Below, piece after piece: positions 1 to 51,203 of a DNA stretch of 51,203 nt. The stretch is from a virus. Its lineage: Duplodnaviria > Caudoviricetes. A program made the position numbers and the translations under genes. The notes under the pieces were generated by a model, which was not told where the DNA came from, searched no databases, and worked only from the letters and a program-made list of their open reading frames with translations. The stretch spans positions 1-51,203 of the IMG/VR virus record IMGVR_UViG_3300021079_000011; one strand, given 5' to 3'. Within the stretch, counting starts at the first letter, position 1. The number at the start of each line of letters is the position of its first letter.

Positions 1-25
1 GACCGTCCCCACACCCCCCACCCCC
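1..25. repeat. 25-bp direct terminal repeat (copy at 51179-51203); contig circularises
   Basis: GACCGTCCCCACACCCCCCACCCCC is identical at both ends; probably assembly overlap of a circular or permuted phage genome. Confidence 0.9.
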
Positions 26-544
26 ACACCCGGCGCGTGTGCTCGCCGTGTACATACTACCCACATTAAACCGGGCTGATTTTTTGAAAATGTTCATGGG
101 TTAGGTTTGAGCATGTTAATGGTTTGTGGCTGGGCGCGGTTCGTGACAAGTTCAGGGTCAGGGTTTGAACATGTGCATGGCTTGAATCTGGTCAATGGCA
201 AGGATTTGGTTGATATTTCTGAGGTGGGCTGGGATGGGGAGGACAAAGCCCAACTGTTGCAGAGTTGGGGATTGATTTAGTCCATATTTCGTCGGGGTTG
301 GTAATGAGTATGGATGATGCTGATGAAGATTAGGAGGCACACCTTAACCATCGGAAGCCTTGCAGAATAACGCTCTGCGTTCAACAGTCCTGATTTATGA
401 CGGCCTTGGTTTGTAGTCTGAGGCGGTATAAATCTCTTTGAGTAGGTCGGTTTCAAGTCTGGCCTACCGTGTTTCAGCCCCGTTTAGTTTATCTGCCTGA
501 GCAGCGTAGGAGCAATACCTACGGGGGGTTGTTCGTCCTAGTTA

Positions 545-580
545 AAGGAAAAGGCCACACAGGGTTTAATCTGTGTGGCC
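545..580 (-). terminator. Rho-independent terminator
   Basis: 10-bp perfect stem GGCCACACAG (553-562)/CTGTGTGGCC (571-580), followed on the minus strand by TTTTCCTTT. Confidence 0.75.
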
Positions 581-673
581 AATATGTCGTGTGCGACCTC
601 GACGTTCTGCCAACGGCCAGTTAAGGCAATCGGCATATTCTGAAATTCTGACGACAAAAGACGCACGATTTAG

Positions 674-702
674 AAGCTACTGGACGGGATTGAATCTGTC
701 AA
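674..702 (-). promoter_or_regulatory. sigma70-type promoter
   Basis: Minus strand TTGACA (702-697), 17-bp spacer, TAGCTT (679-674). Confidence 0.55.
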
Positions 703-715
703 TGGAAAATCCACG

Positions 716-925
716 TTAAAGATGTGAAATTTCTCCGAGCGGATTTGTGATGCCTTCAAGGAGAAGGCAGACATCGCCTTGGCCGTTTGGGTTGATGGCG
801 ATTCTGTAATCTCGGATTTTGTAGATTTTTCCTAGGACAGGTAGACGGTTGTAGAGCGGGACGATGGCCGGGTTGAATTCGTCGTTTATGCAGAGGACGG
901 CAGAGCCGATGGTTGGATGGTTCAT
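716..925 (-). CDS. small hypothetical protein coupled to terL
   Basis: ATGA overlap with the terL stop; 69 aa. Confidence 0.65.
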   Translation of the reverse strand: MNHPTIGSAVLCINDEFNPAIVPLYNRLPVLGKIYKIRDYRIAINPNGQGDVCLLLEGITNPLGEISHL

Positions 926-2709
926 ACGCTTAACAGTCTTGAATCAATGAAGTCTTTGTATTCAGTGGATTGAGTTTCGAGCCAGTCTTTTTTTGTCTTA
1001 TCGGATGTGTCTTTGGAAAGCTTTGTTATCAGGAAGTTTTTCCTTCGCGCACCCTCGACGGCTGTAACGAGCCAGTCGAACAGGTCGGGGGATTTGCCGA
1101 TGCGAACCTTGGTTTCGTCCTTGGACTCGACTTCGATTCTGTTCCCGGCAACTTCCTTCCATTCGCGGGAACAGCCTTCGGCGCACAGGTCTTGGGTTAG
1201 ACCTCGTAGCTGGCCGGATTCAATCACAAGCCTGACCGACCACCATAGCTCAGTCACAAACTTTCGGTAATGTTCGTCACACCGCTTGAGCCGCTTGTTG
1301 CCAGTGGCCTTGTCAACGGTGAAGATGTCTTGTGAAACAGGCCGTTGCGACGGTGTGCCGCCGAACTCGACGGGGTTGACCTTGGACGACCAGAGCCGGG
1401 CATAAGAGATTCCGAGCGAGCCGCGACCTGTTGAATCGTAAAAGCAGTTCTCGGGCGGGATGGAATTTGCTTCGCAATAATACTTTGTCCAGATTGCGAT
1501 TTGGTCTTCAGAAGAGTCTTCCTTTTTGACACTGACAGGGACTATGAGCGGTGGACGGATGTTTATTCGTATCTTGCCATCAACGCACAGGCCGAACTCA
1601 ATGTGGCCACCAACGCACCTGTCGCCGCCAACGCCGCCGTAAGCGGCATCAAGCGCGAATATCTTTGTCAGAGCCGTGCCTTCCCAGATTGAATCTTCAA
1701 AAGCACCGTGCTGACGGCATAGCTCGCTGGTTATGACGCGACGAGCATTGAGCCCGGCGCGGCGGACACCTTTGCATTGGGAATAGTATTGGTGCGAATC
1801 AAGGCCGTAGCCAGCGATTGTCCTGTTGATGGACTCGCGGTTTGTCAGATACCAGAATTTGATGGGGTCAGACTCGGGATAATCGAAGTTGGGCGAATCT
1901 GTCCCGACAAGATTCACAGTCCTGCTACGCATGAACTTCAGGTTATCCCAAACGATTGTCTTCTCGGGCTCGTCCATCGCTTCCCAGCCGCACTTGGGCT
2001 CGCTGATAACGTCGAGCGGGTCGCCTTGGCCGATTGGATTCCCGGCCACAACCATCTTGAAGTTTCCAGAGTTAGCGTTACCGAGCGAGTCATACATGGA
2101 TTGGTGCATGAACTGGAATTCATCAGCCAGATAGCGTTTCCGCTTTTGTTTAATGCCGACATAAGACGCTATGTTGGTCAAACCACCACTGGAATTTTTG
2201 CATGGAATACAGGCAATTCCCTTGCGTAAATCCCGGGCAACAACATCTTCATCGTCAATGTCGTCTGTGCAGATGCAATGCTGGGAATCAAGGATATGAC
2301 CGGGCAACCAAGGGTAGCGGGACATCGCCTCGGAGAACAAAGATTTTATGTCACCCCAAACACGGCGTTCAAGGCTCTTGATTGTGTCTGAGGAAACGAC
2401 AATGAGCGTGTCGTTTGGGAAACAGAAATAATCCACCAGCCCGAACTTTGCCATGCCATGAGTTTTGCCGGAATCTTTCGAGCCCATCAAAACCGTGATG
2501 TCGTTCTTCAGGATTTCTTCAAGAATCAAATCAGACCAGCGATGGTGATGCTCATTCGGCCATAGCAGTTGTTGAGCTTCTTTGTAGTGGAAAAATAAAG
2601 TTCTGCCCTGAGATTTCAGCCACTCTTCGCCCTGCTGGATGTTCCAGAATTCAATTCGCAAATCATCAACTTCATCCTTCCACGACTTGCCATATTTGAT
2701 TTTAACCAC
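922..2709 (-). CDS. terL: terminase large subunit
   Basis: Walker A GSKDSGKT, Walker B YLADE, motif III AGNP, nuclease ALDAAYGG..GD and C-terminal ESKDETKVRIGKSPDLFD. Confidence 0.9.
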   Translation of the reverse strand: MVKIKYGKSWKDEVDDLRIEFWNIQQGEEWLKSQGRTLFFHYKEAQQLLWPNEHHHRWSDLILEEILKNDITVLMGSKDSGKTHGMAKFGLVDYFCFPNDTLIVVSSDTIKSLERRVWGDIKSLFSEAMSRYPWLPGHILDSQHCICTDDIDDEDVVARDLRKGIACIPCKNSSGGLTNIASYVGIKQKRKRYLADEFQFMHQSMYDSLGNANSGNFKMVVAGNPIGQGDPLDVISEPKCGWEAMDEPEKTIVWDNLKFMRSRTVNLVGTDSPNFDYPESDPIKFWYLTNRESINRTIAGYGLDSHQYYSQCKGVRRAGLNARRVITSELCRQHGAFEDSIWEGTALTKIFALDAAYGGVGGDRCVGGHIEFGLCVDGKIRINIRPPLIVPVSVKKEDSSEDQIAIWTKYYCEANSIPPENCFYDSTGRGSLGISYARLWSSKVNPVEFGGTPSQRPVSQDIFTVDKATGNKRLKRCDEHYRKFVTELWWSVRLVIESGQLRGLTQDLCAEGCSREWKEVAGNRIEVESKDETKVRIGKSPDLFDWLVTAVEGARRKNFLITKLSKDTSDKTKKDWLETQSTEYKDFIDSRLLSV

Positions 2710-2755
2710 TTGACAACAAGACCATTATTGCTGAAGGTTGTCCAACCGAAAAATT

Positions 2756-3643
2756 ATGTCCGCGCCACTTCAACCATCAAGCTGTTGCTCAACCACCGAA
2801 GTAATCAATGTGCCGGGAACTCAAGGGGCGACAGGCGCGGCGGGAACGAATGGGACAGACGGCGTAAGCTCATTTTCAATTCTTGTAACACCATCGTTTG
2901 ATGTTCCGGCTGTGACTGTAAACACGGCATCGCTGGCATTTGCGGACACAACATGGATGGTGGTTGGGCAGAATGTTTTTTTGGAAGGGGCTGGCACTTT
3001 CTCGGTGGTATCGAAAGCGGACGGGACTCATGCGGTTCTGAAATACTTGAATTATTCCAGCAACACTCATGCTGGCGATACGATTTCTGCCGGGGCGCAG
3101 ATTAGTTCTGGTGGCTTTGAGCCAACTCTTTCTACTCCTTGGTCGGTTGCAAACGGCGGGACAGGCTCGGCAACAGTTCAGAATGCGATAACCGCCCTCG
3201 GCCTTAAAAAGTCTCCCCTGACAGTTTATGCTGCTGGAACAGCATACTCCTTGACGGCAACTCCGACAGCCCTGAACTTTGGGACTACAAGCCCTGCTCT
3301 AACAATAGACGCTGCTGGAACATATCTTTTGATGGCTAAGGTTCGTGTTGATTACAATGCGGCGACATTTGCCGCAGTCAGAACCGGGACGCTGAAGTTT
3401 CGCAGGACAAACAACACAGCCGCAGACCTGACCAACGGCAGCAACGGGTTCAAGACAGACATCATAACCACGCTGACATATACGCTGGCTGAAATTACGC
3501 TCGCGCCAATAATTTATGTCACCACAGCAACGAACGATGCGTTGACAATATTTGGTGACATTTCCGTGATTCCGACTGCTGGCAGCTTGGACTGTGTTGA
3601 AGCTTGCATTGTTGCCGTGAGATTATTCGACCAAACCTTGTGA
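2756..3643 (+). CDS. virion protein, tail fibre-like with short collagen stretch
   Basis: GTQGATGAAGTNGTDG collagen triplets and WSVANGGTGS fibre motif; ATG 2756 after an A-rich tract preferred to TTG 2738. Confidence 0.65.
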   Translation: MSAPLQPSSCCSTTEVINVPGTQGATGAAGTNGTDGVSSFSILVTPSFDVPAVTVNTASLAFADTTWMVVGQNVFLEGAGTFSVVSKADGTHAVLKYLNYSSNTHAGDTISAGAQISSGGFEPTLSTPWSVANGGTGSATVQNAITALGLKKSPLTVYAAGTAYSLTATPTALNFGTTSPALTIDAAGTYLLMAKVRVDYNAATFAAVRTGTLKFRRTNNTAADLTNGSNGFKTDIITTLTYTLAEITLAPIIYVTTATNDALTIFGDISVIPTAGSLDCVEACIVAVRLFDQTL

Positions 3644-3644
3644 T

Positions 3645-6194
3645 GTGGCTGAAAACCCAAAGACAATTTACGACACGCTTTCGTCTTTCCAAGATGGGAT
3701 AAATTCTGGTGTCCAACCGTTACTGCTTCCAAAGACTCAATGCAGCTTTGCAATCAACGCGACATTCAGGGGTGGTTACATCCAAGATAGGCCACCATTC
3801 CAAAAGCAATCTCTTGATTACAACGGGAACGCTGCGCTTCAAGCGATTGTCGAGACTGGGTTTTTTCAAGGCTCGGGAATTTACAGGCCGGATTTCGGAA
3901 CGTCGCTGATACTTGCACAGATAGCCGGACATTTGATTTTGTTTACTCCGACAGGTCTTGTTGGATGGCGAGTTTCAGATGTTAGTGTTGCAGGAGATTT
4001 AAACGACACGTCAACCGGGCAGGTGTGGATGTGGCAAGCTGAAAAGTGGATGATAATAAATGACGGCACAACCAAACTGCCGATATTCTTTGACGGAGTT
4101 TCTTCTAGGCGTTCTTTGGGCGATTCAAAAACATTGGGCTCAGTGATTGCCGCAGCCCCGGGTTCTCCACCAGCCTTGGGCGGAATAGTTTCGGCAACGC
4201 TTTCTGCTCCATATACGGGGCTTTACAACATCCCTGTAATTTTCAATTCTGCTTATTATCAGATTTCTTCACAGGCAGCTGCTGGCTATCCTGTATCGCT
4301 AAAAAATGTAACGAAAGTATTCGCCGGAACTGGATACGCCGGAACTGTAATCGCGGCAGGAAGTTCCGTCGCGGTCATCCCGTCTCAAGTGTCAACAATT
4401 CCTATTGCTGGCAATGCTCCGATAAATGGCGTGACAAATATTCTTGTTACAACGACAGACCAGCTTTTTGTTGGCATGGTGCTTGTCGGTGTTCGGGTGA
4501 ATAATTGTCTTGGCCCACTTGCTGTAAATTTTATCATAACAAGCATAGACAAAACCACAAATATTATCGGGATAGTGGCCGAAACGCTTCAGGCAACATG
4601 TGGTAGCGCACCCCAAACTTTTATAGTCCAAACACTTTTTACAAGCACATCGCAACCCAATGTCACGATTGGAATAACGACGGCAGATTTTACCATTCCG
4701 CTAAATGGCTCTTCAGTAACAGTCGGGCTTACATCCCCATACACGGGCGACCAAAACAAGACCGTGTGGATTAACGGGATGTTGTTTCTAATTTCAAATA
4801 TAACATCTGCGTCGACAACATCAATACGGTTGATAAACATTTCAGACACATCGGCAGTTGCATACGCGCTTCCAAAACCAATGTTGTCTATCCCGGAACT
4901 TCCTGCTGGCCGGATGGGTGCTTATGGGATGGGAAGAAACTGGATGTCTTTGACAGACGGAATTTCATACATGGCTGGGGACATTGTTGGCGGGGCATCG
5001 GGCTCGCCAGCCAACAATTATCGGGACTCAGTATTGAGAACAACAGAAAACACATTTTTGACTGGTGGCGGCTCGTTCAGACTTCCCGGTTCTGGGAATA
5101 CAATTTCTTCAATGACATTCACGGCGAACCTAGACACTTCTCTTGGTCAGGGTGCTTTGCAGATTGGGACGGACACAGGTTTCTTTTCCAACAACAGCCC
5201 TGTTGACAGAGCGGAATGGGTTGCGCTTCAAAATCCGATTCAAACAGAATCTTTAATCGGTCAGGGGTCGCTGGCTCAAAATTCAACAATACTTTCAAAC
5301 TCAGACACAATCTTTAGGTCTGCTGAAGGAATTGGCTCTTTGAAAATTGCCCGGAGAGACTTCAATAATGACCTTGGCGGAAATGCCCCGATAAGTCGTG
5401 AAGTTGAAAGGGCTTTGAAGAACGACAACATAACACTTCTGCCAAGATGCAGCGCGACAACTTTTGATAATAGACTGCTAATGACCTGTTACCCCGCAGT
5501 ATCTTCACAGGGCGTATTTCATCAAGGTCTTGTTGCGCTCAACTACGATTTGATTTCCAGCCTTCGCGGAAAATCTCCGGCAGTTTATGACGGACTGTGG
5601 ACTGGGTTGAACATTTTACAGTTAATGAGCGGGAACTTTGCCGGGACGGGCAAGGCTTATGCGTTTGGCTACAACATCACATATTCAAGAATTGAGCTAT
5701 ACGAAATATTGCGCTCTACTGGCGGGAAACATTTCGACAATCACGACACCAGAATCAAGTGGATGTTTGAAACGCCAGTTCTTTTTGGTCAGGATGTAAA
5801 GAAGATTTCTGAACTTATCAGGCTTCAAGACGGTGAGATTTCAATTCAAGACATCATCGGCAAGGTGGATTTCAAGATTGAATACAAGCCCGACTATTAT
5901 CCGTGCTGGGTCACATGGCGCGAATTTCAGGTTTGTTCCGACATGACATCTTTCCACGCAAAGCCGGGTTATATCACAAGGATTGGATTTGGAGAGCCAG
6001 CGGGTGATGCTTGCGAGGACGGAAACAACAGGCCGTTCAGGAACGCGCACTTCTTTCAGTTGCGAATTACCATCACAGGCCATTGCAAGGTTATGGGAAT
6101 TCGGTTGGCGGCATCACCTGAGCCGATTGTTGACTTTGCAGAACCAATTTGTGCGGAGCTTTGCGAGCCAGACCTGCCGCTTCCTGACCTATGA
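3645..6194 (+). CDS. tail nozzle/stabilisation protein (podovirus tail tubular B / P22 gp10-like)
   Basis: 849 aa, beta-rich, PISREV motif, C-terminal FQLRITITG; position in tail module. Confidence 0.55.
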   Translation: MAENPKTIYDTLSSFQDGINSGVQPLLLPKTQCSFAINATFRGGYIQDRPPFQKQSLDYNGNAALQAIVETGFFQGSGIYRPDFGTSLILAQIAGHLILFTPTGLVGWRVSDVSVAGDLNDTSTGQVWMWQAEKWMIINDGTTKLPIFFDGVSSRRSLGDSKTLGSVIAAAPGSPPALGGIVSATLSAPYTGLYNIPVIFNSAYYQISSQAAAGYPVSLKNVTKVFAGTGYAGTVIAAGSSVAVIPSQVSTIPIAGNAPINGVTNILVTTTDQLFVGMVLVGVRVNNCLGPLAVNFIITSIDKTTNIIGIVAETLQATCGSAPQTFIVQTLFTSTSQPNVTIGITTADFTIPLNGSSVTVGLTSPYTGDQNKTVWINGMLFLISNITSASTTSIRLINISDTSAVAYALPKPMLSIPELPAGRMGAYGMGRNWMSLTDGISYMAGDIVGGASGSPANNYRDSVLRTTENTFLTGGGSFRLPGSGNTISSMTFTANLDTSLGQGALQIGTDTGFFSNNSPVDRAEWVALQNPIQTESLIGQGSLAQNSTILSNSDTIFRSAEGIGSLKIARRDFNNDLGGNAPISREVERALKNDNITLLPRCSATTFDNRLLMTCYPAVSSQGVFHQGLVALNYDLISSLRGKSPAVYDGLWTGLNILQLMSGNFAGTGKAYAFGYNITYSRIELYEILRSTGGKHFDNHDTRIKWMFETPVLFGQDVKKISELIRLQDGEISIQDIIGKVDFKIEYKPDYYPCWVTWREFQVCSDMTSFHAKPGYITRIGFGEPAGDACEDGNNRPFRNAHFFQLRITITGHCKVMGIRLAASPEPIVDFAEPICAELCEPDLPLPDL

Positions 6195-7342
6195 GCAAAC
6201 CTTGCATCCCATGTATCAAGATTGACTGTGTTGTTGAACCCGATGTGAACATTTATTCGTTGCAAGGTTTACCACCACAGCCGTTGCCGCCAGTGATTCC
6301 TGTTCCTGCCGGGGATTATTCCAACAGCCAAGTCCAGTTCAACCCAGATTGCCCTGAAGGCTCGACGCTTACATTTACGGGAACATTGCCGTCTTGGATT
6401 TCCATTGATACAGACTTGAATCTTTTGATTGGTGCTGCCGGAATTTTCAGGGGTAACTCCATTGCAGAAGCAACAGCCAAAGCCCAAGCCGCATTAAATT
6501 TATTTGCCACAACAAACATCGGGAATGGCAATCTTTATTTTTCATCTGGCTGCACAGAGCCAAACATCGTCCAGTCCAGCACAACGAGTGATGTTGGGAT
6601 TGTGGTCAATGGCAACTTCATCGTTACAGTTGGCGCGGGAGGGGAAATATCTACTTCATCAGACGGAACAAGCTGGGACTCGCGGACTTCTGGAACGCCA
6701 ACATTGTTGATTCGCGTGGCTTTCGGCAACGGGCTATATGTTGCGATGGGCAGCTTTGGGAGGCTGGTTACATCGCCAGATGGAATTACATGGACTGTGC
6801 AAACATCGGTCGGGGCGACTGCGATTTATGGCGTGGCATTTTATTCTGGATTGTGGGTGGCGGCAAATACTAGCGGACAGATTTACAGCTCCGAAGATGG
6901 AATTTCTTGGGGTCTTGAAACAACGCTTTCAGGCTACATCAATAATTTAAGGGTTGTGAACGGAACTTTTGTTGCGGTGGGCGGCAGCGGACTTTTGGCC
7001 ACATCAACGGACGGCACAAACTGGACAGAGCAGACAACAGGAGTAGGCGATGAGTTGAGCGATATAGCATTTGGGGCTGGTGTTTACGTTGCTGTTGGAG
7101 AAAACGAAACGATAATTTACTCATCAAACCTGACAAGCTGGACTCCAACTACGGTTGCATCAACAGACCATTTCACTTGCGTAACTTTTGGGAACGGCCT
7201 GTTTGTTTTGGGCGGAACGGGCGAAGGAGAAATTTGGTATTCGGCAGATGGAATAAACTGGACGCTTTCAGAGGTGATACCAGATACCGTGAGGTGGATT
7301 GCGTATTACAAGAATTGCGATTATATAACAAACCCGCAGTAA
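6191..7342 (+). CDS. Asp-box (BNR) repeat beta-propeller virion/receptor-binding protein
   Basis: Repeats SSDGTSW, SPDGITW, SEDGISW, STDGTNW, SSNLTSW, SADGINW alternating with VAFGNG-like strands. Confidence 0.75.
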   Translation: MSKPCIPCIKIDCVVEPDVNIYSLQGLPPQPLPPVIPVPAGDYSNSQVQFNPDCPEGSTLTFTGTLPSWISIDTDLNLLIGAAGIFRGNSIAEATAKAQAALNLFATTNIGNGNLYFSSGCTEPNIVQSSTTSDVGIVVNGNFIVTVGAGGEISTSSDGTSWDSRTSGTPTLLIRVAFGNGLYVAMGSFGRLVTSPDGITWTVQTSVGATAIYGVAFYSGLWVAANTSGQIYSSEDGISWGLETTLSGYINNLRVVNGTFVAVGGSGLLATSTDGTNWTEQTTGVGDELSDIAFGAGVYVAVGENETIIYSSNLTSWTPTTVASTDHFTCVTFGNGLFVLGGTGEGEIWYSADGINWTLSEVIPDTVRWIAYYKNCDYITNPQ

Positions 7343-7384
7343 ATTATTGCTTTACCGTTAAAGTTGAGTTAATAAAATAATCAG

Positions 7385-8428
7385 ATGTCAGCATACACAC
7401 ACCAGCTAATTGACTTGAAAAGAAGTCCTGTGAAAAATGTGGCTGGGTCATGTGTTGATTCCGAAGATTTCTTGGACACGGTAAATGCCGCGCAACAAAG
7501 GCTTTTCCGAAGGGGCAACTGGTGGGACACAGAATGGCTCGTTGAACTTTGCCTAACTGACGGATGTGTGACATGGCCTAGATACGTTTCGACAGTCTTG
7601 GGAATCAGGTCGTGCAACGGCGGAACGGAGCTTCGCAACAACTGGTATTCAATCATCGGTCAGTATCAAAATTACAGTGGTGGAATTGGCGGTATTGGCG
7701 ACAACTCGACATTTGGTTACATGAACAGGGTTGGCAGCACCCCGGTAATCACCGATGCAGACTCAGCACCGTGCTACAATGAAATTTCTGGTAATGCCGG
7801 GAAGCTGATTCGCTACAATGTCGTCAAGCGAAGCGATATTGGCAAGAAGCTGACAATTTACGGAACTCAATACGGTGGCCAACCGTTGCGCGAACAGGAT
7901 GCAAACGGCGACTGGATTGACGGCCTGACAATTACTGCCGCTGCGCCGTTTGCAAGCACATCTGTTTTGGTGACGAAAATCACATCTGTTACAAGGGAGG
8001 CGACGGCTGGCATGGCTTACCTTTACGAATATGATGCGGACACAAATCTTCTGCGCGACTTGGCCTGTTACGAGCCAAACGAAACAAACCCTCGCTATCG
8101 CCGCTCAAGGATAGAAAGTTTTTGCAATCTTGGTGTCTGCAAGGATGCGAACGGAGTAAACAAGACCAAGATTCAAGCCTTGGTTAAGCTGCAATTTATT
8201 CCGCTTAAAGACGACAGGGATTTTCTTCTGATTGATAACTTCGACGCAATCAAGTTCATGGTTCAAGCAATCAAGCTTGAAGAAGCAGGGCAAGATTCCG
8301 AGGCTGAAGTTAAGATTTTGAAAGCTGTCAGAGAATTAAATCTTGAACAGCGAGATAAACAGCCAGACAGACAAACAACAGTCTCGGTAAACTCAATCAT
8401 GGGTTTCGGAATTCTAAGCCCGATATAA
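7385..8428 (+). CDS. putative head-tail adaptor (tail tubular A-like)
   Basis: 347 aa; N-terminal helix VNAAQQRL..W, central beta region, helical C-terminus; position. Confidence 0.45.
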   Translation: MSAYTHQLIDLKRSPVKNVAGSCVDSEDFLDTVNAAQQRLFRRGNWWDTEWLVELCLTDGCVTWPRYVSTVLGIRSCNGGTELRNNWYSIIGQYQNYSGGIGGIGDNSTFGYMNRVGSTPVITDADSAPCYNEISGNAGKLIRYNVVKRSDIGKKLTIYGTQYGGQPLREQDANGDWIDGLTITAAAPFASTSVLVTKITSVTREATAGMAYLYEYDADTNLLRDLACYEPNETNPRYRRSRIESFCNLGVCKDANGVNKTKIQALVKLQFIPLKDDRDFLLIDNFDAIKFMVQAIKLEEAGQDSEAEVKILKAVRELNLEQRDKQPDRQTTVSVNSIMGFGILSPI

Positions 8429-8432
8429 AATT

Positions 8433-9170
8433 ATGCCAATACCATCAGGATATACACCGGGCGCAGGAGACGTTCCCACTTATCAAGCACCATCCCCGTA
8501 TAAAGCACCATCCCCGTATCAAAATCCTTCTGTTCAAAATTTATCTGGCAGAACATATAACACTGGCATACCCGGCTTTGAAAACTTGTCGCAAAGTGCC
8601 AGCGGCAATGTTGGCAACCTGTTGAACGGAACAGAGTCGCCCGACATAACCCGGAACATTGCCGCCCAGTGGGGTGCTGGCTCTGGTCAGGGTAGCGGAA
8701 GCGATTTCGTCCGTAATCGTTCGGCAGACTTATACGGTCAAAGGTCAGAAGCAAGAAAATCTCAAGGACTACAAGGGCTGCTCGCAATGTTGCAGGGATA
8801 TTCTGGGACTGTGACGGCACGACCCGGAGACATTTTGGGTGCTGAAACTTCCCGATACGGGACAGATGTTGGCTCGGCAACCTCCCGATACGGGACAGAT
8901 GTTGGCTCGGCAATCTCCCGATACGGGACAGATGTTGGCTCGGCAACTTCCCGATACGGGACAGATGTTGGCGCAAGAACGGCCACGCACGGAATAGATG
9001 TCGCGGCTGGAACTGCGGCTGCGCGGCTCGGGCAGGAAGCTAATCAGTTCGGGTTTACATTCCCCGAGCAGCAGCGGCAATACGACATTTCCAGCAGAAA
9101 CCAAAACAACCAGTTCAATGCGAATCTTGGACTAAACTACTTGAATTCTTACATGAATTTCTTGCACTAA
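8433..9170 (+). CDS. putative ejection/internal virion protein with 11-aa repeats
   Basis: G/S/Q/N-rich, ATSRYGTDVGS repeats; lies ahead of the giant protein. Confidence 0.55.
   Translation: MPIPSGYTPGAGDVPTYQAPSPYKAPSPYQNPSVQNLSGRTYNTGIPGFENLSQSASGNVGNLLNGTESPDITRNIAAQWGAGSGQGSGSDFVRNRSADLYGQRSEARKSQGLQGLLAMLQGYSGTVTARPGDILGAETSRYGTDVGSATSRYGTDVGSAISRYGTDVGSATSRYGTDVGARTATHGIDVAAGTAAARLGQEANQFGFTFPEQQRQYDISSRNQNNQFNANLGLNYLNSYMNFLH
8847..8972 (+). repeat. 33-bp coding tandem repeat, about 3.8 copies
   Basis: Unit ACTTCCCGATACGGGACAGATGTTGGCTCGGCA, nearly identical copies with no spacers. Confidence 0.95.
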
Positions 9171-9174
9171 ATAT

Positions 9175-9573
9175 ATGCCACTACCAGCTTATCCGGGAAT
9201 GACGAATTACCAACCCTTATCGCCAAACGATTACGCTCAGTTTGACGCACAAAACAATTATGGCGGTCAAAGCCAGAAAGATTTTCTGTCATTCCTGACC
9301 AACCAAGCCATTCGCCGGGACGCTTCGCGCTTGAGCGAGCAAGGCCGCGAGTTCGACCTTAACAACGAATTGTCAAAGAAACAGCAAAAAGCTGCCGAAG
9401 ATGCCGCCCGAGCAAAGGAAACAGGCGACATGAGCAATTGGAAGAACTGGGCTCGTTATAGTGCGCCCATAGCTCATTGGAATGGGAGTATGGGAGGGGG
9501 CTATGCTATTGATAATGTAATGAACTACATGAGCCCAGACCAGCATACAGGGAAAAACTTTAGTATTTATTAG
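9175..9573 (+). CDS. putative internal virion protein
   Basis: 132 aa, tightly packed in the operon; EQGREFD resembles EQQRQYD in the upstream gene. Confidence 0.5.
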   Translation: MPLPAYPGMTNYQPLSPNDYAQFDAQNNYGGQSQKDFLSFLTNQAIRRDASRLSEQGREFDLNNELSKKQQKAAEDAARAKETGDMSNWKNWARYSAPIAHWNGSMGGGYAIDNVMNYMSPDQHTGKNFSIY

Positions 9574-9600
9574 TAAGAACTCGGAAACTTACAAATCAAA

Positions 9601-10674
9601 ATGCAATCTGCACAACCACAAACCCAAGAAGAAGAGGAACAACAGCAGGAAATGGAGTATCTGCTTGGGTTGAACGACCCTAGAATTCCTGACCAGCAAG
9701 GATTTGTTCCGCAGCCAGCCCCGGCGTGGACATCAACAGTCCCGGGAATGGCTGATGAACAGTCTCTATTTGATGCCAGAGCGAAGTCTCTTCCTCAGGG
9801 ATATGCTGTCAACCCGCCACAAGCACCGGTTGTCAACCCGCCACAAGCACCGTTTGTAAATTATCAATCCACATGGACTCCCACACCTGAAGGTGGGCTT
9901 GAAGGGCGCGGAAACTATTCTGAATATCTGAAACAGTTTGAAAATGCTGGCCAAGATGTTTCTCCTGCCAGATGGCTAAGTGCCATAAGAGACGTTGGTT
10001 TACAAATGCACAATGACGAGAAGCAGAAACAGGCAGAGATTGACCGTGAACAGGTTTTTGAAAACCCGAAGCTGGCCGCATCCGTGCTTGAAGCTGAAGC
10101 CAGAGCCAATGGTGTTCAACAGGCAGCTATTCAGCGCGGTAACGCATCTGTTCAGGCGGCACAAGTGAGGGCTGCTTCTGCTTATAGACCCACAAAATCT
10201 GAGGTTAGGGTGATGCCAGACGGTTCAATGGGTGTGTTTGAGCATCTGCCAGACGGCTCAACAAAACTGAACATTGTTGCAAGCTCGCAAGGCAAGGATT
10301 TCAAAAAATTAAATGAAGACCTTAGAAAATCCGAGACGGCCTTAATCAAGGCGAAAGCCATGTTAACGCCGACCACGATTGGCGCAGCAAAGGAAGCGGC
10401 TCTTAGTCTAATATCGGGCGCACAGGGCGTTGTTAACTACTATAAAGATGCGATTGCAAAAGCAGTCCCAACGCTACCAATGGGCGGCTCTTCAACGAAT
10501 ATCTTCAGCCCGACAACAAACAGTGTTTCGGCTGTTGTAAAACCAACTTCTTCATGGACTCCCGAGCGTGTATCTGCTACAAGTAAGAAGTTGGCAGAAA
10601 TCCAGCAGTCCAATCCCGACAAATATCAAGCAGCATTGGATTACGCGATAAAAATGGGTTTCCCGACAAAATAA
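9601..10674 (+). CDS. putative ejection/internal virion protein
   Basis: 357 aa, Q/A-rich helical; 22-bp duplication at 9807-9828/9831-9852; abuts the giant gene. Confidence 0.5.
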   Translation: MQSAQPQTQEEEEQQQEMEYLLGLNDPRIPDQQGFVPQPAPAWTSTVPGMADEQSLFDARAKSLPQGYAVNPPQAPVVNPPQAPFVNYQSTWTPTPEGGLEGRGNYSEYLKQFENAGQDVSPARWLSAIRDVGLQMHNDEKQKQAEIDREQVFENPKLAASVLEAEARANGVQQAAIQRGNASVQAAQVRAASAYRPTKSEVRVMPDGSMGVFEHLPDGSTKLNIVASSQGKDFKKLNEDLRKSETALIKAKAMLTPTTIGAAKEAALSLISGAQGVVNYYKDAIAKAVPTLPMGGSSTNIFSPTTNSVSAVVKPTSSWTPERVSATSKKLAEIQQSNPDKYQAALDYAIKMGFPTK

Positions 10675-13600
10675 ATGCCATCACAGCTATTCAAGCCTGA
10701 CGATTCTCTTGATTTCGATTCTGTCTTAGAAAGCTCAAAGGCAAAGTTTGATGATGGTGGAGCATTAAGCTTTGATGCCGTCCCCGATGTTCCCGATGTT
10801 AAGCCAAGATTTTCTGATGATGGCGCATTGGACTTCGGCACACTGGAAACAAAGCCTGAGCCCGAGCCTAAGCCGATAGCTGCAACTCCGCAGCGCACAA
10901 ACTATCTCAGCTTATCGCCTGAATCGTTCCCGATAAATACGGATTCAACGATTGATAAGACTGATTCAACTCAGACTGTAAAACCCCCAGCAGCAAAAGA
11001 GGTTAATCCGTTGCCATTGTCGAGCATTCCTTGGATTGATTCAAATGGCTATCCTGACGAGAAGCTAATCGCTAAAAAAGCACAAGCCGAGACTGCTGCC
11101 CAGCAAAAGAAGCAGGACGATTTTGATTCTTTAGCTCACTCGTCTTATTGGAAGGGTGATGCAGCCAAGCAACTTCTTGAAAAAGCAGATTCCGCCAAGG
11201 AAACATTGGACAAATCTCCGACTCAAGAAAATTCAGACGCTTACAACGCGCTCATTGACCCGCTAAATGCGGCGATACAAGAACACAAGTCGAGCCAGCA
11301 AGAACTTCAGGCTGCTTATTTCAAAACAACGGGAGAAACGCCAGTCCCGCCAAGACCCGCTGAAAACAATTCTTATCGTGTTGATGGTGGCAAAATCCAT
11401 TTTACACCCGGCCAGTTTGCTGCAGGTCTGAATCAGGCTGTGAGCGATGGCGCGATTGACCCGAAGTTTGCAATGGACAATCGGGAGAAATTTCAAAAAG
11501 CGGACAAGATTCAGTCGAAGATTGATGGAAATGGCGACCCAAATTCTCAATACGAATATGACGGCAAGAACATCAGGTTTTATCCCGGTGAAGAAGCTGA
11601 CGGATTGCGCGAAGCATTGAAGGATGGTGTTGTCACGCCTGAATATGCCGCCAAAAACGAAAAGAAATTCGGAGAGGCACAAGCCAAATACAAAGAGTTG
11701 GTAGCTGCCGCAGGAAGCGAACAGGCGGCAAAAGCTTTACTTCATGGCGGGGCTAAAGGAACGGCTTTCATGGCCGCCGCTACTCCGGCATTTAAGGTTG
11801 GCGTGATTGGGACGGAAATGATTCCCGGTGTCGGGGAAATTCCCGGAGCAGCACTTGTTGGCGGAACAATCACTTCACTTCTCGCTGGCAGCGCGGCGGC
11901 TTATGCGACGAGCAAGCTGATGGACAAAGCCGCAGAGTATTCAGATTTTGTAAAAAAGTTCACAGCATCGGCTGAACTTCATCCTGTCGTGGATGCTGTG
12001 GGCGAACTGGCCGCTTTCGGGACAGGCGCACCAAAGGCATTGAGCAATCTCAAAAAGGTTTACGACATTGCTGGTGGCGGACGGGCTGGCGCAAAGGTTG
12101 TTGCACAAGAACTTGGCAAGGGTGCTATTGGGGGCGCAGCATTTGAAACCATTGTAAGGCCAGCTTTTGATGCTGGCAGATATGCGGTTGCCGACATGCT
12201 GGACATACCGCATGACAAGTTTCAATCTCCAACGCTTCAATCTGTTGCAACGATGGTCGGGCTCGGGATGTTGCTTCATGGCAAAAGCATTGAGTTCAAA
12301 AATTATTCCGACAGCCAGATTGCAGAAATTCTGCTAAAAGCAAAACTTCGGCGCGATGCTGGAATACCGCTGGACGAAAAAAACCTGACAGCAGAACAAA
12401 AGGCACAGTTCGCAATGGCGACAGGTCTGGGTGAAGGCGCGACAATTCCAGAAATTGAAGCGCACTTGGCAAAATACAGACTACTTGTGCCGCTGACAGA
12501 AAATGAAATTTCCGTCCACGACAAGTTGCAATCAATGGCCAATTCGATGTCGCAATCTGGCAATTTTGAGAACGACACGATAAAGAGCATCACGGCGAAA
12601 CAGGCATTGTTGCCAAGGATGATTGGCCAAAAGCCAAAACCTGTCACATCGGCAGACATTGAGCTTGAACCACCGTCCGAGCCGCGCCCGATGCTTGGCA
12701 GTCCAGAGCCCCCGCCTGAGCAGCCGCAAGCCCCGGCAGTATTCCATTCGATTCAGCCCCCGATGATACCCGGCCAGCAGCCGATTGAGCTTTGGAATTT
12801 GACCGAGGACATTCCCGGCCATCCGAAAGGCTCAACCGTGTCTCGTTCAACACTGGAAAAGGCCGGGTATATTGTGCCGTCTGCACCCGCCGCGACACCA
12901 AGCGACGACGAGCAGCCCGACGCGACAGGGGCGAAGGGGAGGCAGGTGGGTAAAGGATTTCAGCCGATAGTAGTTGGCAAAAAGGTGTTGTCGATAACAA
13001 CTCGCCCAGACACGGCGACATGGCAGGTAACATCATTCGCAGATGAATACCGAGAGCAACCATCAGGGCATGAGGGATTCAAAACGCTGGGCGAGGCGTT
13101 GGAATTTGTTGACTACAAGGGTAAGGAAAACAGAAGCGTCACCGACCTTGGATGGCAAAGCCCAGATGCGATTTTTGCGGCGTTGGAGCAGAATCCGGGC
13201 GCGAACGACCCGAATCCCAAGAACTTCATTTATGCGTCACCACGCCGTCCGCTTTCAGGACTGCGTGTTCCTGATGCGGTTCAGTCTCTTTCGTTCAAGA
13301 ATAAGGAAGGAGGGTTGGCTGGAATTGTTGAGGTGTCGCGCCCTCTGACGTTGGATGAAATGGCGGCATTTGAATTAGTTCCGGTCAACACATCGGCATC
13401 AAACACCTACTGGAAATCTGTGGCAGATGCGGTGCATCCGGGGCATGAAAAGATTCAAGCTGGCAAAGACGTTGCCGCCGAGACAGGGGCGAAGACAGGA
13501 AAACCATTCACGGCTAAAGCTTATCGTGGAATCAGCCCAAAGACACCAAACGACAAAGGCATTTATTCGGAAGGAGAACACTGGACGACCAGCAAAGATT

Positions 13601-16600
13601 ACGCGGACACATACGGGGACAAGCGCGGCGGAAAGACTCATGAATCGGAAATAACACTACAAAATCCGTTCGTGGCAACACCATCGGAAATGACTCGGTT
13701 GCATCACGGCCTTTCATCGCGTCAAGTGCGCGAGAAACTTCAAGCTGCTGGACATGATGGAGTCATCATATTGCATCCTGACGACGTTGCAGAATCGAAG
13801 GCTGCTGGTGTTCCTGACAGGCTTTTGCCGCCAGCACTAGGTCAAGAAATAATAAAATTCAACAAGCCCACCCTGCCCCCCGCCGCCGCGACAGGGGCGA
13901 AGGGGAAGCAGCCTAGTGCCACTGAATACGAGCGAATTGAGCGCGAGATTTCGATTGCTTTGAAGAATCCATTGTTCCGAGAGCAATCCAAAGCTGGCAC
14001 GGATTTCCGGGACGCTTTTCGAGACTTGGAAACAGAAGCGGAGTTTCACAAGCCTGCCGCGATTGAAAAAGCTCAGGCCGAAATTGACGCTGAGAAGGCC
14101 AAGAAAGCCGCCAAGTCCGGCAGTCCAGACATTGCTTTTATTGAGCGAAGTATTGCAAATCTGGAATACAGAATAAGACAAGACAAAATGCGAGGAATGA
14201 AGCGACCAGAGGATGTCCAAAGGCTTGCCGAACTTCGCACACAACTTAAATCAGCCAGCGCACCAGCCCCCGCGCAGACAGGGGCGAAGGGGGATGAACA
14301 ACACTTTGACAATCTTTTACGGGACACGTTTGGCGTAATCAACAGATTGCCAGCGGACAACATTGTTCGTAAGAGTGCAGAAATCGGGACTCGGGTTGCA
14401 ATGGGCGCAAAGACTGATGAAGAAAAGATTCTGGCAACAAAAGAACTGGCAAAATACGCCCAAGATGCAGCCAGCGAGTTGAGAAAAATCAGCCCGAAAG
14501 ATTCTGAATATGCCGACAGGCTGGAAAAGTCTCTGGACGACTACATAAAATCACAGCCCAAGACTGCCGAGCCAAAGCCAGCAGAATCACAATTCAAGGC
14601 TGGCGACATTGTTTTACATGACGGGGTTCAAAAGAAAGTTGTTCGTGTTTCGCCCGATGGCAAATTTGTCGTGCTTGGAAAACGAGCAGTCCCGGTTGCG
14701 GAAGTTAAACCATTAGAGCAACCCCCCGCCGCCACCGAAACCATTGAATCGCTCAAAGAGGAAATTGCGAAGATGGAGAATCGGCTTGAAACCATTTACA
14801 TACCCAAAGGCAACAAGGGCGACATCACAAACTACCGCTCGCAAATCGAAGGTAAGCGCAGGAAGCTCGCTGAACTTGAAAAGGTTGCCGAGCCAAAGCC
14901 ATTTAGCCCCGACGAAGACTTGCTAATGCACTCGCCCCATACGGGTGAAGATTCAATCGTGAATTTCCGGGGCTACATGCCAGATGGAAAGGCGATGGTC
15001 TGGACTGGCAAGATGCAAATGGCCATACCCGCAGAATGGCTACGCAGAAAAGGCGAGGCCAAGCCTGTCACGGAAAAGCCCGTTGAGCAGACAGAGAAGC
15101 CGCTTCCGTCTATTGCAATCCAAAAGTCCATAACCCAGATTTTGAAATCTGTTGCAATCATTGAGGGCAAGATTAACAAAAAGGCTTACGAAAGCGCATA
15201 CGCATCAATCCGGCTTCATGCAAACAAGCTGGGGATTGAGATTGAGCCGCTTGGGACATATTTCAACGCAGACCAATACAAGCGCGTTGCCAGCCATGTT
15301 CAAATTGAGATTGGCAAGAAATTTGGCAGCTTCCCAACAGCCGAGCATAGGGCTAAACGTGATGCTGTTCTTGCGGCTGATGCTGCAAGGAAAGCGGCCA
15401 AGAAACCCAACCGTTCGCCATTCAAAGTCAAGCCGCGCTCTGATGGTGTTCCCGACATCCTCGACGCAATTCAAGAGCTTGGCGGCATCAAGCCCAAGTC
15501 TGGCTCAACTGGTGGCGAGTATGACGGTTCTGGCGTGATGAAGGGGACGGCAAGAATGTTGTGGAACAGGCTTGGTCGTGCGCCAGATGTTCTGCTTTCA
15601 AACCTGAAATCAACAGGTGAATGGTCACGGCTCGAAACTGTGGATGATTTATGGTCTGAGATTGACCAAGCCAACAAAGCCCGGGACGCGCTCAAGTTTG
15701 GCGGTGGTGGAGATGAGGCACAGGCCAGAAGATTCTGGGAAGCCATTGACAAGCCCGAGAACGAAAAAGGTTTTGAGAAAATTCACGGTAGCCAACTTAA
15801 CGTCGGAAGCAAATTCAGGCTTAAAGGTGACGGCATAAGCCATGAAGAGCTTGAAGTCACACACATTGACCCGGACACAGGCGAAATAACCATCAAGGAC
15901 GGGACAACTTTTGGCACACAAGAAATTCCTGAATCAATCGAAATTTACATCAAGAAAGGCACACTCGAAACACCCGAAGACACCGGGTTTGATACGGGCG
16001 AGGAGCAGCCCGAGCCCAAAAAAGATGAAGAATTTGCTTCTCATTACGAGTTAAGACACTGGACTACGCCAGAAAGTGCCGCAAGTTTGTTAAGGGGTGA
16101 GCCTTTCAATTTCTCCCGCGAACCAATTCATAGTCAGGTAGATTTAAGCGGAAACTTTATCAAGGGGAAGCGCATGGGCGGGAACAGAATCCATCTTTCT
16201 CTGGACGATGGAACATGGGGTTTTCGACGAGACGCGAGCGGCAAGGTTATTGGAAATCTTGTGCCAGTAACTTATGCGGTTGATTATGCCGCTAAAGATT
16301 TACTCATTGACTCGCCAAAGTCGCTGCGTGAAGCGGAGCGACTGGCTGGCGAGAATGCCACCAAACCAGACGGAACTGGCAACGCAGCATTCTGGGATGC
16401 GCTACAAAAGAAGGGCATTAAACTTGTCCGAGTCGAGAATACTTCCGACTATCCCAATGTGAGATTCTTTGCCCAAGCAACTAGCGACACGGTGGTTGTG
16501 CTGGACAATTCCGCTGTGAAAGTAATTTCAAAAGCCAAAAAAACAGCCGCCCAGCCCAAGTCTGGCGAGAAAATCTTCACTGACACGGAAGCTGACGAGG

Positions 16601-19600
16601 CTGAGAAATGGCTTAGGGAAAATCTTGGGTTAAACGAGGATGAAGAAGGCGACGGATGGGATGCGTCTGAAGACCCCGGCCACCAAGAGGGCAGCAAAGG
16701 TTTAGACCCGAAAATTCTTGCCCGAGTCGTCACAATGGCTGGTCGAATCATTGAGTCTGGCAATGTGAAGTTTTCGGATTATGCGGCTCAGATGCTAAAG
16801 AAAGGGTTCAAGGGCGACTTGGCCAAATACATCCCTGCCGCATACCATGAAGTAAGAGATTTTTCCGAGGCCAGCGCATTGCGACATCAGATGTCAACCC
16901 GCGAAGAGGTTGACAGGTTTGATTACAATGCTGAAACAGGCCAGTTCGATGAAAGCCAGCCCGACCTTGGCGGAATAATAGGCTCAGACGAGCCGGGAGC
17001 AAAGCGACCACCGCTAAGAGAGGTTGACCCGAGCTTGATTCCTACTCCAAACATTTATGTCAAGAAAGGCCAATACACAGGCAAAGGAGGCCATTCGATT
17101 GACGAGCAACAACGGTTCGCAATCAACGTCATGCTCACCGCAAAGGCAAATGGCGAAAAGGCTGGCGTTTTGGCCGATGGAACTGGTGTTGGCAAGACTG
17201 GCATTGAACTGGTTCTGGCTGTTCAACTGGCTGAAATGACGGGCAAGCCTGTTGCGATTGTCACAGAAAACAAGGCTGTGATTGAAAATGCGTTTGTGAT
17301 GAACGCAAAGAAGTTCGGCATCGAAATTGATTTCGATAAGGTCAGATTTTTTACCTATACAGACTTGTCGAGCAACAACCTGCCAGACATTGAATGGGGC
17401 GCAGTCATATTTGATGAATCTCAAAACATCAAAAACATCATGTCTTCGCGTGGTGTCACCGCAGAAAACATCAAGTCCGAGTTCAATGTTTACGGGACGG
17501 CGACACCGATGGACAATGTTTTTCATGCGCCATATTTCTTGGGCAAAATTCTCGGGGTAGATGTTTTCACGATGGCGAGAAGGCTTGGCTACGAGCTTGT
17601 TCCCATAGATTTGCCCAACGGAAAATCATCATTCATCGCAAAATGGTTGAAGAGCAAAGACGGGGCGATTCCAATTTCTGAGTCCATCAAAAGGCTGAAA
17701 GATTACAGGTCGCAAGCCGTGAAGCGCGGGACTTATATCCGGCGCGAATATCCGTTCTTTGGCTCGGTCAATTTCAAAAATGCTCCGAGCTACAACGAGA
17801 AACAGCTTCACGAACAGGACGAGATAAACAATTACTGGGACGCTCTGGCGGCAGCAGAGCCCAAGAAGCGCATGGTCTATAATGCCCAGCGCATGAACGA
17901 GCTTGCCAGATGGACTGAGGCTCAAAAGGTTCAGGGCGCAATCGGTGAGATTGTTGCAGATTACGAAGCTGGAAAGCATGTGGTTGTTTTTGCTGAATAT
18001 GTAAATGACGGCGTTATCAAGGGGCTTGAAAAACTTGGTGTTCCATACGAAGTCCCCGGAACGCTTAAATATATCGCAGCAGAATTGAAAAAGCGCGGCA
18101 TCCCGTTTGCAACGGTGTTTGGTCGCGGGAAAGATAAGGGCAAAGAAGCGGCTGAATTTCAGCGGAACAAAAAAATCAGGGTCTTGCTCGCAACACCCAA
18201 GTCTGGCGGGGCTGGGCTAGACATGGACGATACGCATGGTGATTTCCCGAGAATCGTTCACATGTTGACCATGAATTATTCTGCGTCAATCTTCGACCAG
18301 ATTCTAGGTCGCGTTTCCCGCCGCAACACAGCAAGCCCGGCCAAGATTCTAATTTGGCGAGCCGAAAATTCACAGTCAGACCGTCGCAAGGTTGTCATTC
18401 TTGACCGTAAGCTTAACATCCTGAGAAAGATTCAGACCGGGGAAGACTTGGACACAACGGCTTTTGAAGAAAATTCTCAAGGCGACACATCAGCCGATGA
18501 TGAAAGCGGCACGGCTGAATCTTCGACAAAGAAGGGCGAGGATGGGGTTAAAATACTTGATGATGTCATTGACGACGAGTTTTCTTCCCCGGACATAACG
18601 GACACGGTTGACGACGAGTGGAATGACGAGCAACCACAGTCTGAGTTCGACATCTTTTCAGCCAACGACAGGGAGCTAAACGATTTCTTGGACAAACGGT
18701 TTGGGACAGAAGACAGGCGGCAACGGGGCGTTTCCGGGGATGCTGCTCGCCGGGGCTCTGGCGTTTATCAATTCCCGACCTACGAAGCTTTTGCGAAATG
18801 GATGGACGAAAGGTATGTCGAGCGGGACTTGGAAGGCATGAAGCTGGCTTTTGCCGAGGCCGAGCGCGATTACAAGGTTAAATACATCAAGGCCAACAGA
18901 GCCCCTGAGCATAAGAAGGATTGGGTAAACCATCTTGCAACAGGCTCGGTGCTTCCGGCTGGCGACCCGCCAATAACCCGCACGACACCGAGGCCGCTGC
19001 CCGGTGGCGGCACAGCCCCAGTCCCGGGAACGCCGCCAACCAGCACATCAACACCGCCAACGCCGCCCGGCGCACCGCCCAGACCGTCCAGACCGCCAAC
19101 GCACCATCGCAAGTTTAACATCACGGCTTTGGTTCAATTATTCAAGCAGTTCGCCAACAGGCATCCAACAATCAACGCCAAATTAGCCAAGACAACGCTT
19201 GGACGGCATCTGTCACCGCTCGGGCTGATTGAGCTTCAAAAGAATCTGCTCTGGGACATGGACTTGGCCGAGCGCGTTCTTGGCCATGAGATAGGACATT
19301 TCATTGACCTGATTGTTGAGGCATCCGGCAAGGGCAAAGAGATTGGGAACAGGCTCAGGCCGATGTTCGACTTTACTGGTCAGGCGATGCACAAGGCGGA
19401 ACTGAAAAAAGACATCATCAATTTGAGCAAGGCTTGGCGCGGAAACTTTTCTGCATCTGACAAATACAGGAATTCACCCAAGGAATTGATGGCAGATTTT
19501 CTGTCGGCAATGTTTAACGACCCGGAAATGGTGAATCAAACATTTCCAAACCTGTATGATGCTTGGCAGGAATTCAAGGACTCAAAGCCGTCATTCAAAT

Positions 19601-22600
19601 CCGCTTACCGCGAGATTGAGACTTGGCTTCAGGGTGATACGATGGGTTCGGAATTGATTGATAAATTCGGCGAAGATACTGACCTGACTTACGACATCTT
19701 GGGCAAGGAAGATTCGGACAACAAATCAACTTGGTGGGAAACATTCAATCATAGCTTCATCAGCCTATGGAAACGGGCTGGCGAAAAGGAGGCTAAAAAA
19801 GTTCCATTAAACAAATTGTCACCAGCTAGGCTCTGGAACAAGTCTGGATATAAGATGGTTAAGAATCGGCGCGTAGGATATAAGATTGAAGAGAAGCTTG
19901 ATGTTTCCCACATCTGGGCGGCAAACATGACTGCCATCTGGCAGGACGACTTCAGAAGGGATGTTCAGCCTTGGCTGGACAAGGTTGATTCCGACCCTCG
20001 CACGGTGCAGAAGTATTTTCAGAGCTACGCAGTTTCAAAGAGAACACTAGAAGAAACCAAAGCGGCTGGCGTGTGGATGAAGGACAACCCGGTTGAGACT
20101 AGGGAAATGCTTGAAAAGATTCTGGCAACAGTTTCCAGTCTTGAAGCGGAATATCTATCTGAGCTTAGGAACGCCTCAGATGATGAACTATACAATCTGA
20201 GCGCGAAGATTGCTCGCAAGATTCTTTTGATGTCAGATTCCAAGATTAACGAAATTGCCAGCGAGATAAACAGTCTCGGTTTTGAAATCAAAGGAAAACT
20301 TTTCTTGGGCGCGTTTGCTGTTCGTAGCTTTTTACTAAACACAGGAGGAATAACCCCAGAATCTGCACAGCTTGTCTTGAACGAGCTTCAGAGAAGACTG
20401 AGCCCGGAACAGTATTCGGCACTTGAAAAGGCTGCGGCTGAACTTCGCAAGCTTGTGTTTAAGGTTTCAAAGGAAATGTATGACCAAGGGCTGATAAACA
20501 AAGACATCTGGTATGAAACAATCTTGCCCAACCAAAACACTTACCTGCCTTATGCGGTTCTGGATTATTTCGACGGAACAGTAAGGGGCGGGATAATGCA
20601 ACAGGGTGGCAGCGCAAAAAGAATCGCGTCCGTAATAGCTGCTGCTCAATTAAAGGTTCAGTCCATGTATATTCTGTTGCAGAAGCAGCGGCAGGTTAAG
20701 CTTATCATGGATTCCTACAAAGCTGGTGACTCTGGTAAAGTCGCTACTGTTACCCGAAGGTTGCAAAGAGCCTCTGACCTGCACTCGATTAGGGGTCAAC
20801 ATCTGAGGGACACAACAAGCAGGGCGATACTTAGGGTCAACGGCTCGCCTTACCTTGTCGAGTTCCCGGAAGACCCCGGCAAGCAGTTTGAAAAATCAAT
20901 GGAAATAGCTGAGTTTTACGCATCGCTTGACTGGATTCACAACGTTTCAAAGTATTCTCATGCTGCCCAACAAATTTTCACCCAGCTTGCACCTACATTC
21001 CTGTTCTATCGCAACCCGATTCGTGGGCTTAGGACTGGTGCGCTAAAGGTTGGTGGGAGACACATATTGAAAGCGGCTTTCAACTGGGACTCAATCACGC
21101 AAGCCAGAAACTATGCTAACGCTTCGTTTAGTGGTCTAATGTCCCCAGTTATCCGTCAACTGGTTGAAGGTCAAGCCCTGATGTCGCCAAGGGCTGCTTC
21201 TGGTCAAGTAAGAGACGTTTCACAAATTGCGGGGCAAGGCTTGGCTGGTAAATTTCTGGCGAGCGAAATGAGACGTTTGGCGAGGAATGCAAATAAAAAA
21301 CCGTCAATACTTGGAGACAAATACAGGCAGGGAATTAACTTCTCTGCTAAAGTTTTCACAGGATTGGAAGCGTGGGAAAAGATTTACAACTACAAAGCCG
21401 CACTCGCTAAAGGGTTGACTCAGGAACAGGCTCTTATGATAACTCAAATGAGCGGAATACCGAGGCCGGGTGTTGGTGGCAAATTCTCGCCTTTTGTGGA
21501 AATCGGCATGCCTTGGACTCGCGTTAAGATTCAAGGCATGAGGGCAACCTACGACATGGCGCGTGACCCCGAGCTTGGCAAAGGTTTCTGGGCAAGATTT
21601 TTCATGTATGAAGCAGTCCCGAAGATTCTTCAAATGCTAGTGGCCAAGGCAATTGTATCGGGGTTAATCGCATGGATTTACAATAAGGGAGACGACCCTA
21701 AAGACCCGGTTATCACAGAGGTTTATCGCCGCATATCCCCATATAAAATGGCTTTAGACAATATTATACCACTGATGCTGTATAACCCGAGAAGCGGAAA
21801 GTATCATAAGTTTTGGGAGTTCAAGAGCGGCAATGAAATTCCGGCTCATTACGAGGTTGTTAGCCTGAGAATCCCGACCAGCGAAGAAGGATTGACATAC
21901 GGCACATTCCTTCATGCTTTAATGGTTTCTGCTTCAGGCGAGTCCAAAAACCTTGGCCGACCCGGAGCAACCCCAACCAAGAATATGTTTGATTGGGCTA
22001 TGAATTCTCTTTTACCCCAACCAAACCCGATTGCCACGACAGCATGGAAAACTATTCAGATGTTGGCAGGGACAAATCCAACTGACGATTTCAGAAACCA
22101 GCCGTCAGCAAACAAGCAACTGTTCGACGCTGGTGGCAAAGACAGGTTTCAGGCCATTCTTGGGTTTGAAGCGAGCCAGACCGCTGCTTTTGGTGAAATA
22201 GCTGGCATCATCGCGGCGAATTACGGCTTGATAGACCCCAAAGCTTTGAGCGCATTAAGCAAGCGTTCGGATTCAGATAATAAATCGTTCGTTGATAAAT
22301 ACCCATTTGTTAAAGCCGCATTTTCCTTCGACAACTACAATGGTTATAGGCAGGAGGAAAATGAGAAATTGGATAATGAAAAATATCACGATAGAGCTAA
22401 AAACCTGATGCCGACTGAAGGGCGGGAAATGTATAATTTCTATTATCGAAACCAAGACAAAAAGAATCTAGCTCCGCAAGACCAAGAAATGTTTGATATA
22501 GCGAAGCAATGGAACAGGGACATTTGGGGCTTAAAATCAACTGAAGACAAACTAAAACCCAACAGCAAGAAGCCCCCTAAATCTACCTACTACCCGCAAA

Positions 22601-22728
22601 TCCTTACGGCTGTTAAGAACGAGGCTTCACCCGAAATGTTGCGGACATTACAAGAAAATTTAAGACAGGCGAGTTCGCCGTATTACAGCTCCTTTACAAA
22701 CGCCAAGTCTGGCGCAACAACCAAATGA
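10675..22728 (+). CDS. giant polyvalent ejection protein (DarA_C-like, ADP-ribosyltransferase-like x2, SH3-like x2, strawberry-notch-type SF2 helicase, zincin, LPD38-like C-terminus)
   Basis: Hydrophobic G/A-rich segment at about aa 350-540; YASPRRP..RPLTLDEMAAFEL; AYRG..WTTSKDYADTY..GHDGVI..QE; ADGTGVGKT, IFDESQ, TATP, GGAGLD, QILGRVSR; LGHEIGH..ELMAD. Confidence 0.85.
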   Translation: MPSQLFKPDDSLDFDSVLESSKAKFDDGGALSFDAVPDVPDVKPRFSDDGALDFGTLETKPEPEPKPIAATPQRTNYLSLSPESFPINTDSTIDKTDSTQTVKPPAAKEVNPLPLSSIPWIDSNGYPDEKLIAKKAQAETAAQQKKQDDFDSLAHSSYWKGDAAKQLLEKADSAKETLDKSPTQENSDAYNALIDPLNAAIQEHKSSQQELQAAYFKTTGETPVPPRPAENNSYRVDGGKIHFTPGQFAAGLNQAVSDGAIDPKFAMDNREKFQKADKIQSKIDGNGDPNSQYEYDGKNIRFYPGEEADGLREALKDGVVTPEYAAKNEKKFGEAQAKYKELVAAAGSEQAAKALLHGGAKGTAFMAAATPAFKVGVIGTEMIPGVGEIPGAALVGGTITSLLAGSAAAYATSKLMDKAAEYSDFVKKFTASAELHPVVDAVGELAAFGTGAPKALSNLKKVYDIAGGGRAGAKVVAQELGKGAIGGAAFETIVRPAFDAGRYAVADMLDIPHDKFQSPTLQSVATMVGLGMLLHGKSIEFKNYSDSQIAEILLKAKLRRDAGIPLDEKNLTAEQKAQFAMATGLGEGATIPEIEAHLAKYRLLVPLTENEISVHDKLQSMANSMSQSGNFENDTIKSITAKQALLPRMIGQKPKPVTSADIELEPPSEPRPMLGSPEPPPEQPQAPAVFHSIQPPMIPGQQPIELWNLTEDIPGHPKGSTVSRSTLEKAGYIVPSAPAATPSDDEQPDATGAKGRQVGKGFQPIVVGKKVLSITTRPDTATWQVTSFADEYREQPSGHEGFKTLGEALEFVDYKGKENRSVTDLGWQSPDAIFAALEQNPGANDPNPKNFIYASPRRPLSGLRVPDAVQSLSFKNKEGGLAGIVEVSRPLTLDEMAAFELVPVNTSASNTYWKSVADAVHPGHEKIQAGKDVAAETGAKTGKPFTAKAYRGISPKTPNDKGIYSEGEHWTTSKDYADTYGDKRGGKTHESEITLQNPFVATPSEMTRLHHGLSSRQVREKLQAAGHDGVIILHPDDVAESKAAGVPDRLLPPALGQEIIKFNKPTLPPAAATGAKGKQPSATEYERIEREISIALKNPLFREQSKAGTDFRDAFRDLETEAEFHKPAAIEKAQAEIDAEKAKKAAKSGSPDIAFIERSIANLEYRIRQDKMRGMKRPEDVQRLAELRTQLKSASAPAPAQTGAKGDEQHFDNLLRDTFGVINRLPADNIVRKSAEIGTRVAMGAKTDEEKILATKELAKYAQDAASELRKISPKDSEYADRLEKSLDDYIKSQPKTAEPKPAESQFKAGDIVLHDGVQKKVVRVSPDGKFVVLGKRAVPVAEVKPLEQPPAATETIESLKEEIAKMENRLETIYIPKGNKGDITNYRSQIEGKRRKLAELEKVAEPKPFSPDEDLLMHSPHTGEDSIVNFRGYMPDGKAMVWTGKMQMAIPAEWLRRKGEAKPVTEKPVEQTEKPLPSIAIQKSITQILKSVAIIEGKINKKAYESAYASIRLHANKLGIEIEPLGTYFNADQYKRVASHVQIEIGKKFGSFPTAEHRAKRDAVLAADAARKAAKKPNRSPFKVKPRSDGVPDILDAIQELGGIKPKSGSTGGEYDGSGVMKGTARMLWNRLGRAPDVLLSNLKSTGEWSRLETVDDLWSEIDQANKARDALKFGGGGDEAQARRFWEAIDKPENEKGFEKIHGSQLNVGSKFRLKGDGISHEELEVTHIDPDTGEITIKDGTTFGTQEIPESIEIYIKKGTLETPEDTGFDTGEEQPEPKKDEEFASHYELRHWTTPESAASLLRGEPFNFSREPIHSQVDLSGNFIKGKRMGGNRIHLSLDDGTWGFRRDASGKVIGNLVPVTYAVDYAAKDLLIDSPKSLREAERLAGENATKPDGTGNAAFWDALQKKGIKLVRVENTSDYPNVRFFAQATSDTVVVLDNSAVKVISKAKKTAAQPKSGEKIFTDTEADEAEKWLRENLGLNEDEEGDGWDASEDPGHQEGSKGLDPKILARVVTMAGRIIESGNVKFSDYAAQMLKKGFKGDLAKYIPAAYHEVRDFSEASALRHQMSTREEVDRFDYNAETGQFDESQPDLGGIIGSDEPGAKRPPLREVDPSLIPTPNIYVKKGQYTGKGGHSIDEQQRFAINVMLTAKANGEKAGVLADGTGVGKTGIELVLAVQLAEMTGKPVAIVTENKAVIENAFVMNAKKFGIEIDFDKVRFFTYTDLSSNNLPDIEWGAVIFDESQNIKNIMSSRGVTAENIKSEFNVYGTATPMDNVFHAPYFLGKILGVDVFTMARRLGYELVPIDLPNGKSSFIAKWLKSKDGAIPISESIKRLKDYRSQAVKRGTYIRREYPFFGSVNFKNAPSYNEKQLHEQDEINNYWDALAAAEPKKRMVYNAQRMNELARWTEAQKVQGAIGEIVADYEAGKHVVVFAEYVNDGVIKGLEKLGVPYEVPGTLKYIAAELKKRGIPFATVFGRGKDKGKEAAEFQRNKKIRVLLATPKSGGAGLDMDDTHGDFPRIVHMLTMNYSASIFDQILGRVSRRNTASPAKILIWRAENSQSDRRKVVILDRKLNILRKIQTGEDLDTTAFEENSQGDTSADDESGTAESSTKKGEDGVKILDDVIDDEFSSPDITDTVDDEWNDEQPQSEFDIFSANDRELNDFLDKRFGTEDRRQRGVSGDAARRGSGVYQFPTYEAFAKWMDERYVERDLEGMKLAFAEAERDYKVKYIKANRAPEHKKDWVNHLATGSVLPAGDPPITRTTPRPLPGGGTAPVPGTPPTSTSTPPTPPGAPPRPSRPPTHHRKFNITALVQLFKQFANRHPTINAKLAKTTLGRHLSPLGLIELQKNLLWDMDLAERVLGHEIGHFIDLIVEASGKGKEIGNRLRPMFDFTGQAMHKAELKKDIINLSKAWRGNFSASDKYRNSPKELMADFLSAMFNDPEMVNQTFPNLYDAWQEFKDSKPSFKSAYREIETWLQGDTMGSELIDKFGEDTDLTYDILGKEDSDNKSTWWETFNHSFISLWKRAGEKEAKKVPLNKLSPARLWNKSGYKMVKNRRVGYKIEEKLDVSHIWAANMTAIWQDDFRRDVQPWLDKVDSDPRTVQKYFQSYAVSKRTLEETKAAGVWMKDNPVETREMLEKILATVSSLEAEYLSELRNASDDELYNLSAKIARKILLMSDSKINEIASEINSLGFEIKGKLFLGAFAVRSFLLNTGGITPESAQLVLNELQRRLSPEQYSALEKAAAELRKLVFKVSKEMYDQGLINKDIWYETILPNQNTYLPYAVLDYFDGTVRGGIMQQGGSAKRIASVIAAAQLKVQSMYILLQKQRQVKLIMDSYKAGDSGKVATVTRRLQRASDLHSIRGQHLRDTTSRAILRVNGSPYLVEFPEDPGKQFEKSMEIAEFYASLDWIHNVSKYSHAAQQIFTQLAPTFLFYRNPIRGLRTGALKVGGRHILKAAFNWDSITQARNYANASFSGLMSPVIRQLVEGQALMSPRAASGQVRDVSQIAGQGLAGKFLASEMRRLARNANKKPSILGDKYRQGINFSAKVFTGLEAWEKIYNYKAALAKGLTQEQALMITQMSGIPRPGVGGKFSPFVEIGMPWTRVKIQGMRATYDMARDPELGKGFWARFFMYEAVPKILQMLVAKAIVSGLIAWIYNKGDDPKDPVITEVYRRISPYKMALDNIIPLMLYNPRSGKYHKFWEFKSGNEIPAHYEVVSLRIPTSEEGLTYGTFLHALMVSASGESKNLGRPGATPTKNMFDWAMNSLLPQPNPIATTAWKTIQMLAGTNPTDDFRNQPSANKQLFDAGGKDRFQAILGFEASQTAAFGEIAGIIAANYGLIDPKALSALSKRSDSDNKSFVDKYPFVKAAFSFDNYNGYRQEENEKLDNEKYHDRAKNLMPTEGREMYNFYYRNQDKKNLAPQDQEMFDIAKQWNRDIWGLKSTEDKLKPNSKKPPKSTYYPQILTAVKNEASPEMLRTLQENLRQASSPYYSSFTNAKSGATTK
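12924..14289 (+). repeat. four dispersed copies of GACAGGGGCGAAG (TGAK linker)
   Basis: Copies at 12924, 13482, 13890 and 14277; 12921-12940 and 13887-13906 are identical over 20 bp. Confidence 0.9.
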
Positions 22729-23150
22729 GCAAGGTAAAACTAATACGCAGGGACGGTGCGTTTCTGCCCGGTGGCTATCCCTACATAGACCCGAAAACAG
22801 GCATGCGATTTGACGGCATGGAATGTGGCTTTGACGAGCAGGTTCAAAGAATCATCAAACATCGGCTTGCAAACCCAAACCTATACCCGGCCAGCGACCC
22901 GCAATTTCTTTCAACAACCAAGGTTGCCGATGTTTTGGATGAATACCAATGTGACAGGCTTGGCCGCAGCGACCAATACTGTGTTGGTGAAGGGGCGGCG
23001 CAAAAGAACCTGTCACCATCGTATCTGGTGAACACGCTTGGGAAATGTTCCTGTGGCGGAGAATGGGAGGAGCGTTATTGCCCGACCTGTTCATCAAAAA
23101 GGCTTGTCGGCTGGACATGCAAAGTTTGCGGCAAACGGATTGAAAAATGA
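22725..23150 (+). CDS. Cys-rich (Zn-ribbon) protein
   Basis: CSCG, CPTC and CKVC motifs; ATGA overlaps on both sides. Confidence 0.7.
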   Translation: MSKVKLIRRDGAFLPGGYPYIDPKTGMRFDGMECGFDEQVQRIIKHRLANPNLYPASDPQFLSTTKVADVLDEYQCDRLGRSDQYCVGEGAAQKNLSPSYLVNTLGKCSCGGEWEERYCPTCSSKRLVGWTCKVCGKRIEK

Positions 23151-23521
23151 AAACCCTGCAAAAGATAGAGCAGTATGTCGAAGGCGTTGAGGTGCTTCGG
23201 GACTGGCTTGGTCATGGCGGCGTTCCTGTTGACAGGGAAATTTCTCAGGCCAGAGCAAATGTGTGTTTGAAATGTGTCCACAACAGTCTTGGTAACTGGC
23301 CTACGAAAATCATTGCCAGCGCGATAAAGAAGCATGTCGAATTAAAGAACAAGATGAAGATGCGGGTCAGTGGCGAGAAGGCTTTGAAAAGTTGTCAAAT
23401 TTGCCTGTGCGAACTAAGGTTAAAAGTCCATGTTCCCATCGGCATGATTAGGAAACAGATGAACGAGGGTGAACTTGAAAGGTTTCCAGATTGGTGCTGG
23501 CAAAAAAAAGAGACTGAATGA
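23147..23521 (+). CDS. Cys-rich protein
   Basis: RANVCLKC, CQICLC.L.LKV and PDWCW motifs; translational coupling. Confidence 0.7.
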   Translation: MKTLQKIEQYVEGVEVLRDWLGHGGVPVDREISQARANVCLKCVHNSLGNWPTKIIASAIKKHVELKNKMKMRVSGEKALKSCQICLCELRLKVHVPIGMIRKQMNEGELERFPDWCWQKKETE

Positions 23522-24288
23522 ATACAAATATGCTTGTTGTCCTTGGTTTAACGGCTGGCGAAAGCGGCATGGCCGAGAAGCTTTGTGATTGGATGTCGCT
23601 GCTTTCCGGCAAGCTCGAAAACAGGCATATCCTGATTTGTTCGGACGCAAATGTTCACGAAGAGGTCAGGGTAAAAACCAGAATCTCAGCCGAATCAGCA
23701 TTTGAAACCGTTGATACATTCTTGGCCGACCCAATAAGTTCAGATTCAGAAATTGTTCGGATGAACCATCTTTTCAAGGGTGTATCATCACACATTCTGA
23801 ACAACTACAAAAGCCCTTGGATTTGGATTGAGCCAGATTGTGTCCCGATAGTTTCTAACTGGGTGGATGCGCTTGAGACAGCTTACGAATCTCAATGCAA
23901 AAGATTCTTGGGCTCGCACATGAAGTTTATCGGGACAGAAAATGTTTCCCTGTCAAAAGTCGCAGTTTACCCGGTGGGCGCATATCGGGACATCGCGCCT
24001 TATTGCGACGGCTCAACCCTGTTCAACAAGCTCGCGGCGAAAGAGTTGGTTTCAAAGTCAACAAAGACGCTGTTGATACAGCAAATGGATTACAACCATG
24101 AAACAGATTTCGGCAAAATACGGCCAAGCTCCGTGCTTCTCTGTGCGGACAAGTCCGGCGAGCTAATCAAAAGTTATCGGGCACAAAATCAAAAGCCAAA
24201 ACAAGAACCAGTCGTTGAGGCCGAAAAAATTCAACAGTCCCGGTCAGGCTGGTTTACTCAAAAAGTCGCATTACTTAACAGCAAATGA
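23518..24288 (+). CDS. glycosyltransferase-like protein (GT-A fold)
   Basis: WIWIEPDCVP (DxD-like) followed by W.DALE..Y and VAVYP. Confidence 0.5.
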   Translation: MNTNMLVVLGLTAGESGMAEKLCDWMSLLSGKLENRHILICSDANVHEEVRVKTRISAESAFETVDTFLADPISSDSEIVRMNHLFKGVSSHILNNYKSPWIWIEPDCVPIVSNWVDALETAYESQCKRFLGSHMKFIGTENVSLSKVAVYPVGAYRDIAPYCDGSTLFNKLAAKELVSKSTKTLLIQQMDYNHETDFGKIRPSSVLLCADKSGELIKSYRAQNQKPKQEPVVEAEKIQQSRSGWFTQKVALLNSK

Positions 24289-26597
24289 AAACAGCAACAA
24301 CTGAGTCACAGGAGTTCGGCACGCCAGAAAAGGTTGTGGCCATAACTGAAACGATGCAGACCATCGAAGACCGAAGGGCGATGGACAGGGCGAAGATAAA
24401 CACGCTGTTCAATGGTAGCCGACCCTACACGGACGAGGAGGTTAAGAAATTCCAGATTCAGATTAACGTGAACTGGGGCGAAGGGAAAAGAATCATGGTG
24501 GACGCAAACCGCCAGATGAACGCAGCCCTGCTTCATACCGGGAGACTTTTTAGCTGCACACTTGAGGCCGGGAAAGTTGACAAGCGGGATGAATGGTCTG
24601 AGAACTTCACGAAATTCATACACGAACCCGTCCAGCGTGGTCGCAGCGGGAAAAAGCATCATTACCTTATCAGGTCGCGGAACGCCACTGTCTGTTTGCA
24701 TGGTATCGGGGCTTTGCTCTGGCCTAACAGCTTCCGCTGGATGCCAAGATTTGTGCCGCTTGAAGACTTGCTGATTCCAACTGATACATTCTGCGATTTC
24801 TCAAACCTTAGGTATTTCGCAATCAACCTGTATCTGACCCCGGGCGAACTGGTTGACATGACTCAGGGCGAAGAGGTTGACAAGGGGTGGAACAAAGATT
24901 TGGTCGCAAATCTTCTTGACGAGTCTGCAAAAGCCCAGACCGAATCAACGCCGTCAACATGGAAAGACCAGCCCGAGGCCATGATGGAGATTAAGAAGCA
25001 GAACAACGGCTGGTATTACAGTGATGCGGTGAACAAAATCAAGCTGCGAGCATTTTATTATCAGAGCATTGACAAGCCGCAATCTTGGTATCGCCACATC
25101 GTTTTGAGGGAGGGAATCGGAGGGGTTAATACGGACAAGTTTGTTTACGATGGAAGCGACAGGGTTTTTGCAGCGTCCATTGACAACATCTTGAATGTCC
25201 AATTTGGCGACAGCAGCCTTATCGCCCCGTTGAAATACCATTCTGTTCGGGGACTGGGAGTTGACCTGTATGCGCCAGTCGAAACCACAAACAGACTGCG
25301 CTGCGAATTTGTCCAGAGCGTTTTTGAACATTTGAAGATGTATTTCAAGATTCAAGACCCGGCAGACCGGGACAGGCTGAAGTCTGTTGTCTTGCAGCAA
25401 TACGGATTCATCCCGGAAGGGTTGAACATTATCCCGAGGGAGCAGCGGCATCAGGTTGACCCGGAAATGGTCAGGGAAGCCATGTCCAACATGCGCCAGA
25501 TAATGCAGGAGAATTCCAGCGGCTATGTTCAAGACCAAAACGCTTCATCAGGCAGTCCGATAACGGCGCGTGAAGCTTCAATCCGGCTGAATCAGGCTAC
25601 GCAGATGATTAGCGGCATGATGCAGAACATGTATCTTCAGGAAGGGTTCTATTACCAAGAGGTTGTTCGGAGATTTTGCAACCCGGACTCTGAAGATGCT
25701 GAAGTAAAAACTTTCCAAGAAAAGTGTCTCAAGGCCGGGATTCCGAAAGAATTGATGAAGGCCGAGCTATGGAACATCGTTCCCGAAAGAGTTCTTGGTG
25801 GTGGCGACAAGTCCATCGCTCAAGCCCAGTCTGAATGGCTTTTGCAGCACAAGACCGAATACGACCCTGAGGCGCAGCAAAAGATTCTGCGGCTTGCAAC
25901 GTCAACAGTCTTGGAAGACCCGGCCAAAGGACGCATGTTCGTTCCGACAGCCCCGGTCACGGCAACAGACGGCACGTTCGCGGCAGAGAATGTTTTTGGA
26001 ACATTAATGCTCGGAATTCCTTGCGCCATGAGAGAGGGCATAGACCAGATTGGCTATGTCGAGGCCATGCTGAAAATGATGGGCTCGGTAATCCAAAGCA
26101 TCAGCCAAACGGACAATGTCGGCACACCGCAACAGGTTGTCGGCCTTCAGACATGCGCTCAAAATGTCGGTCAACACATTCAGGTTATCGCCGGGGACGA
26201 GCAGGAAAAGTCTCGCGCAAAACAATACATGGATGTTCTCGGGCAGATGGCCAACGAGGTTAAGGGCTTTGCCCAGAGACAGCAGGAAGCTCAAAAGAAT
26301 CAGCAAGGTGGCGAAGCTCAGGCTGAACAGGCCGTTGCACAAGCCAAGATTCAAGCCATGACACAACAGGCTCAGGCCAAGTCGCAGATATTGGCCGAGA
26401 CATCGAAACAAAAACTGCAACAGAGCGAGGCCGCTTTCCAACAGGAAATGCAACAGGAAATGCAGAAGCACACGCTCGAAATGCAGTCCATGATTGAACA
26501 AGCCAAGGCAGACATGGCCGCAAGCGCGATGAAGATGCAGACTGACGCGATGATTGCCGAGGTAAAGGCCAAAGCAGCGGCAAAAAAACCCGCTTGA
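24285..26597 (+). CDS. portal protein with Q-rich C-terminal coiled coil
   Basis: 770 aa, ITAREA motif, long Q/A/M-rich C-terminal helix like podovirus portal barrels; upstream of scaffold and capsid. Confidence 0.75.
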   Translation: MKTATTESQEFGTPEKVVAITETMQTIEDRRAMDRAKINTLFNGSRPYTDEEVKKFQIQINVNWGEGKRIMVDANRQMNAALLHTGRLFSCTLEAGKVDKRDEWSENFTKFIHEPVQRGRSGKKHHYLIRSRNATVCLHGIGALLWPNSFRWMPRFVPLEDLLIPTDTFCDFSNLRYFAINLYLTPGELVDMTQGEEVDKGWNKDLVANLLDESAKAQTESTPSTWKDQPEAMMEIKKQNNGWYYSDAVNKIKLRAFYYQSIDKPQSWYRHIVLREGIGGVNTDKFVYDGSDRVFAASIDNILNVQFGDSSLIAPLKYHSVRGLGVDLYAPVETTNRLRCEFVQSVFEHLKMYFKIQDPADRDRLKSVVLQQYGFIPEGLNIIPREQRHQVDPEMVREAMSNMRQIMQENSSGYVQDQNASSGSPITAREASIRLNQATQMISGMMQNMYLQEGFYYQEVVRRFCNPDSEDAEVKTFQEKCLKAGIPKELMKAELWNIVPERVLGGGDKSIAQAQSEWLLQHKTEYDPEAQQKILRLATSTVLEDPAKGRMFVPTAPVTATDGTFAAENVFGTLMLGIPCAMREGIDQIGYVEAMLKMMGSVIQSISQTDNVGTPQQVVGLQTCAQNVGQHIQVIAGDEQEKSRAKQYMDVLGQMANEVKGFAQRQQEAQKNQQGGEAQAEQAVAQAKIQAMTQQAQAKSQILAETSKQKLQQSEAAFQQEMQQEMQKHTLEMQSMIEQAKADMAASAMKMQTDAMIAEVKAKAAAKKPA

Positions 26598-26629
26598 CTC
26601 TGTGGCAAGAATGGGGCTAATTTGCCCCA
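26594..26629 (+). promoter_or_regulatory. promoter with palindromic operator around -10
   Basis: TTGACT (26594), 18 bp, TAATTT (26618), flanked by inverted repeat TGGGGC/GCCCCA. Confidence 0.55.
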
Positions 26630-26803
26630 ATGCAAATCAGGCTCGACCCGGACGTTGAACTTATGGTGAGGCTCTTGGCCGAGGACAAGGAAGTTTTGGA
26701 TGGATTAAAGTCCAGAAAGAAAAAGGTCAGTCCCGCGCACCTTGTCAATTCGATGCTCTATTCACTGTGCAAGAAGATGATTGATAAAAAATCACAAAAA
26801 TGA
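26630..26803 (+). CDS. small ribbon-helix-helix-like regulator (57 aa, not in ORF track)
   Basis: MQIRLDPDVELMVRLLAED...SPAHLVNSMLYSLC; ATGA overlap with the next gene. Confidence 0.55.
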   Translation: MQIRLDPDVELMVRLLAEDKEVLDGLKSRKKKVSPAHLVNSMLYSLCKKMIDKKSQK

Positions 26804-27090
26804 ATATGAATTACTCGCCCAAAGAAAACTTTCGAGAATTGCAGAAGGACAGCCTTGAAGAGTTGAAAAATAATTGTTCTGCCCGATGGTTTTCCGTCTG
26901 CTTGGATTATTCGATGTCTCAAATTGCATTTCAGGGCGCAACAGCAGAGGAATTGATTGGTGCAAGACGGCTTATCTCCACGATTCTGACTCTTTCAAAA
27001 AAGTCTGATGAACCGCCAGTTTTCCCGTCTCGCTCCTTGGAAACCTACGACACACCGTTGAAACCAAAACCTAAAATAAATTATGCCTGA
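26800..27090 (+). CDS. hypothetical protein between portal and scaffold
   Basis: 96 aa, overlaps both neighbours. Confidence 0.65.
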   Translation: MNMNYSPKENFRELQKDSLEELKNNCSARWFSVCLDYSMSQIAFQGATAEELIGARRLISTILTLSKKSDEPPVFPSRSLETYDTPLKPKPKINYA

Positions 27091-28255
27091 CGAAACAATC
27101 GCGCCAGTTGCCCCAGCCCCGGAATCAGTCACGCCGCCTACACCAACCGCCGCCGCGCCAGCCGCGCCGACACCGCCAGCACAGCCAAGCTCAACGCAGT
27201 CTCTTATTTCTGAAATGGAAAACCTCAGGAATCCTGAGCCGGAAAAGACCGAGCCGCCAAAGACTGATGCCCAGCCGAAGACTGACCCCAAACTCGCTGC
27301 GGTTACGCCAGTCAAAGAAAAAGACCCTGTATCACTCAGGAAAAAGCTGGCTGAAATTGAACAGGAATATAACGGGTTCAAGCTGACGGCCACACAGGAG
27401 CGGGAGAAGCTTGCTGCAAAAATTGCGGAGTTTGAAAAGAGAAAATATCTCACGCCGGAACAGGAGCAGCAACAGAAGGCGATGGAGAGTCGCTTGAAAC
27501 AGGTCGAGTCCGAGTTTTACGCGAGGGATTACAAGGAAAGCCCGGAATTCAAGGAGTTTTTTGAAAAGCGGTGGCAAGACCAATACAAGACTGCGGTTGA
27601 TGGAGTCTCAACAATCACCATCGTTGACGACAACGGCGACACCAGAGCCGCGAACCGTGCTGATTTTGAAAAGGTGCGGAACGCCCCCAATGGTGTTGAA
27701 CTCCGAAGAGCGGCCAAGCAGATTTTTGGCGAAGACGCAGACTTTGTTATTGACCAAGTTTCGCAGCTTCTTGTAATCCAAGATTCTGCCAAGAAAGAAC
27801 TCGAAACCCGAAAGGCGGAATACGATTCAAGGATGAAAGCTCAGGTTGAGACTCGCCAGAAAAGCTCCGAGATATTTGATACCGTCCAGACCGATACCGA
27901 CAAGAAGATGCGCGAAAAGTGGCCTCAATACTTTGGCGAAGACCCAGAAGACAAGGAATCCAACGAGGCTCTGAAGCGCGGGGCTGATTTCATATCCACA
28001 TCGCTTGAAGGTCGCGGCAAACTAAGCTCTGAAGATGTTGCAACCCGGTCTGCGATAATCAAGAACTGGGCAGCATCGTTCCCGAGGTTGGTTCACAAGC
28101 TTGAAAAAAGTGACGCTGAAATAAAGGCTCTGAAAGAAACCATTTCCAAGCTGCGCGGGAGCGACCCCGGCAGCATTGATGGAGGCTCGGGCGAAGGCGT
28201 GGCAGTCACCAAGGGTGGCGGAATAAATGAACTTATCGCACAGTTTGAGGAATGA
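27083..28255 (+). CDS. capsid scaffolding protein
   Basis: P/A-rich N-terminus, charged coiled coil, position between portal and capsid. Confidence 0.65.
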   Translation: MPDETIAPVAPAPESVTPPTPTAAAPAAPTPPAQPSSTQSLISEMENLRNPEPEKTEPPKTDAQPKTDPKLAAVTPVKEKDPVSLRKKLAEIEQEYNGFKLTATQEREKLAAKIAEFEKRKYLTPEQEQQQKAMESRLKQVESEFYARDYKESPEFKEFFEKRWQDQYKTAVDGVSTITIVDDNGDTRAANRADFEKVRNAPNGVELRRAAKQIFGEDADFVIDQVSQLLVIQDSAKKELETRKAEYDSRMKAQVETRQKSSEIFDTVQTDTDKKMREKWPQYFGEDPEDKESNEALKRGADFISTSLEGRGKLSSEDVATRSAIIKNWAASFPRLVHKLEKSDAEIKALKETISKLRGSDPGSIDGGSGEGVAVTKGGGINELIAQFEE

Positions 28256-28545
28256 AAATCAAGATACGAGCAACCAACGGCCATGTCTTGATTGACCCGA
28301 TTCTTGACGAGCCAGTGACGACGCTGTTTGTTCCTGAGTCGTCAAAGAACAGGGAAATGCCGCAGCAAGGATTTGTTGTTTCTGTCGGTGGCAGGAAAAT
28401 CACAAAGAAAGGCGTTGTTGTCGAACACGACTTCAAGATTGGCGACAAGGTTTTGTTCAGAAAGTTTTCCGGCCTGTGGATGGAGGTCGAGGGCAAAAAG
28501 CTTATTCATATCGGCCTTGGCGATATTGAAGCTGTTCTTGGATGA
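28252..28545 (+). CDS. groES: co-chaperonin GroES (Cpn10)
   Basis: IRATNGHVLI, PQQGFVVSVGGR, KIGDKVLF.KFSG..VEG, DIEAVL. Confidence 0.92.
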   Translation: MKIKIRATNGHVLIDPILDEPVTTLFVPESSKNREMPQQGFVVSVGGRKITKKGVVVEHDFKIGDKVLFRKFSGLWMEVEGKKLIHIGLGDIEAVLG

Positions 28546-30161
28546 AAGCTTTCATAGCCTTGGGCAAAAACGGAGATATTTTGTCCGTGTTGCCCATTCT
28601 TTTCCGCGAGTTTGAACTGACCGGGGAACATCCATACCTTGTTGTTTCGCGCCAATACGCCGACCTTCTTAAATATGTCAGCTACGTCAGGGTTGTTGTT
28701 TGGGACGGGCATTGGCAGGACTTGACCGGGGCAATGAGGTTCTCCAAGGAGTATTTTGACGAGGTTGTTACGCTTCAAGTTTTCTCCAAGGATTTTTCCA
28801 TACAAAAAAGACGGCCATCATTCCAGATTGACCAATGGCAACGGGCTGGGTGCGACGAACATTTTGGGCTTTGGAAGGGCGTTGTTGACCTGCGCGACAA
28901 GCATGAAGAATCTTTGCTGACGAAAAAAATAAATGACGGCGCGATTCTGATTGCGGACTTCAGCGAGTCTTCGCCATTCCCGCAAGCAGCCGAGCTTGTT
29001 GAATTGTTCAAGGGCTGGTTTCCAAACCGTCAGGTTGTCAGGCTGTCTGAATTCAAGTCTTCCAACATCGCAAACTTTTTGGGCTTATACGACAAGGCCG
29101 AGCTTCTGGTCAGTGTTGAGACGGCACATCTGCACCTGTCCGCTTCAAGCACAGTCCCGGTAATCGCCTTGGCCACAGACAAGCCGAGCAAGTGGCACGG
29201 GTCAGCTTGGCAAAGCCGATACCTGTTCTATGTAAGATATTCAGACTTCAACAGCAGGAAGAGTGAAATGTTTCAGGCGGCAGATTCCGTTCTGAACGAC
29301 AAGCCGAGCCAAGAAAATTCGACGGTGCTGAAGACGCAGATAAAACACGGCTACAACCCGAGCTATATTGAGCATGGGGGCAAGAAGATTCTGGTTTACC
29401 GACATCACGCAACAAATTCTTGGCATACCAAACTTTCATTGGAAGAAGACGGGGTATTGAGCGCAATCCATTTCCATGAATTTTTTGAAGATTCAAGCAT
29501 CGAAGACCCGAAGCTTTTTGTCTTTGGCGGAAAGCTTCACATTTCGTTTATCGTGGCTCGGGCAGAGCATGGGCAATGGTTTTGCTGGGTTGCTTACGGA
29601 GAACTTTTCAAGGTTGGCGACAGGTGGGAGGTTGACAACATCAACAAGGTAAATTTTGGCGACAACTCTGGTGCTGGGATGGAAAAGAATTGGGTTTTCT
29701 TTGAGAACAACGGAAAGCTTATGGCTCTTTACGGCGAAAAAGAATTGCAAGTTGTGGTTGAGGTTAATGGCGAGCTTGTCGTTGCCGTCCACAAGTCGAG
29801 CCCTGTCCCTTGGGATTACGGGGAAAAGAGGGGTGGTTGCATAGTGCCGCTTGGCGACAATTTTTTAAGAATCTTTCACTCGCACAGGTCTGAAAGCGGT
29901 CAGAGCAGAGATTGGATTTATTACATGGGTGCTGTCCTGATGGAATCAAAGCCGCCATTTGCACAGTTGCAAGTCAGGCAGATGCCGCTGGTTTCTGGCG
30001 ATGAAAAATGGTTGCCAGACTGCAAGCGTTGGAAGCCATCAGTTGTGTTCCCCGGCGCAATAATCAGGAATGGCAGCGGTTGGGACATTTATTTTGGGTC
30101 GAACGATTGCGAGTGCAAAAAAATCCATATAACCGAAGAACTGTTAAGACTAAACCCATGA
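28542..30161 (+). CDS. fusion of GT9/heptosyltransferase-like domain and GH130-like beta-propeller
   Basis: N-half LGKNGDIL..LP, LLVSVETAHLHLSA...PVIAL; C-half GYNPS, IEDPKLF, EKNWVFF, RGG, VVFPGA, GSND. Confidence 0.7.
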   Translation: MKAFIALGKNGDILSVLPILFREFELTGEHPYLVVSRQYADLLKYVSYVRVVVWDGHWQDLTGAMRFSKEYFDEVVTLQVFSKDFSIQKRRPSFQIDQWQRAGCDEHFGLWKGVVDLRDKHEESLLTKKINDGAILIADFSESSPFPQAAELVELFKGWFPNRQVVRLSEFKSSNIANFLGLYDKAELLVSVETAHLHLSASSTVPVIALATDKPSKWHGSAWQSRYLFYVRYSDFNSRKSEMFQAADSVLNDKPSQENSTVLKTQIKHGYNPSYIEHGGKKILVYRHHATNSWHTKLSLEEDGVLSAIHFHEFFEDSSIEDPKLFVFGGKLHISFIVARAEHGQWFCWVAYGELFKVGDRWEVDNINKVNFGDNSGAGMEKNWVFFENNGKLMALYGEKELQVVVEVNGELVVAVHKSSPVPWDYGEKRGGCIVPLGDNFLRIFHSHRSESGQSRDWIYYMGAVLMESKPPFAQLQVRQMPLVSGDEKWLPDCKRWKPSVVFPGAIIRNGSGWDIYFGSNDCECKKIHITEELLRLNP

Positions 30162-30775
30162 GCAAGATATTTGAAGAAATTGCAGTCGCACACAAAAAGC
30201 TTACGGGCTGGTGTTCGTTGACCAAGGCGCAAACTCTGGCCGCAACAGTCCTGAGCATCAGGCCGTCTATCACTGTCGAGATAGGCGTTTGGGGCGGCAA
30301 AAGCCTGATACCAATGGCCATCATGCACAGGCATATAAATCACGGCAAAGTCTGGGCGATTGACCCTTGGAGTCAGACCGCTTCGATTCAAGGTCAGGTA
30401 AACCCTGAGGATGTCGAGTGGTGGTCACATCAAGACCGTCATAACTATGCGTATTCAGAATTTGAAAAGAACCTTGTCGAAAATGGGTTAATGGGAATTG
30501 TTCACATTGAAAGATTTCCAAGTGACGATGTTGAGCCCCCGGATGGAATAGGGCTTTTCCATTGTGACGGCAATCATGGCGAACAAGCCATACGCGACAT
30601 CGTTAGGTTTGCGCCAAAGATAATTGTCGGTGGCGTTGCTGTTCTTGACGACATCGGCTGGACTGGTGGCGCAATAAATCTGGCTGTTGAAAAACTTTTA
30701 CAGTCCGGGTTTGTCGAGCTATACAGGGTCACGGATGAAAGCTCAACTTGGGCTGTGTTCCAAAGAATAAAATGA
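30158..30775 (+). CDS. class I SAM methyltransferase (Methyltransf_24-like)
   Basis: VEIGVWGGKS, AIDPW, HCDGNH, GGVAVLDD; ATG 30158 overlaps the upstream TGA. Confidence 0.85.
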   Translation: MSKIFEEIAVAHKKLTGWCSLTKAQTLAATVLSIRPSITVEIGVWGGKSLIPMAIMHRHINHGKVWAIDPWSQTASIQGQVNPEDVEWWSHQDRHNYAYSEFEKNLVENGLMGIVHIERFPSDDVEPPDGIGLFHCDGNHGEQAIRDIVRFAPKIIVGGVAVLDDIGWTGGAINLAVEKLLQSGFVELYRVTDESSTWAVFQRIK

Positions 30776-31692
30776 AATCGCTGACTGTTGCATACATAAC
30801 AAGCCGATTTAACCCGAAGCTGGAATGGTTTCTGGACAGCCTGAAGAATCAACTCAAGGCTGGCGAATCTGTTGAGGTTATCATTGTTGACTCGTTCCCA
30901 GACTGCCATACACACGACCATCAGATTCCAAACATCAGCAAAATACAGGTTCAGCCAAAGCCTACGGTCTGGCAGGGTGAATATCGGCTTACCAAAGATA
31001 ATTGGTGGGCAAAATCCAACGCCTTGAACACGGCAATTTGCCTGTGCAAAACAGAATGGATTTCGTTTCTTGATGATAGGTGCGTGTTGCTTGACGGTTG
31101 GCTTGAAAGAATCAAGTCGGCTATGGCCGGGAATTATGCTGTGTGCGGCTCATACGAGAAACGAATCAACATGACGGTTGAAAACGGCGTGATTCAAAAT
31201 GGCGGGATTATCACAGGGAAAGATTGCCGGGACATGGGCGTTACTCAACCGATACCGTGCGGTGGAGAATGGCTGTTCGGTTGCAATTTCGCCCTACCGC
31301 TGGAATGGGCTTTGAACGTGAACGGGTTTGAAGAGTTGCTAGACGGACTTTCATCTGAAGACACCCAGTTTGGCGCGATGCTGTCCAACAACGGTTATCC
31401 GCTGAAGTTCGATGTCAAAATGAAAATCATTGAGGACAGAACATCATCTGAGATTGGCGCGGCCATGAAGCGAACTTCAAAAGAGCGGTGGGGCAATGAC
31501 GAGCAGGACAAGGGGCATGAAGCCATCCGAAGATTTCACGGTAACAAACAAGCCCAGCATGGGTTTAACATCAGAGAACTTCGCGCAAAAGTTTTGGCTG
31601 GCGAACCATTCCCGATTCCAGACAAGACCAAGGAACACAGGGATTGGTTTGATGGAATGTTAATCAAAGATTTCGACAACATAACCCCATGA
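30772..31692 (+). CDS. glycosyltransferase family 2-like
   Basis: VIIVDS, ALNTAI, ISFLDD, GCNFA, VNGFEE, SED..FG. Confidence 0.85.
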   Translation: MKSLTVAYITSRFNPKLEWFLDSLKNQLKAGESVEVIIVDSFPDCHTHDHQIPNISKIQVQPKPTVWQGEYRLTKDNWWAKSNALNTAICLCKTEWISFLDDRCVLLDGWLERIKSAMAGNYAVCGSYEKRINMTVENGVIQNGGIITGKDCRDMGVTQPIPCGGEWLFGCNFALPLEWALNVNGFEELLDGLSSEDTQFGAMLSNNGYPLKFDVKMKIIEDRTSSEIGAAMKRTSKERWGNDEQDKGHEAIRRFHGNKQAQHGFNIRELRAKVLAGEPFPIPDKTKEHRDWFDGMLIKDFDNITP

Positions 31693-32279
31693 AACCGCTA
31701 GTATCAGTTTTATTACCATCCAAAAAAAGGCTGTTACGGCTTTTGGATTGCATGGACTCGATAACAGCAACGGCAACCTTCCCTGAATCGGTTCAGTTTT
31801 GTATCAGGCTACATTCCGATGATGTTAGAACTTTGGACAGTATTTCATCAATACTTTCAATGGCAACAAATGTTAGAATAATTGTCGGCAGTCCGCTCGG
31901 GGGATATTCCGACCTCGCCAGCTTTTATCAGGATGCCGCCCTGATTGCAGATGGTGAATGGGTTTGGATTATGAATGATGATGTTATATCCGAGACTCAA
32001 GGCTGGGATGAAATGTTAAGGAAAGAACCTCTGGACGGCGTTATATTCCCCGAGATTCATCATTTGGGTGGCTCAAGATATATCCGAGATACGCACAACC
32101 CGTTTTTCTTCATGCCAAACAAGTTTTGGGAGAAGGAAGGCATAACAAAATTTTCAAATCAATTTGATGCTTCATTTTTCGAGTTGATGAAAAGATGTAA
32201 CTGGCCAATTAGGTTCATCCCAACATCAGTCTTCCATGATAGGGCAGAAAATGATGTTTTAGAAAAAGAGCGGGGCTAA
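31689..32279 (+). CDS. glycosyltransferase family 2-like
   Basis: VSVLLPS..R, DDV, GEWVWIMNDD, GWD. Confidence 0.8.
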   Translation: MKPLVSVLLPSKKRLLRLLDCMDSITATATFPESVQFCIRLHSDDVRTLDSISSILSMATNVRIIVGSPLGGYSDLASFYQDAALIADGEWVWIMNDDVISETQGWDEMLRKEPLDGVIFPEIHHLGGSRYIRDTHNPFFFMPNKFWEKEGITKFSNQFDASFFELMKRCNWPIRFIPTSVFHDRAENDVLEKERG

Positions 32280-32299
32280 AACTAATTGTTAAAAACCGC

Positions 32300-32328
32300 T
32301 TGACAGACAGATAACGATAAAGTATTCG
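32300..32328 (+). promoter_or_regulatory. capsid-gene promoter
   Basis: TTGACA, 17 bp, TATTCG in the intergenic region. Confidence 0.55.
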
Positions 32329-32340
32329 TTCTTCACGATG

Positions 32341-32489
32341 TATTAGTTGCTGTCGTCGTCAGCATCCAGCCAACGGAATAGTTGGACGGCTCTCCCGAGT
32401 CGCTTGCGTAAGCCAAAGTCGCTTCTGGCAAAAGTTCCCAAACAAAGAACCCGGCATGTGGTGTAATCACCCCCTGCCAAAACTGAATA
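32341..32489 (+). ncRNA. structured 5' leader of the capsid gene
   Basis: Six or seven consecutive short hairpins, apparently closed by TATTAGTT/AACTGAATA. Confidence 0.4.
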
Positions 32490-32495
32490 AAAACT

Positions 32496-33818
32496 ATGGC
32501 AGTCTCTTGCGATACATTACGGTCAAACTTTGCGCGACAAACGCCCGTCTTCGACGAGGCTTTTCTTCAAGATTACATTTCCGACATGGTGAACGAGCCT
32601 TTTGTTGGCCGTCACATGAACGAAACGTGGGAAGATGGCGCAGCATCCCGCACGTTCGACAAAATCCACGTTCAACAGCCGGATTACCTGAAGCCTTGGG
32701 CTCGGCGCGGCGTTGGCAACGGCTCGGATTGTGCCGCCCCCGTTTGCGCTCCCCCGCGCACACTGGTTGGCTACGGGACGACCCGCGACACCTATTTCAC
32801 CGAGCAAAAACTGTTGCAATCGCAACCGTTCTGCTTGGACGAACTCCGTCAGATTCCGAAGGTTGGCAAGCAGATTGAGCAGATTTACCGTATTCTGCGC
32901 CAGATGCCGCTCGCCTTCACCGGGGAATACCTGCGGACACACTTCTTCTCGTATCACGATACGATTCAAATTGCTGGCTCGGCGTTCAGCACGTTTTCAA
33001 CCACAACGGCGAACACTGACCCGAATCTTACCACTGTGAAGCTGGCGAGTGCCGGGGCTTTGCCTACCAGCGAGTTGACTTGGCCGATTTTGCAGTATTA
33101 CGGCCAGTTGCTCGGTATGCGCGGTTACGACCAGAATTCTGGTCTGGCCAAGGGCATGAGAAACTTGGTCACTCACAGCCGCACCTACTTCAAGTTGGTC
33201 GGCCAAAACCCCGAAATCAAGCCCCAGTTGCATCTGGTCGGCGTGAAGGATGTCAGTCCTCTGTATCAGATTGGAACTGGTGTCAATGCCGACCCGTTCG
33301 GCAATTTCGCCCCGACATTCGACGAAAAGCAGGTTCGCTGGCAGCATGTCGGCTCTGGCCTGTTGAATCGCGTGTTGCCCTACCTCAACACCCCGGCGAC
33401 GACTGGCGAAAAGCCCATCGTCAATACGGCATGGTTCAACGCCCGGTATGGCCTGAGCTACATCCTGCACCCGAAAGCGGCGGCATTGGTTACGCCCAAG
33501 CCGAAGAAAATCAGCGATGCTGTGCCATCGGTGAACAGCGCGATGTGGGGCAAATGGTCGTTCAAGAACCCGGATGGTTTGATTAGCTGGGAAAACAGCG
33601 ACGGGACGACCTGCACCAAGAACAACGACTTGCTCTGGTGGTTCTACTGGCTCTGCTACCTTGAAGTTGGCTTCAAATACGAGCAGCGGGATTTGGTCAT
33701 GCCCATCATCCATCTGATTGACGGCTCTGGGAAAGACTGCGTGGTTGACAGCCCTGTTTGTGGGGATGCACCGCAGTATGTCGCTCAGGACTACAATGTT
33801 GGTCTGATTGAGTGCTAA
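32496..33818 (+). CDS. major capsid protein
   Basis: 440 aa, C-ending codon bias suggesting high expression, own promoter and 3' hairpin, follows scaffold and GroES. Confidence 0.75.
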   Translation: MAVSCDTLRSNFARQTPVFDEAFLQDYISDMVNEPFVGRHMNETWEDGAASRTFDKIHVQQPDYLKPWARRGVGNGSDCAAPVCAPPRTLVGYGTTRDTYFTEQKLLQSQPFCLDELRQIPKVGKQIEQIYRILRQMPLAFTGEYLRTHFFSYHDTIQIAGSAFSTFSTTTANTDPNLTTVKLASAGALPTSELTWPILQYYGQLLGMRGYDQNSGLAKGMRNLVTHSRTYFKLVGQNPEIKPQLHLVGVKDVSPLYQIGTGVNADPFGNFAPTFDEKQVRWQHVGSGLLNRVLPYLNTPATTGEKPIVNTAWFNARYGLSYILHPKAAALVTPKPKKISDAVPSVNSAMWGKWSFKNPDGLISWENSDGTTCTKNNDLLWWFYWLCYLEVGFKYEQRDLVMPIIHLIDGSGKDCVVDSPVCGDAPQYVAQDYNVGLIEC

Positions 33819-33823
33819 CACTT

Positions 33824-33855
33824 TGGCTGGTGCGGAATAAACCCCGCACCAGCCA
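33824..33855 (+). terminator. 12-bp hairpin after capsid gene (partial terminator or mRNA stabiliser)
   Basis: TGGCTGGTGCGG/CCGCACCAGCCA; no immediate U-tract. Confidence 0.6.
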
Positions 33856-33870
33856 GAACCTTTCAAAATT

Positions 33871-34146
33871 ATGGACAAAAACCTTCCAACCGGGGAGACG
33901 ATGAACGAGGGTTCATCAATCCCGCCAGAAACACGCGCAGACGAGGCCGAAACAGCCGATATTCCGTTGTCTATGCTGGGCGATGTCTCCGAAGGCGAGA
34001 CGGTTACAGTCCGGGTCGTGAGCGTCAACGCCGATGCGGGGACTGCGACCATAACCAAAGCCGTTGACGAACCCGATGCCAGTCCGTCTGCGACGGATGC
34101 AATGGCTTCAGAGTTTGACAAAGAACAACCAACCGAACAGGCATAA
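33871..34146 (+). CDS. small acidic protein
   Basis: 91 aa with a small beta core EGETVTVRVVSV. Confidence 0.65.
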   Translation: MDKNLPTGETMNEGSSIPPETRADEAETADIPLSMLGDVSEGETVTVRVVSVNADAGTATITKAVDEPDASPSATDAMASEFDKEQPTEQA

Positions 34147-34152
34147 ACAATT

Positions 34153-34551
34153 ATGGCAAACCCAACTTGCACAGTCGCCAGCCTCATAACGAACAATCCG
34201 TGTTTTTCCGCGAAAGTTTTGGATGAACAGCATCAGTTGGCCTTGAAGATTTGGTTCATGGCCAACGAGTTGTCTGTCATTGGAGGGACAAACTACACGA
34301 ACACGCTGACATCAACGCTTTTGACTGATGCAACTGCGCTCTATCGAACCATGAACCCATCGCAGCGGCAGCTTGCGATTCTGAGCATCTACAAGAACAA
34401 TGCAGTCAACGCTGGCGCAACCATTTCCAGCGATATTCAGGCTTTGATGGCCAGTATCAAGTGTCTTGTCAACATGACACCCGACCAGCTTCAACAGGCT
34501 GAAATTCTCCTGTTATGCCAGCTTGGGTTTCACAAGACCCGGCCACAATAA
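34153..34551 (+). CDS. Cys-repeat paralog 1 (putative capsid decoration)
   Basis: Two copies of a ~33-aa unit, the second ending LLLCQL. Confidence 0.65.
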   Translation: MANPTCTVASLITNNPCFSAKVLDEQHQLALKIWFMANELSVIGGTNYTNTLTSTLLTDATALYRTMNPSQRQLAILSIYKNNAVNAGATISSDIQALMASIKCLVNMTPDQLQQAEILLLCQLGFHKTRPQ

Positions 34552-34558
34552 TTGAGTT

Positions 34559-34675
34559 ATGGACTGCACACCATCAGCATTGGCTTCAGGCGCAGTTTGT
34601 TTTGATTGCCTTTCCGATGCCGAGATAAAGTCCATCCGTGTCTATCTGTTGTGCCAATGGTTGAACAATCTGTAA
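34559..34675 (+). CDS. Cys-repeat paralog 2 (38 aa, not in ORF track)
   Basis: MDCTPSALASGAVCFDCLSDAEIKSIRVYLLCQWLNNL fills the gap exactly and matches its neighbours' repeat. Confidence 0.8.
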   Translation: MDCTPSALASGAVCFDCLSDAEIKSIRVYLLCQWLNNL

Positions 34676-34676
34676 A

Positions 34677-34904
34677 ATGGTCACTTGCACCGCAAACAGT
34701 CTAGCGACTGCGGCGAAACAGTTTGAGTCTCTTTCTGAGGCTCAATCTGTTGCGGTTCAAACATACCTGCTTGCGGTCATTGCTGGTGGCTCGACAAACC
34801 CGGCAACATTGCTGGCTGCGGCAAAGTGTTTTTGCCTTGGAGAACGCGAGTTAATGCAGATTCAAGATTATCTGCTTTGCACGATAGCAAATAACACGGC
34901 TTAA
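34677..34904 (+). CDS. Cys-repeat paralog 3
   Basis: Two repeat units (CTANSL...YLLAVI; TLLAAAKCFCL...YLLCTI). Confidence 0.75.
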   Translation: MVTCTANSLATAAKQFESLSEAQSVAVQTYLLAVIAGGSTNPATLLAAAKCFCLGERELMQIQDYLLCTIANNTA

Positions 34905-34910
34905 CGAATT

Positions 34911-35306
34911 ATGGCAGCTTGCGATGCACAATCTTTGTTGGCCGCATCCTGCAAATTCAACTGTCTTTCCGGGAAAGAGTTGGAGGTTGTTAAGGCTGAA
35001 TTGTTATGCCAGATTCTTCAAGCATCAAACCCTATGGCATCTTGTGACGCACAGACACTATTAAACGCTGGCAAAGCCTTCAACGGCCTACCAGCGCAGC
35101 AGCTCAATGTCATTCAGACCCAGCTACTTTGTGAGATTCTGAGCGGTGGCGGGACTGGTGGCGCAACCTGTGTCCTTTGCGGCGTGGTTGACCCAACAAC
35201 TGCTCCTACATCCTGTAATTGCGCTTTTTATTATCGGACAGATAACGCTGCGGTCTGGTTCTGGAACAATGGAAGCTCAAGCTGGACACCACTGATTGCG
35301 GCATGA
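34911..35306 (+). CDS. Cys-repeat paralog 4 with C-terminal beta domain
   Basis: CDAQSLL..ELLCQIL and CDAQTLL..QLLCEIL, then DPTTAP..FYYRTD..VWFW..W. Confidence 0.75.
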   Translation: MAACDAQSLLAASCKFNCLSGKELEVVKAELLCQILQASNPMASCDAQTLLNAGKAFNGLPAQQLNVIQTQLLCEILSGGGTGGATCVLCGVVDPTTAPTSCNCAFYYRTDNAAVWFWNNGSSSWTPLIAA

Positions 35307-35578
35307 AAACTGAATCCATAAGAAACAGCGTTTTTGCAAGGTGGAGCTTCATTAGAAATTGGAAGCCGACAATCATTTTGCTTTGTGACGAGTTGGATAA
35401 ATGCAATTCAAGGCCAGAGATTGAGCTTGGTCTTTTGAGGGATGAAATCGAAAAGCTTAAAAAACAGCTTGAAACAGCCGAGCTTGGGAACAAGAAACTG
35501 TGGCAATTCATCACGATAAACCAGCGGCTAGACCAGTCACCCGAAATGGGCAGCATCCGTAAACTATTGAAAAAATGA
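35303..35578 (+). CDS. hypothetical coiled-coil protein
   Basis: ATGA overlaps on both sides. Confidence 0.55.
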   Translation: MKTESIRNSVFARWSFIRNWKPTIILLCDELDKCNSRPEIELGLLRDEIEKLKKQLETAELGNKKLWQFITINQRLDQSPEMGSIRKLLKK

Positions 35579-37275
35579 AATTCATACCTGCAATTCTTTT
35601 GTTTTTTTGGCTGTCGTTGACCGGGTTGTTTGCCGCTGGTGAACCGATTCAAAGAACGGTTTGGACAACCAATACCGAGGCAAACGCCAAACTTTCTGGC
35701 GATGTCACAACCCCGGCTGGCTCGCTGGCATCAACGCTGGCTTCAACTGCGGTCACTCCCGGCAGTTACACGGCGGCGAACATCACGGTTGATGCCAAGG
35801 GTCGGATTACTGCGGCAGCAAATGGCTCTGGTTCTGGTGGATATACTGGCAGCGCAACCAACGGGCTTGCGTTCAATGCGTGGGGAACAACTAATAGGTG
35901 GTGGTTCACGAATGGATTAACTACGTCTGGACTAACAAATAACAATCTTACAGCAAATTCCGTAACTGGAACAGACGGAAATAAAGCAGAGTCAAGTTTA
36001 ACCCTCGCCGGAGGTCTCACAATCTCTGGAACGACATTGACAGCGGCGGGAGCGACCAACAACGCGAACTTGAGCAACAATCTCTCCTTCACCTTCACAG
36101 CGTTTCCTACGAACACAGGTTCAGATGCTCAAGTGTTGTCGTTGACTGGAAACAAAACCAAGTGGATTACATCAAGCGGCGGCGGAAGCGGCAGCGCGAA
36201 CGTCACCAACTCCTTGCTTTCATCCACCGCCACAACCACGAACGGAAACAAGGGCGACATGATTCTCGTGGCAGGCCCGGGCTTGCAGTTCACCAGCCAG
36301 AACAACACGCAGCTCGTCGCATCGCTGACGAGCAGCAACGGCAGTTATTTCATCATCACGAATTTCGTGTTCAACACCGTCCGCACAAACACCAGCGGGG
36401 CGATGCAGTTCGTCAACGGATTCGGATGGGTTCACACAGCGGCGGTGAATGGCCGCGCATCGCTCGAACTGATGGTTGACCAAAGAGGCGGAACTACATT
36501 CACTCGGCAGGCAGGGTTCGGAGTGGATACCGTAGTCGCCGTCACGCTGGCGACGGATTACACGAACACCTTTTCATGGCCGCTTTCAAACGCTGCAACT
36601 TATTATATCACCAATTCCAGCGACGGCTCGGGCAACTCCGCCGCGCTAATCAACGGCTCGCTTTCCACGTTCGGAGCTGCGGGTAACCTCGGAAACTTCG
36701 CCACCAACACCAGCACCGGCGACGGCACATTTTATCGTGATGTGACTGTCACGCGCAACATCACCAGCAAATCGAACAATTTCTTTCAGGTTAGCATAGA
36801 CCAAGGGACGACGCATATCGGACGCGCAGCACTTCAATCTTACGCAGAATCCACCGATTACGTCTTTTCAGGCGGCGTGAGCGGCGGAGCGCAGAATATC
36901 GTCATCCTTTCCAGCGGAGACGTTATCACCGTTGGAAATATAGACCTCGACGGAAAACTAACTGCTGGAGGCGGCGTTGACCCACCATATTTGTTGCTCG
37001 ACCTGCACACCCGCGCCGAAGTGAAAGCGTTGGTTCTTGATGAAGTCCCGCCAGAGAAACAGAACGGCGCGGCGGATTGCTTCCTCTCTGACGTGGACAC
37101 ACGTCCTAAACGTGCCTACTACGTCGCGAGCGAGGACAAGTTCTACGACATGACGGACAAACTCATCCCCGGCATCGTCCAGCCCGATGATGCGTTCATG
37201 GCCAAACGCGCCGCAAAGAGACAGTCCGACAAGGAAGAACGCGAAGCCGATTTCCGCGCTAAAAATCCGAAGTGA
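35575..37275 (+). CDS. fibre/adhesin-like protein with N-terminal signal peptide
   Basis: MKFIPAILLFFWLSLTGLFA; tail-fibre motif VTPGSYTAANITVDAKGRITAA; T/N/G/S-rich. Confidence 0.7.
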   Translation: MKFIPAILLFFWLSLTGLFAAGEPIQRTVWTTNTEANAKLSGDVTTPAGSLASTLASTAVTPGSYTAANITVDAKGRITAAANGSGSGGYTGSATNGLAFNAWGTTNRWWFTNGLTTSGLTNNNLTANSVTGTDGNKAESSLTLAGGLTISGTTLTAAGATNNANLSNNLSFTFTAFPTNTGSDAQVLSLTGNKTKWITSSGGGSGSANVTNSLLSSTATTTNGNKGDMILVAGPGLQFTSQNNTQLVASLTSSNGSYFIITNFVFNTVRTNTSGAMQFVNGFGWVHTAAVNGRASLELMVDQRGGTTFTRQAGFGVDTVVAVTLATDYTNTFSWPLSNAATYYITNSSDGSGNSAALINGSLSTFGAAGNLGNFATNTSTGDGTFYRDVTVTRNITSKSNNFFQVSIDQGTTHIGRAALQSYAESTDYVFSGGVSGGAQNIVILSSGDVITVGNIDLDGKLTAGGGVDPPYLLLDLHTRAEVKALVLDEVPPEKQNGAADCFLSDVDTRPKRAYYVASEDKFYDMTDKLIPGIVQPDDAFMAKRAAKRQSDKEEREADFRAKNPK

Positions 37276-37311
37276 ATCCAATGATAACGCACTTCCTCGG
37301 AACACAAAAAT

Positions 37312-37563
37312 ATGGAAAAAATACTTGAGGGCGCAATCGGGCAAGCTCCATCGCTGGTCGTGCTTGTCGTCGTGGTGGTGGTGTTCCTGAAGCACTTGCG
37401 CGACAGAGACAAGGAGTTTTCCGCCGTAGTCCGAGAAATCGCCGAGCGGGAGCATGACGCACGCAAGCAATCCCGCGAAGTCATAGCCCATTGCACCAAC
37501 ATCATCGAACGCTCGGCGGTCGTAATGGGGCAATGCGTTGAAGCACTAAACCGAGGACGATAA
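37312..37563 (+). CDS. holin-like membrane protein
   Basis: One TM segment (LVVLVVVVVVFL) plus charged helix; follows the fibre gene. Confidence 0.5.
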   Translation: MEKILEGAIGQAPSLVVLVVVVVVFLKHLRDRDKEFSAVVREIAEREHDARKQSREVIAHCTNIIERSAVVMGQCVEALNRGR

Positions 37564-37567
37564 ATTT

Positions 37568-37921
37568 ATGATACTCGAAAAAATTCAAGAACTCTGGCCG
37601 GTGCTTAACGGTTCGCACGGACTGTTTCCGGCATTGCTTGGCTGGCGCGGCTTTATTGGTGTTGCCGTTCCGCTGTTCAACACATGGTTGCAGATGAAGT
37701 TCACTGAACTTTTGAAAGCTAGCCCGACCATTGCTAACGACATCGTGAAACAGTCTTGGTATAAGACGATTTCTCTATTTTTACGAATGGTTGCCGGAAT
37801 CATGTTGCCAACAGAAGCGTCCATGTTGTTGCATCAGGTCAATGAGAACATCAAGAACGACAGCAACCCTGTGGCGTTCAAAAAATCAGTGGTAGATACG
37901 ACAAACCCGAAAGGCGAATAA
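37568..37921 (+). CDS. membrane protein, possible holin/antiholin
   Basis: Two moderately hydrophobic segments; lysis-module position. Confidence 0.4.
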   Translation: MILEKIQELWPVLNGSHGLFPALLGWRGFIGVAVPLFNTWLQMKFTELLKASPTIANDIVKQSWYKTISLFLRMVAGIMLPTEASMLLHQVNENIKNDSNPVAFKKSVVDTTNPKGE

Positions 37922-37922
37922 A

Positions 37923-38228
37923 ATGAAAACACTCATTCTCATGGCGGTATTAACCCTGACGGGTTGCGCCTCGTTCAACACAACCCAGACAGACATGACC
38001 TATGAAAAAGGACAACCCCTCAGGCAGATTACCACGCAAGCCAAGAGCAGGACGTTCTTCGATTCTCGCTCCTCGCTCGCCTCGTTCAAGGCGACTCAAA
38101 CGGACAAGTCCCAAACCGCCAGCGTAGGCAGTCTGAATCAGGATGCCAGCGGAACGAACGCAGTTGACCTTGTGACAAAAATCACCGGGGCTGTGGTGAA
38201 CGCCGCGATTAAGGCCGCTGCGCCATAA
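37923..38228 (+). CDS. lipoprotein, possible spanin
   Basis: MKTLILMAVLTLTGC lipobox; hydrophobic C-terminal helix. Confidence 0.65.
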   Translation: MKTLILMAVLTLTGCASFNTTQTDMTYEKGQPLRQITTQAKSRTFFDSRSSLASFKATQTDKSQTASVGSLNQDASGTNAVDLVTKITGAVVNAAIKAAAP

Positions 38229-38559
38229 ACCAGCGCACATTCTTTTTTAGGTTGGCGTTTCCTTGTTGGTCGGAGGATTCAGGGCAGTATCGGTCACAGA
38301 GCGATTCAATGTAATCGTTCGTCGCACCAAAACTTTGCCATCTTTGGTAATGGTTTCTACAAGTCTGGTAGCAGAGTTGTCTTGCTTTTTTACGGCTAAG
38401 CTTACGATGGCCGATACGGATGCCGTAGGGATAGGCCGCTTTGATTCCCCCTTCAGCCCTGTCAATCGAATCAACCAGCCTGTCGTAATCCGGGGGAATT
38501 TCATTAGTTATCGGGCTGGCCGCACAGGTAAGGGCAACAAATAGAAACAATGATTTCAT
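38209..38559 (-). CDS. secreted lysozyme-fold endolysin candidate
   Basis: Signal-like N-terminus, AEGG...PYGI catalytic-like motif, RYCP...KKNV C-terminal motif. Confidence 0.55.
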   Translation of the reverse strand: MKSLFLFVALTCAASPITNEIPPDYDRLVDSIDRAEGGIKAAYPYGIRIGHRKLSRKKARQLCYQTCRNHYQRWQSFGATNDYIESLCDRYCPESSDQQGNANLKKNVRWFMAQRP

Positions 38560-38936
38560 TTCATTGCAGCCCGGAACTCTTCAAGGCTGTGGACAAGCGC
38601 ATAGTTTTGGTTTAGGTGCAGCAACATAACCCTGACTGCGGCCTGTTCAAGTGTAAGCTTTTGGCCGGGACGCTTGACCTCAACCCACCACACAACGCCA
38701 CCAGACCTTGCAATAATGAAGTCCGTGACACCAAGAGCCGTTGTTGTCGGCGCATCAGTCCTGCTGTGGACATAATACCAGCCCCGAGCCTTGCACTCGT
38801 CAATTATCTCGCCGTGAATATCCTTCTCCCTTGCGGCAACCTTGGATGGCGGCTTGGACACGCTCGGGAACAGGTGCGGGTTCAGCTTCATCACGGATGC
38901 AGACATGATTCCAGATGTCAGAGATTCCGGCTTCAT
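38556..38936 (-). CDS. VRR-NUC domain nuclease
   Basis: EKDI, GVTDFII, WVEVKRPG.KLT.EQ, VHSLEE. Confidence 0.85.
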   Translation of the reverse strand: MKPESLTSGIMSASVMKLNPHLFPSVSKPPSKVAAREKDIHGEIIDECKARGWYYVHSRTDAPTTTALGVTDFIIARSGGVVWWVEVKRPGQKLTLEQAAVRVMLLHLNQNYALVHSLEEFRAAMK

Positions 38937-38993
38937 AAACACACCAGCCAAGTTTCGTCAACAAGTAATTTCATTTCGGTGTAAATAAATACT

Positions 38994-39021
38994 TTGACAT
39001 TATTGCGCCATGTTGTAATTT
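38994..39021 (+). promoter_or_regulatory. sigma70-type promoter
   Basis: AT-rich UP region, TTGACA, 16 bp, TAATTT; ATG follows 10 nt later. Confidence 0.6.
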
Positions 39022-39031
39022 CGTCAGCGTA

Positions 39032-39277
39032 ATGACATTTCAAATCCCAACAAAAACAGTCCTAGTAATTGACCAAGAAAAAACATCATGTCTGGTCAAG
39101 TCCTTGATTTCATCCAAGAACCTTACACAAAAAGCCGTAGCCAAACAAGCCAAGACCTGTCCTGTCAGGTTGTGCCGACTTTTGAGCCTCAAGCCAGTCC
39201 AGCGCGAGGCGGCTTGGGATGTGAAACTGTTTTCTGCCGTTGTCAAAGCCATCAACAAACTGGAATCCAAAGGTTAA
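39032..39277 (+). CDS. Cro/XRE-like HTH regulator
   Basis: NLTQKAVAKQAKTCPVRLCRLL; first gene of the rightward operon. Confidence 0.6.
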   Translation: MTFQIPTKTVLVIDQEKTSCLVKSLISSKNLTQKAVAKQAKTCPVRLCRLLSLKPVQREAAWDVKLFSAVVKAINKLESKG

Positions 39278-39280
39278 AAT

Positions 39281-40021
39281 ATGAGTTCAAAAGTTTTCAG
39301 CGGCGAAATTGCCGTCCCCCAAGCCCTCGAAATATCAAGCGATGCCTTGGCCAAGCGCGGCCAGCTTGTTTCTGGCAGCAAGGCGATTACATCCATACTG
39401 AGCGAAGAGACACAGATTTTGGCTGTTCAATCGGCCAGAGAGATTCGGTCTTGGGTCAAGGAAGTTGAAGAGACTCGGGTTGAGCTTACAAAGCCCCTGC
39501 TCGACCTGCAACGGCTCATTAAATCAACGGCAGACGGCTACTGTGCGCCACTGGTTGAGGAACAAAAGCGGGTTGAGAAGCTGGTGACGGTCTTTCAGGA
39601 GGCTGAGGCTGTTCGGGTGGCCAAGGAGGAGGCTGCTGCTGCCGAGTCGTTGCGAAAGAGCTTGGAAGCGCAACAGAAGGCGCAGGAGGCTGCCGATAAG
39701 GCTTTGGCCTCAGCCAAGACCGATGCCGGGTTGGAGAAGGCTATTGCGAAGGAAGACGCTGCTATTTTGGCGCAACAGAAGGTGCAGGAGCTTATTTCAG
39801 CCCCGTTACCTACTGTTGCGCGGTCAAAGGGTGCTGTGACGCGCAGGGTGCTGCGCTGGGAGGTCACGGACATAAACGCTCTGGTGAAGGCGCGGCCTGA
39901 ATTGTGCAAAATTGAGCCTAAAAACATGGCGATTCAGGCTTTGTGCGTCCCGGAAATGCCCAATCCCCCGCCGGGGCTTAAATTGTGGTGGGAAAATCAG
40001 ACAACAATACGCAGTTATTAA
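39281..40021 (+). CDS. coiled-coil phage protein (recombination-module associated)
   Basis: VEETRVELTKPLLD, A/E/K-rich coil, WEVTD..L, PGLK. Confidence 0.6.
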   Translation: MSSKVFSGEIAVPQALEISSDALAKRGQLVSGSKAITSILSEETQILAVQSAREIRSWVKEVEETRVELTKPLLDLQRLIKSTADGYCAPLVEEQKRVEKLVTVFQEAEAVRVAKEEAAAAESLRKSLEAQQKAQEAADKALASAKTDAGLEKAIAKEDAAILAQQKVQELISAPLPTVARSKGAVTRRVLRWEVTDINALVKARPELCKIEPKNMAIQALCVPEMPNPPPGLKLWWENQTTIRSY

Positions 40022-40043
40022 GCTGCAAACAGAAAGGTAAATC

Positions 40044-40451
40044 ATGCACGTTAGCGGATTAAAACAGTCCAAGTTCCTGACTCGGGCAGATGTTGGGAGC
40101 GGGGTTCTGGCGACCATTCAGGCTGTGTTCCAAGAGAATGTGGCCAAGGAAGGTGCGCCGGAAGAAATGAAGTGGTGCGTTGCGTTCGATGAATTGGAAA
40201 AGCCGATGGTCTTAAACTCGACGAACGGCCAGCTTATTGCGCAAATCACCAAGCAGGAAGACACGGACAACTGGAATGGCCATCAGGTTGTTCTTTATGA
40301 CGACCCGACAGTATCGTTCGGCGGCAAGCTCGTTGGCGGGATTCGGGTTCGGGCAAGCCGCGCTCCGAAAGCTGCTTCAGTGAAGCAGGGTGCGACCAAG
40401 CCCAAGCCGCAGGTTGAACCTGAGCCGGAAAACGACGATGCCCCGTTTTGA
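40044..40451 (+). CDS. single-stranded DNA-binding protein-like
   Basis: LNSTN, W.G..V.LY, FGGKLVGGIRV and acidic tail DDAPF. Confidence 0.65.
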   Translation: MHVSGLKQSKFLTRADVGSGVLATIQAVFQENVAKEGAPEEMKWCVAFDELEKPMVLNSTNGQLIAQITKQEDTDNWNGHQVVLYDDPTVSFGGKLVGGIRVRASRAPKAASVKQGATKPKPQVEPEPENDDAPF

Positions 40452-40812
40452 TTCCAGCCCGGTCAAGAAACCAACTGCTCAACCGCAGTTCAAGGTTCTC
40501 TGTGAATCTGACGAGTTCGCCCTGTGCTGCTCGGCTGAGACGGAGGACACTACGGTTGAGCGGTTCAACTGCCATATTGGGGTTGACGAAGGTTGGGTTC
40601 TGTATGAAACAACGCCATGCCCTATTTCCGAAACCCACAAGCACCACCTCTTTATGCGACCCGGAAAGTCGAAATAAAAAACAGTGAATTGCAGTCTTGG
40701 TGCGACAGAGAAAAAGCTGGTGAATTCAAGATAAACTCAATGGCTCTGGGCAAGAAGGGGTTCGGCTACATTTTGACTATAACATGGAAAAACAGCGACA
40801 TTTGAAAACTAT

Positions 40813-40943
40813 GAGCGGGTGGCGGAACGCAAAAACGCAAATGAAATCCGAAGGCGGCTTTGGAAACAAAGAAACTGCATCGGTGACTTATGTGGCTGCA
40901 AAGAATGTCCCACTTGCAGGTTCAAATCCTGCCCCGCTCGCCA
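40813..40943 (+). ncRNA. tRNA-like RNA (131 nt) lacking a normal anticodon arm
   Basis: Acceptor GAGCGGG/CCCGCTC + G + CCA; T-arm GCAGG-TTCAAAT-CCTGC; D-stem GCG/CGC; long structured insert between D and T arms. Confidence 0.75.
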
Positions 40944-40954
40944 CTGACTATTTT

Positions 40955-41042
40955 GCAAACCAGTATCAGCCTCGCGGCTGGCCGTTTCATGTTGCGGTTT
41001 CCTCTGGTTTGCCGACCAGCCCGAGACTCGTTCTTGGGCTGG
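40955..41042. ncRNA. three-way junction plus hairpin downstream of the tRNA-like RNA
   Basis: GCAAACCAG/CTGGTTTGC enclosing CAGCC/GGCTG and GCCG/CGGT; CCAGCCCGAGA/TCTTGGGCTGG. Confidence 0.45.
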
Positions 41043-41343
41043 GAAATTTCCAGTTGACAGATTAGATGGTATGAGACAAATTCAAATTGTTCGTAGCAGG
41101 TGTAGAAACCTTGCTGCTGATGAAAGAGTGGTCGAACGTGAGATTTTAGACCTTCCCGCTCTGGACGATGCCCGACTTGGGCTATCGGGCTTATCAGCAA
41201 AGCTTTTCTACCCAGAGCGGGATTTCCCCTTTCTACGAGCCGTGAAACGGCTTCATGCGATACAGATTGCCGGAACATGGTTGGCTCGCCCTTGGGCGAT
41301 GCTGGCGCGAGCGACACGCGAAGACGGCCTATTCCCGGTTGCG

Positions 41344-41398
41344 GAAAAAGTAAAACGTCAACCCAGCTTAACAGTCCGGGTTGTGGTTTTACTTTTTC
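41344..41398. repeat. long inverted repeat, candidate replication-origin element
   Basis: GAAAAAGTAAAAC/GTTTTACTTTTTC (13 bp perfect) plus inner CAACCC/GGGTTG. Confidence 0.65.
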
Positions 41399-41474
41399 TT
41401 GAACAGTTTTTCTCCCTGCTGACTGGGGAGGGGTTTGGGGTGGGGTTTTTCTTGAGCTTGGTTTTTCCTTTTAC

Positions 41475-41648
41475 ATGAAACAAATCCCGTTCAAACAATT
41501 TATTTCACAGGAATCTGAACGGCTTGGGGTCTGCAAGCTGACAGTTCGCAGGATGATAAAGGCTGGTCACGGTTACAAGAAGGTCTGGTTTGAATACAAG
41601 CCGAGGCTGATACGGGTGAACAAGCGCGTGGTTTTTGTAAATTTATGA
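41475..41648 (+). CDS. small HTH (Xis/MerR-like) protein (57 aa, not in ORF track)
   Basis: ESERLGVCKLTVRRMIKAG; ATGA overlap with the next gene. Confidence 0.55.
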   Translation: MKQIPFKQFISQESERLGVCKLTVRRMIKAGHGYKKVWFEYKPRLIRVNKRVVFVNL

Positions 41649-41923
41649 GCACACCATCAAAACTAGCAATCGAAGTCGCGGAGAAATTATTTTGTGAAGA
41701 TAGATTTTTCACAAAGGTAGAGTTAGTGGTTGAACTCGTCGACTCCGCCATCATCACCGCCACCACAGATAAAGACTTGGAGATTGAGAAGTGGAAAGCC
41801 GTAGCGGGAGAGTTAGCGCAAAGCGTAGAACACATCGGCTACACTACCATTGGCGAAGTGATAATCATTCAAAAAGCAGGGCTAGCACTCACCCACTACC
41901 AAACCCTGAAAGGAACACCATGA
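41645..41923 (+). CDS. hypothetical protein
   Basis: Translationally coupled 92-aa ORF. Confidence 0.55.
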   Translation: MSTPSKLAIEVAEKLFCEDRFFTKVELVVELVDSAIITATTDKDLEIEKWKAVAGELAQSVEHIGYTTIGEVIIIQKAGLALTHYQTLKGTP

Positions 41924-41978
41924 CTACGATTGAAAAGTTAAAGAACCTTGCCTTCGCCGCCGCAGAAGCAGGGGAGAA

Positions 41979-42503
41979 ATGCTAGACATAAACAAAATCT
42001 TGAATCGTGCGGCTGAGATTTATGGCTCTCCGCTGACCAGACAGGCTGTTGCGGCCACAACTGCGATTGTCGAGGCCATCAACGGTGCTGGCGAACAGTC
42101 CCGGTCATGTCCTGAAGGCAGGATGAAAAGGCCGACACTTGGGCAGGTCAAGGAGCATGGCGCGAAGATAAGTCTGCCCGAGGCTGAGTGCGACAGGTTC
42201 TATGACCATTTTGAGTCAAACGGTTGGAAGGTTGGCACGGCCAAGACACCGATGAAGATTTGGACTTCGGCTTTGGCCAACTGGAAGCGGACTTGGCAGG
42301 AGCGGGTTGCTGGTGGCCAGAAACAAAACGGGGCTTGCACAGTTGTTTACGGCAAAGAGTATGAGAGGGTTATTGACAGGATGAAGGCCATCAAGGGCAA
42401 CTATTCCGGGCATCAAGCTTGGAGAGAGGAAGACAGGCTTGAATTTGGGGAATTGAAAACGCGCCGGGAAGAGTTGAAGGAATTGCTGGGCATAAAAATA
42501 TGA
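41979..42503 (+). CDS. protein with phage replication-initiator C-terminal-like domain
   Basis: RPTLGQV...FYDHFESNGWKVG...MKIW.SA..NW motif. Confidence 0.6.
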   Translation: MLDINKILNRAAEIYGSPLTRQAVAATTAIVEAINGAGEQSRSCPEGRMKRPTLGQVKEHGAKISLPEAECDRFYDHFESNGWKVGTAKTPMKIWTSALANWKRTWQERVAGGQKQNGACTVVYGKEYERVIDRMKAIKGNYSGHQAWREEDRLEFGELKTRREELKELLGIKI

Positions 42504-42691
42504 AAAAACTATTCAGCCAATGGTTGCGGTGCGATTTTTGCGGTGCGCTAATTCAAATCTGGGCTGGTGACAAACCGATGGAGCTTGACGACGAAAACAG
42601 GTCTAAGCTGGCCAAGAAAAAGGGCTGGGAATGGAACGGGCTGAGGCAGGAGTCAACGTGCAAAAAATGTTTGGAAACTGAAAAGCTATGA
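42500..42691 (+). CDS. small Zn-binding protein
   Basis: CDFCG...GW...CKKC. Confidence 0.65.
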   Translation: MKKLFSQWLRCDFCGALIQIWAGDKPMELDDENRSKLAKKKGWEWNGLRQESTCKKCLETEKL

Positions 42692-43044
42692 TTATTGATT
42701 ACGACGAAATTGCGCGGTTTCAAAAGCGTTTGCTGGAAGCATCTGAGCGGCTTGATTCCATGACGAACGGGGTTGCTCTAGCTCGGCAAGTTGTCGAATA
42801 CGACTCTGACAGGCGCAAGAAGGCTCTGGCAATGGAGGTCGCCCCGCTGATTGGAGAAATGTCGGCTGTGGCGGCTGAAGTTGTTGGTCGCGCAAGCCCC
42901 CGTTATGCTCGCGCAATGGGTGAGTTGGCCAAGCAATACGAATCTGCCCAGCGAGTTATGGCTGAGTGGGAAGCAGCCAAGATAGCATTTGAAGCTGCCC
43001 GGTCAGTCTTGTCTGTCGGCAAGGAAAGCATGAGGTTGACATGA
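42688..43044 (+). CDS. helical hypothetical protein
   Basis: ATGA coupling on both sides. Confidence 0.65.
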   Translation: MIIDYDEIARFQKRLLEASERLDSMTNGVALARQVVEYDSDRRKKALAMEVAPLIGEMSAVAAEVVGRASPRYARAMGELAKQYESAQRVMAEWEAAKIAFEAARSVLSVGKESMRLT

Positions 43045-43376
43045 AAATTTATGTGACTGGAAAGCTTGTCGGTGAAGTTGTTTCTGGCGAGTTCAGGAAA
43101 ACTGTTCGGGGCTCAATCCATTTCTTGCGTAAACCGCCAGCAATCGCTTTCGATGAAGAAAGCATACATCAAGCTGCCGGGGCTGGGGCGCGGGTTATCG
43201 TTGTCACCGACAAAGATACTTGCAAAGTTTACCGGGCGACGATGAAAGACTTGAAACAATACGGTGTTGAATTTGACCGGGGCTATGGTCAGCAGATATT
43301 CTTGCCATTCAATCGCTGGAACAGGCCGGAAGAAAATTTACACGAACAGGCCGATTTGTTTTGTGCTAACGTATGA
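43041..43376 (+). CDS. conserved phage hypothetical protein
   Basis: HFLRKPPAIAFD, DRGYGQQIFLP...W. Confidence 0.65.
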   Translation: MKIYVTGKLVGEVVSGEFRKTVRGSIHFLRKPPAIAFDEESIHQAAGAGARVIVVTDKDTCKVYRATMKDLKQYGVEFDRGYGQQIFLPFNRWNRPEENLHEQADLFCANV

Positions 43377-43486
43377 ACTCAGCCACCGCCGACCTAAAAC
43401 CGTCAACCGCGATAGCGGAACTGGATGTGCAGCCCTTCCCGCCAGTGCTCGATGCGTGCTGCGGTGGCCGCAGATTCTGGTTCAAA
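43364..43486 (-). mobile_element. degenerate attC-like site
   Basis: Minus strand AAC cagaa TCT(G)CGGCCACCGC ... GCGGTGGCTGAGT tcatac GTTAGCA; overlaps the methyltransferase 5' end. Confidence 0.4.
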
Positions 43487-43967
43487 CGTGATGACGCTCG
43501 CTCGCTCTTTGTGGACATTCGCAACGAAACAGACCAGATAGACCCGCGACCGGGAAGAAAGCCTCAAATCGTCGCTCCAGACTGGCAAGGCAGCTTCACC
43601 GCCATGCCGTTTCCAGACAACACTTTTGCCCATGTGGTATTCGACCCGCCGCACCGGACGACTCTGACAAGTGAATCAGACGCTAAGACGTGGCTGGTGC
43701 GCCAATACGGGAGGCTCGTCGGCGACTGGCGCGAGATGCTGCGCCTCGGATTCGCTGAATGCTTTCGGGTGCTCCGCCCCGAAGGGACGCTCATATTCAA
43801 GTGGTGCGAATACGATGTGGCCGTGTCGGAAGTGCTCGCACTGACCCCAGTGAAACCGCTTTACGGCCACCGGAGCGGGAAACAGAGCAACGACGCACTG
43901 GTGCGCGTTCTTGAAGCCTAACAAAAAGCTCACCGATGCCGGGCCTGACGCGCCCGGACTCGCGTGA
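43373..43967 (+). CDS. SAM-dependent (amino-type DNA) methyltransferase with an apparent frameshift near the 3' end
   Basis: LDACCGGRRFWF, VVFDPPH, ECFRVLRPEGTLIFKW; family tail THWCAFLK sits in another frame from about 43890 (track ORF stops at 43921). Confidence 0.75.
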
Positions 43968-44005
43968 GACGCAATCCCGGCATTCGGTGCAGCGTATGGT
44001 TGGAC
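43916..44005 (-). mobile_element. integron-type attC site (90 bp)
   Basis: Minus strand GTCCAAC catac GCT(G)CACCGA(A)TGCCGGG ... CCCGGCATCGGTGAGC ttttt GTTAGGC: RYYYAAC/GTTRRRY ends and two extrahelical bases. Confidence 0.8.
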
Positions 44006-44026
44006 GGCGAACAACGATAATCGAAT

Positions 44027-44299
44027 ATGAAAAAAGACTACGAAGTAAACGGTGATACAATCCGCGACCCGCACGGTGACGTGATGTGTGGAACGGATGA
44101 GTTTGTAGCGGAGATGCGTATGCTCCGAGAAACCCTCTACAACCTGTTCTGGAGAACGTCCCTGCTGCGGGCTGAAATGGCTCACCGATACGGAACGTCT
44201 CTGACGCTAATGGTGGAGTTCAGCAAGCACACGCAAGCCATGCGGGAAGCTGAATCAATCCTGAACGACAAACCGTTCCCAGCCCCGGAGGTCAAATGA
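44027..44299 (+). CDS. cassette-borne hypothetical protein
   Basis: Lies between two attC sites. Confidence 0.6.
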   Translation: MKKDYEVNGDTIRDPHGDVMCGTDEFVAEMRMLRETLYNLFWRTSLLRAEMAHRYGTSLTLMVEFSKHTQAMREAESILNDKPFPAPEVK

Positions 44300-44526
44300 C
44301 AGCATCAACAATCAAGCGCGGCGACATCCTCGAAACGCGGTCGGTGTCCCTGACAACCTGCGGCGCGGTGCGTGACAAGGGAATCATCGTGCCGGGAACT
44401 CGCGTCAAAGTCGTGCGTGCCGAAAAGCCCGCCTTCTACAAATGCGAAGTCCAGCCAGTCGAACGCGAAAACGGAGCGGTGTTCGTATGGCTGTGGGCGT
44501 CCGAACTGAAGCCGTCCAACAAATAG
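44296..44526 (+). CDS. cassette-borne SH3/KOW-like small protein
   Basis: IKRGDIL...PGTRVKVV...WLWASEL; stop codon lies inside the attC. Confidence 0.6.
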   Translation: MTASTIKRGDILETRSVSLTTCGAVRDKGIIVPGTRVKVVRAEKPAFYKCEVQPVERENGAVFVWLWASELKPSNK

Positions 44527-44565
44527 TTCACCGACGCGCAGCGTTCGGTGCAACGGCAGTTAGGC
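44514..44565 (-). mobile_element. integron-type attC site (52 bp, very short)
   Basis: Minus strand GCCTAAC tgcc GTT(G)CACCGA(A)CGC tgc GCGTCGGTGAAC tattt GTTGGAC. Confidence 0.75.
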
Positions 44566-44877
44566 GGGATTCTCTTCCTGTGGCTGGTTCAAAATACAGT
44601 CCGGGTTGTTACAGGTGAACTTGGGGCTGTTCGGATAAGCGTCCGAAACCATTTTTTTACCGCAATAATCGCACTCGTCCATGAACCTGACAGCAACCCG
44701 ACTGTCGCCGTGCAAATCGTAGCTGACAAAGAATTTCCTGATTGCGTCCCTCAACTCTTTCCTTGTGGCGATTCCATCAGTCAAGTCTGCGTCAAAATGA
44801 ATGACCGACTCGCTCGGTCTTATTCCAACTTCGGACTCGCCCGGGCTGGTGATGTAAACAGTGGTATTCATTTGCAA
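44560..44877 (-). CDS. Zn-ribbon hypothetical protein
   Basis: CDYCG...CNNPDC; its TAA is part of the attC GCCTAAC box. Confidence 0.65.
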   Translation of the reverse strand: MQMNTTVYITSPGESEVGIRPSESVIHFDADLTDGIATRKELRDAIRKFFVSYDLHGDSRVAVRFMDECDYCGKKMVSDAYPNSPKFTCNNPDCILNQPQEENPA

Positions 44878-45035
44878 AATGATTCAAACTTTTCCAAGAT
44901 TTGGGGGAAGGCGAGCTTCAATGTTTCAAGGTTTTCAGAGTCAGCAACCTGAGCTGCATTTGCAATCGCAACTTCAAAGCTGCCACCAAATCGTTTCATC
45001 ACGGTGATAATTTCGTCGTCAGTTGGTCTTTTCAT
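44868..45035 (-). CDS. small conserved phage protein
   Basis: MKRFGGSF..AIA.A...AD.EN...LK.AFP motif; start probably MKRPTDD. Confidence 0.6.
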   Translation of the reverse strand: MKRPTDDEIITVMKRFGGSFEVAIANAAQVADSENLETLKLAFPQILEKFESFCK

Positions 45036-45036
45036 A

Positions 45037-45306
45037 TCAATCACAGTCCCGGTCATTGTCCATGTTCGCCCCGGCAACAAGCAGCAACTCCTCAGCTTTC
45101 TCTAGCTCGTCTTCGGTCAGTTCAATATCTTCACCCACCACCCTAATATCGTCAATCTCGTCTGGCTCGGCAGGATAGCCCGGGTCGCCATTGCTCAGAT
45201 ACCAGACCGCATCATGGCCGGGATGGAACTCGGCTTGAACGACGATTTCTATTTCTTCATCGTCCCGGATGATGGTCATGTCGGCTTGGACAGTCCTAGT
45301 CTTCAT
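45037..45306 (-). CDS. acidic hypothetical protein
   Basis: GDPGYPAEPDEI; D/E-rich. Confidence 0.6.
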   Translation of the reverse strand: MKTRTVQADMTIIRDDEEIEIVVQAEFHPGHDAVWYLSNGDPGYPAEPDEIDDIRVVGEDIELTEDELEKAEELLLVAGANMDNDRDCD

Positions 45307-45475
45307 TGGATTTTGTGAGTTGAACAATAATGTCGTGTGCAGTCTTTTGTGTTCGCTGGTCTTTAACCCAAACTCGCCCTCTTGAATCCAGCACAGCCCA
45401 AAGATAGCCCCGGCCTGTCGGGTTCGGTGTTGAACTGAACCTGAATCCTTCGGGCAGTTTTAGTTCTGGTTTCAT
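45296..45475 (-). CDS. hypothetical protein
   Basis: MKPELKLPEG start adjoining the upstream stop. Confidence 0.5.
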   Translation of the reverse strand: MKPELKLPEGFRFSSTPNPTGRGYLWAVLDSRGRVWVKDQRTQKTAHDIIVQLTKSNED

Positions 45476-45867
45476 TAAAACCCCTCGCAATCTTGGCGAG
45501 CCTCTTCAAAAGTGCAATATCCTCTGCTTAGTTGTTTGTCCGCTCTGCGTATCTTCGCGGCCATCCTGCGGGTTTGAATGGCTGCTTTCTTGGTTCTGGC
45601 CTTGGCCAACTGCTCGGCCTGTGTCTGACTGCGAATGATGAACCTGAACAAATCTACGGCGAGCATGGACACCACGCGCCGGGTTCGCTCAGGTCTGAAC
45701 TCAATCAAATCACCATCCTTGAGCGTCACGACAAGCCGCTTGGCTTTATCAGAGCCGAATTGTCCGCCAAGCACAGTCCGGGTAACTCGACTGACCGGGG
45801 CTGGTTTCTGATTCACGATTTGACCGCTCGCGTCTCGGACTGGTCTTGTGTGTGAAAAGGTTTTCAT
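45475..45867 (-). CDS. basic hypothetical protein
   Basis: True start probably MKTFSHT (45867); the track's 5' extension overlaps other genes. Confidence 0.6.
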   Translation of the reverse strand: MKTFSHTRPVRDASGQIVNQKPAPVSRVTRTVLGGQFGSDKAKRLVVTLKDGDLIEFRPERTRRVVSMLAVDLFRFIIRSQTQAEQLAKARTKKAAIQTRRMAAKIRRADKQLSRGYCTFEEARQDCEGF

Positions 45868-45986
45868 GGTTTGTGAACGGCGAGCCACGCCAAAGTTAAT
45901 CCCGCACAGAACAGCACGGCGCACAGGACATAACACCATTTGCTGCCGTAAAACTTTTCCGCCCGGTCTTGAATGGTTGGCTTCAT
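45864..45986 (-). CDS. small membrane protein (40 aa, not in ORF track)
   Basis: MKPTIQDRAEKFYGSKWCYVLCAVLFCAGLTLAWLAVHKP; ATGA overlaps on both sides. Confidence 0.6.
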   Translation of the reverse strand: MKPTIQDRAEKFYGSKWCYVLCAVLFCAGLTLAWLAVHKP

Positions 45987-46453
45987 ATCCACCCTTTCGA
46001 TTTTTCAAGTGCTGCTCTGGCTGCGGCCATAAAATTGCAATTAACCAGTCCCCGCTCCGTTGCCGACTGGTCAAGCTGGGTTTGTGCGACATGAACAAGG
46101 TCGGCAAGGGCTTTATACAGTCCCGGTTCACGCTCTTTCGCGCATCCTTGATTCTCATAAGCAGACAGGGCGGAGCGGAGCGCAATTTCATCGGCGTATA
46201 AGTTCGCATCAGCTTCACCCCAAACGGTCAATGCTTTGGCAGCTTCCGCCACCGCAACCAGCAAGGCGTGGGAGTTGACCGCTGCAAAACGAATCTCGCT
46301 GCTAGTATGCTCTTGGCAGGTTTGCCATTCGTCGCCGTTGTCGTTGCCACTTACGAACAATGCGGGAGCATGGCAACAAGCCATTCCGCAAATGCCAGAG
46401 CTAGTGAGCCGCAGAAACTTCCTTGTCGCCGTCGCTTGTGTTTGTTTTTTCAT
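45983..46453 (-). CDS. hypothetical protein, paralog of 47329-47628
   Basis: MKKQTQATAT..., HALLVA..AA..LT, L.SAL.AYE. Confidence 0.65.
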   Translation of the reverse strand: MKKQTQATATRKFLRLTSSGICGMACCHAPALFVSGNDNGDEWQTCQEHTSSEIRFAAVNSHALLVAVAEAAKALTVWGEADANLYADEIALRSALSAYENQGCAKEREPGLYKALADLVHVAQTQLDQSATERGLVNCNFMAAARAALEKSKGWI

Positions 46454-46481
46454 TGATTGATTTAGGTTGAGGGGTTAGGGG

Positions 46482-46781
46482 TTAGGCCAATTCGACTGCC
46501 GTAGCCGTCCAGTGATGTTCTTTGCCGCTTGAATCTTCATCGCAGAACGTCGCGCCAATGAAGTAATTGCGAGCCTCTTTGAGCGTGACACCGATTGCCA
46601 TGCTGGTTACATAGCTTGAGCCGTCAGAGCGTGTCACCTTGAACGCAGGAAGCTCTTGGACGGGCTTGAATCCGCAGTTGAGGCAAAGACCACCAAAGGT
46701 CATGTGATGCGCTGTGCAAGTGATGGCCTTCTCGCTGCCGAACTTGGCGAGCGCAAAAGCATGATGTGTGATTGATTTCAT
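46482..46781 (-). CDS. hypothetical protein
   Basis: CLNCG motif; A-rich upstream tract. Confidence 0.6.
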   Translation of the reverse strand: MKSITHHAFALAKFGSEKAITCTAHHMTFGGLCLNCGFKPVQELPAFKVTRSDGSSYVTSMAIGVTLKEARNYFIGATFCDEDSSGKEHHWTATAVELA

Positions 46782-46823
46782 GTTTGTCGTTTCGTTTGTT
46801 TATGTTTAGCAGGGTGTATGCCG

Positions 46824-47357
46824 TTATCCGTAGCGTTTGCCTGATTCTGTGAACGTGTAGCCATTGGCGATAATCACTTCGTCAACCTGCTCGTAGGCAA
46901 GCTGATATTCCATTTCGTTTTGGAGCATGATTAAGTAATCTTCCAAGATGCTTTTGAGAAATTCATCGCAGAGCATACCGCGCTTGTCCTGCCACAGTTC
47001 CCATTCGACGTTTGTTTCGTCGTCGCCGTCAACGGCTTCAATTTTAGCGTTCAATTTCTTCAATTCACCAAGCCATGCCGTCGCCGTCTTGAACGTCTCG
47101 CAAGTGTCGCCGTGTTCGCTCAAAATCAAGTTGGCGCATTGCTCTGCCCCGCCGATACAGTTAAACTCTCCCGTTGCGTGGCGATTACGGTCTAAATCGA
47201 ATGACTTGATTTTCAGTCCGATGTTTTCAGCATCGTCGTAAATGCTTTCCCACCATTCATGTTGCAATGCGCCTTCGCGATACCATTCCCGCGCCTTGTC
47301 TTTGGCTTTGTCTGTCAGTTCGTTAAACTCAAATACTGTCGTTTCGATTGTTTTCAT
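46824..47357 (-). CDS. acidic conserved phage early protein
   Basis: MKTIETTVFEFNEL.DKAKDKAREWY...EYQ...I.ANGYTFTESG; start at 47357. Confidence 0.7.
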   Translation of the reverse strand: MKTIETTVFEFNELTDKAKDKAREWYREGALQHEWWESIYDDAENIGLKIKSFDLDRNRHATGEFNCIGGAEQCANLILSEHGDTCETFKTATAWLGELKKLNAKIEAVDGDDETNVEWELWQDKRGMLCDEFLKSILEDYLIMLQNEMEYQLAYEQVDEVIIANGYTFTESGKRYG

Positions 47358-47628
47358 AAGTGTTTTGATTGGTTTGTATCGTGAAACCCTTCTCATAAGC
47401 AGCTAGGGCGGATTTAAGGTTGTGCCAACAGGATTCACGGCTGATAGCGTCTGATTTAGCGGTCAGGAGTTCCGCCGCATCCTTAATGGCAACGAGCAAG
47501 GCGTGGTCGCTGCTGCTGATGGTAACCGTTGGCGGAACGCAGGGCTTTGGATTGTCCATGATATTTTGAATCATTGCCCGATATTCAGGGTCATTTCCTT
47601 TCATCGCCGTTGCTTGTGTTTGATTTTT
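47329..47628 (-). CDS. hypothetical protein, paralog of 45983-46453
   Basis: MKNQTQATAM..., HALLVA..AA..LT, LKSALAAYE. Confidence 0.6.
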   Translation of the reverse strand, partial: KNQTQATAMKGNDPEYRAMIQNIMDNPKPCVPPTVTISSSDHALLVAIKDAAELLTAKSDAISRESCWHNLKSALAAYEKGFTIQTNQNTYENNRNDSI

Positions 47629-47645
47629 CATTTGGTTTATTTGTT

Positions 47646-47870
47646 TCACAGTCCGGGTATTTGCATTGTTTGATTGTCATTGTCGTGATGATAAAAACCG
47701 CCGAAGCCATCGGAACAGTCCCCGGCATGGCCAGCTTCAAGGGCGCACGGCGGCATGAATCCGAACAGCTTCTTGCCACAGGTCGGCTTGCTGCTGGTCG
47801 CGGTCTGGCCAGCAAGGTTGAAAATGTCTTCCGCTCCGGGCAGTTCAAATTGTGGGATGTGCTTTTTCAT
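47646..47870 (-). CDS. small Cys/His protein
   Basis: C...CALEAGHAGDC; QFELPG. Confidence 0.55.
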   Translation of the reverse strand: MKKHIPQFELPGAEDIFNLAGQTATSSKPTCGKKLFGFMPPCALEAGHAGDCSDGFGGFYHHDNDNQTMQIPGL

Positions 47871-48283
47871 ACCTTGTTTACCTGCACGTTGACCGTGCCT
47901 ACTTTGTAATCAGAAACCCGCGAACGAGTGTCCGCAAAAATTCGGTATTTGCGCGGGGATGTTTTGACGAATGTTTTCCCAATCGAAAACTCGACAGGGT
48001 CTGCGAAGGCGAATTTTTCGCCCTCTTTAATGTCTTTGAATTTCATGTTCACAGTCTTGGTCATTCCGGCCTCAGCCCGTTTCTCGTTTTCAATCTCAAC
48101 GTAAAGCGCGGCGACTTGCGGCGACATTGCCCCGTCCTGCTTTTCGCCCCAAGCTTGCGCGGCTTCTTTTGTGTCGAACATTCCACACGCCACAAGCCAG
48201 CCGCCGTCCCGTATGTCGCAACGGAACTTTGACGGGTGCGGGTTTCCCATTGTTTCCGGGTTGTAGATTTGGTGGGTTATCAT
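47867..48283 (-). CDS. hypothetical protein
   Basis: C-terminal KFKDIKEGEKF module; coupled stops and starts. Confidence 0.6.
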   Translation of the reverse strand: MITHQIYNPETMGNPHPSKFRCDIRDGGWLVACGMFDTKEAAQAWGEKQDGAMSPQVAALYVEIENEKRAEAGMTKTVNMKFKDIKEGEKFAFADPVEFSIGKTFVKTSPRKYRIFADTRSRVSDYKVGTVNVQVNKV

Positions 48284-48498
48284 AGCTTTACAGTCCCAAT
48301 GACTTCGCGGGTTGTTCCGTCAATTATTTTGCCGCAAAAGTCGCAGCGATAATGCCCGACCCATCCGCACTTAGCGTCAGGCTCAACAAGCTGTCCGGTC
48401 TTGGCGCACGGATAAAAACCGTGCGTGTCCGGGGTGTTCTTACAAATGCAAACCCAGCAATCCGGGCTTTGCGGTTCACATGATATTGTTTCGGTCAT
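48280..48498 (-). CDS. Cys-rich Zn-binding protein
   Basis: CICKNTP..HGFYPC...YRCDFCGKII; ATG 48498 just after a minus-strand promoter. Confidence 0.65.
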   Translation of the reverse strand: MTETISCEPQSPDCWVCICKNTPDTHGFYPCAKTGQLVEPDAKCGWVGHYRCDFCGKIIDGTTREVIGTVKL

Positions 48499-48505
48499 AG
48501 CTAAA

Positions 48506-48571
48506 CAATTACACCACGCCGAAACTTTGTCAAATCTTTTTCTTGACAATTATTTCACCCCGCTGTAACTG
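48506..48571. promoter_or_regulatory. back-to-back divergent sigma70 promoters
   Basis: TTGTCAA-N-TTGACAA inverted pair (48527-48549); minus -10 TAATTG, plus -10 TAACTG. Confidence 0.7.
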
Positions 48572-48632
48572 TATCTCCACCGGGGCACAGTCCCGGTAAA
48601 ACAAACAACAAACCAAAAAAGGAAAAACAAAC

Positions 48633-48815
48633 ATGAAAGTCGAAATCGTAAACGGAAGGCTGGTCATAACAATTGACGCTCACACGTCGAACCCCCCGGC
48701 CAGCAATAGCGGCAAAACGCTCTTGGTGGCTTCCACTCACGGCAACAAGGCCACGACCGCAATGGTTGACGGCAAGCCGCTCGTCGTCTCGGTCAACGCC
48801 TACATTCCCCGCTGA
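48633..48815 (+). CDS. small conserved phage protein
   Basis: SNSGKTLLVAST.GN motif; AGGA upstream. Confidence 0.75.
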   Translation: MKVEIVNGRLVITIDAHTSNPPASNSGKTLLVASTHGNKATTAMVDGKPLVVSVNAYIPR

Positions 48816-48819
48816 CATT

Positions 48820-49209
48820 ATGAACAAACAAGCACTTCAATCAATGGATGGCTTCACTGGGACGATGCAATATCATCGGGCGAGCCTCTTTATTCTCTGC
48901 ACGGACGGCGTTTTGCATCTGTGTGAAAACGCTTCCGCATATTGGCTGCTTGACGCAATCGGCAGCTATCAACCGACGAAAAAAATCCGCTCGACTCCGG
49001 GGCTTTTGGAGTTTCAAGCATGGAAGCTTCGACCCGGCAAAGAGTTGAATTCCGCCACGCTCATTTGCGAAGACGGGAACAACAATGAAGTTCTGCGCCA
49101 AGAAATCGAATATTCCGACTTCCCGTTTGACGTTATCCCGGAAGCCGTTATCTGGGTTGAACCAACTGGCGAGGGCAAACCGCTGGCCTTGTTGCCGTCT
49201 GAACATTAA
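48820..49209 (+). CDS. DUF6876-like protein
   Basis: FTGT..Y, TDGV, AYWLLDAI, FQAWKL, EDGN, YSDFP, LLPSEH; start 48820. Confidence 0.7.
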   Translation: MNKQALQSMDGFTGTMQYHRASLFILCTDGVLHLCENASAYWLLDAIGSYQPTKKIRSTPGLLEFQAWKLRPGKELNSATLICEDGNNNEVLRQEIEYSDFPFDVIPEAVIWVEPTGEGKPLALLPSEH

Positions 49210-49227
49210 CCAAGAAAGACCAAAAAC

Positions 49228-49692
49228 ATGGGACTCGACATGTATCTAAGAGCATCGAAATACATCGGAGGCTGGGAACATTCCGGCGAAGACAAGGAAC
49301 GGTTCAAGGCTGTGCTGGCTGCCGCTGGCTTGCCTGAATCCGTCGCAACGCAGGACTCGCCCAGTCTTGCAGTCCGGGTGACGGTTTGCTATTGGCGGAA
49401 GGCCAACGCAATCCACAAGTGGCTCGTTGACACCGTGCAAGAAGGAAAAGACGAGTGCCAAGAAAGCTGCGTATCACGCGAGCAACTTGGCGAACTTGTT
49501 GCCCTTTGTGACTCTGCCATTGCCACGAAAAACGCCGCCTTGCTGCCCCCAGAGTCCGGGTTTTTCTTCGGCTCGACGGATGTGGACGAAGGTTACTGGG
49601 AAGACTTGAGGCACACCGCCGAATCAGTCCGGGCTTTGCTCGACAATCCCGACCTGAAAGACTGCGCGTTTTATTACCAAGCCAGTTGGTGA
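49228..49692 (+). CDS. conserved phage protein (MGLDMYL / YWRKANAIH family)
   Basis: MGLDMYL, YWRKANAIHKW, LP..SGFFFGS, FYYQASW. Confidence 0.8.
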   Translation: MGLDMYLRASKYIGGWEHSGEDKERFKAVLAAAGLPESVATQDSPSLAVRVTVCYWRKANAIHKWLVDTVQEGKDECQESCVSREQLGELVALCDSAIATKNAALLPPESGFFFGSTDVDEGYWEDLRHTAESVRALLDNPDLKDCAFYYQASW

Positions 49693-49763
49693 ACCAACCG
49701 CAAGCGCGAACACAGTCCCGGTCGGGCGCAAGCTTGGCCGGGAAATTTATTTTCAAAATCTTG

Positions 49764-49792
49764 TTGACAGGAATTACATTCAAGTGTAACAC
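49764..49792 (+). promoter_or_regulatory. sigma70-type early promoter
   Basis: AT-rich UP element, TTGACA, 17 bp, TAACAC; polar motif at the predicted +1. Confidence 0.65.
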
Positions 49793-49838
49793 AAAGACAG
49801 TCCCGGTAAATCCGGGCGTCAACAAAAGGAAAACAAAC

Positions 49839-50060
49839 ATGAAAAAAACAACTAGACCGCAACCCGGAGAGGCTTATCAGCCAAGCCCGAAACAACACGC
49901 CCTGAGCTACTTGGTTAGCGTCGGCCTTGCCACCGCTCAAAGCTCAACCCACTACCACGCTGGCCTTGCTTGTCCTTGTGGGACTTGCTTTTGCTGTGAG
50001 GTTTATTCACTGGTTTGGGACGTCAAGGCCAACACAAGTTTGGAGGCGGAAACGATATGA
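49839..50060 (+). CDS. small Cys-rich protein
   Basis: CPCGTCFCC; start after AAAAGGAAAACAAAC. Confidence 0.6.
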   Translation: MKKTTRPQPGEAYQPSPKQHALSYLVSVGLATAQSSTHYHAGLACPCGTCFCCEVYSLVWDVKANTSLEAETI

Positions 50061-50305
50061 ACGCGACCAAGCTACAACTTGAAGAGGTGCTTGCCGCCGC
50101 TGAATCCGGTGAGGGTATAGGGTTCTGCGTCCGTTGCGGTTCTGAGCATGCCGAGTGTGAACCCGATGCCCGGAACTATGCTTGCCAAGATTGTGGCCTT
50201 GCCACAGTCTTTGGCGCGGAGGAAATTCTAATTCACGCCGGGATGGACACCGGGACGGTCAATCCAAACTGGTTTCAGGAAGCCCCAGCGGAGGGCGAAC
50301 CATGA
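50057..50305 (+). CDS. Zn-ribbon protein
   Basis: GFCVRCG...EPDARNY.C..CG...VFGAEE. Confidence 0.75.
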   Translation: MNATKLQLEEVLAAAESGEGIGFCVRCGSEHAECEPDARNYACQDCGLATVFGAEEILIHAGMDTGTVNPNWFQEAPAEGEP

Positions 50306-50502
50306 GATGCGAAGACTTCCCTTGTTGCGGTCACGAATCCGGCTGCTGCCCCGACTACGACGAAGCCGGAAAACAACTCAACATGCGCTGCACCTGTGGC
50401 GCAAAGCTACCACTAACAAGCCGATACTCAATCTGCTCTTCATGCCTGAATGACGAACGCGACAGCATGCGCGAAGACGACCTGAATGATTGCCGGGACT
50501 GA
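50302..50502 (+). CDS. Cys-rich protein
   Basis: MRCEDFPCCGH..GCCP, CTCG, CSSC. Confidence 0.7.
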   Translation: MRCEDFPCCGHESGCCPDYDEAGKQLNMRCTCGAKLPLTSRYSICSSCLNDERDSMREDDLNDCRD

Positions 50503-50506
50503 TACC

Positions 50507-50590
50507 ATGAACACAATCCAACTCTGGCTGCCAACTGCCTTAATGCTCGCCGCAATCGTCCTAGCTTGCGCCCTACTGCGTCGAACCTAA
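50507..50590 (+). CDS. 27-aa membrane peptide (not in ORF track)
   Basis: MNTIQLWLPTALMLAAIVLACALLRRT between the upstream gene and a terminator. Confidence 0.5.
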   Translation: MNTIQLWLPTALMLAAIVLACALLRRT

Positions 50591-50607
50591 TCAACCAACA
50601 TCAACAC

Positions 50608-50646
50608 AGCCCCGGCCACGCGCAAGCCTGACCGGGGCTTTTCCTT
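50608..50646 (+). terminator. Rho-independent terminator
   Basis: AGCCCCGG/CCGGGGCT stem followed by TTTCCTT. Confidence 0.65.
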
Positions 50647-50679
50647 GACACAGGGACTGTCGCCACTCATGTTTCCGCT

Positions 50680-51045
50680 ATGCCAACCCTATTCACTAAA
50701 GAAACAGCCGTTGATGCCGCTCGAAAATCTGTCATTGCTCGAAAGGCCAACCAAATAGCGGCCATCGAACGGGCAAGACAAGCTGCCGAAGATAGGCTGG
50801 TTCTGCTCGAAAAGCTGGCTTTGGCCAACGGTGGCGCGGACGAAAACATCAGGCGCGGCGTAATCTTCGCACAGCTTGACCAATGTGACAACTTCATAAA
50901 CAAAGCCAAGACTGCCGAAGACTTCACGAAGCTTACAGCCGCGAAGGAACGGCTCTGGCACTTGGTTCATCCCAAGACAGGCAGCTTCAAACCCAAGCCG
51001 ACCAAGACTGCGCCAGTCCAAGCACAACCCGAACCCGAAGCATAG
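50680..51045 (+). CDS. putative terminase small subunit
   Basis: FTKETA..AARK N-terminus, helical body, own promoter, next to the C-tract non-coding region. Confidence 0.4.
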   Translation: MPTLFTKETAVDAARKSVIARKANQIAAIERARQAAEDRLVLLEKLALANGGADENIRRGVIFAQLDQCDNFINKAKTAEDFTKLTAAKERLWHLVHPKTGSFKPKPTKTAPVQAQPEPEA

Positions 51046-51203
51046 CCAAGCCCCGGCTTGAACCCTGCATCAAGCCTTGACCTTGACCAACGCTCTGACC
51101 TTAGGCCAAGACCTGCACGGCTTGGCTTGTGTCTCAACTGTGGACAGTCCGGGGCTGGCTTGAATCTAAATCAGGCCAGACCGTCCCCACACCCCCCACC
51201 CCC

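Follow-up and report, generated by a model that had tools for sequence, protein, structure and literature searches.

Strand-specific sites in described phages

Phage T5 has been known since the 1960s to carry site-specific nicks in just one strand of its packaged DNA, and the same was later found in tf and in phiKMV-like phages, which carry 3-4 major nick sites. The nick site is given as R/GCGCRGG for T5 and BF23 and as CGACxxxxxCCTA/CTCCGG for phiKMV-like phages (PMC3517423). The same source describes 14 nicks at TACT/RTGMC in tf, all of them in the top strand and 11 in one genome half, the gene sets of this phage being transcribed convergently; the purpose of the nicks is described there as unexplained even in T5. 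In the GenBank record of tf, 12 of the sites fall within the early/middle block of plus-strand genes and 2 within the minus-strand late genes, several of them exactly at gene junctions. A literature search found no paper naming the nick enzymes of T5, phiKMV-like phages or tf.

The window analyzed here (51,203 nucleotides, the whole of an IMG/VR virus contig) derives from an uncultured lake phage and holds about two dozen copies of an 11-base word, on one strand. The one-strand nick consensus sites of tf, T5 and phiKMV, which the first-pass annotation of this DNA did not consider, are the best-matching known phenomenon. By analogy with them, the likeliest reading of ACAGTCCSGGT, to which we give a probability of about 0.35, is that it may be a strand-specific nick site for a phage-encoded nickase.

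The resemblance is closest to tf and the LUZ24-like phages. Both there and here a consensus of 9-11 bases, degenerate at one or two of them, occurs in about 14-23 copies on one strand, including copies inside opposite-strand genes, with clustering in the early half, many sites at gene junctions and flanks that carry no information. The sequences and phage lineages are nevertheless unrelated, and the nicks are experimental in tf, whereas here they would be predicted from the likeness. The nicks of T5 and phiKMV are likewise site-specific and limited to one strand of a linear packaged genome; T5 has fewer major sites (5) and its heptamer also occurs on the un-nicked strand, and in phiKMV all genes run in one direction, making strand and transcription inseparable there, unlike in this record.

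An 11-base word confined to one strand

Counting on both strands of the whole 51,203-nt record, and repeating the count, we found 16 copies of ACAGTCCSGG on the plus strand and none on the minus strand, just where the first-pass annotation had placed them. The next base is T in 14 of the 16, again as first reported and confirmed by a position check, with G at 9736 and 51144; the copies of ACAGTCCSGGT thus share 11 informative positions, and their flanks lack conservation. Six near matches noted earlier (14686, 19018, 47715, 49369, 49551 and 49624) are likewise all present on the plus strand.

The family is larger than originally claimed, since the wider pattern ACAGTCYNGG has 23 plus-strand copies and none on the minus strand (shuffle mean 0.47). 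Its second-class copies, all on the plus strand, are ACAGTCTTGG at 7592-7601, 23283-23292, 25905-25914, 37750-37759 and 48051-48060 (the last inside minus-strand ORF 47867-48283) and ACAGTCTCGG at 8378-8387 (55 nt upstream of ORF 8433-9170) and 20270-20279 (inside the 4017-aa ORF). ACAGTCCWAG occurs three times on the plus strand, as ACAGTCCTAG at 39056-39065 (a single transition from the forbidden CCTGG) and 45290-45299 (between minus-strand ORFs on the gene map) and as ACAGTCCAAG at 40064-40073, and once on the minus strand, where ACAGTCCAAG at 3586-3595 is the sole member of the wider family on that strand. One-mismatch variants of the 11-mer, unlike the exact copies, lie on both strands (8 plus, including the two exact 10-mers that end in G, and 4 minus). 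In tf, the reported one-substitution variants all lie on the same strand, so that the 4 of 12 found here on the other strand speak against the nick site reading.

CCWGG is missing from the entire genome (0 copies) and CCSGG is abundant (184 copies). Because of this genome-wide lack of CCWGG, the "S" position of the word is probably an N at which W is forbidden. The same genome displays extreme palindrome avoidance, an observation that may interest students of phage-host defence more generally.

Neither base composition nor coding accounts for the word. In 100 dinucleotide shuffles ACAGTCCSGG averaged 0.10 copies and none reached the observed 16. The enrichment that the first-pass annotation had asserted also survives Markov models of orders 1-5, which absorb the abundant CCSGG: these predict at most 1.4 copies of each of the two 10-mer variants (9 and 7 observed) and at most 0.17 on the minus strand (0 observed). 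Its argument that codon usage is not the cause is borne out by shuffling synonymous codons within genes (300 rounds), which left 0.81 copies on average and never more than 4, against 9 observed coding sites (mean 0.04 on the minus strand). Applied to tf, the same k-mer pipeline returns TACTGTGAC with n = 11 (0.16 expected, none on the other strand); applied to this record it returns 9-mers with n = 8-11 (0.17-0.38 expected, 0-1 on the other strand). That the likeness of the word to the tf site is a statistical one counts against the nick site reading.

Position relative to genes and transcription

Our home-made gene map and a reversal of AT skew define a minus-strand gene block at 44560-48498 (with PHROG matches for minus-strand ORFs 46824-47396 and 46482-46781), and convergent gene blocks are separated by bidirectional terminator-like hairpins. 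Seven of the 23 ACAGTCYNGG sites lie in this block and oppose the local gene direction, upholding the earlier view that their orientation is independent of transcription. The claim that five exact copies lie inside minus-strand genes held for two or three: 44596-44606 (in minus-strand ORF 44560-44877, near its 3' end), 46117-46127 (in ORF 45983-46360) and, at a gene junction, 45043-45053 (at the end of ORF 45037-45279 and 7 nt upstream of an in-frame ATG of the next minus-strand ORF). The other two lie at or upstream of minus-strand start codons, 45773-45783 overlapping the GTG start (45774) of ORF 45475-45774 and 47648-47658 preceding the ATG at 47631 by 16 nt.

Within plus-strand genes we find the exact 10-mer ACAGTCCCGG, followed by G, at 9736-9746 (inside ORF 9601-10674, frame 0) and exact 11-mers at 24234-24244 (in ORF 23518-24288, with ORF 24285-26597 starting 51 nt downstream), 29151-29161 (inside ORF 28560-30161), 30700-30710 (in ORF 30158-30775, with a predicted start at 30748, 48 nt downstream), 34006-34016 (inside ORF 33871-34146) and 42095-42105 (inside ORF 41979-42503). 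The non-coding copy at 41371-41381 is bracketed by a 12-base inverted repeat (AAAAAGTAAAAC / GTTTTACTTTTT). Beyond the minus-strand block, two copies sit just downstream of sigma-70-like promoters, as had been recognized: 48587-48597 begins 15 nt after the -10-like hexamer of TTGACA-17-TAACTG (48543-48571) and 46 nt before the ATG at 48633, and 49797-49807 begins 4 nt after that of TTGACA-17-TAACAC (49764-49792) and 42 nt before the ATG at 49839. In the non-coding copy at 49712-49722, CCCGG forms the 5' arm of a terminator-like hairpin (49716-49743). Together with the near copies GCAGTCCGGGT (49369), AGAGTCCGGGT (49551) and TCAGTCCGGGC (49624), which span 49369-49634 inside ORF 49228-49692, the copies at 49712 and 49797 make five copies or near copies in 430 bases (49369-49807). 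The last exact 10-mer, non-coding and followed by G, lies at 51144-51154.

Seven of the 16 exact copies are non-coding, against 8% non-coding sequence in the genome (P 1.4e-4), and four of the 16 precede plus-strand start codons by 42-51 nt (P 9e-5 for a window picked after inspection of the data). This non-coding excess, the promoter-adjacent copies and the 42-51 nt spacing suit a regulatory site equally well. One such site would be an asymmetric operator of a monomeric phage regulator that blocks transcription in one direction; the dispersed C1 operators of P1 offer a precedent, as do the stoperators of cluster A mycobacteriophages (L5 gp71 type). The latter are asymmetric 13-mers in more than 20 dispersed copies per genome, located at promoters and between genes, with orientation-dependent function (PMC9283540). 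In this phage the sites would act as a polar roadblock that silences rightward (plus-strand) transcription alone, wherever it occurs, including antisense transcription across the minus-strand block. The positions past two TTGACA-17-TAAC promoters, the cluster of five, and a third promoter-like site (38994), whose -10-like TAATTT is followed after 34 nt by the variant at 39056, all count in favor of an operator.

We nevertheless consider an operator rather unlikely. Known stoperators track the direction of transcription (PMC9283540), whereas 7 of 23 sites here oppose it, a contrast that the first-pass annotation had drawn correctly; and if orientation were irrelevant to the regulator, 23 of 23 sites on one strand would be very improbable. 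Many sites lie deep within long genes (20270, 25905 and 29151), and bidirectional terminator-like hairpins already part the convergent blocks. Cluster A phages, which are temperate, possess an identified repressor, whereas here no repressor or integrase family was found among the ORFs scanned (the small ORFs in part), the only trace of a repressor being weak HTH hints below the Pfam cut-offs, and the 13 ORFs of at least 300 aa gave no integrase or recombinase family match.

The upstream spacing of the four copies might also suggest an element of promoter type that serves middle or late transcription in the rightward direction, such as a -10-like box that a phage-modified RNA polymerase would recognize in the manner of T4 late promoters; the copies in the minus-strand block would then give antisense RNAs. 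In other phages, most of the dispersed, strand-specific repeats of early regions are promoter and leader elements, a precedent that counts for a promoter and against a nick site. Several observations make a promoter very improbable, however: 7 of 23 copies would drive antisense transcription of the minus-strand block, several stand mid-gene in long genes, two follow sigma-70-like promoters rather than replacing them, the -35 position and everything else beyond the 11 bases is unconserved, and profile searches of the ORFs found no RNA polymerase or sigma family.

Record ends, other genomes and a candidate nickase

The copies cluster in the early region, 11 of the 16 exact ones falling in the last 10 kb (binomial P 2.6e-5). 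That much of the reported end clustering stands; the "genome end" beside it is less certain. A C-rich terminal repeat of only 25 bases at 51179-51203, which begins 24 nt after the last copy and is identical to bases 1-25, may mark a physical end or an assembly break, and contigs from two other runs end at the same place, at 51182-51184.

End clustering invites comparison with Chi (RecBCD/AddAB) and KOPS (FtsK), which, like this word, are polar, over-represented and independent of transcription. The first-pass annotation had proposed such a signal for a translocating enzyme. On this proposal the word would be densest beside a DNA end that needs protection or enters first, and would be read either by host RecBCD/AddAB entering at one DNA end or at the tail of a rolling circle, or by an ejected 4017-aa SNF2-domain protein of the phage itself, which the word would orient or load. 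The single orientation throughout the genome, whatever the direction of transcription, fits this proposal, and the degenerate second-class copies look like partially active Chi-like words. RecBCD reads Chi with the motif strand ending 3' at the entered end, which is the orientation found here if the right end is real. Chi and KOPS, however, are host-encoded words of 5-8 bases, abundant and skewed in the host chromosome, whereas this word specifies 11 bases and is confined to one phage lineage. The proposal gained no support, and we regard an 11-base Chi-like or loading signal as improbable; were it one, it would be by far the longest and most specific of its kind, and carried by a phage rather than a chromosome.

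A scan of a genome collection bears on the same proposal. We scanned one genome per species, 185,579 species in all, for two motif copies 100-130 bases apart, a query sensitive only to densities of roughly one copy per few kb. It returned 27 loci, 19 of them longer tandem repeat units and three tight local arrays; five genomes counted genome-wide held between 3 and 41 copies, spread over both strands, in 1.3-7.9 Mb (no more than ~14 per Mb, compared with 312 per Mb in the phage). At this sensitivity the scan yielded local tandem arrays or background counts, and no genome with dense, dispersed copies.

Among viruses, the motif appears private to one phage lineage on the sequences compared. It is not enriched in the loci of 160 TerL relatives or in five complete relatives, and relatives at TerL identity of 75% or less are without it, which also weighs against a Chi-like signal, though their hosts may differ. 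For a nick consensus of the LUZ24 kind, close relatives would be expected to share the site and its positions; the only close relative, ~95% identical (runs X3/X5), carries a motif-like CAGTCCCGGT within an otherwise replaced stretch. Such lineage specificity would fit a site evolving in step with an enzyme that the phage itself encodes. The same 11-mer also occurs on one unrelated viral contig, in both orientations and as an iteron- or operator-like cluster, which favors an operator to that extent and implies that proteins reading the 11-mer probably exist.

Returning to the nick site reading, we suggest that ACAGTCC(N, seen as S)GGT and its weaker ACAGTCTNGG forms would be the recognition site of a phage-encoded enzyme specific for sequence and strand, a candidate nickase that would leave localized single-strand interruptions in the plus strand of packaged DNA, as in tf/LUZ24, T5 and phiKMV; the cutting, the identity of the cutting enzyme and the purpose of the nicks are the parts that we infer. 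The single orientation would follow from one strand alone being cut, and the strand exclusivity (16/0 and 23/0, including the sites in the minus-strand block) argues for it. Selection at the DNA level would keep sites wherever coding permits, and would thereby leave gene junctions and non-coding DNA with more than their share. Profile comparison (PHROG, Pfam) identified no nickase among the phage ORFs; the only two nuclease-like ORFs are an exonuclease-like one and a VRR-NUC-like 116-aa protein (38556-38906) that matches phrog_93 at 1e-12 and falls below the Pfam cut-off.

Any explanation must accommodate the orientation rule, by which the word keeps to one strand whichever way transcription runs. 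As a polar operator, or as a Chi-like signal, the word would be out of the ordinary. If it is a nick site, the statistically clean likeness to tf in an uncultured lake phage of another lineage would suggest that one-strand nicking is more widespread, and also that a scan for strand-exclusive words can find such sites from sequence alone.

A strand-exclusive dispersed 11-mer

The 10-mer ACAGTCCSGG occurs 16 times in the window and lies on the + strand every time (dinucleotide shuffles give a mean of 0.10, none of 100 reaches 16, and a repeat count agrees), with T as the next base in 14 of the 16 copies, as the first-pass annotation had read them. Markov models of order 5 or lower, whose expectations already take in the 184 occurrences of CCSGG, predict at most 1.4 copies per variant on the + strand and at most 0.17 on the − strand; the excess that the annotation had staked on unequal strands and on enrichment over such a model is thus retained (16 + against 0 −). 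The motif is a genuine dispersed 11-mer, strongly non-random and confined to one strand, with no information content outside its 11 positions.

Relaxing the word preserves this polarity: ACAGTCYNGG is found 23 times on the + strand and never on the other (shuffle mean 0.47), the additional members being seven second-class copies of the form ACAGTCT(T/C)GG. ACAGTCCWAG occurs three times on the + strand and once on the − strand (shuffle mean 0.07), one-mismatch variants of the 11-mer number eight and four, respectively, and all six near matches named in the first pass are present. CCWGG is absent genome-wide, where composition alone would give about 100, so the central S of the motif probably stands for N with W excluded. 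CTTGG, CCTAG, and CCAAG each lie one transition from a CCWGG form, and copies carrying them may be remnants of W-type sites.

Several mundane origins can be set aside. Codon usage or a shared peptide fails to explain the copies: reading frames differ among those within plus-strand genes, further copies sit inside minus-strand genes, and the codon-preserving shuffle that had been proposed as a check (300 rounds, sites classed as coding) averages 0.81 copies and peaks at 4, where 9 are observed. A longer repeat or mobile element is out because the 11 positions hold all the information, and a hairpin or terminator element because nearby complementary CCSGG pairing is found for only 2–3 of the 16 copies. 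Avoidance of one orientation of a Type III restriction site, exemplified by EcoP15I sites in T7, would account for the strand bias but not for a 160-fold excess. Known DNA uptake sequences are present in both orientations, and we found no motif-dense genome. Iterons are likewise rejected, since the only cluster comprises five copies (49369–49807) and the others are dispersed.

Avoidance of palindromes is extreme across the window. GATC is missing (about 198 expected from composition), as is GGWCC alongside CCWGG, while GTAC occurs once and GGSCC three times; 36 of the 64 hexamer palindromes are absent (190 in total versus about 787 expected), and several asymmetric hexamers are absent from both strands. 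A related complete genome, G014, leans the same way, with 28 of the 64 missing, and CCWGG is likewise lacking in several relatives of the large terminase (TerL). This avoidance points to a host rich in restriction systems.

Gene layout and the placement of copies

The window is a complete IMG/VR record of the direct-terminal-repeat class (51,203 bases), although the repeat is only 25 bases long (C-rich, 51179–51203 and 1–25), and the metagenomes containing its sequence are lake-water runs. Our gene map, built from codon usage and hence approximate, places the terminase genes on the minus strand (716–2709); plus-strand genes then extend over 2810–44526, a block at 44560–48498 is minus-strand (backed by a reversed AT skew and by PHROG matches for two of its ORFs), and another plus-strand block runs from 48633 to 51045. 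TerL itself (922–2709, minus strand) matches phrog_2 and has hundreds of metagenome relatives, on contigs mostly of 50–58 kb. Megablast of both window ends against 50,697 phage records gave zero matches, searches of the window for tRNA genes and Rfam families found none, family searches leave most ORFs without a name, and no RNA datasets containing the stretch were listed.

Other features of the genome deserve brief record. ORF 10675–22728 (4017 aa) carries an SNF2-related helicase domain near residues 2143–2300 and is presumably a giant virion or ejected protein; ORF 8433–9170 contains four 33-base tandem units (8851–8990, an 11-residue peptide repeat). Amid the structural genes lie a GroES-like co-chaperonin ORF (28252–28545), a second methyltransferase-like ORF (30158–30775), and a weakly glycosyltransferase-like ORF (30748–31692), which could be linked to DNA or virion modification. 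In another metagenome run (X2), a contig elsewhere identical to the window joins 43367 to 44518; lacking 43368–44517, and with it a DNA methyltransferase gene (43373–43921) and two small ORFs, it represents a natural deletion variant. From their base runs, a G-run stretch downstream of the 41371 motif copy (GGGGAGGGGTTTGGGGTGGGG, about 41413–41436) and the C-rich terminal repeat (CCCCACACCCCCCACCCCC, 1–30 / 51179–51203, G-rich on the opposite strand) look able to form G-quadruplexes.

The copies are distributed unevenly over this layout. Eleven of the 16 fall in the last 10 kb (P 2.6e-5), the early or regulatory stretch with its short genes, bearing out the clustering first noticed from the sequence, and 7 of the 16 are non-coding on a map that is 91.9% coding (P 1.4e-4), a count that inherits the uncertainty of the map. 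The same uncertainty attaches to start distances: four copies precede plus-strand start codons by 42–51 nt (P 9e-5, for an interval picked after viewing the data). By our own pattern reading, the motif follows the sigma-70-like promoter TTGACA-17-TAACTG at 48543 by 15 nt and TTGACA-17-TAACAC at 49764 by 4 nt, and the variant ACAGTCCTAGT comes after a third sigma-70-like promoter, at 38994; none of these three was among the promoters listed by a consensus scan. The first belongs to a divergent, back-to-back pair (48530–48572), whose leftward member, TTGACA-16-TAATTG, stops 7 nt short of the ATG of a minus-strand, 72-aa Cys-rich ORF (48280–48498), a gap that suggests a near-leaderless transcript.

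A polar operator, of the kind found as stoperators in cluster A mycobacteriophages, would suit the surplus of non-coding copies and the placement of copies after promoters. Within the minus-strand block, three copies lie 0–27 nt upstream of minus-strand start codons and yet read on the + strand; the motif thus tends to lie at gene boundaries, whichever strand the genes are on, with an orientation set by the genome and not by transcription. Known stoperators, however, follow transcription (PMC9283540), and the ORFs scanned contained no repressor or integrase family. We consider an operator a rather doubtful explanation. Elsewhere among phages, strand-specific words of the early region stem most often from promoter and leader repeats, but the antisense and mid-gene copies make it very unlikely that the motif is itself a promoter element.

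Relatives and candidate hosts

A single-protein TerL scan of viral contigs returned no result. The closest TerL relatives compared at the DNA level (75% and 68% TerL identity) are on short contigs, and motif enrichment was seen around TerL relatives at 0 of 80 viral and 0 of 80 metagenome loci. Many TerL relatives (P0009, P0015, P0020, P0022, and others) are ~900–970 aa long with intein or Hint-type Pfam matches (PF14890, PF13403, PF07591), and look like intein-interrupted terminases. The five complete relatives (G010–G014) hold no comparable dispersed one-strand word, the best signal being a terminal tandem array in G014. This array, built of 24-base repeats, occupies both ends of its record (1–80 and 55380–55519); it may serve as iterons or as a packaging site, or it may have caused the assembly break. 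A ~95% identical relative (runs X3/X5) is mosaic, departing from the window after 48502 to read TTTCAGTCCCGGTC..., which is a motif-like copy within a replaced regulatory stretch. The motif is absent from the loci around relatives of ORF 49228–49692, which has three near copies in the window.

Scanning viral contigs for motif pairs with a 60–90 base gap retrieved four unrelated contigs (three coding tandem repeats and one iteron-like cluster), and a gap of 320–350 bases retrieved none. The iteron-like cluster lies on a 25-kb viral contig of 66% GC (G001, L089/L093), where CAGTCCNGG is repeated 12 times, reading either way, over 470 bases (896–1363), including an inverted pair of the full 11-mer; this cluster is iteron- or operator-like, and tblastx found no similarity between the contig and the window. 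A further pair scan, run on 185,579 species with one genome apiece and sensitive only to densities near one copy per few kb, gave 27 loci: 19 longer repeat units, three tight arrays, and five with background genome-wide counts on both strands. It yielded no candidate host with a dense motif, although the host may be missing from the collection.

These searches bear on the proposal of the first pass that a translocating enzyme reads the motif as a Chi/KOPS-like signal. Its single orientation and clustering near one possible end agree with that proposal, but the motif is longer than a signal of this kind should be, it is private to the lineage of the window, and the species scan yielded no motif-rich genome; we retain this reading as a bold and quite improbable alternative.

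Likeness to phage nick sites

Phage tf has 14 nicks at TACT/RTGMC, on the top strand only and 11 of them in one half of a genome whose gene sets are convergently transcribed; T5 and phiKMV-like phages likewise carry their own consensus sites for nicks on one strand (PMC3517423). The available text of that source gives the function of the nicks as unknown, and the only responsible genes it names are the mapped T5 loci sciA and sciB. The GenBank entry for tf annotates 12 nick sites in the plus-strand early/middle block and two inside minus-strand late genes, several of them coinciding with gene starts or junctions.

A 9-mer pipeline run on tf recovers 11 copies where 0.16 are expected, and none on the opposite strand; the same pipeline on the window gives 8–11 against 0.17–0.38, with 0–1 on the other strand. 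The likeness, which is statistical, extends over copy number, length, degeneracy, and strand exclusivity, and equally over the disregard for transcription and the biases towards the early region and towards junctions. Beyond the readings weighed here, the remaining probability belongs to mechanisms that we have not thought of. Pending physical mapping, the most economical filing of the 11-mer, to which we assign a probability of roughly one in three, is that it may be a phage one-strand nick site.

What the first reader, a model, noticed from the sequence alone, without database searches (positions are those of the whole stretch)
43364..44565. Integron-type attC cassette array in a phage, inverted relative to its genes, with no integrase
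Seen: two palindromes (43916-44005, 44514-44565) read on the minus strand as RYYYAAC...GTTRRRY. Each has the same two unpaired bases (G, then A) in the left arm: GCT(G)CACCGA(A)TG and GTT(G)CACCGA(A)CG. The segment between them is bounded by GTTGGACGGC (43999-44008) and GCCGTCCAAC (44511-44520), a 10-bp perfect complement, and the outer ends GCCTAAC/GTTAGGC also complement each other. A third, degenerate site overlaps the methyltransferase start. Established: these are the hallmarks of attC sites recombined as folded single strands by IntI tyrosine recombinases, and cassette ends regain complementarity on circularisation. Unusual: the carrier is a phage, the cassette genes run opposite to the normal cassette orientation so the phage rightward operon can transcribe them, ORFs read into the sites, no intI is visible, and the array sits exactly where two operons converge. 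Inference: the phage uses a host integron integrase in trans to gain and drop accessory genes.
Basis: partly seen in the sequence, partly recalled or inferred. Interest (0 to 1): 0.88.

Follow-up and report, generated by a model that had tools for sequence, protein, structure and literature searches.

The report
Integron gene cassettes in a phage
A lake-water phage carries two genuine integron recombination sites around a small two-gene cassette, and the same cassette sits in other phages, one with its own integron integrase, so phages swap accessory genes by the integron mechanism.

Summary
Sites A (43916-44005) and B (44514-44565) have the full attC anatomy. A covariance model built without window sequence scores them 50.8 and 29.1 bits; the next hit scores 15.4. 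The window has no tyrosine recombinase.

Comparative evidence is strong:
- An independent sample holds a variant that joins 43367 directly to 44518, at shared AAC triplets. It lacks the methyltransferase and the cassette.
- Homologues of the 76-aa protein diverge right after the AAC codon.
- The same cassette occurs in an unrelated phage, and next to attI and an intact integron integrase in a relative of a 39-kb phage.
- A separate phage group shows four array states, all differing at AA|C.

The "third site" is a real junction but not a folded attC.

Phage attC clusters without an integrase (CALINs) were published in 2023, so the kind is known. I found three points unreported in the text I could search: reversed gene orientation, natural gain and loss, and a cassette shared with a phage-borne integron. 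Whether a host or a co-infecting phage supplies the integrase is untested.

The parts
43041..43376 (+). Upstream 111-aa ORF. Its last codons (..C-A-N-V-stop) contain the left junction AAC.
   Evidence: ORF list and translation. There is no Pfam hit and only a weak PHROG hit.
43364..43370 (+). Left junction TGCTAA|C. It is a crossover point without a hairpin, resembling a genomic attG or secondary site.
   Evidence: It does not fold and has no model hit. The X2 contig joins 43367 to 44518 with 3 shared letters, AAC. An X4 contig's match to the window ends at 43371 and the contig runs on 48 nt unaligned (table 8).
43373..43921 (+). DNA methyltransferase gene. In this window it has no attC of its own. 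The conserved C-terminus (THW.AFLKPN) lies in the +1 frame from 43890.
   Evidence: phrog_954, E 6.9e-52. Frames shown. Homologues in L002 and L021 are true cassettes with an attC just upstream.
43916..44005 (+). attC site A, with the bottom strand on +. Parts in order: R box GCCTAAC, 5-nt spacer, 3 bp, 6 bp, stem, roughly 32-nt variable loop, unpaired T at position 23 and C at position 16, 5-nt spacer, GTTGGAC.
   Evidence: Model R1 gives 50.8 bits, E 2e-11. There are 2 compensatory double changes against L121.
43922..44519 (+). The 598-bp cassette. It starts with its own hairpin A and GTTGGACGGC, carries two ORFs, and ends with GCCGTCCAA.
   Evidence: 10/10 end complementarity. It is 88% identical to L121 over window 43926-44521 and 86% identical to L120 over window 43993-44522.
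44027..44299 (+). Cassette ORF 1, 90 aa, function unknown.
   Evidence: Five database proteins matched; one is the window's own and four are homologues at 84-93% identity. No Pfam or PHROG family. Protein atlas gave nothing useful.
44296..44526 (+). Cassette ORF 2, 76 aa, function unknown. It has a GGAGG ribosome-binding site and an ATGA overlap with ORF 1. It reads through its own R box (..K-P-S-N) and stops at a TAG in the spacer of site B.
   Evidence: Nearest atlas clusters are viral hypothetical proteins.
44514..44565 (+). attC site B, with the bottom strand on +. It has a 3-nt loop and the same 3 bp / 6 bp / two-bulge architecture as site A.
   Evidence: Model R1 gives 29.1 bits, E 1.4e-5 on + and 10.1 bits on -. 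The same hairpin family occurs in 9 other viral contigs. Covariation.
44560..44877 (-). First gene (105 aa) of the convergent leftward operon. Its TAA stop lies inside the GTTAGGC box of site B.
   Evidence: No relatives found in viral contigs.
43368..44517 (.). The 1150-bp segment (methyltransferase plus cassette) that is missing in a co-occurring variant.
   Evidence: table 5. In run X2 a 692-nt contig at depth 9.1 skips it. The full form is also present in the same run (contig over 43531-44408, depth 12.6, 0 differences).

Best explanation
The region 43364-44565 is a cluster of integron attC sites without an integrase (a CALIN), lying at the end of the phage's rightward operon.

Sites A and B are true attC sites whose recombinogenic bottom strand is the + strand. 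When that strand is single-stranded, each site folds into the hairpin that an integron integrase (IntI) recognises. IntI cuts between A and C of the 5' AAC. Exchange with another attC, attI or a GWT-type genomic site then inserts or excises the DNA between two AAC points.

The 598-bp unit 43922-44519 is one such cassette. The methyltransferase segment, 43370-43921, behaves as a second unit, but its own hairpin has been lost.

Because the resident site exposes its bottom strand on the sense strand of the operon, only cassettes whose genes lie on the bottom strand get expressed. These genes run toward and across the crossover point. They usually end in the stop codon carried by the next site's spacer (AAATAG or CAATAG).

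Shown here: the site anatomy, the strand assignment, the breakpoints, cassette sharing between phages, and physical linkage of the same cassette to an IntI gene elsewhere.

Inferred: that IntI catalyses these events in this phage, and where that IntI comes from. The candidates are the host or a co-infecting integron-bearing phage.
For: Anatomy
- AAC/GTT boxes, 5-nt spacers, and unpaired bases at positions 16 and 23 counted from the 3' end. attC_aadA7 has G16 and T23 (PMC5027507, passages read).
- The same strict scan finds attC_aadA1 of a class 1 integron on the strand that encodes intI1.

Statistics
- The scan gave 24 hits in 258,934 bases of real loci and 0 in the reversed copies.
- Shuffled windows gave a mean of 0.02 hits of score 12 or more, against 2 real hits.
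- Model R1, built from 11 non-window sites, gives 50.8 and 29.1 bits; the next hit is 15.4.
- R1 is specific: it hit 1 of 24 other methyltransferase loci (193,008 bases).

Breakpoints
- X2 joins 43367 to 44518 at AAC.
- Five different protein tails follow ..KPSN.
- Homology with L121 and L120 ends at AAC.

Other phages
- Eight 96-99.9% identical contigs show four array states. Every difference lies at AA|C, and each unit's two ends are complementary over 7-8 nt.
- L002 has a chain of 5 sites, with the methyltransferase as a true cassette.

Integrase linkage
- L120 carries the same cassette, then attI, then an IntI gene (TIGR02249, 350.5 bits against a cut-off of 265).
- L120 is 91.7% identical to phage G011 over 1041 nt.

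Bacterial side
- The same hairpin family is a member of a Verrucomicrobiota cassette array.
- IntI scored above cut-off in 3 of 5 genomes carrying the hairpin and in 0 of 14 control genomes.

Covariation
-.
Against: - The left junction has no hairpin, so the methyltransferase segment is not a canonical cassette here. Its loss in X2 needs a secondary-site (attG-like) reaction or an earlier form of the site.
- L120's copy of the cassette carries a hairpin that cannot be aligned with site A. That is unexpected if a hairpin always travels with its cassette.
- Position 16 is C rather than the usual G.
- No integrase is in the window, the host is unknown, and no recombination was measured.
- The X2 evidence is one assembled contig, not raw reads.
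- Model R1 and the scan are my own constructions. Several R1 seed sites were picked with a scan designed after I had seen the window. L120's right spacer and R box are homologous to site A's.
Confidence: 0.85

Rival explanations
1. Relic array. The sites are real attC sites, but they reached the phage by illegitimate or homologous recombination from a host or phage integron and are no longer recombined. The genes are now ordinary fixed phage genes.
For: No integrase is in the window. The methyltransferase unit has lost its hairpin. Phage G011 keeps only about the last 40 codons of intI, which shows that such systems decay.
Against: The full and deleted forms co-occur in one sample, with identical flanks and a junction at AAC. 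Both hairpins keep perfect stems, with compensatory changes relative to their relatives. A near-identical phage group shows four array states.
Confidence: 0.08
2. The hairpins are bidirectional transcription terminators or regulatory stems at the operon junction. Gene exchange would then happen by ordinary homologous recombination within these conserved stems, with no integron integrase involved.
For: The hairpins sit exactly between convergent genes. [quoted passage not shown] The hairpin family is conserved across phages.
Against: No T-run follows either stem on the + strand, and terminator-like sites are not enriched (7 found against 4.2 +/- 2.3 in shuffles). The breakpoints lie outside the conserved stems, at the AAC, where only 3 letters are shared. 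Hairpins with unrelated sequences share the same bulge geometry. The same cassette abuts attI and intI.
Confidence: 0.04
3. The hairpins are ends of another single-strand mobile element, such as REP/RAYT elements or IS200/IS605-type or MITE-like elements.
For: They are imperfect palindromes with bulges, and 10-bp inverted repeats bound the segment.
Against: Each of the 5 bacterial genomes tested holds only one copy of the hairpin core, so it is not a dispersed repeat. No transposase is nearby. The anatomy and strand match attC, down to bulge positions 16 and 23.
Confidence: 0.02

Closest known systems
Phage CALINs (clusters of attC sites lacking an integrase): Qi, Rajabal, Ghaly, Tetu and Gillings 2023, Front Microbiol, PMC9892861
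   Same: At least two attC sites with no intI in a phage genome, including virulent phages. Methyltransferases occur among the cassette genes. The inference is the same: phages take part in cassette traffic. In that study, five of six phage attC sites recombined with IntI1 (section 3.4 read).
   Different: That study screened 10,705 isolated phage genomes. Here the carrier is an uncultivated lake-water phage. All genes lie on the bottom strand and read across the crossover. Natural gain and loss is seen at AA|C. The same cassette is linked to a phage-borne intI. In that paper's main text, 'orientation' appears only in the methods and the reference list, and 'opposite' never appears.
Canonical cassette attC sites of class 1 integrons (attC_aadA1 / attC_aadA7)
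   Same: RYYYAAC and GTTRRRY boxes, an unpaired central spacer, two extrahelical bases at positions 16 and 23 on the R''/L'' arm, a variable terminal loop, cleavage in the AAC of the bottom strand, and cassette ends that complement each other.
   Different: The outer extrahelical base is C, not G. The gene lies on the bottom strand and downstream of its own attC, instead of on the top strand and upstream of it. No Pc promoter, attI or intI is present in the window.
attC x attG insertion into genomic sites (Loot et al. preprint, 10.1101/2022.09.11.507474; passages read)
   Same: Cassette junctions with non-hairpin DNA at a minimal GWT (that is, AAC) motif. This fits the window's left junction at 43364-43370 and the right ends of the arrays in L121 and L002.
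   Different: That work was done with IntI1, IntI2 and IntI3 in E. coli. Here the link is only inferred from junction sequences.
Complete integrons carried by phages (same 2023 paper; abstract and outline seen only)
   Same: L120/G011 and G012 carry an IntI gene or its remnant beside attC arrays in phage contigs.
   Different: The window itself has no intI. The L120 integrase is only 37-43% identical to the bacterial integron integrases I compared, including IntI1 at 39%. Its cassettes encode phage-family genes that are co-directional with intI.

Membership tests
integron attC recombination site | R' and R'' boxes with conserved AAC / GTT (RYYYAAC / GTTRRRY) | tested here: met
   Site A has GCCTAAC / GTTGGAC and site B has GTCCAAC / GTTAGGC. 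The consensus is as stated in PMC5027507.
integron attC recombination site | An imperfect palindrome that folds as a single strand, with an unpaired central spacer and a variable terminal structure | tested here: met
   DNA folds (z-scores -1.7 to -3.1). Spacers are 5/5 nt (A) and 5/4 nt (B). Loops are about 32 nt and 3 nt. The consensus fold of 8 family members is.
integron attC recombination site | Extrahelical bases on the R''/L'' arm of the bottom strand | tested here: met
   C16 and T23 on the 3' arm of the + strand. The positions match the G16 and T23 of attC_aadA7 and of attC_aadA1 in L122. The identity of base 16 differs (C, not G).
integron attC recombination site | Significant score against an attC covariance model | tested here: met
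   My own model R1 gives 50.8 and 29.1 bits. The published IntegronFinder and HattCI models were not available, so that exact test was not run.
integron attC recombination site | The first bases of a cassette are complementary to its own R'' box | tested here: met
   10 of 10 positions at 43999-44008 / 44511-44520. The same holds in units X, Y and Z and in the L002 chain.
integron attC recombination site | Crossover between A and C of the AAC (G|TT on the top strand) | tested here: met
   By comparison only: the X2 joint, the protein tails, the limits of homology, and the phage group L027-L035.
integron attC recombination site | Recombination depends on an integron integrase | not testable with these tools
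   This needs an attC x attI assay.
CALIN (cluster of attC sites lacking an integrase) | At least two attC sites close together and no intI nearby | tested here: met
   Two sites lie about 600 bp apart (start to start). The whole 51-kb genome has no PF00589 match. The two-site minimum is as used in PMC9892861, sections 2.1 and 3.4.
complete integron | intI, attI and cassettes on one replicon | tested here: not met
   Absent from the window. Present in L120.
REP / RAYT repeats | Many dispersed copies per genome | tested here: not met
   One copy of the hairpin core in each of 5 of 5 genomes. Two copies in the window.
intrinsic terminator | A GC-rich stem followed by a T-run | tested here: not met
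   No such site at A or B on the + strand. One weak 5-bp match on the minus strand inside B. The count is not above shuffles.

The most novel reading that the evidence does not exclude
Tailed phages may run an integron system of their own. In this reading, an integrase lineage carried by phages (the L120/G011 type) services a pool of 'reverse-oriented' cassettes shared among phages. These cassettes encode phage accessory genes such as methyltransferases, YunG-like proteins and PAPS-reductase-like proteins. Their genes sit on the recombined strand, are transcribed with the phage operon, read across the crossover point, and borrow the stop codon of the next site. Unrelated phages without an integrase, like this one, would join the pool during co-infection.
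Probability: 0.35. Interest if true: 0.8.

Novelty: new variant of a known kind. Interest (0 to 1): 0.6.

Why it matters
The origin of phage mosaicism at operon ends, and the way small accessory genes ('morons') move between unrelated phages, are usually put down to illegitimate or short-homology recombination. Here a defined site-specific mechanism accounts for it base by base:
- the same 598-bp unit sits in three different phage backgrounds;
- a natural population holds both the filled and the empty form;
- one phage lineage brings the integrase itself.

If this is general, integrons are not only bacterial gene-capture devices that phages occasionally pick up. They would be a working gene-exchange platform for phages, including for anti-restriction methyltransferases. 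The reversed gene orientation also shows that the rule of 'gene upstream of its attC, read from Pc' is a consequence of where the promoter lies, not of the recombination chemistry.

Tried and rejected
- **Close relatives of this phage.** Megablast of 43000-45000 against 50,697 phage records found nothing. The flanking 105-aa and 247-aa proteins found no relatives in viral contigs. So close relatives could be compared only through sequencing runs.
- **Permissive hairpin scanners.** These were too noisy and I dropped them (in one search, 11 real hits against 8 in the reversed control).
- **First MAFFT alignments of the sites.** A1 and A2 misplaced some arms. I left out L042b, L114 and unit X, and used A3.
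- **REP-type repeat.** Rejected.
- **Terminator.** Rejected.
- **Rfam.** No family at E up to 1.
- **Third site as a folded attC.** Rejected.
- **Site B as the attC of a canonical cassette holding the 105-aa minus-strand gene.** I found no matching box beyond that gene's start when reading. The X4 breakpoint at 44874 has no AAC. Rejected.
- **Function of the two cassette proteins.** Pfam, PHROGs and the protein atlas gave nothing usable. I did not fold them.
- **Host assignment from integrase identity.** Values of 37-43% to all the bacterial integron integrases compared are uninformative.
- **phrog_2 search of G011.** It found no terminase, but direct scans showed terminase, portal and head proteins.
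- **Runs X3 and X4.** They hold only short or diverged pieces. I draw nothing from their uncovered parts.
Full report
**What the window is**

The window is a whole viral contig of 51,203 bases with direct terminal repeats, estimated 90% complete. A long rightward gene string ends at 44526. A leftward string begins at 44560. The terminase large subunit is at 922-2709 on the minus strand.

Yes. On the + strand, site A (43916-44005) reads GCCTAAC, five unpaired bases, a stem, a loop, the return stem with two extra bases, five unpaired bases and GTTGGAC. Site B (44514-44565) has the same plan, with a 3-nt loop and the boxes GTCCAAC and GTTAGGC.

The 10-bp pair at 43999-44008 and 44511-44520 is perfectly complementary. 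The two outer boxes are exact complements.

The putative third site, at 43364, holds TGCTAAC but does not fold.

**Are they attC sites?**

I wrote a strict scan for this architecture: AAC, a 4-7 nt spacer, 3 bp, 6 bp and 4 bp, with one unpaired base after the 4-bp block and one after the 6-bp block on the 3' arm, then a spacer and GTT.
- It gave 24 hits in 258,934 bases of the window and related loci, and none in the reversed sequences.
- In 100 dinucleotide-preserving shuffles of the window, hits of score 12 or more averaged 0.02. The real window has two.
- The same scan finds the textbook attC of aadA1 in a class 1 integron. The hit is on the strand that encodes intI1, with G and T as the two unpaired bases.

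Counted from the 3' end, the window's unpaired bases are at positions 16 and 23. Nivina et al. name G16 and T23 as the two extrahelical bases of attC_aadA7 (PMC5027507, passages read).

I then built a covariance model (R1) from 11 sites, none of them from the window and none sharing its stem sequence. The seeds were:
- two sites from other phages;
- six from Verrucomicrobiota arrays;
- one from L120;
- attC_aadA1;
- one from a Thiodictyon integron.

With filters off, R1 scores site A at 50.8 bits (E 2e-11) and site B at 29.1 bits (E 1.4e-5), both on the + strand. The next hit in the window scores 15.4 bits. Nothing appears at 43364.

R1 is specific. In 24 other methyltransferase loci (193,008 bases) it hit only one locus.

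Eight short members of the site-B family share one consensus fold. Four pairs are kept through changes on both sides, and no stem pair is broken. Site A and its homologue in L121 differ by two compensatory double changes.

**Strand and orientation**

In the class 1 control, the bottom-type strand is the intI1 strand and aadA1 lies on the other strand. A Verrucomicrobiota array (L116 7950-11070) likewise has its genes on the strand whose 5' arm carries the extra bases.

In the window, the bottom-type strand is the + strand, which is also the coding strand of the methyltransferase and of both cassette genes.

The + strand genes are real.
- The 76-aa gene has a GGAGG site and an ATGA overlap with the gene before it.
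- Both proteins have conserved homologues, at 84-95% identity.

**Comparative evidence for recombination at AA|C**

1. *An empty form in another sample.* Run X2, an independent lake-water sample, holds a 692-nt contig at depth 9.1 that joins 43367 directly to 44518. It skips 1150 bases, and only the three letters AAC are shared at the joint. The same run also holds the full form (contig over 43531-44408, depth 12.6, no differences). The missing piece is the 552-bp methyltransferase segment plus the 598-bp cassette.
2. *Protein tails.* The four homologues of the 76-aa protein are conserved up to ..LKPSN and then carry four different tails, none matching the window's. N is the AAC codon.
3. *An unrelated phage.* L121 is a different phage contig, with a terminase gene downstream. 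It carries the cassette at 88% identity over window 43926-44521. At its right end, non-hairpin DNA follows GTCCAA|C.
4. *A copy beside an integrase.* L120, a 2.7-kb metagenome contig, carries the cassette at 86% identity over window 43993-44522. An attC of the same architecture but a different stem precedes it. After GTCCAA|C come about 35 nt and then an integron integrase gene (TIGR02249, 350.5 bits; cut-off 265).
5. *A separate phage group.* Eight contigs that are 96-99.9% identical (L027, L029-L035) share the site-B type hairpin next to the stop of their terminase gene.
   - They differ by discrete units directly to its left: none (L027), X (L033, L035), X+Y (L034, L031) and Y+Z (L030).
   - L029 and L032 are cut off within or next to Y.
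   - Each unit starts with its own hairpin of unrelated sequence but the same bulge geometry.
   - Each unit ends in a box complementary over 7-8 nt to the GTT box beside its hairpin.
   - The left junction of unit X reads AGC instead of AAC.
6. *The methyltransferase as a cassette elsewhere.* The closest homologue (L002, 63% identity) lies in a chain of five R1 hits. Successive boxes are complementary, and the methyltransferase start codon lies in the loop of the fifth site. The family's conserved C-terminal K-P-N codons form the R box. L021 shows the same arrangement. The other 23 of the 25 homologue loci have no site.

**Where is the integrase?**

The window has no PF00589 match. Neither do five other cassette-bearing phage records, including a complete 67.5-kb genome.

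An integrase lineage does travel with phages.
- L120's right part is 91.7% identical over 1041 nt to G011.
- G011 is a 39.2-kb contig rated 100% complete, with terminase, portal, major head and tape-measure genes.
- G011 keeps the same attI-proximal 19 nt and three R1 sites, but only about the last 40 codons of intI.
- G012, a 53-kb viral contig, has an IntI at 267 bits. I did not examine it further.

On the bacterial side:
- 6 of 64 genome matches to the hairpin core show the full AAC...GTT frame, and 2 more show only the AAC side. I read the rest as chance and did not check them one by one.
- 3 of 5 such genomes have an integron integrase above cut-off, against 0 of 14 control genomes.
- Each of the 5 genomes has only one copy of the core.

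**How it most likely works**

The bottom strand of the resident site becomes single-stranded and folds, and an IntI dimer binds it. Richard et al. state that exposure on the lagging-strand template favours folding and excision (PMC13108822, passages read). That the strand becomes exposed during replication in this phage is my assumption.

Cleavage in the AAC and exchange with a cassette circle inserts the new unit immediately to the left of the resident hairpin. The reverse reaction removes it.

Because the operon's sense strand is the bottom strand, only cassettes with bottom-strand genes are transcribed, and selection keeps those. Such genes commonly run through their own R box, with AAC read as Asn, and stop at the TAG in the next site's spacer. 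This holds for the 76-aa gene, units X and Y, and the gene upstream of the array in L027. The window's upstream ORF also ends ..C-A-N in the same frame, so in the X2 form it would meet site B's TAG (read, not built). Unit Z has its own stop.

These steps are inferred from sequence. None was measured.

**The left junction**

The AAC at 43368-43370 has no hairpin beside it. Two readings fit.
- A two-unit circle was inserted, and the methyltransferase unit's hairpin was lost later.
- The X2 deletion arose from site B reacting with a secondary site.

Loot et al. report that IntI1, IntI2 and IntI3 insert cassettes at double-stranded genomic sites with a GWT consensus, which they call attG. They also note that folded attC sites are easily lost by replication slippage (preprint 10.1101/2022.09.11.507474, passages read). 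The non-hairpin right ends of the arrays in L121 and L002 fit the same route.

I cannot choose between the two readings.

**Rivals**

- *Terminator.* This fails for lack of a T-run. Also, the breakpoints lie outside the conserved stems.
- *Dispersed-repeat element.* This fails on copy number.
- *Dead relic.* This is hard to square with the full and empty forms coexisting in one sample.

**What is known already**

Qi et al. 2023 (PMC9892861; abstract, sections 2.1 and 3.4, and term searches read) screened 10,705 phage genomes.
- They found 17 CALINs, and integron components in 21 phages.
- They showed that five of six attC sites from virulent phages recombine with IntI1.
- They noted five methyltransferases among phage cassettes.

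So attC arrays in a phage without an integrase are a known kind.

I found no mention of the following in that paper's main text, nor in the titles and abstract openings listed by my three searches (terms as):
- a consistent reversal of gene orientation;
- genes reading across the crossover;
- natural filled and empty forms of one phage;
- one cassette shared by unrelated phages and a phage-borne integron.

In that paper's main text, 'orientation' appears only in the methods and the reference list, and 'opposite' never appears.

**Limits**

- The host is unknown, and integrase identities of 37-43% assign nothing.
- The function of the two cassette proteins is unknown.
- The X2 evidence comes from contigs.
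- R1 and the scan are home-made. Part of the seed set was chosen with a scan designed after I had seen the window.
- L120's hairpin is not homologous to site A, although the rest of the cassette is. I cannot explain this.

Noticed in passing
window 43885-43975: The methyltransferase has one extra base near 43890 compared with its homologues. As a result, the family's conserved C-terminus (THW.AFLKPN) lies in the +1 frame, and the annotated frame stops at the TAA inside the R box of site A. An independent sample's contig is identical here, so the extra base is probably real. Without it, the gene would read 15 codons beyond the AAC codon, into site A, because that site's spacer lacks the TAG that site B has.
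   Followed up: partly
L125 4071-6120 (G011 about 13056-15105); L120 770-1775: Phage G011 (39.2 kb, rated complete) carries three attC sites, a PAPS-reductase-like last cassette, an attI-like stretch, and only the last 40 or so codons of an integron integrase. Its relative L120 has the integrase intact.
   Followed up: partly
L124 3317-4273 (G012): A 53-kb viral contig rated 99% complete encodes an integron integrase just over the family cut-off (267 against 265 bits). It also has one attC model hit 1.9 kb upstream and a second tyrosine recombinase elsewhere. I did not resolve whether this is a phage-borne integron or a host flank.
   Followed up: no
L002 1168-4510: A 29-kb phage contig has a chain of five attC sites with complementary successive boxes. 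It carries two different DNA methyltransferases (phrog_1008 and phrog_954) and a phrog_16275 gene, all on the bottom-type strand.
   Followed up: partly
L034 1343-1436 (also L031, L035): The left junction of unit X reads AGC instead of AAC. Its hairpin also has an extra bulge. This looks like a cassette whose outer crossover point has mutated, which may have fixed the cassette in place.
   Followed up: no
L031 4660-5140, L032: In two contigs of the near-identical phage group, the sequence to the right of the shared hairpin changes 9 nt beyond the GTT. A RuvC-like gene replaces the terminase side there. This breakpoint is not at the attC crossover.
   Followed up: no
window 10675-22728: A single open reading frame of 4017 codons on the + strand. 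I did not examine it.
   Followed up: no
window 37732-37796 and 34127-34275: A weak attC-model hit (15.4 bits, E 0.07) and a weak scan hit (score 11). Both are at background level in the controls, so I read them as chance.
   Followed up: partly
L094 2626-4560, L074 496-1201, L042 1310-2062: More cassette arrays with the same two-bulge architecture occur in two Verrucomicrobiota genome bins and in a short contig binned as Hyphomicrobiales. This suggests where this attC type is common.
   Followed up: no
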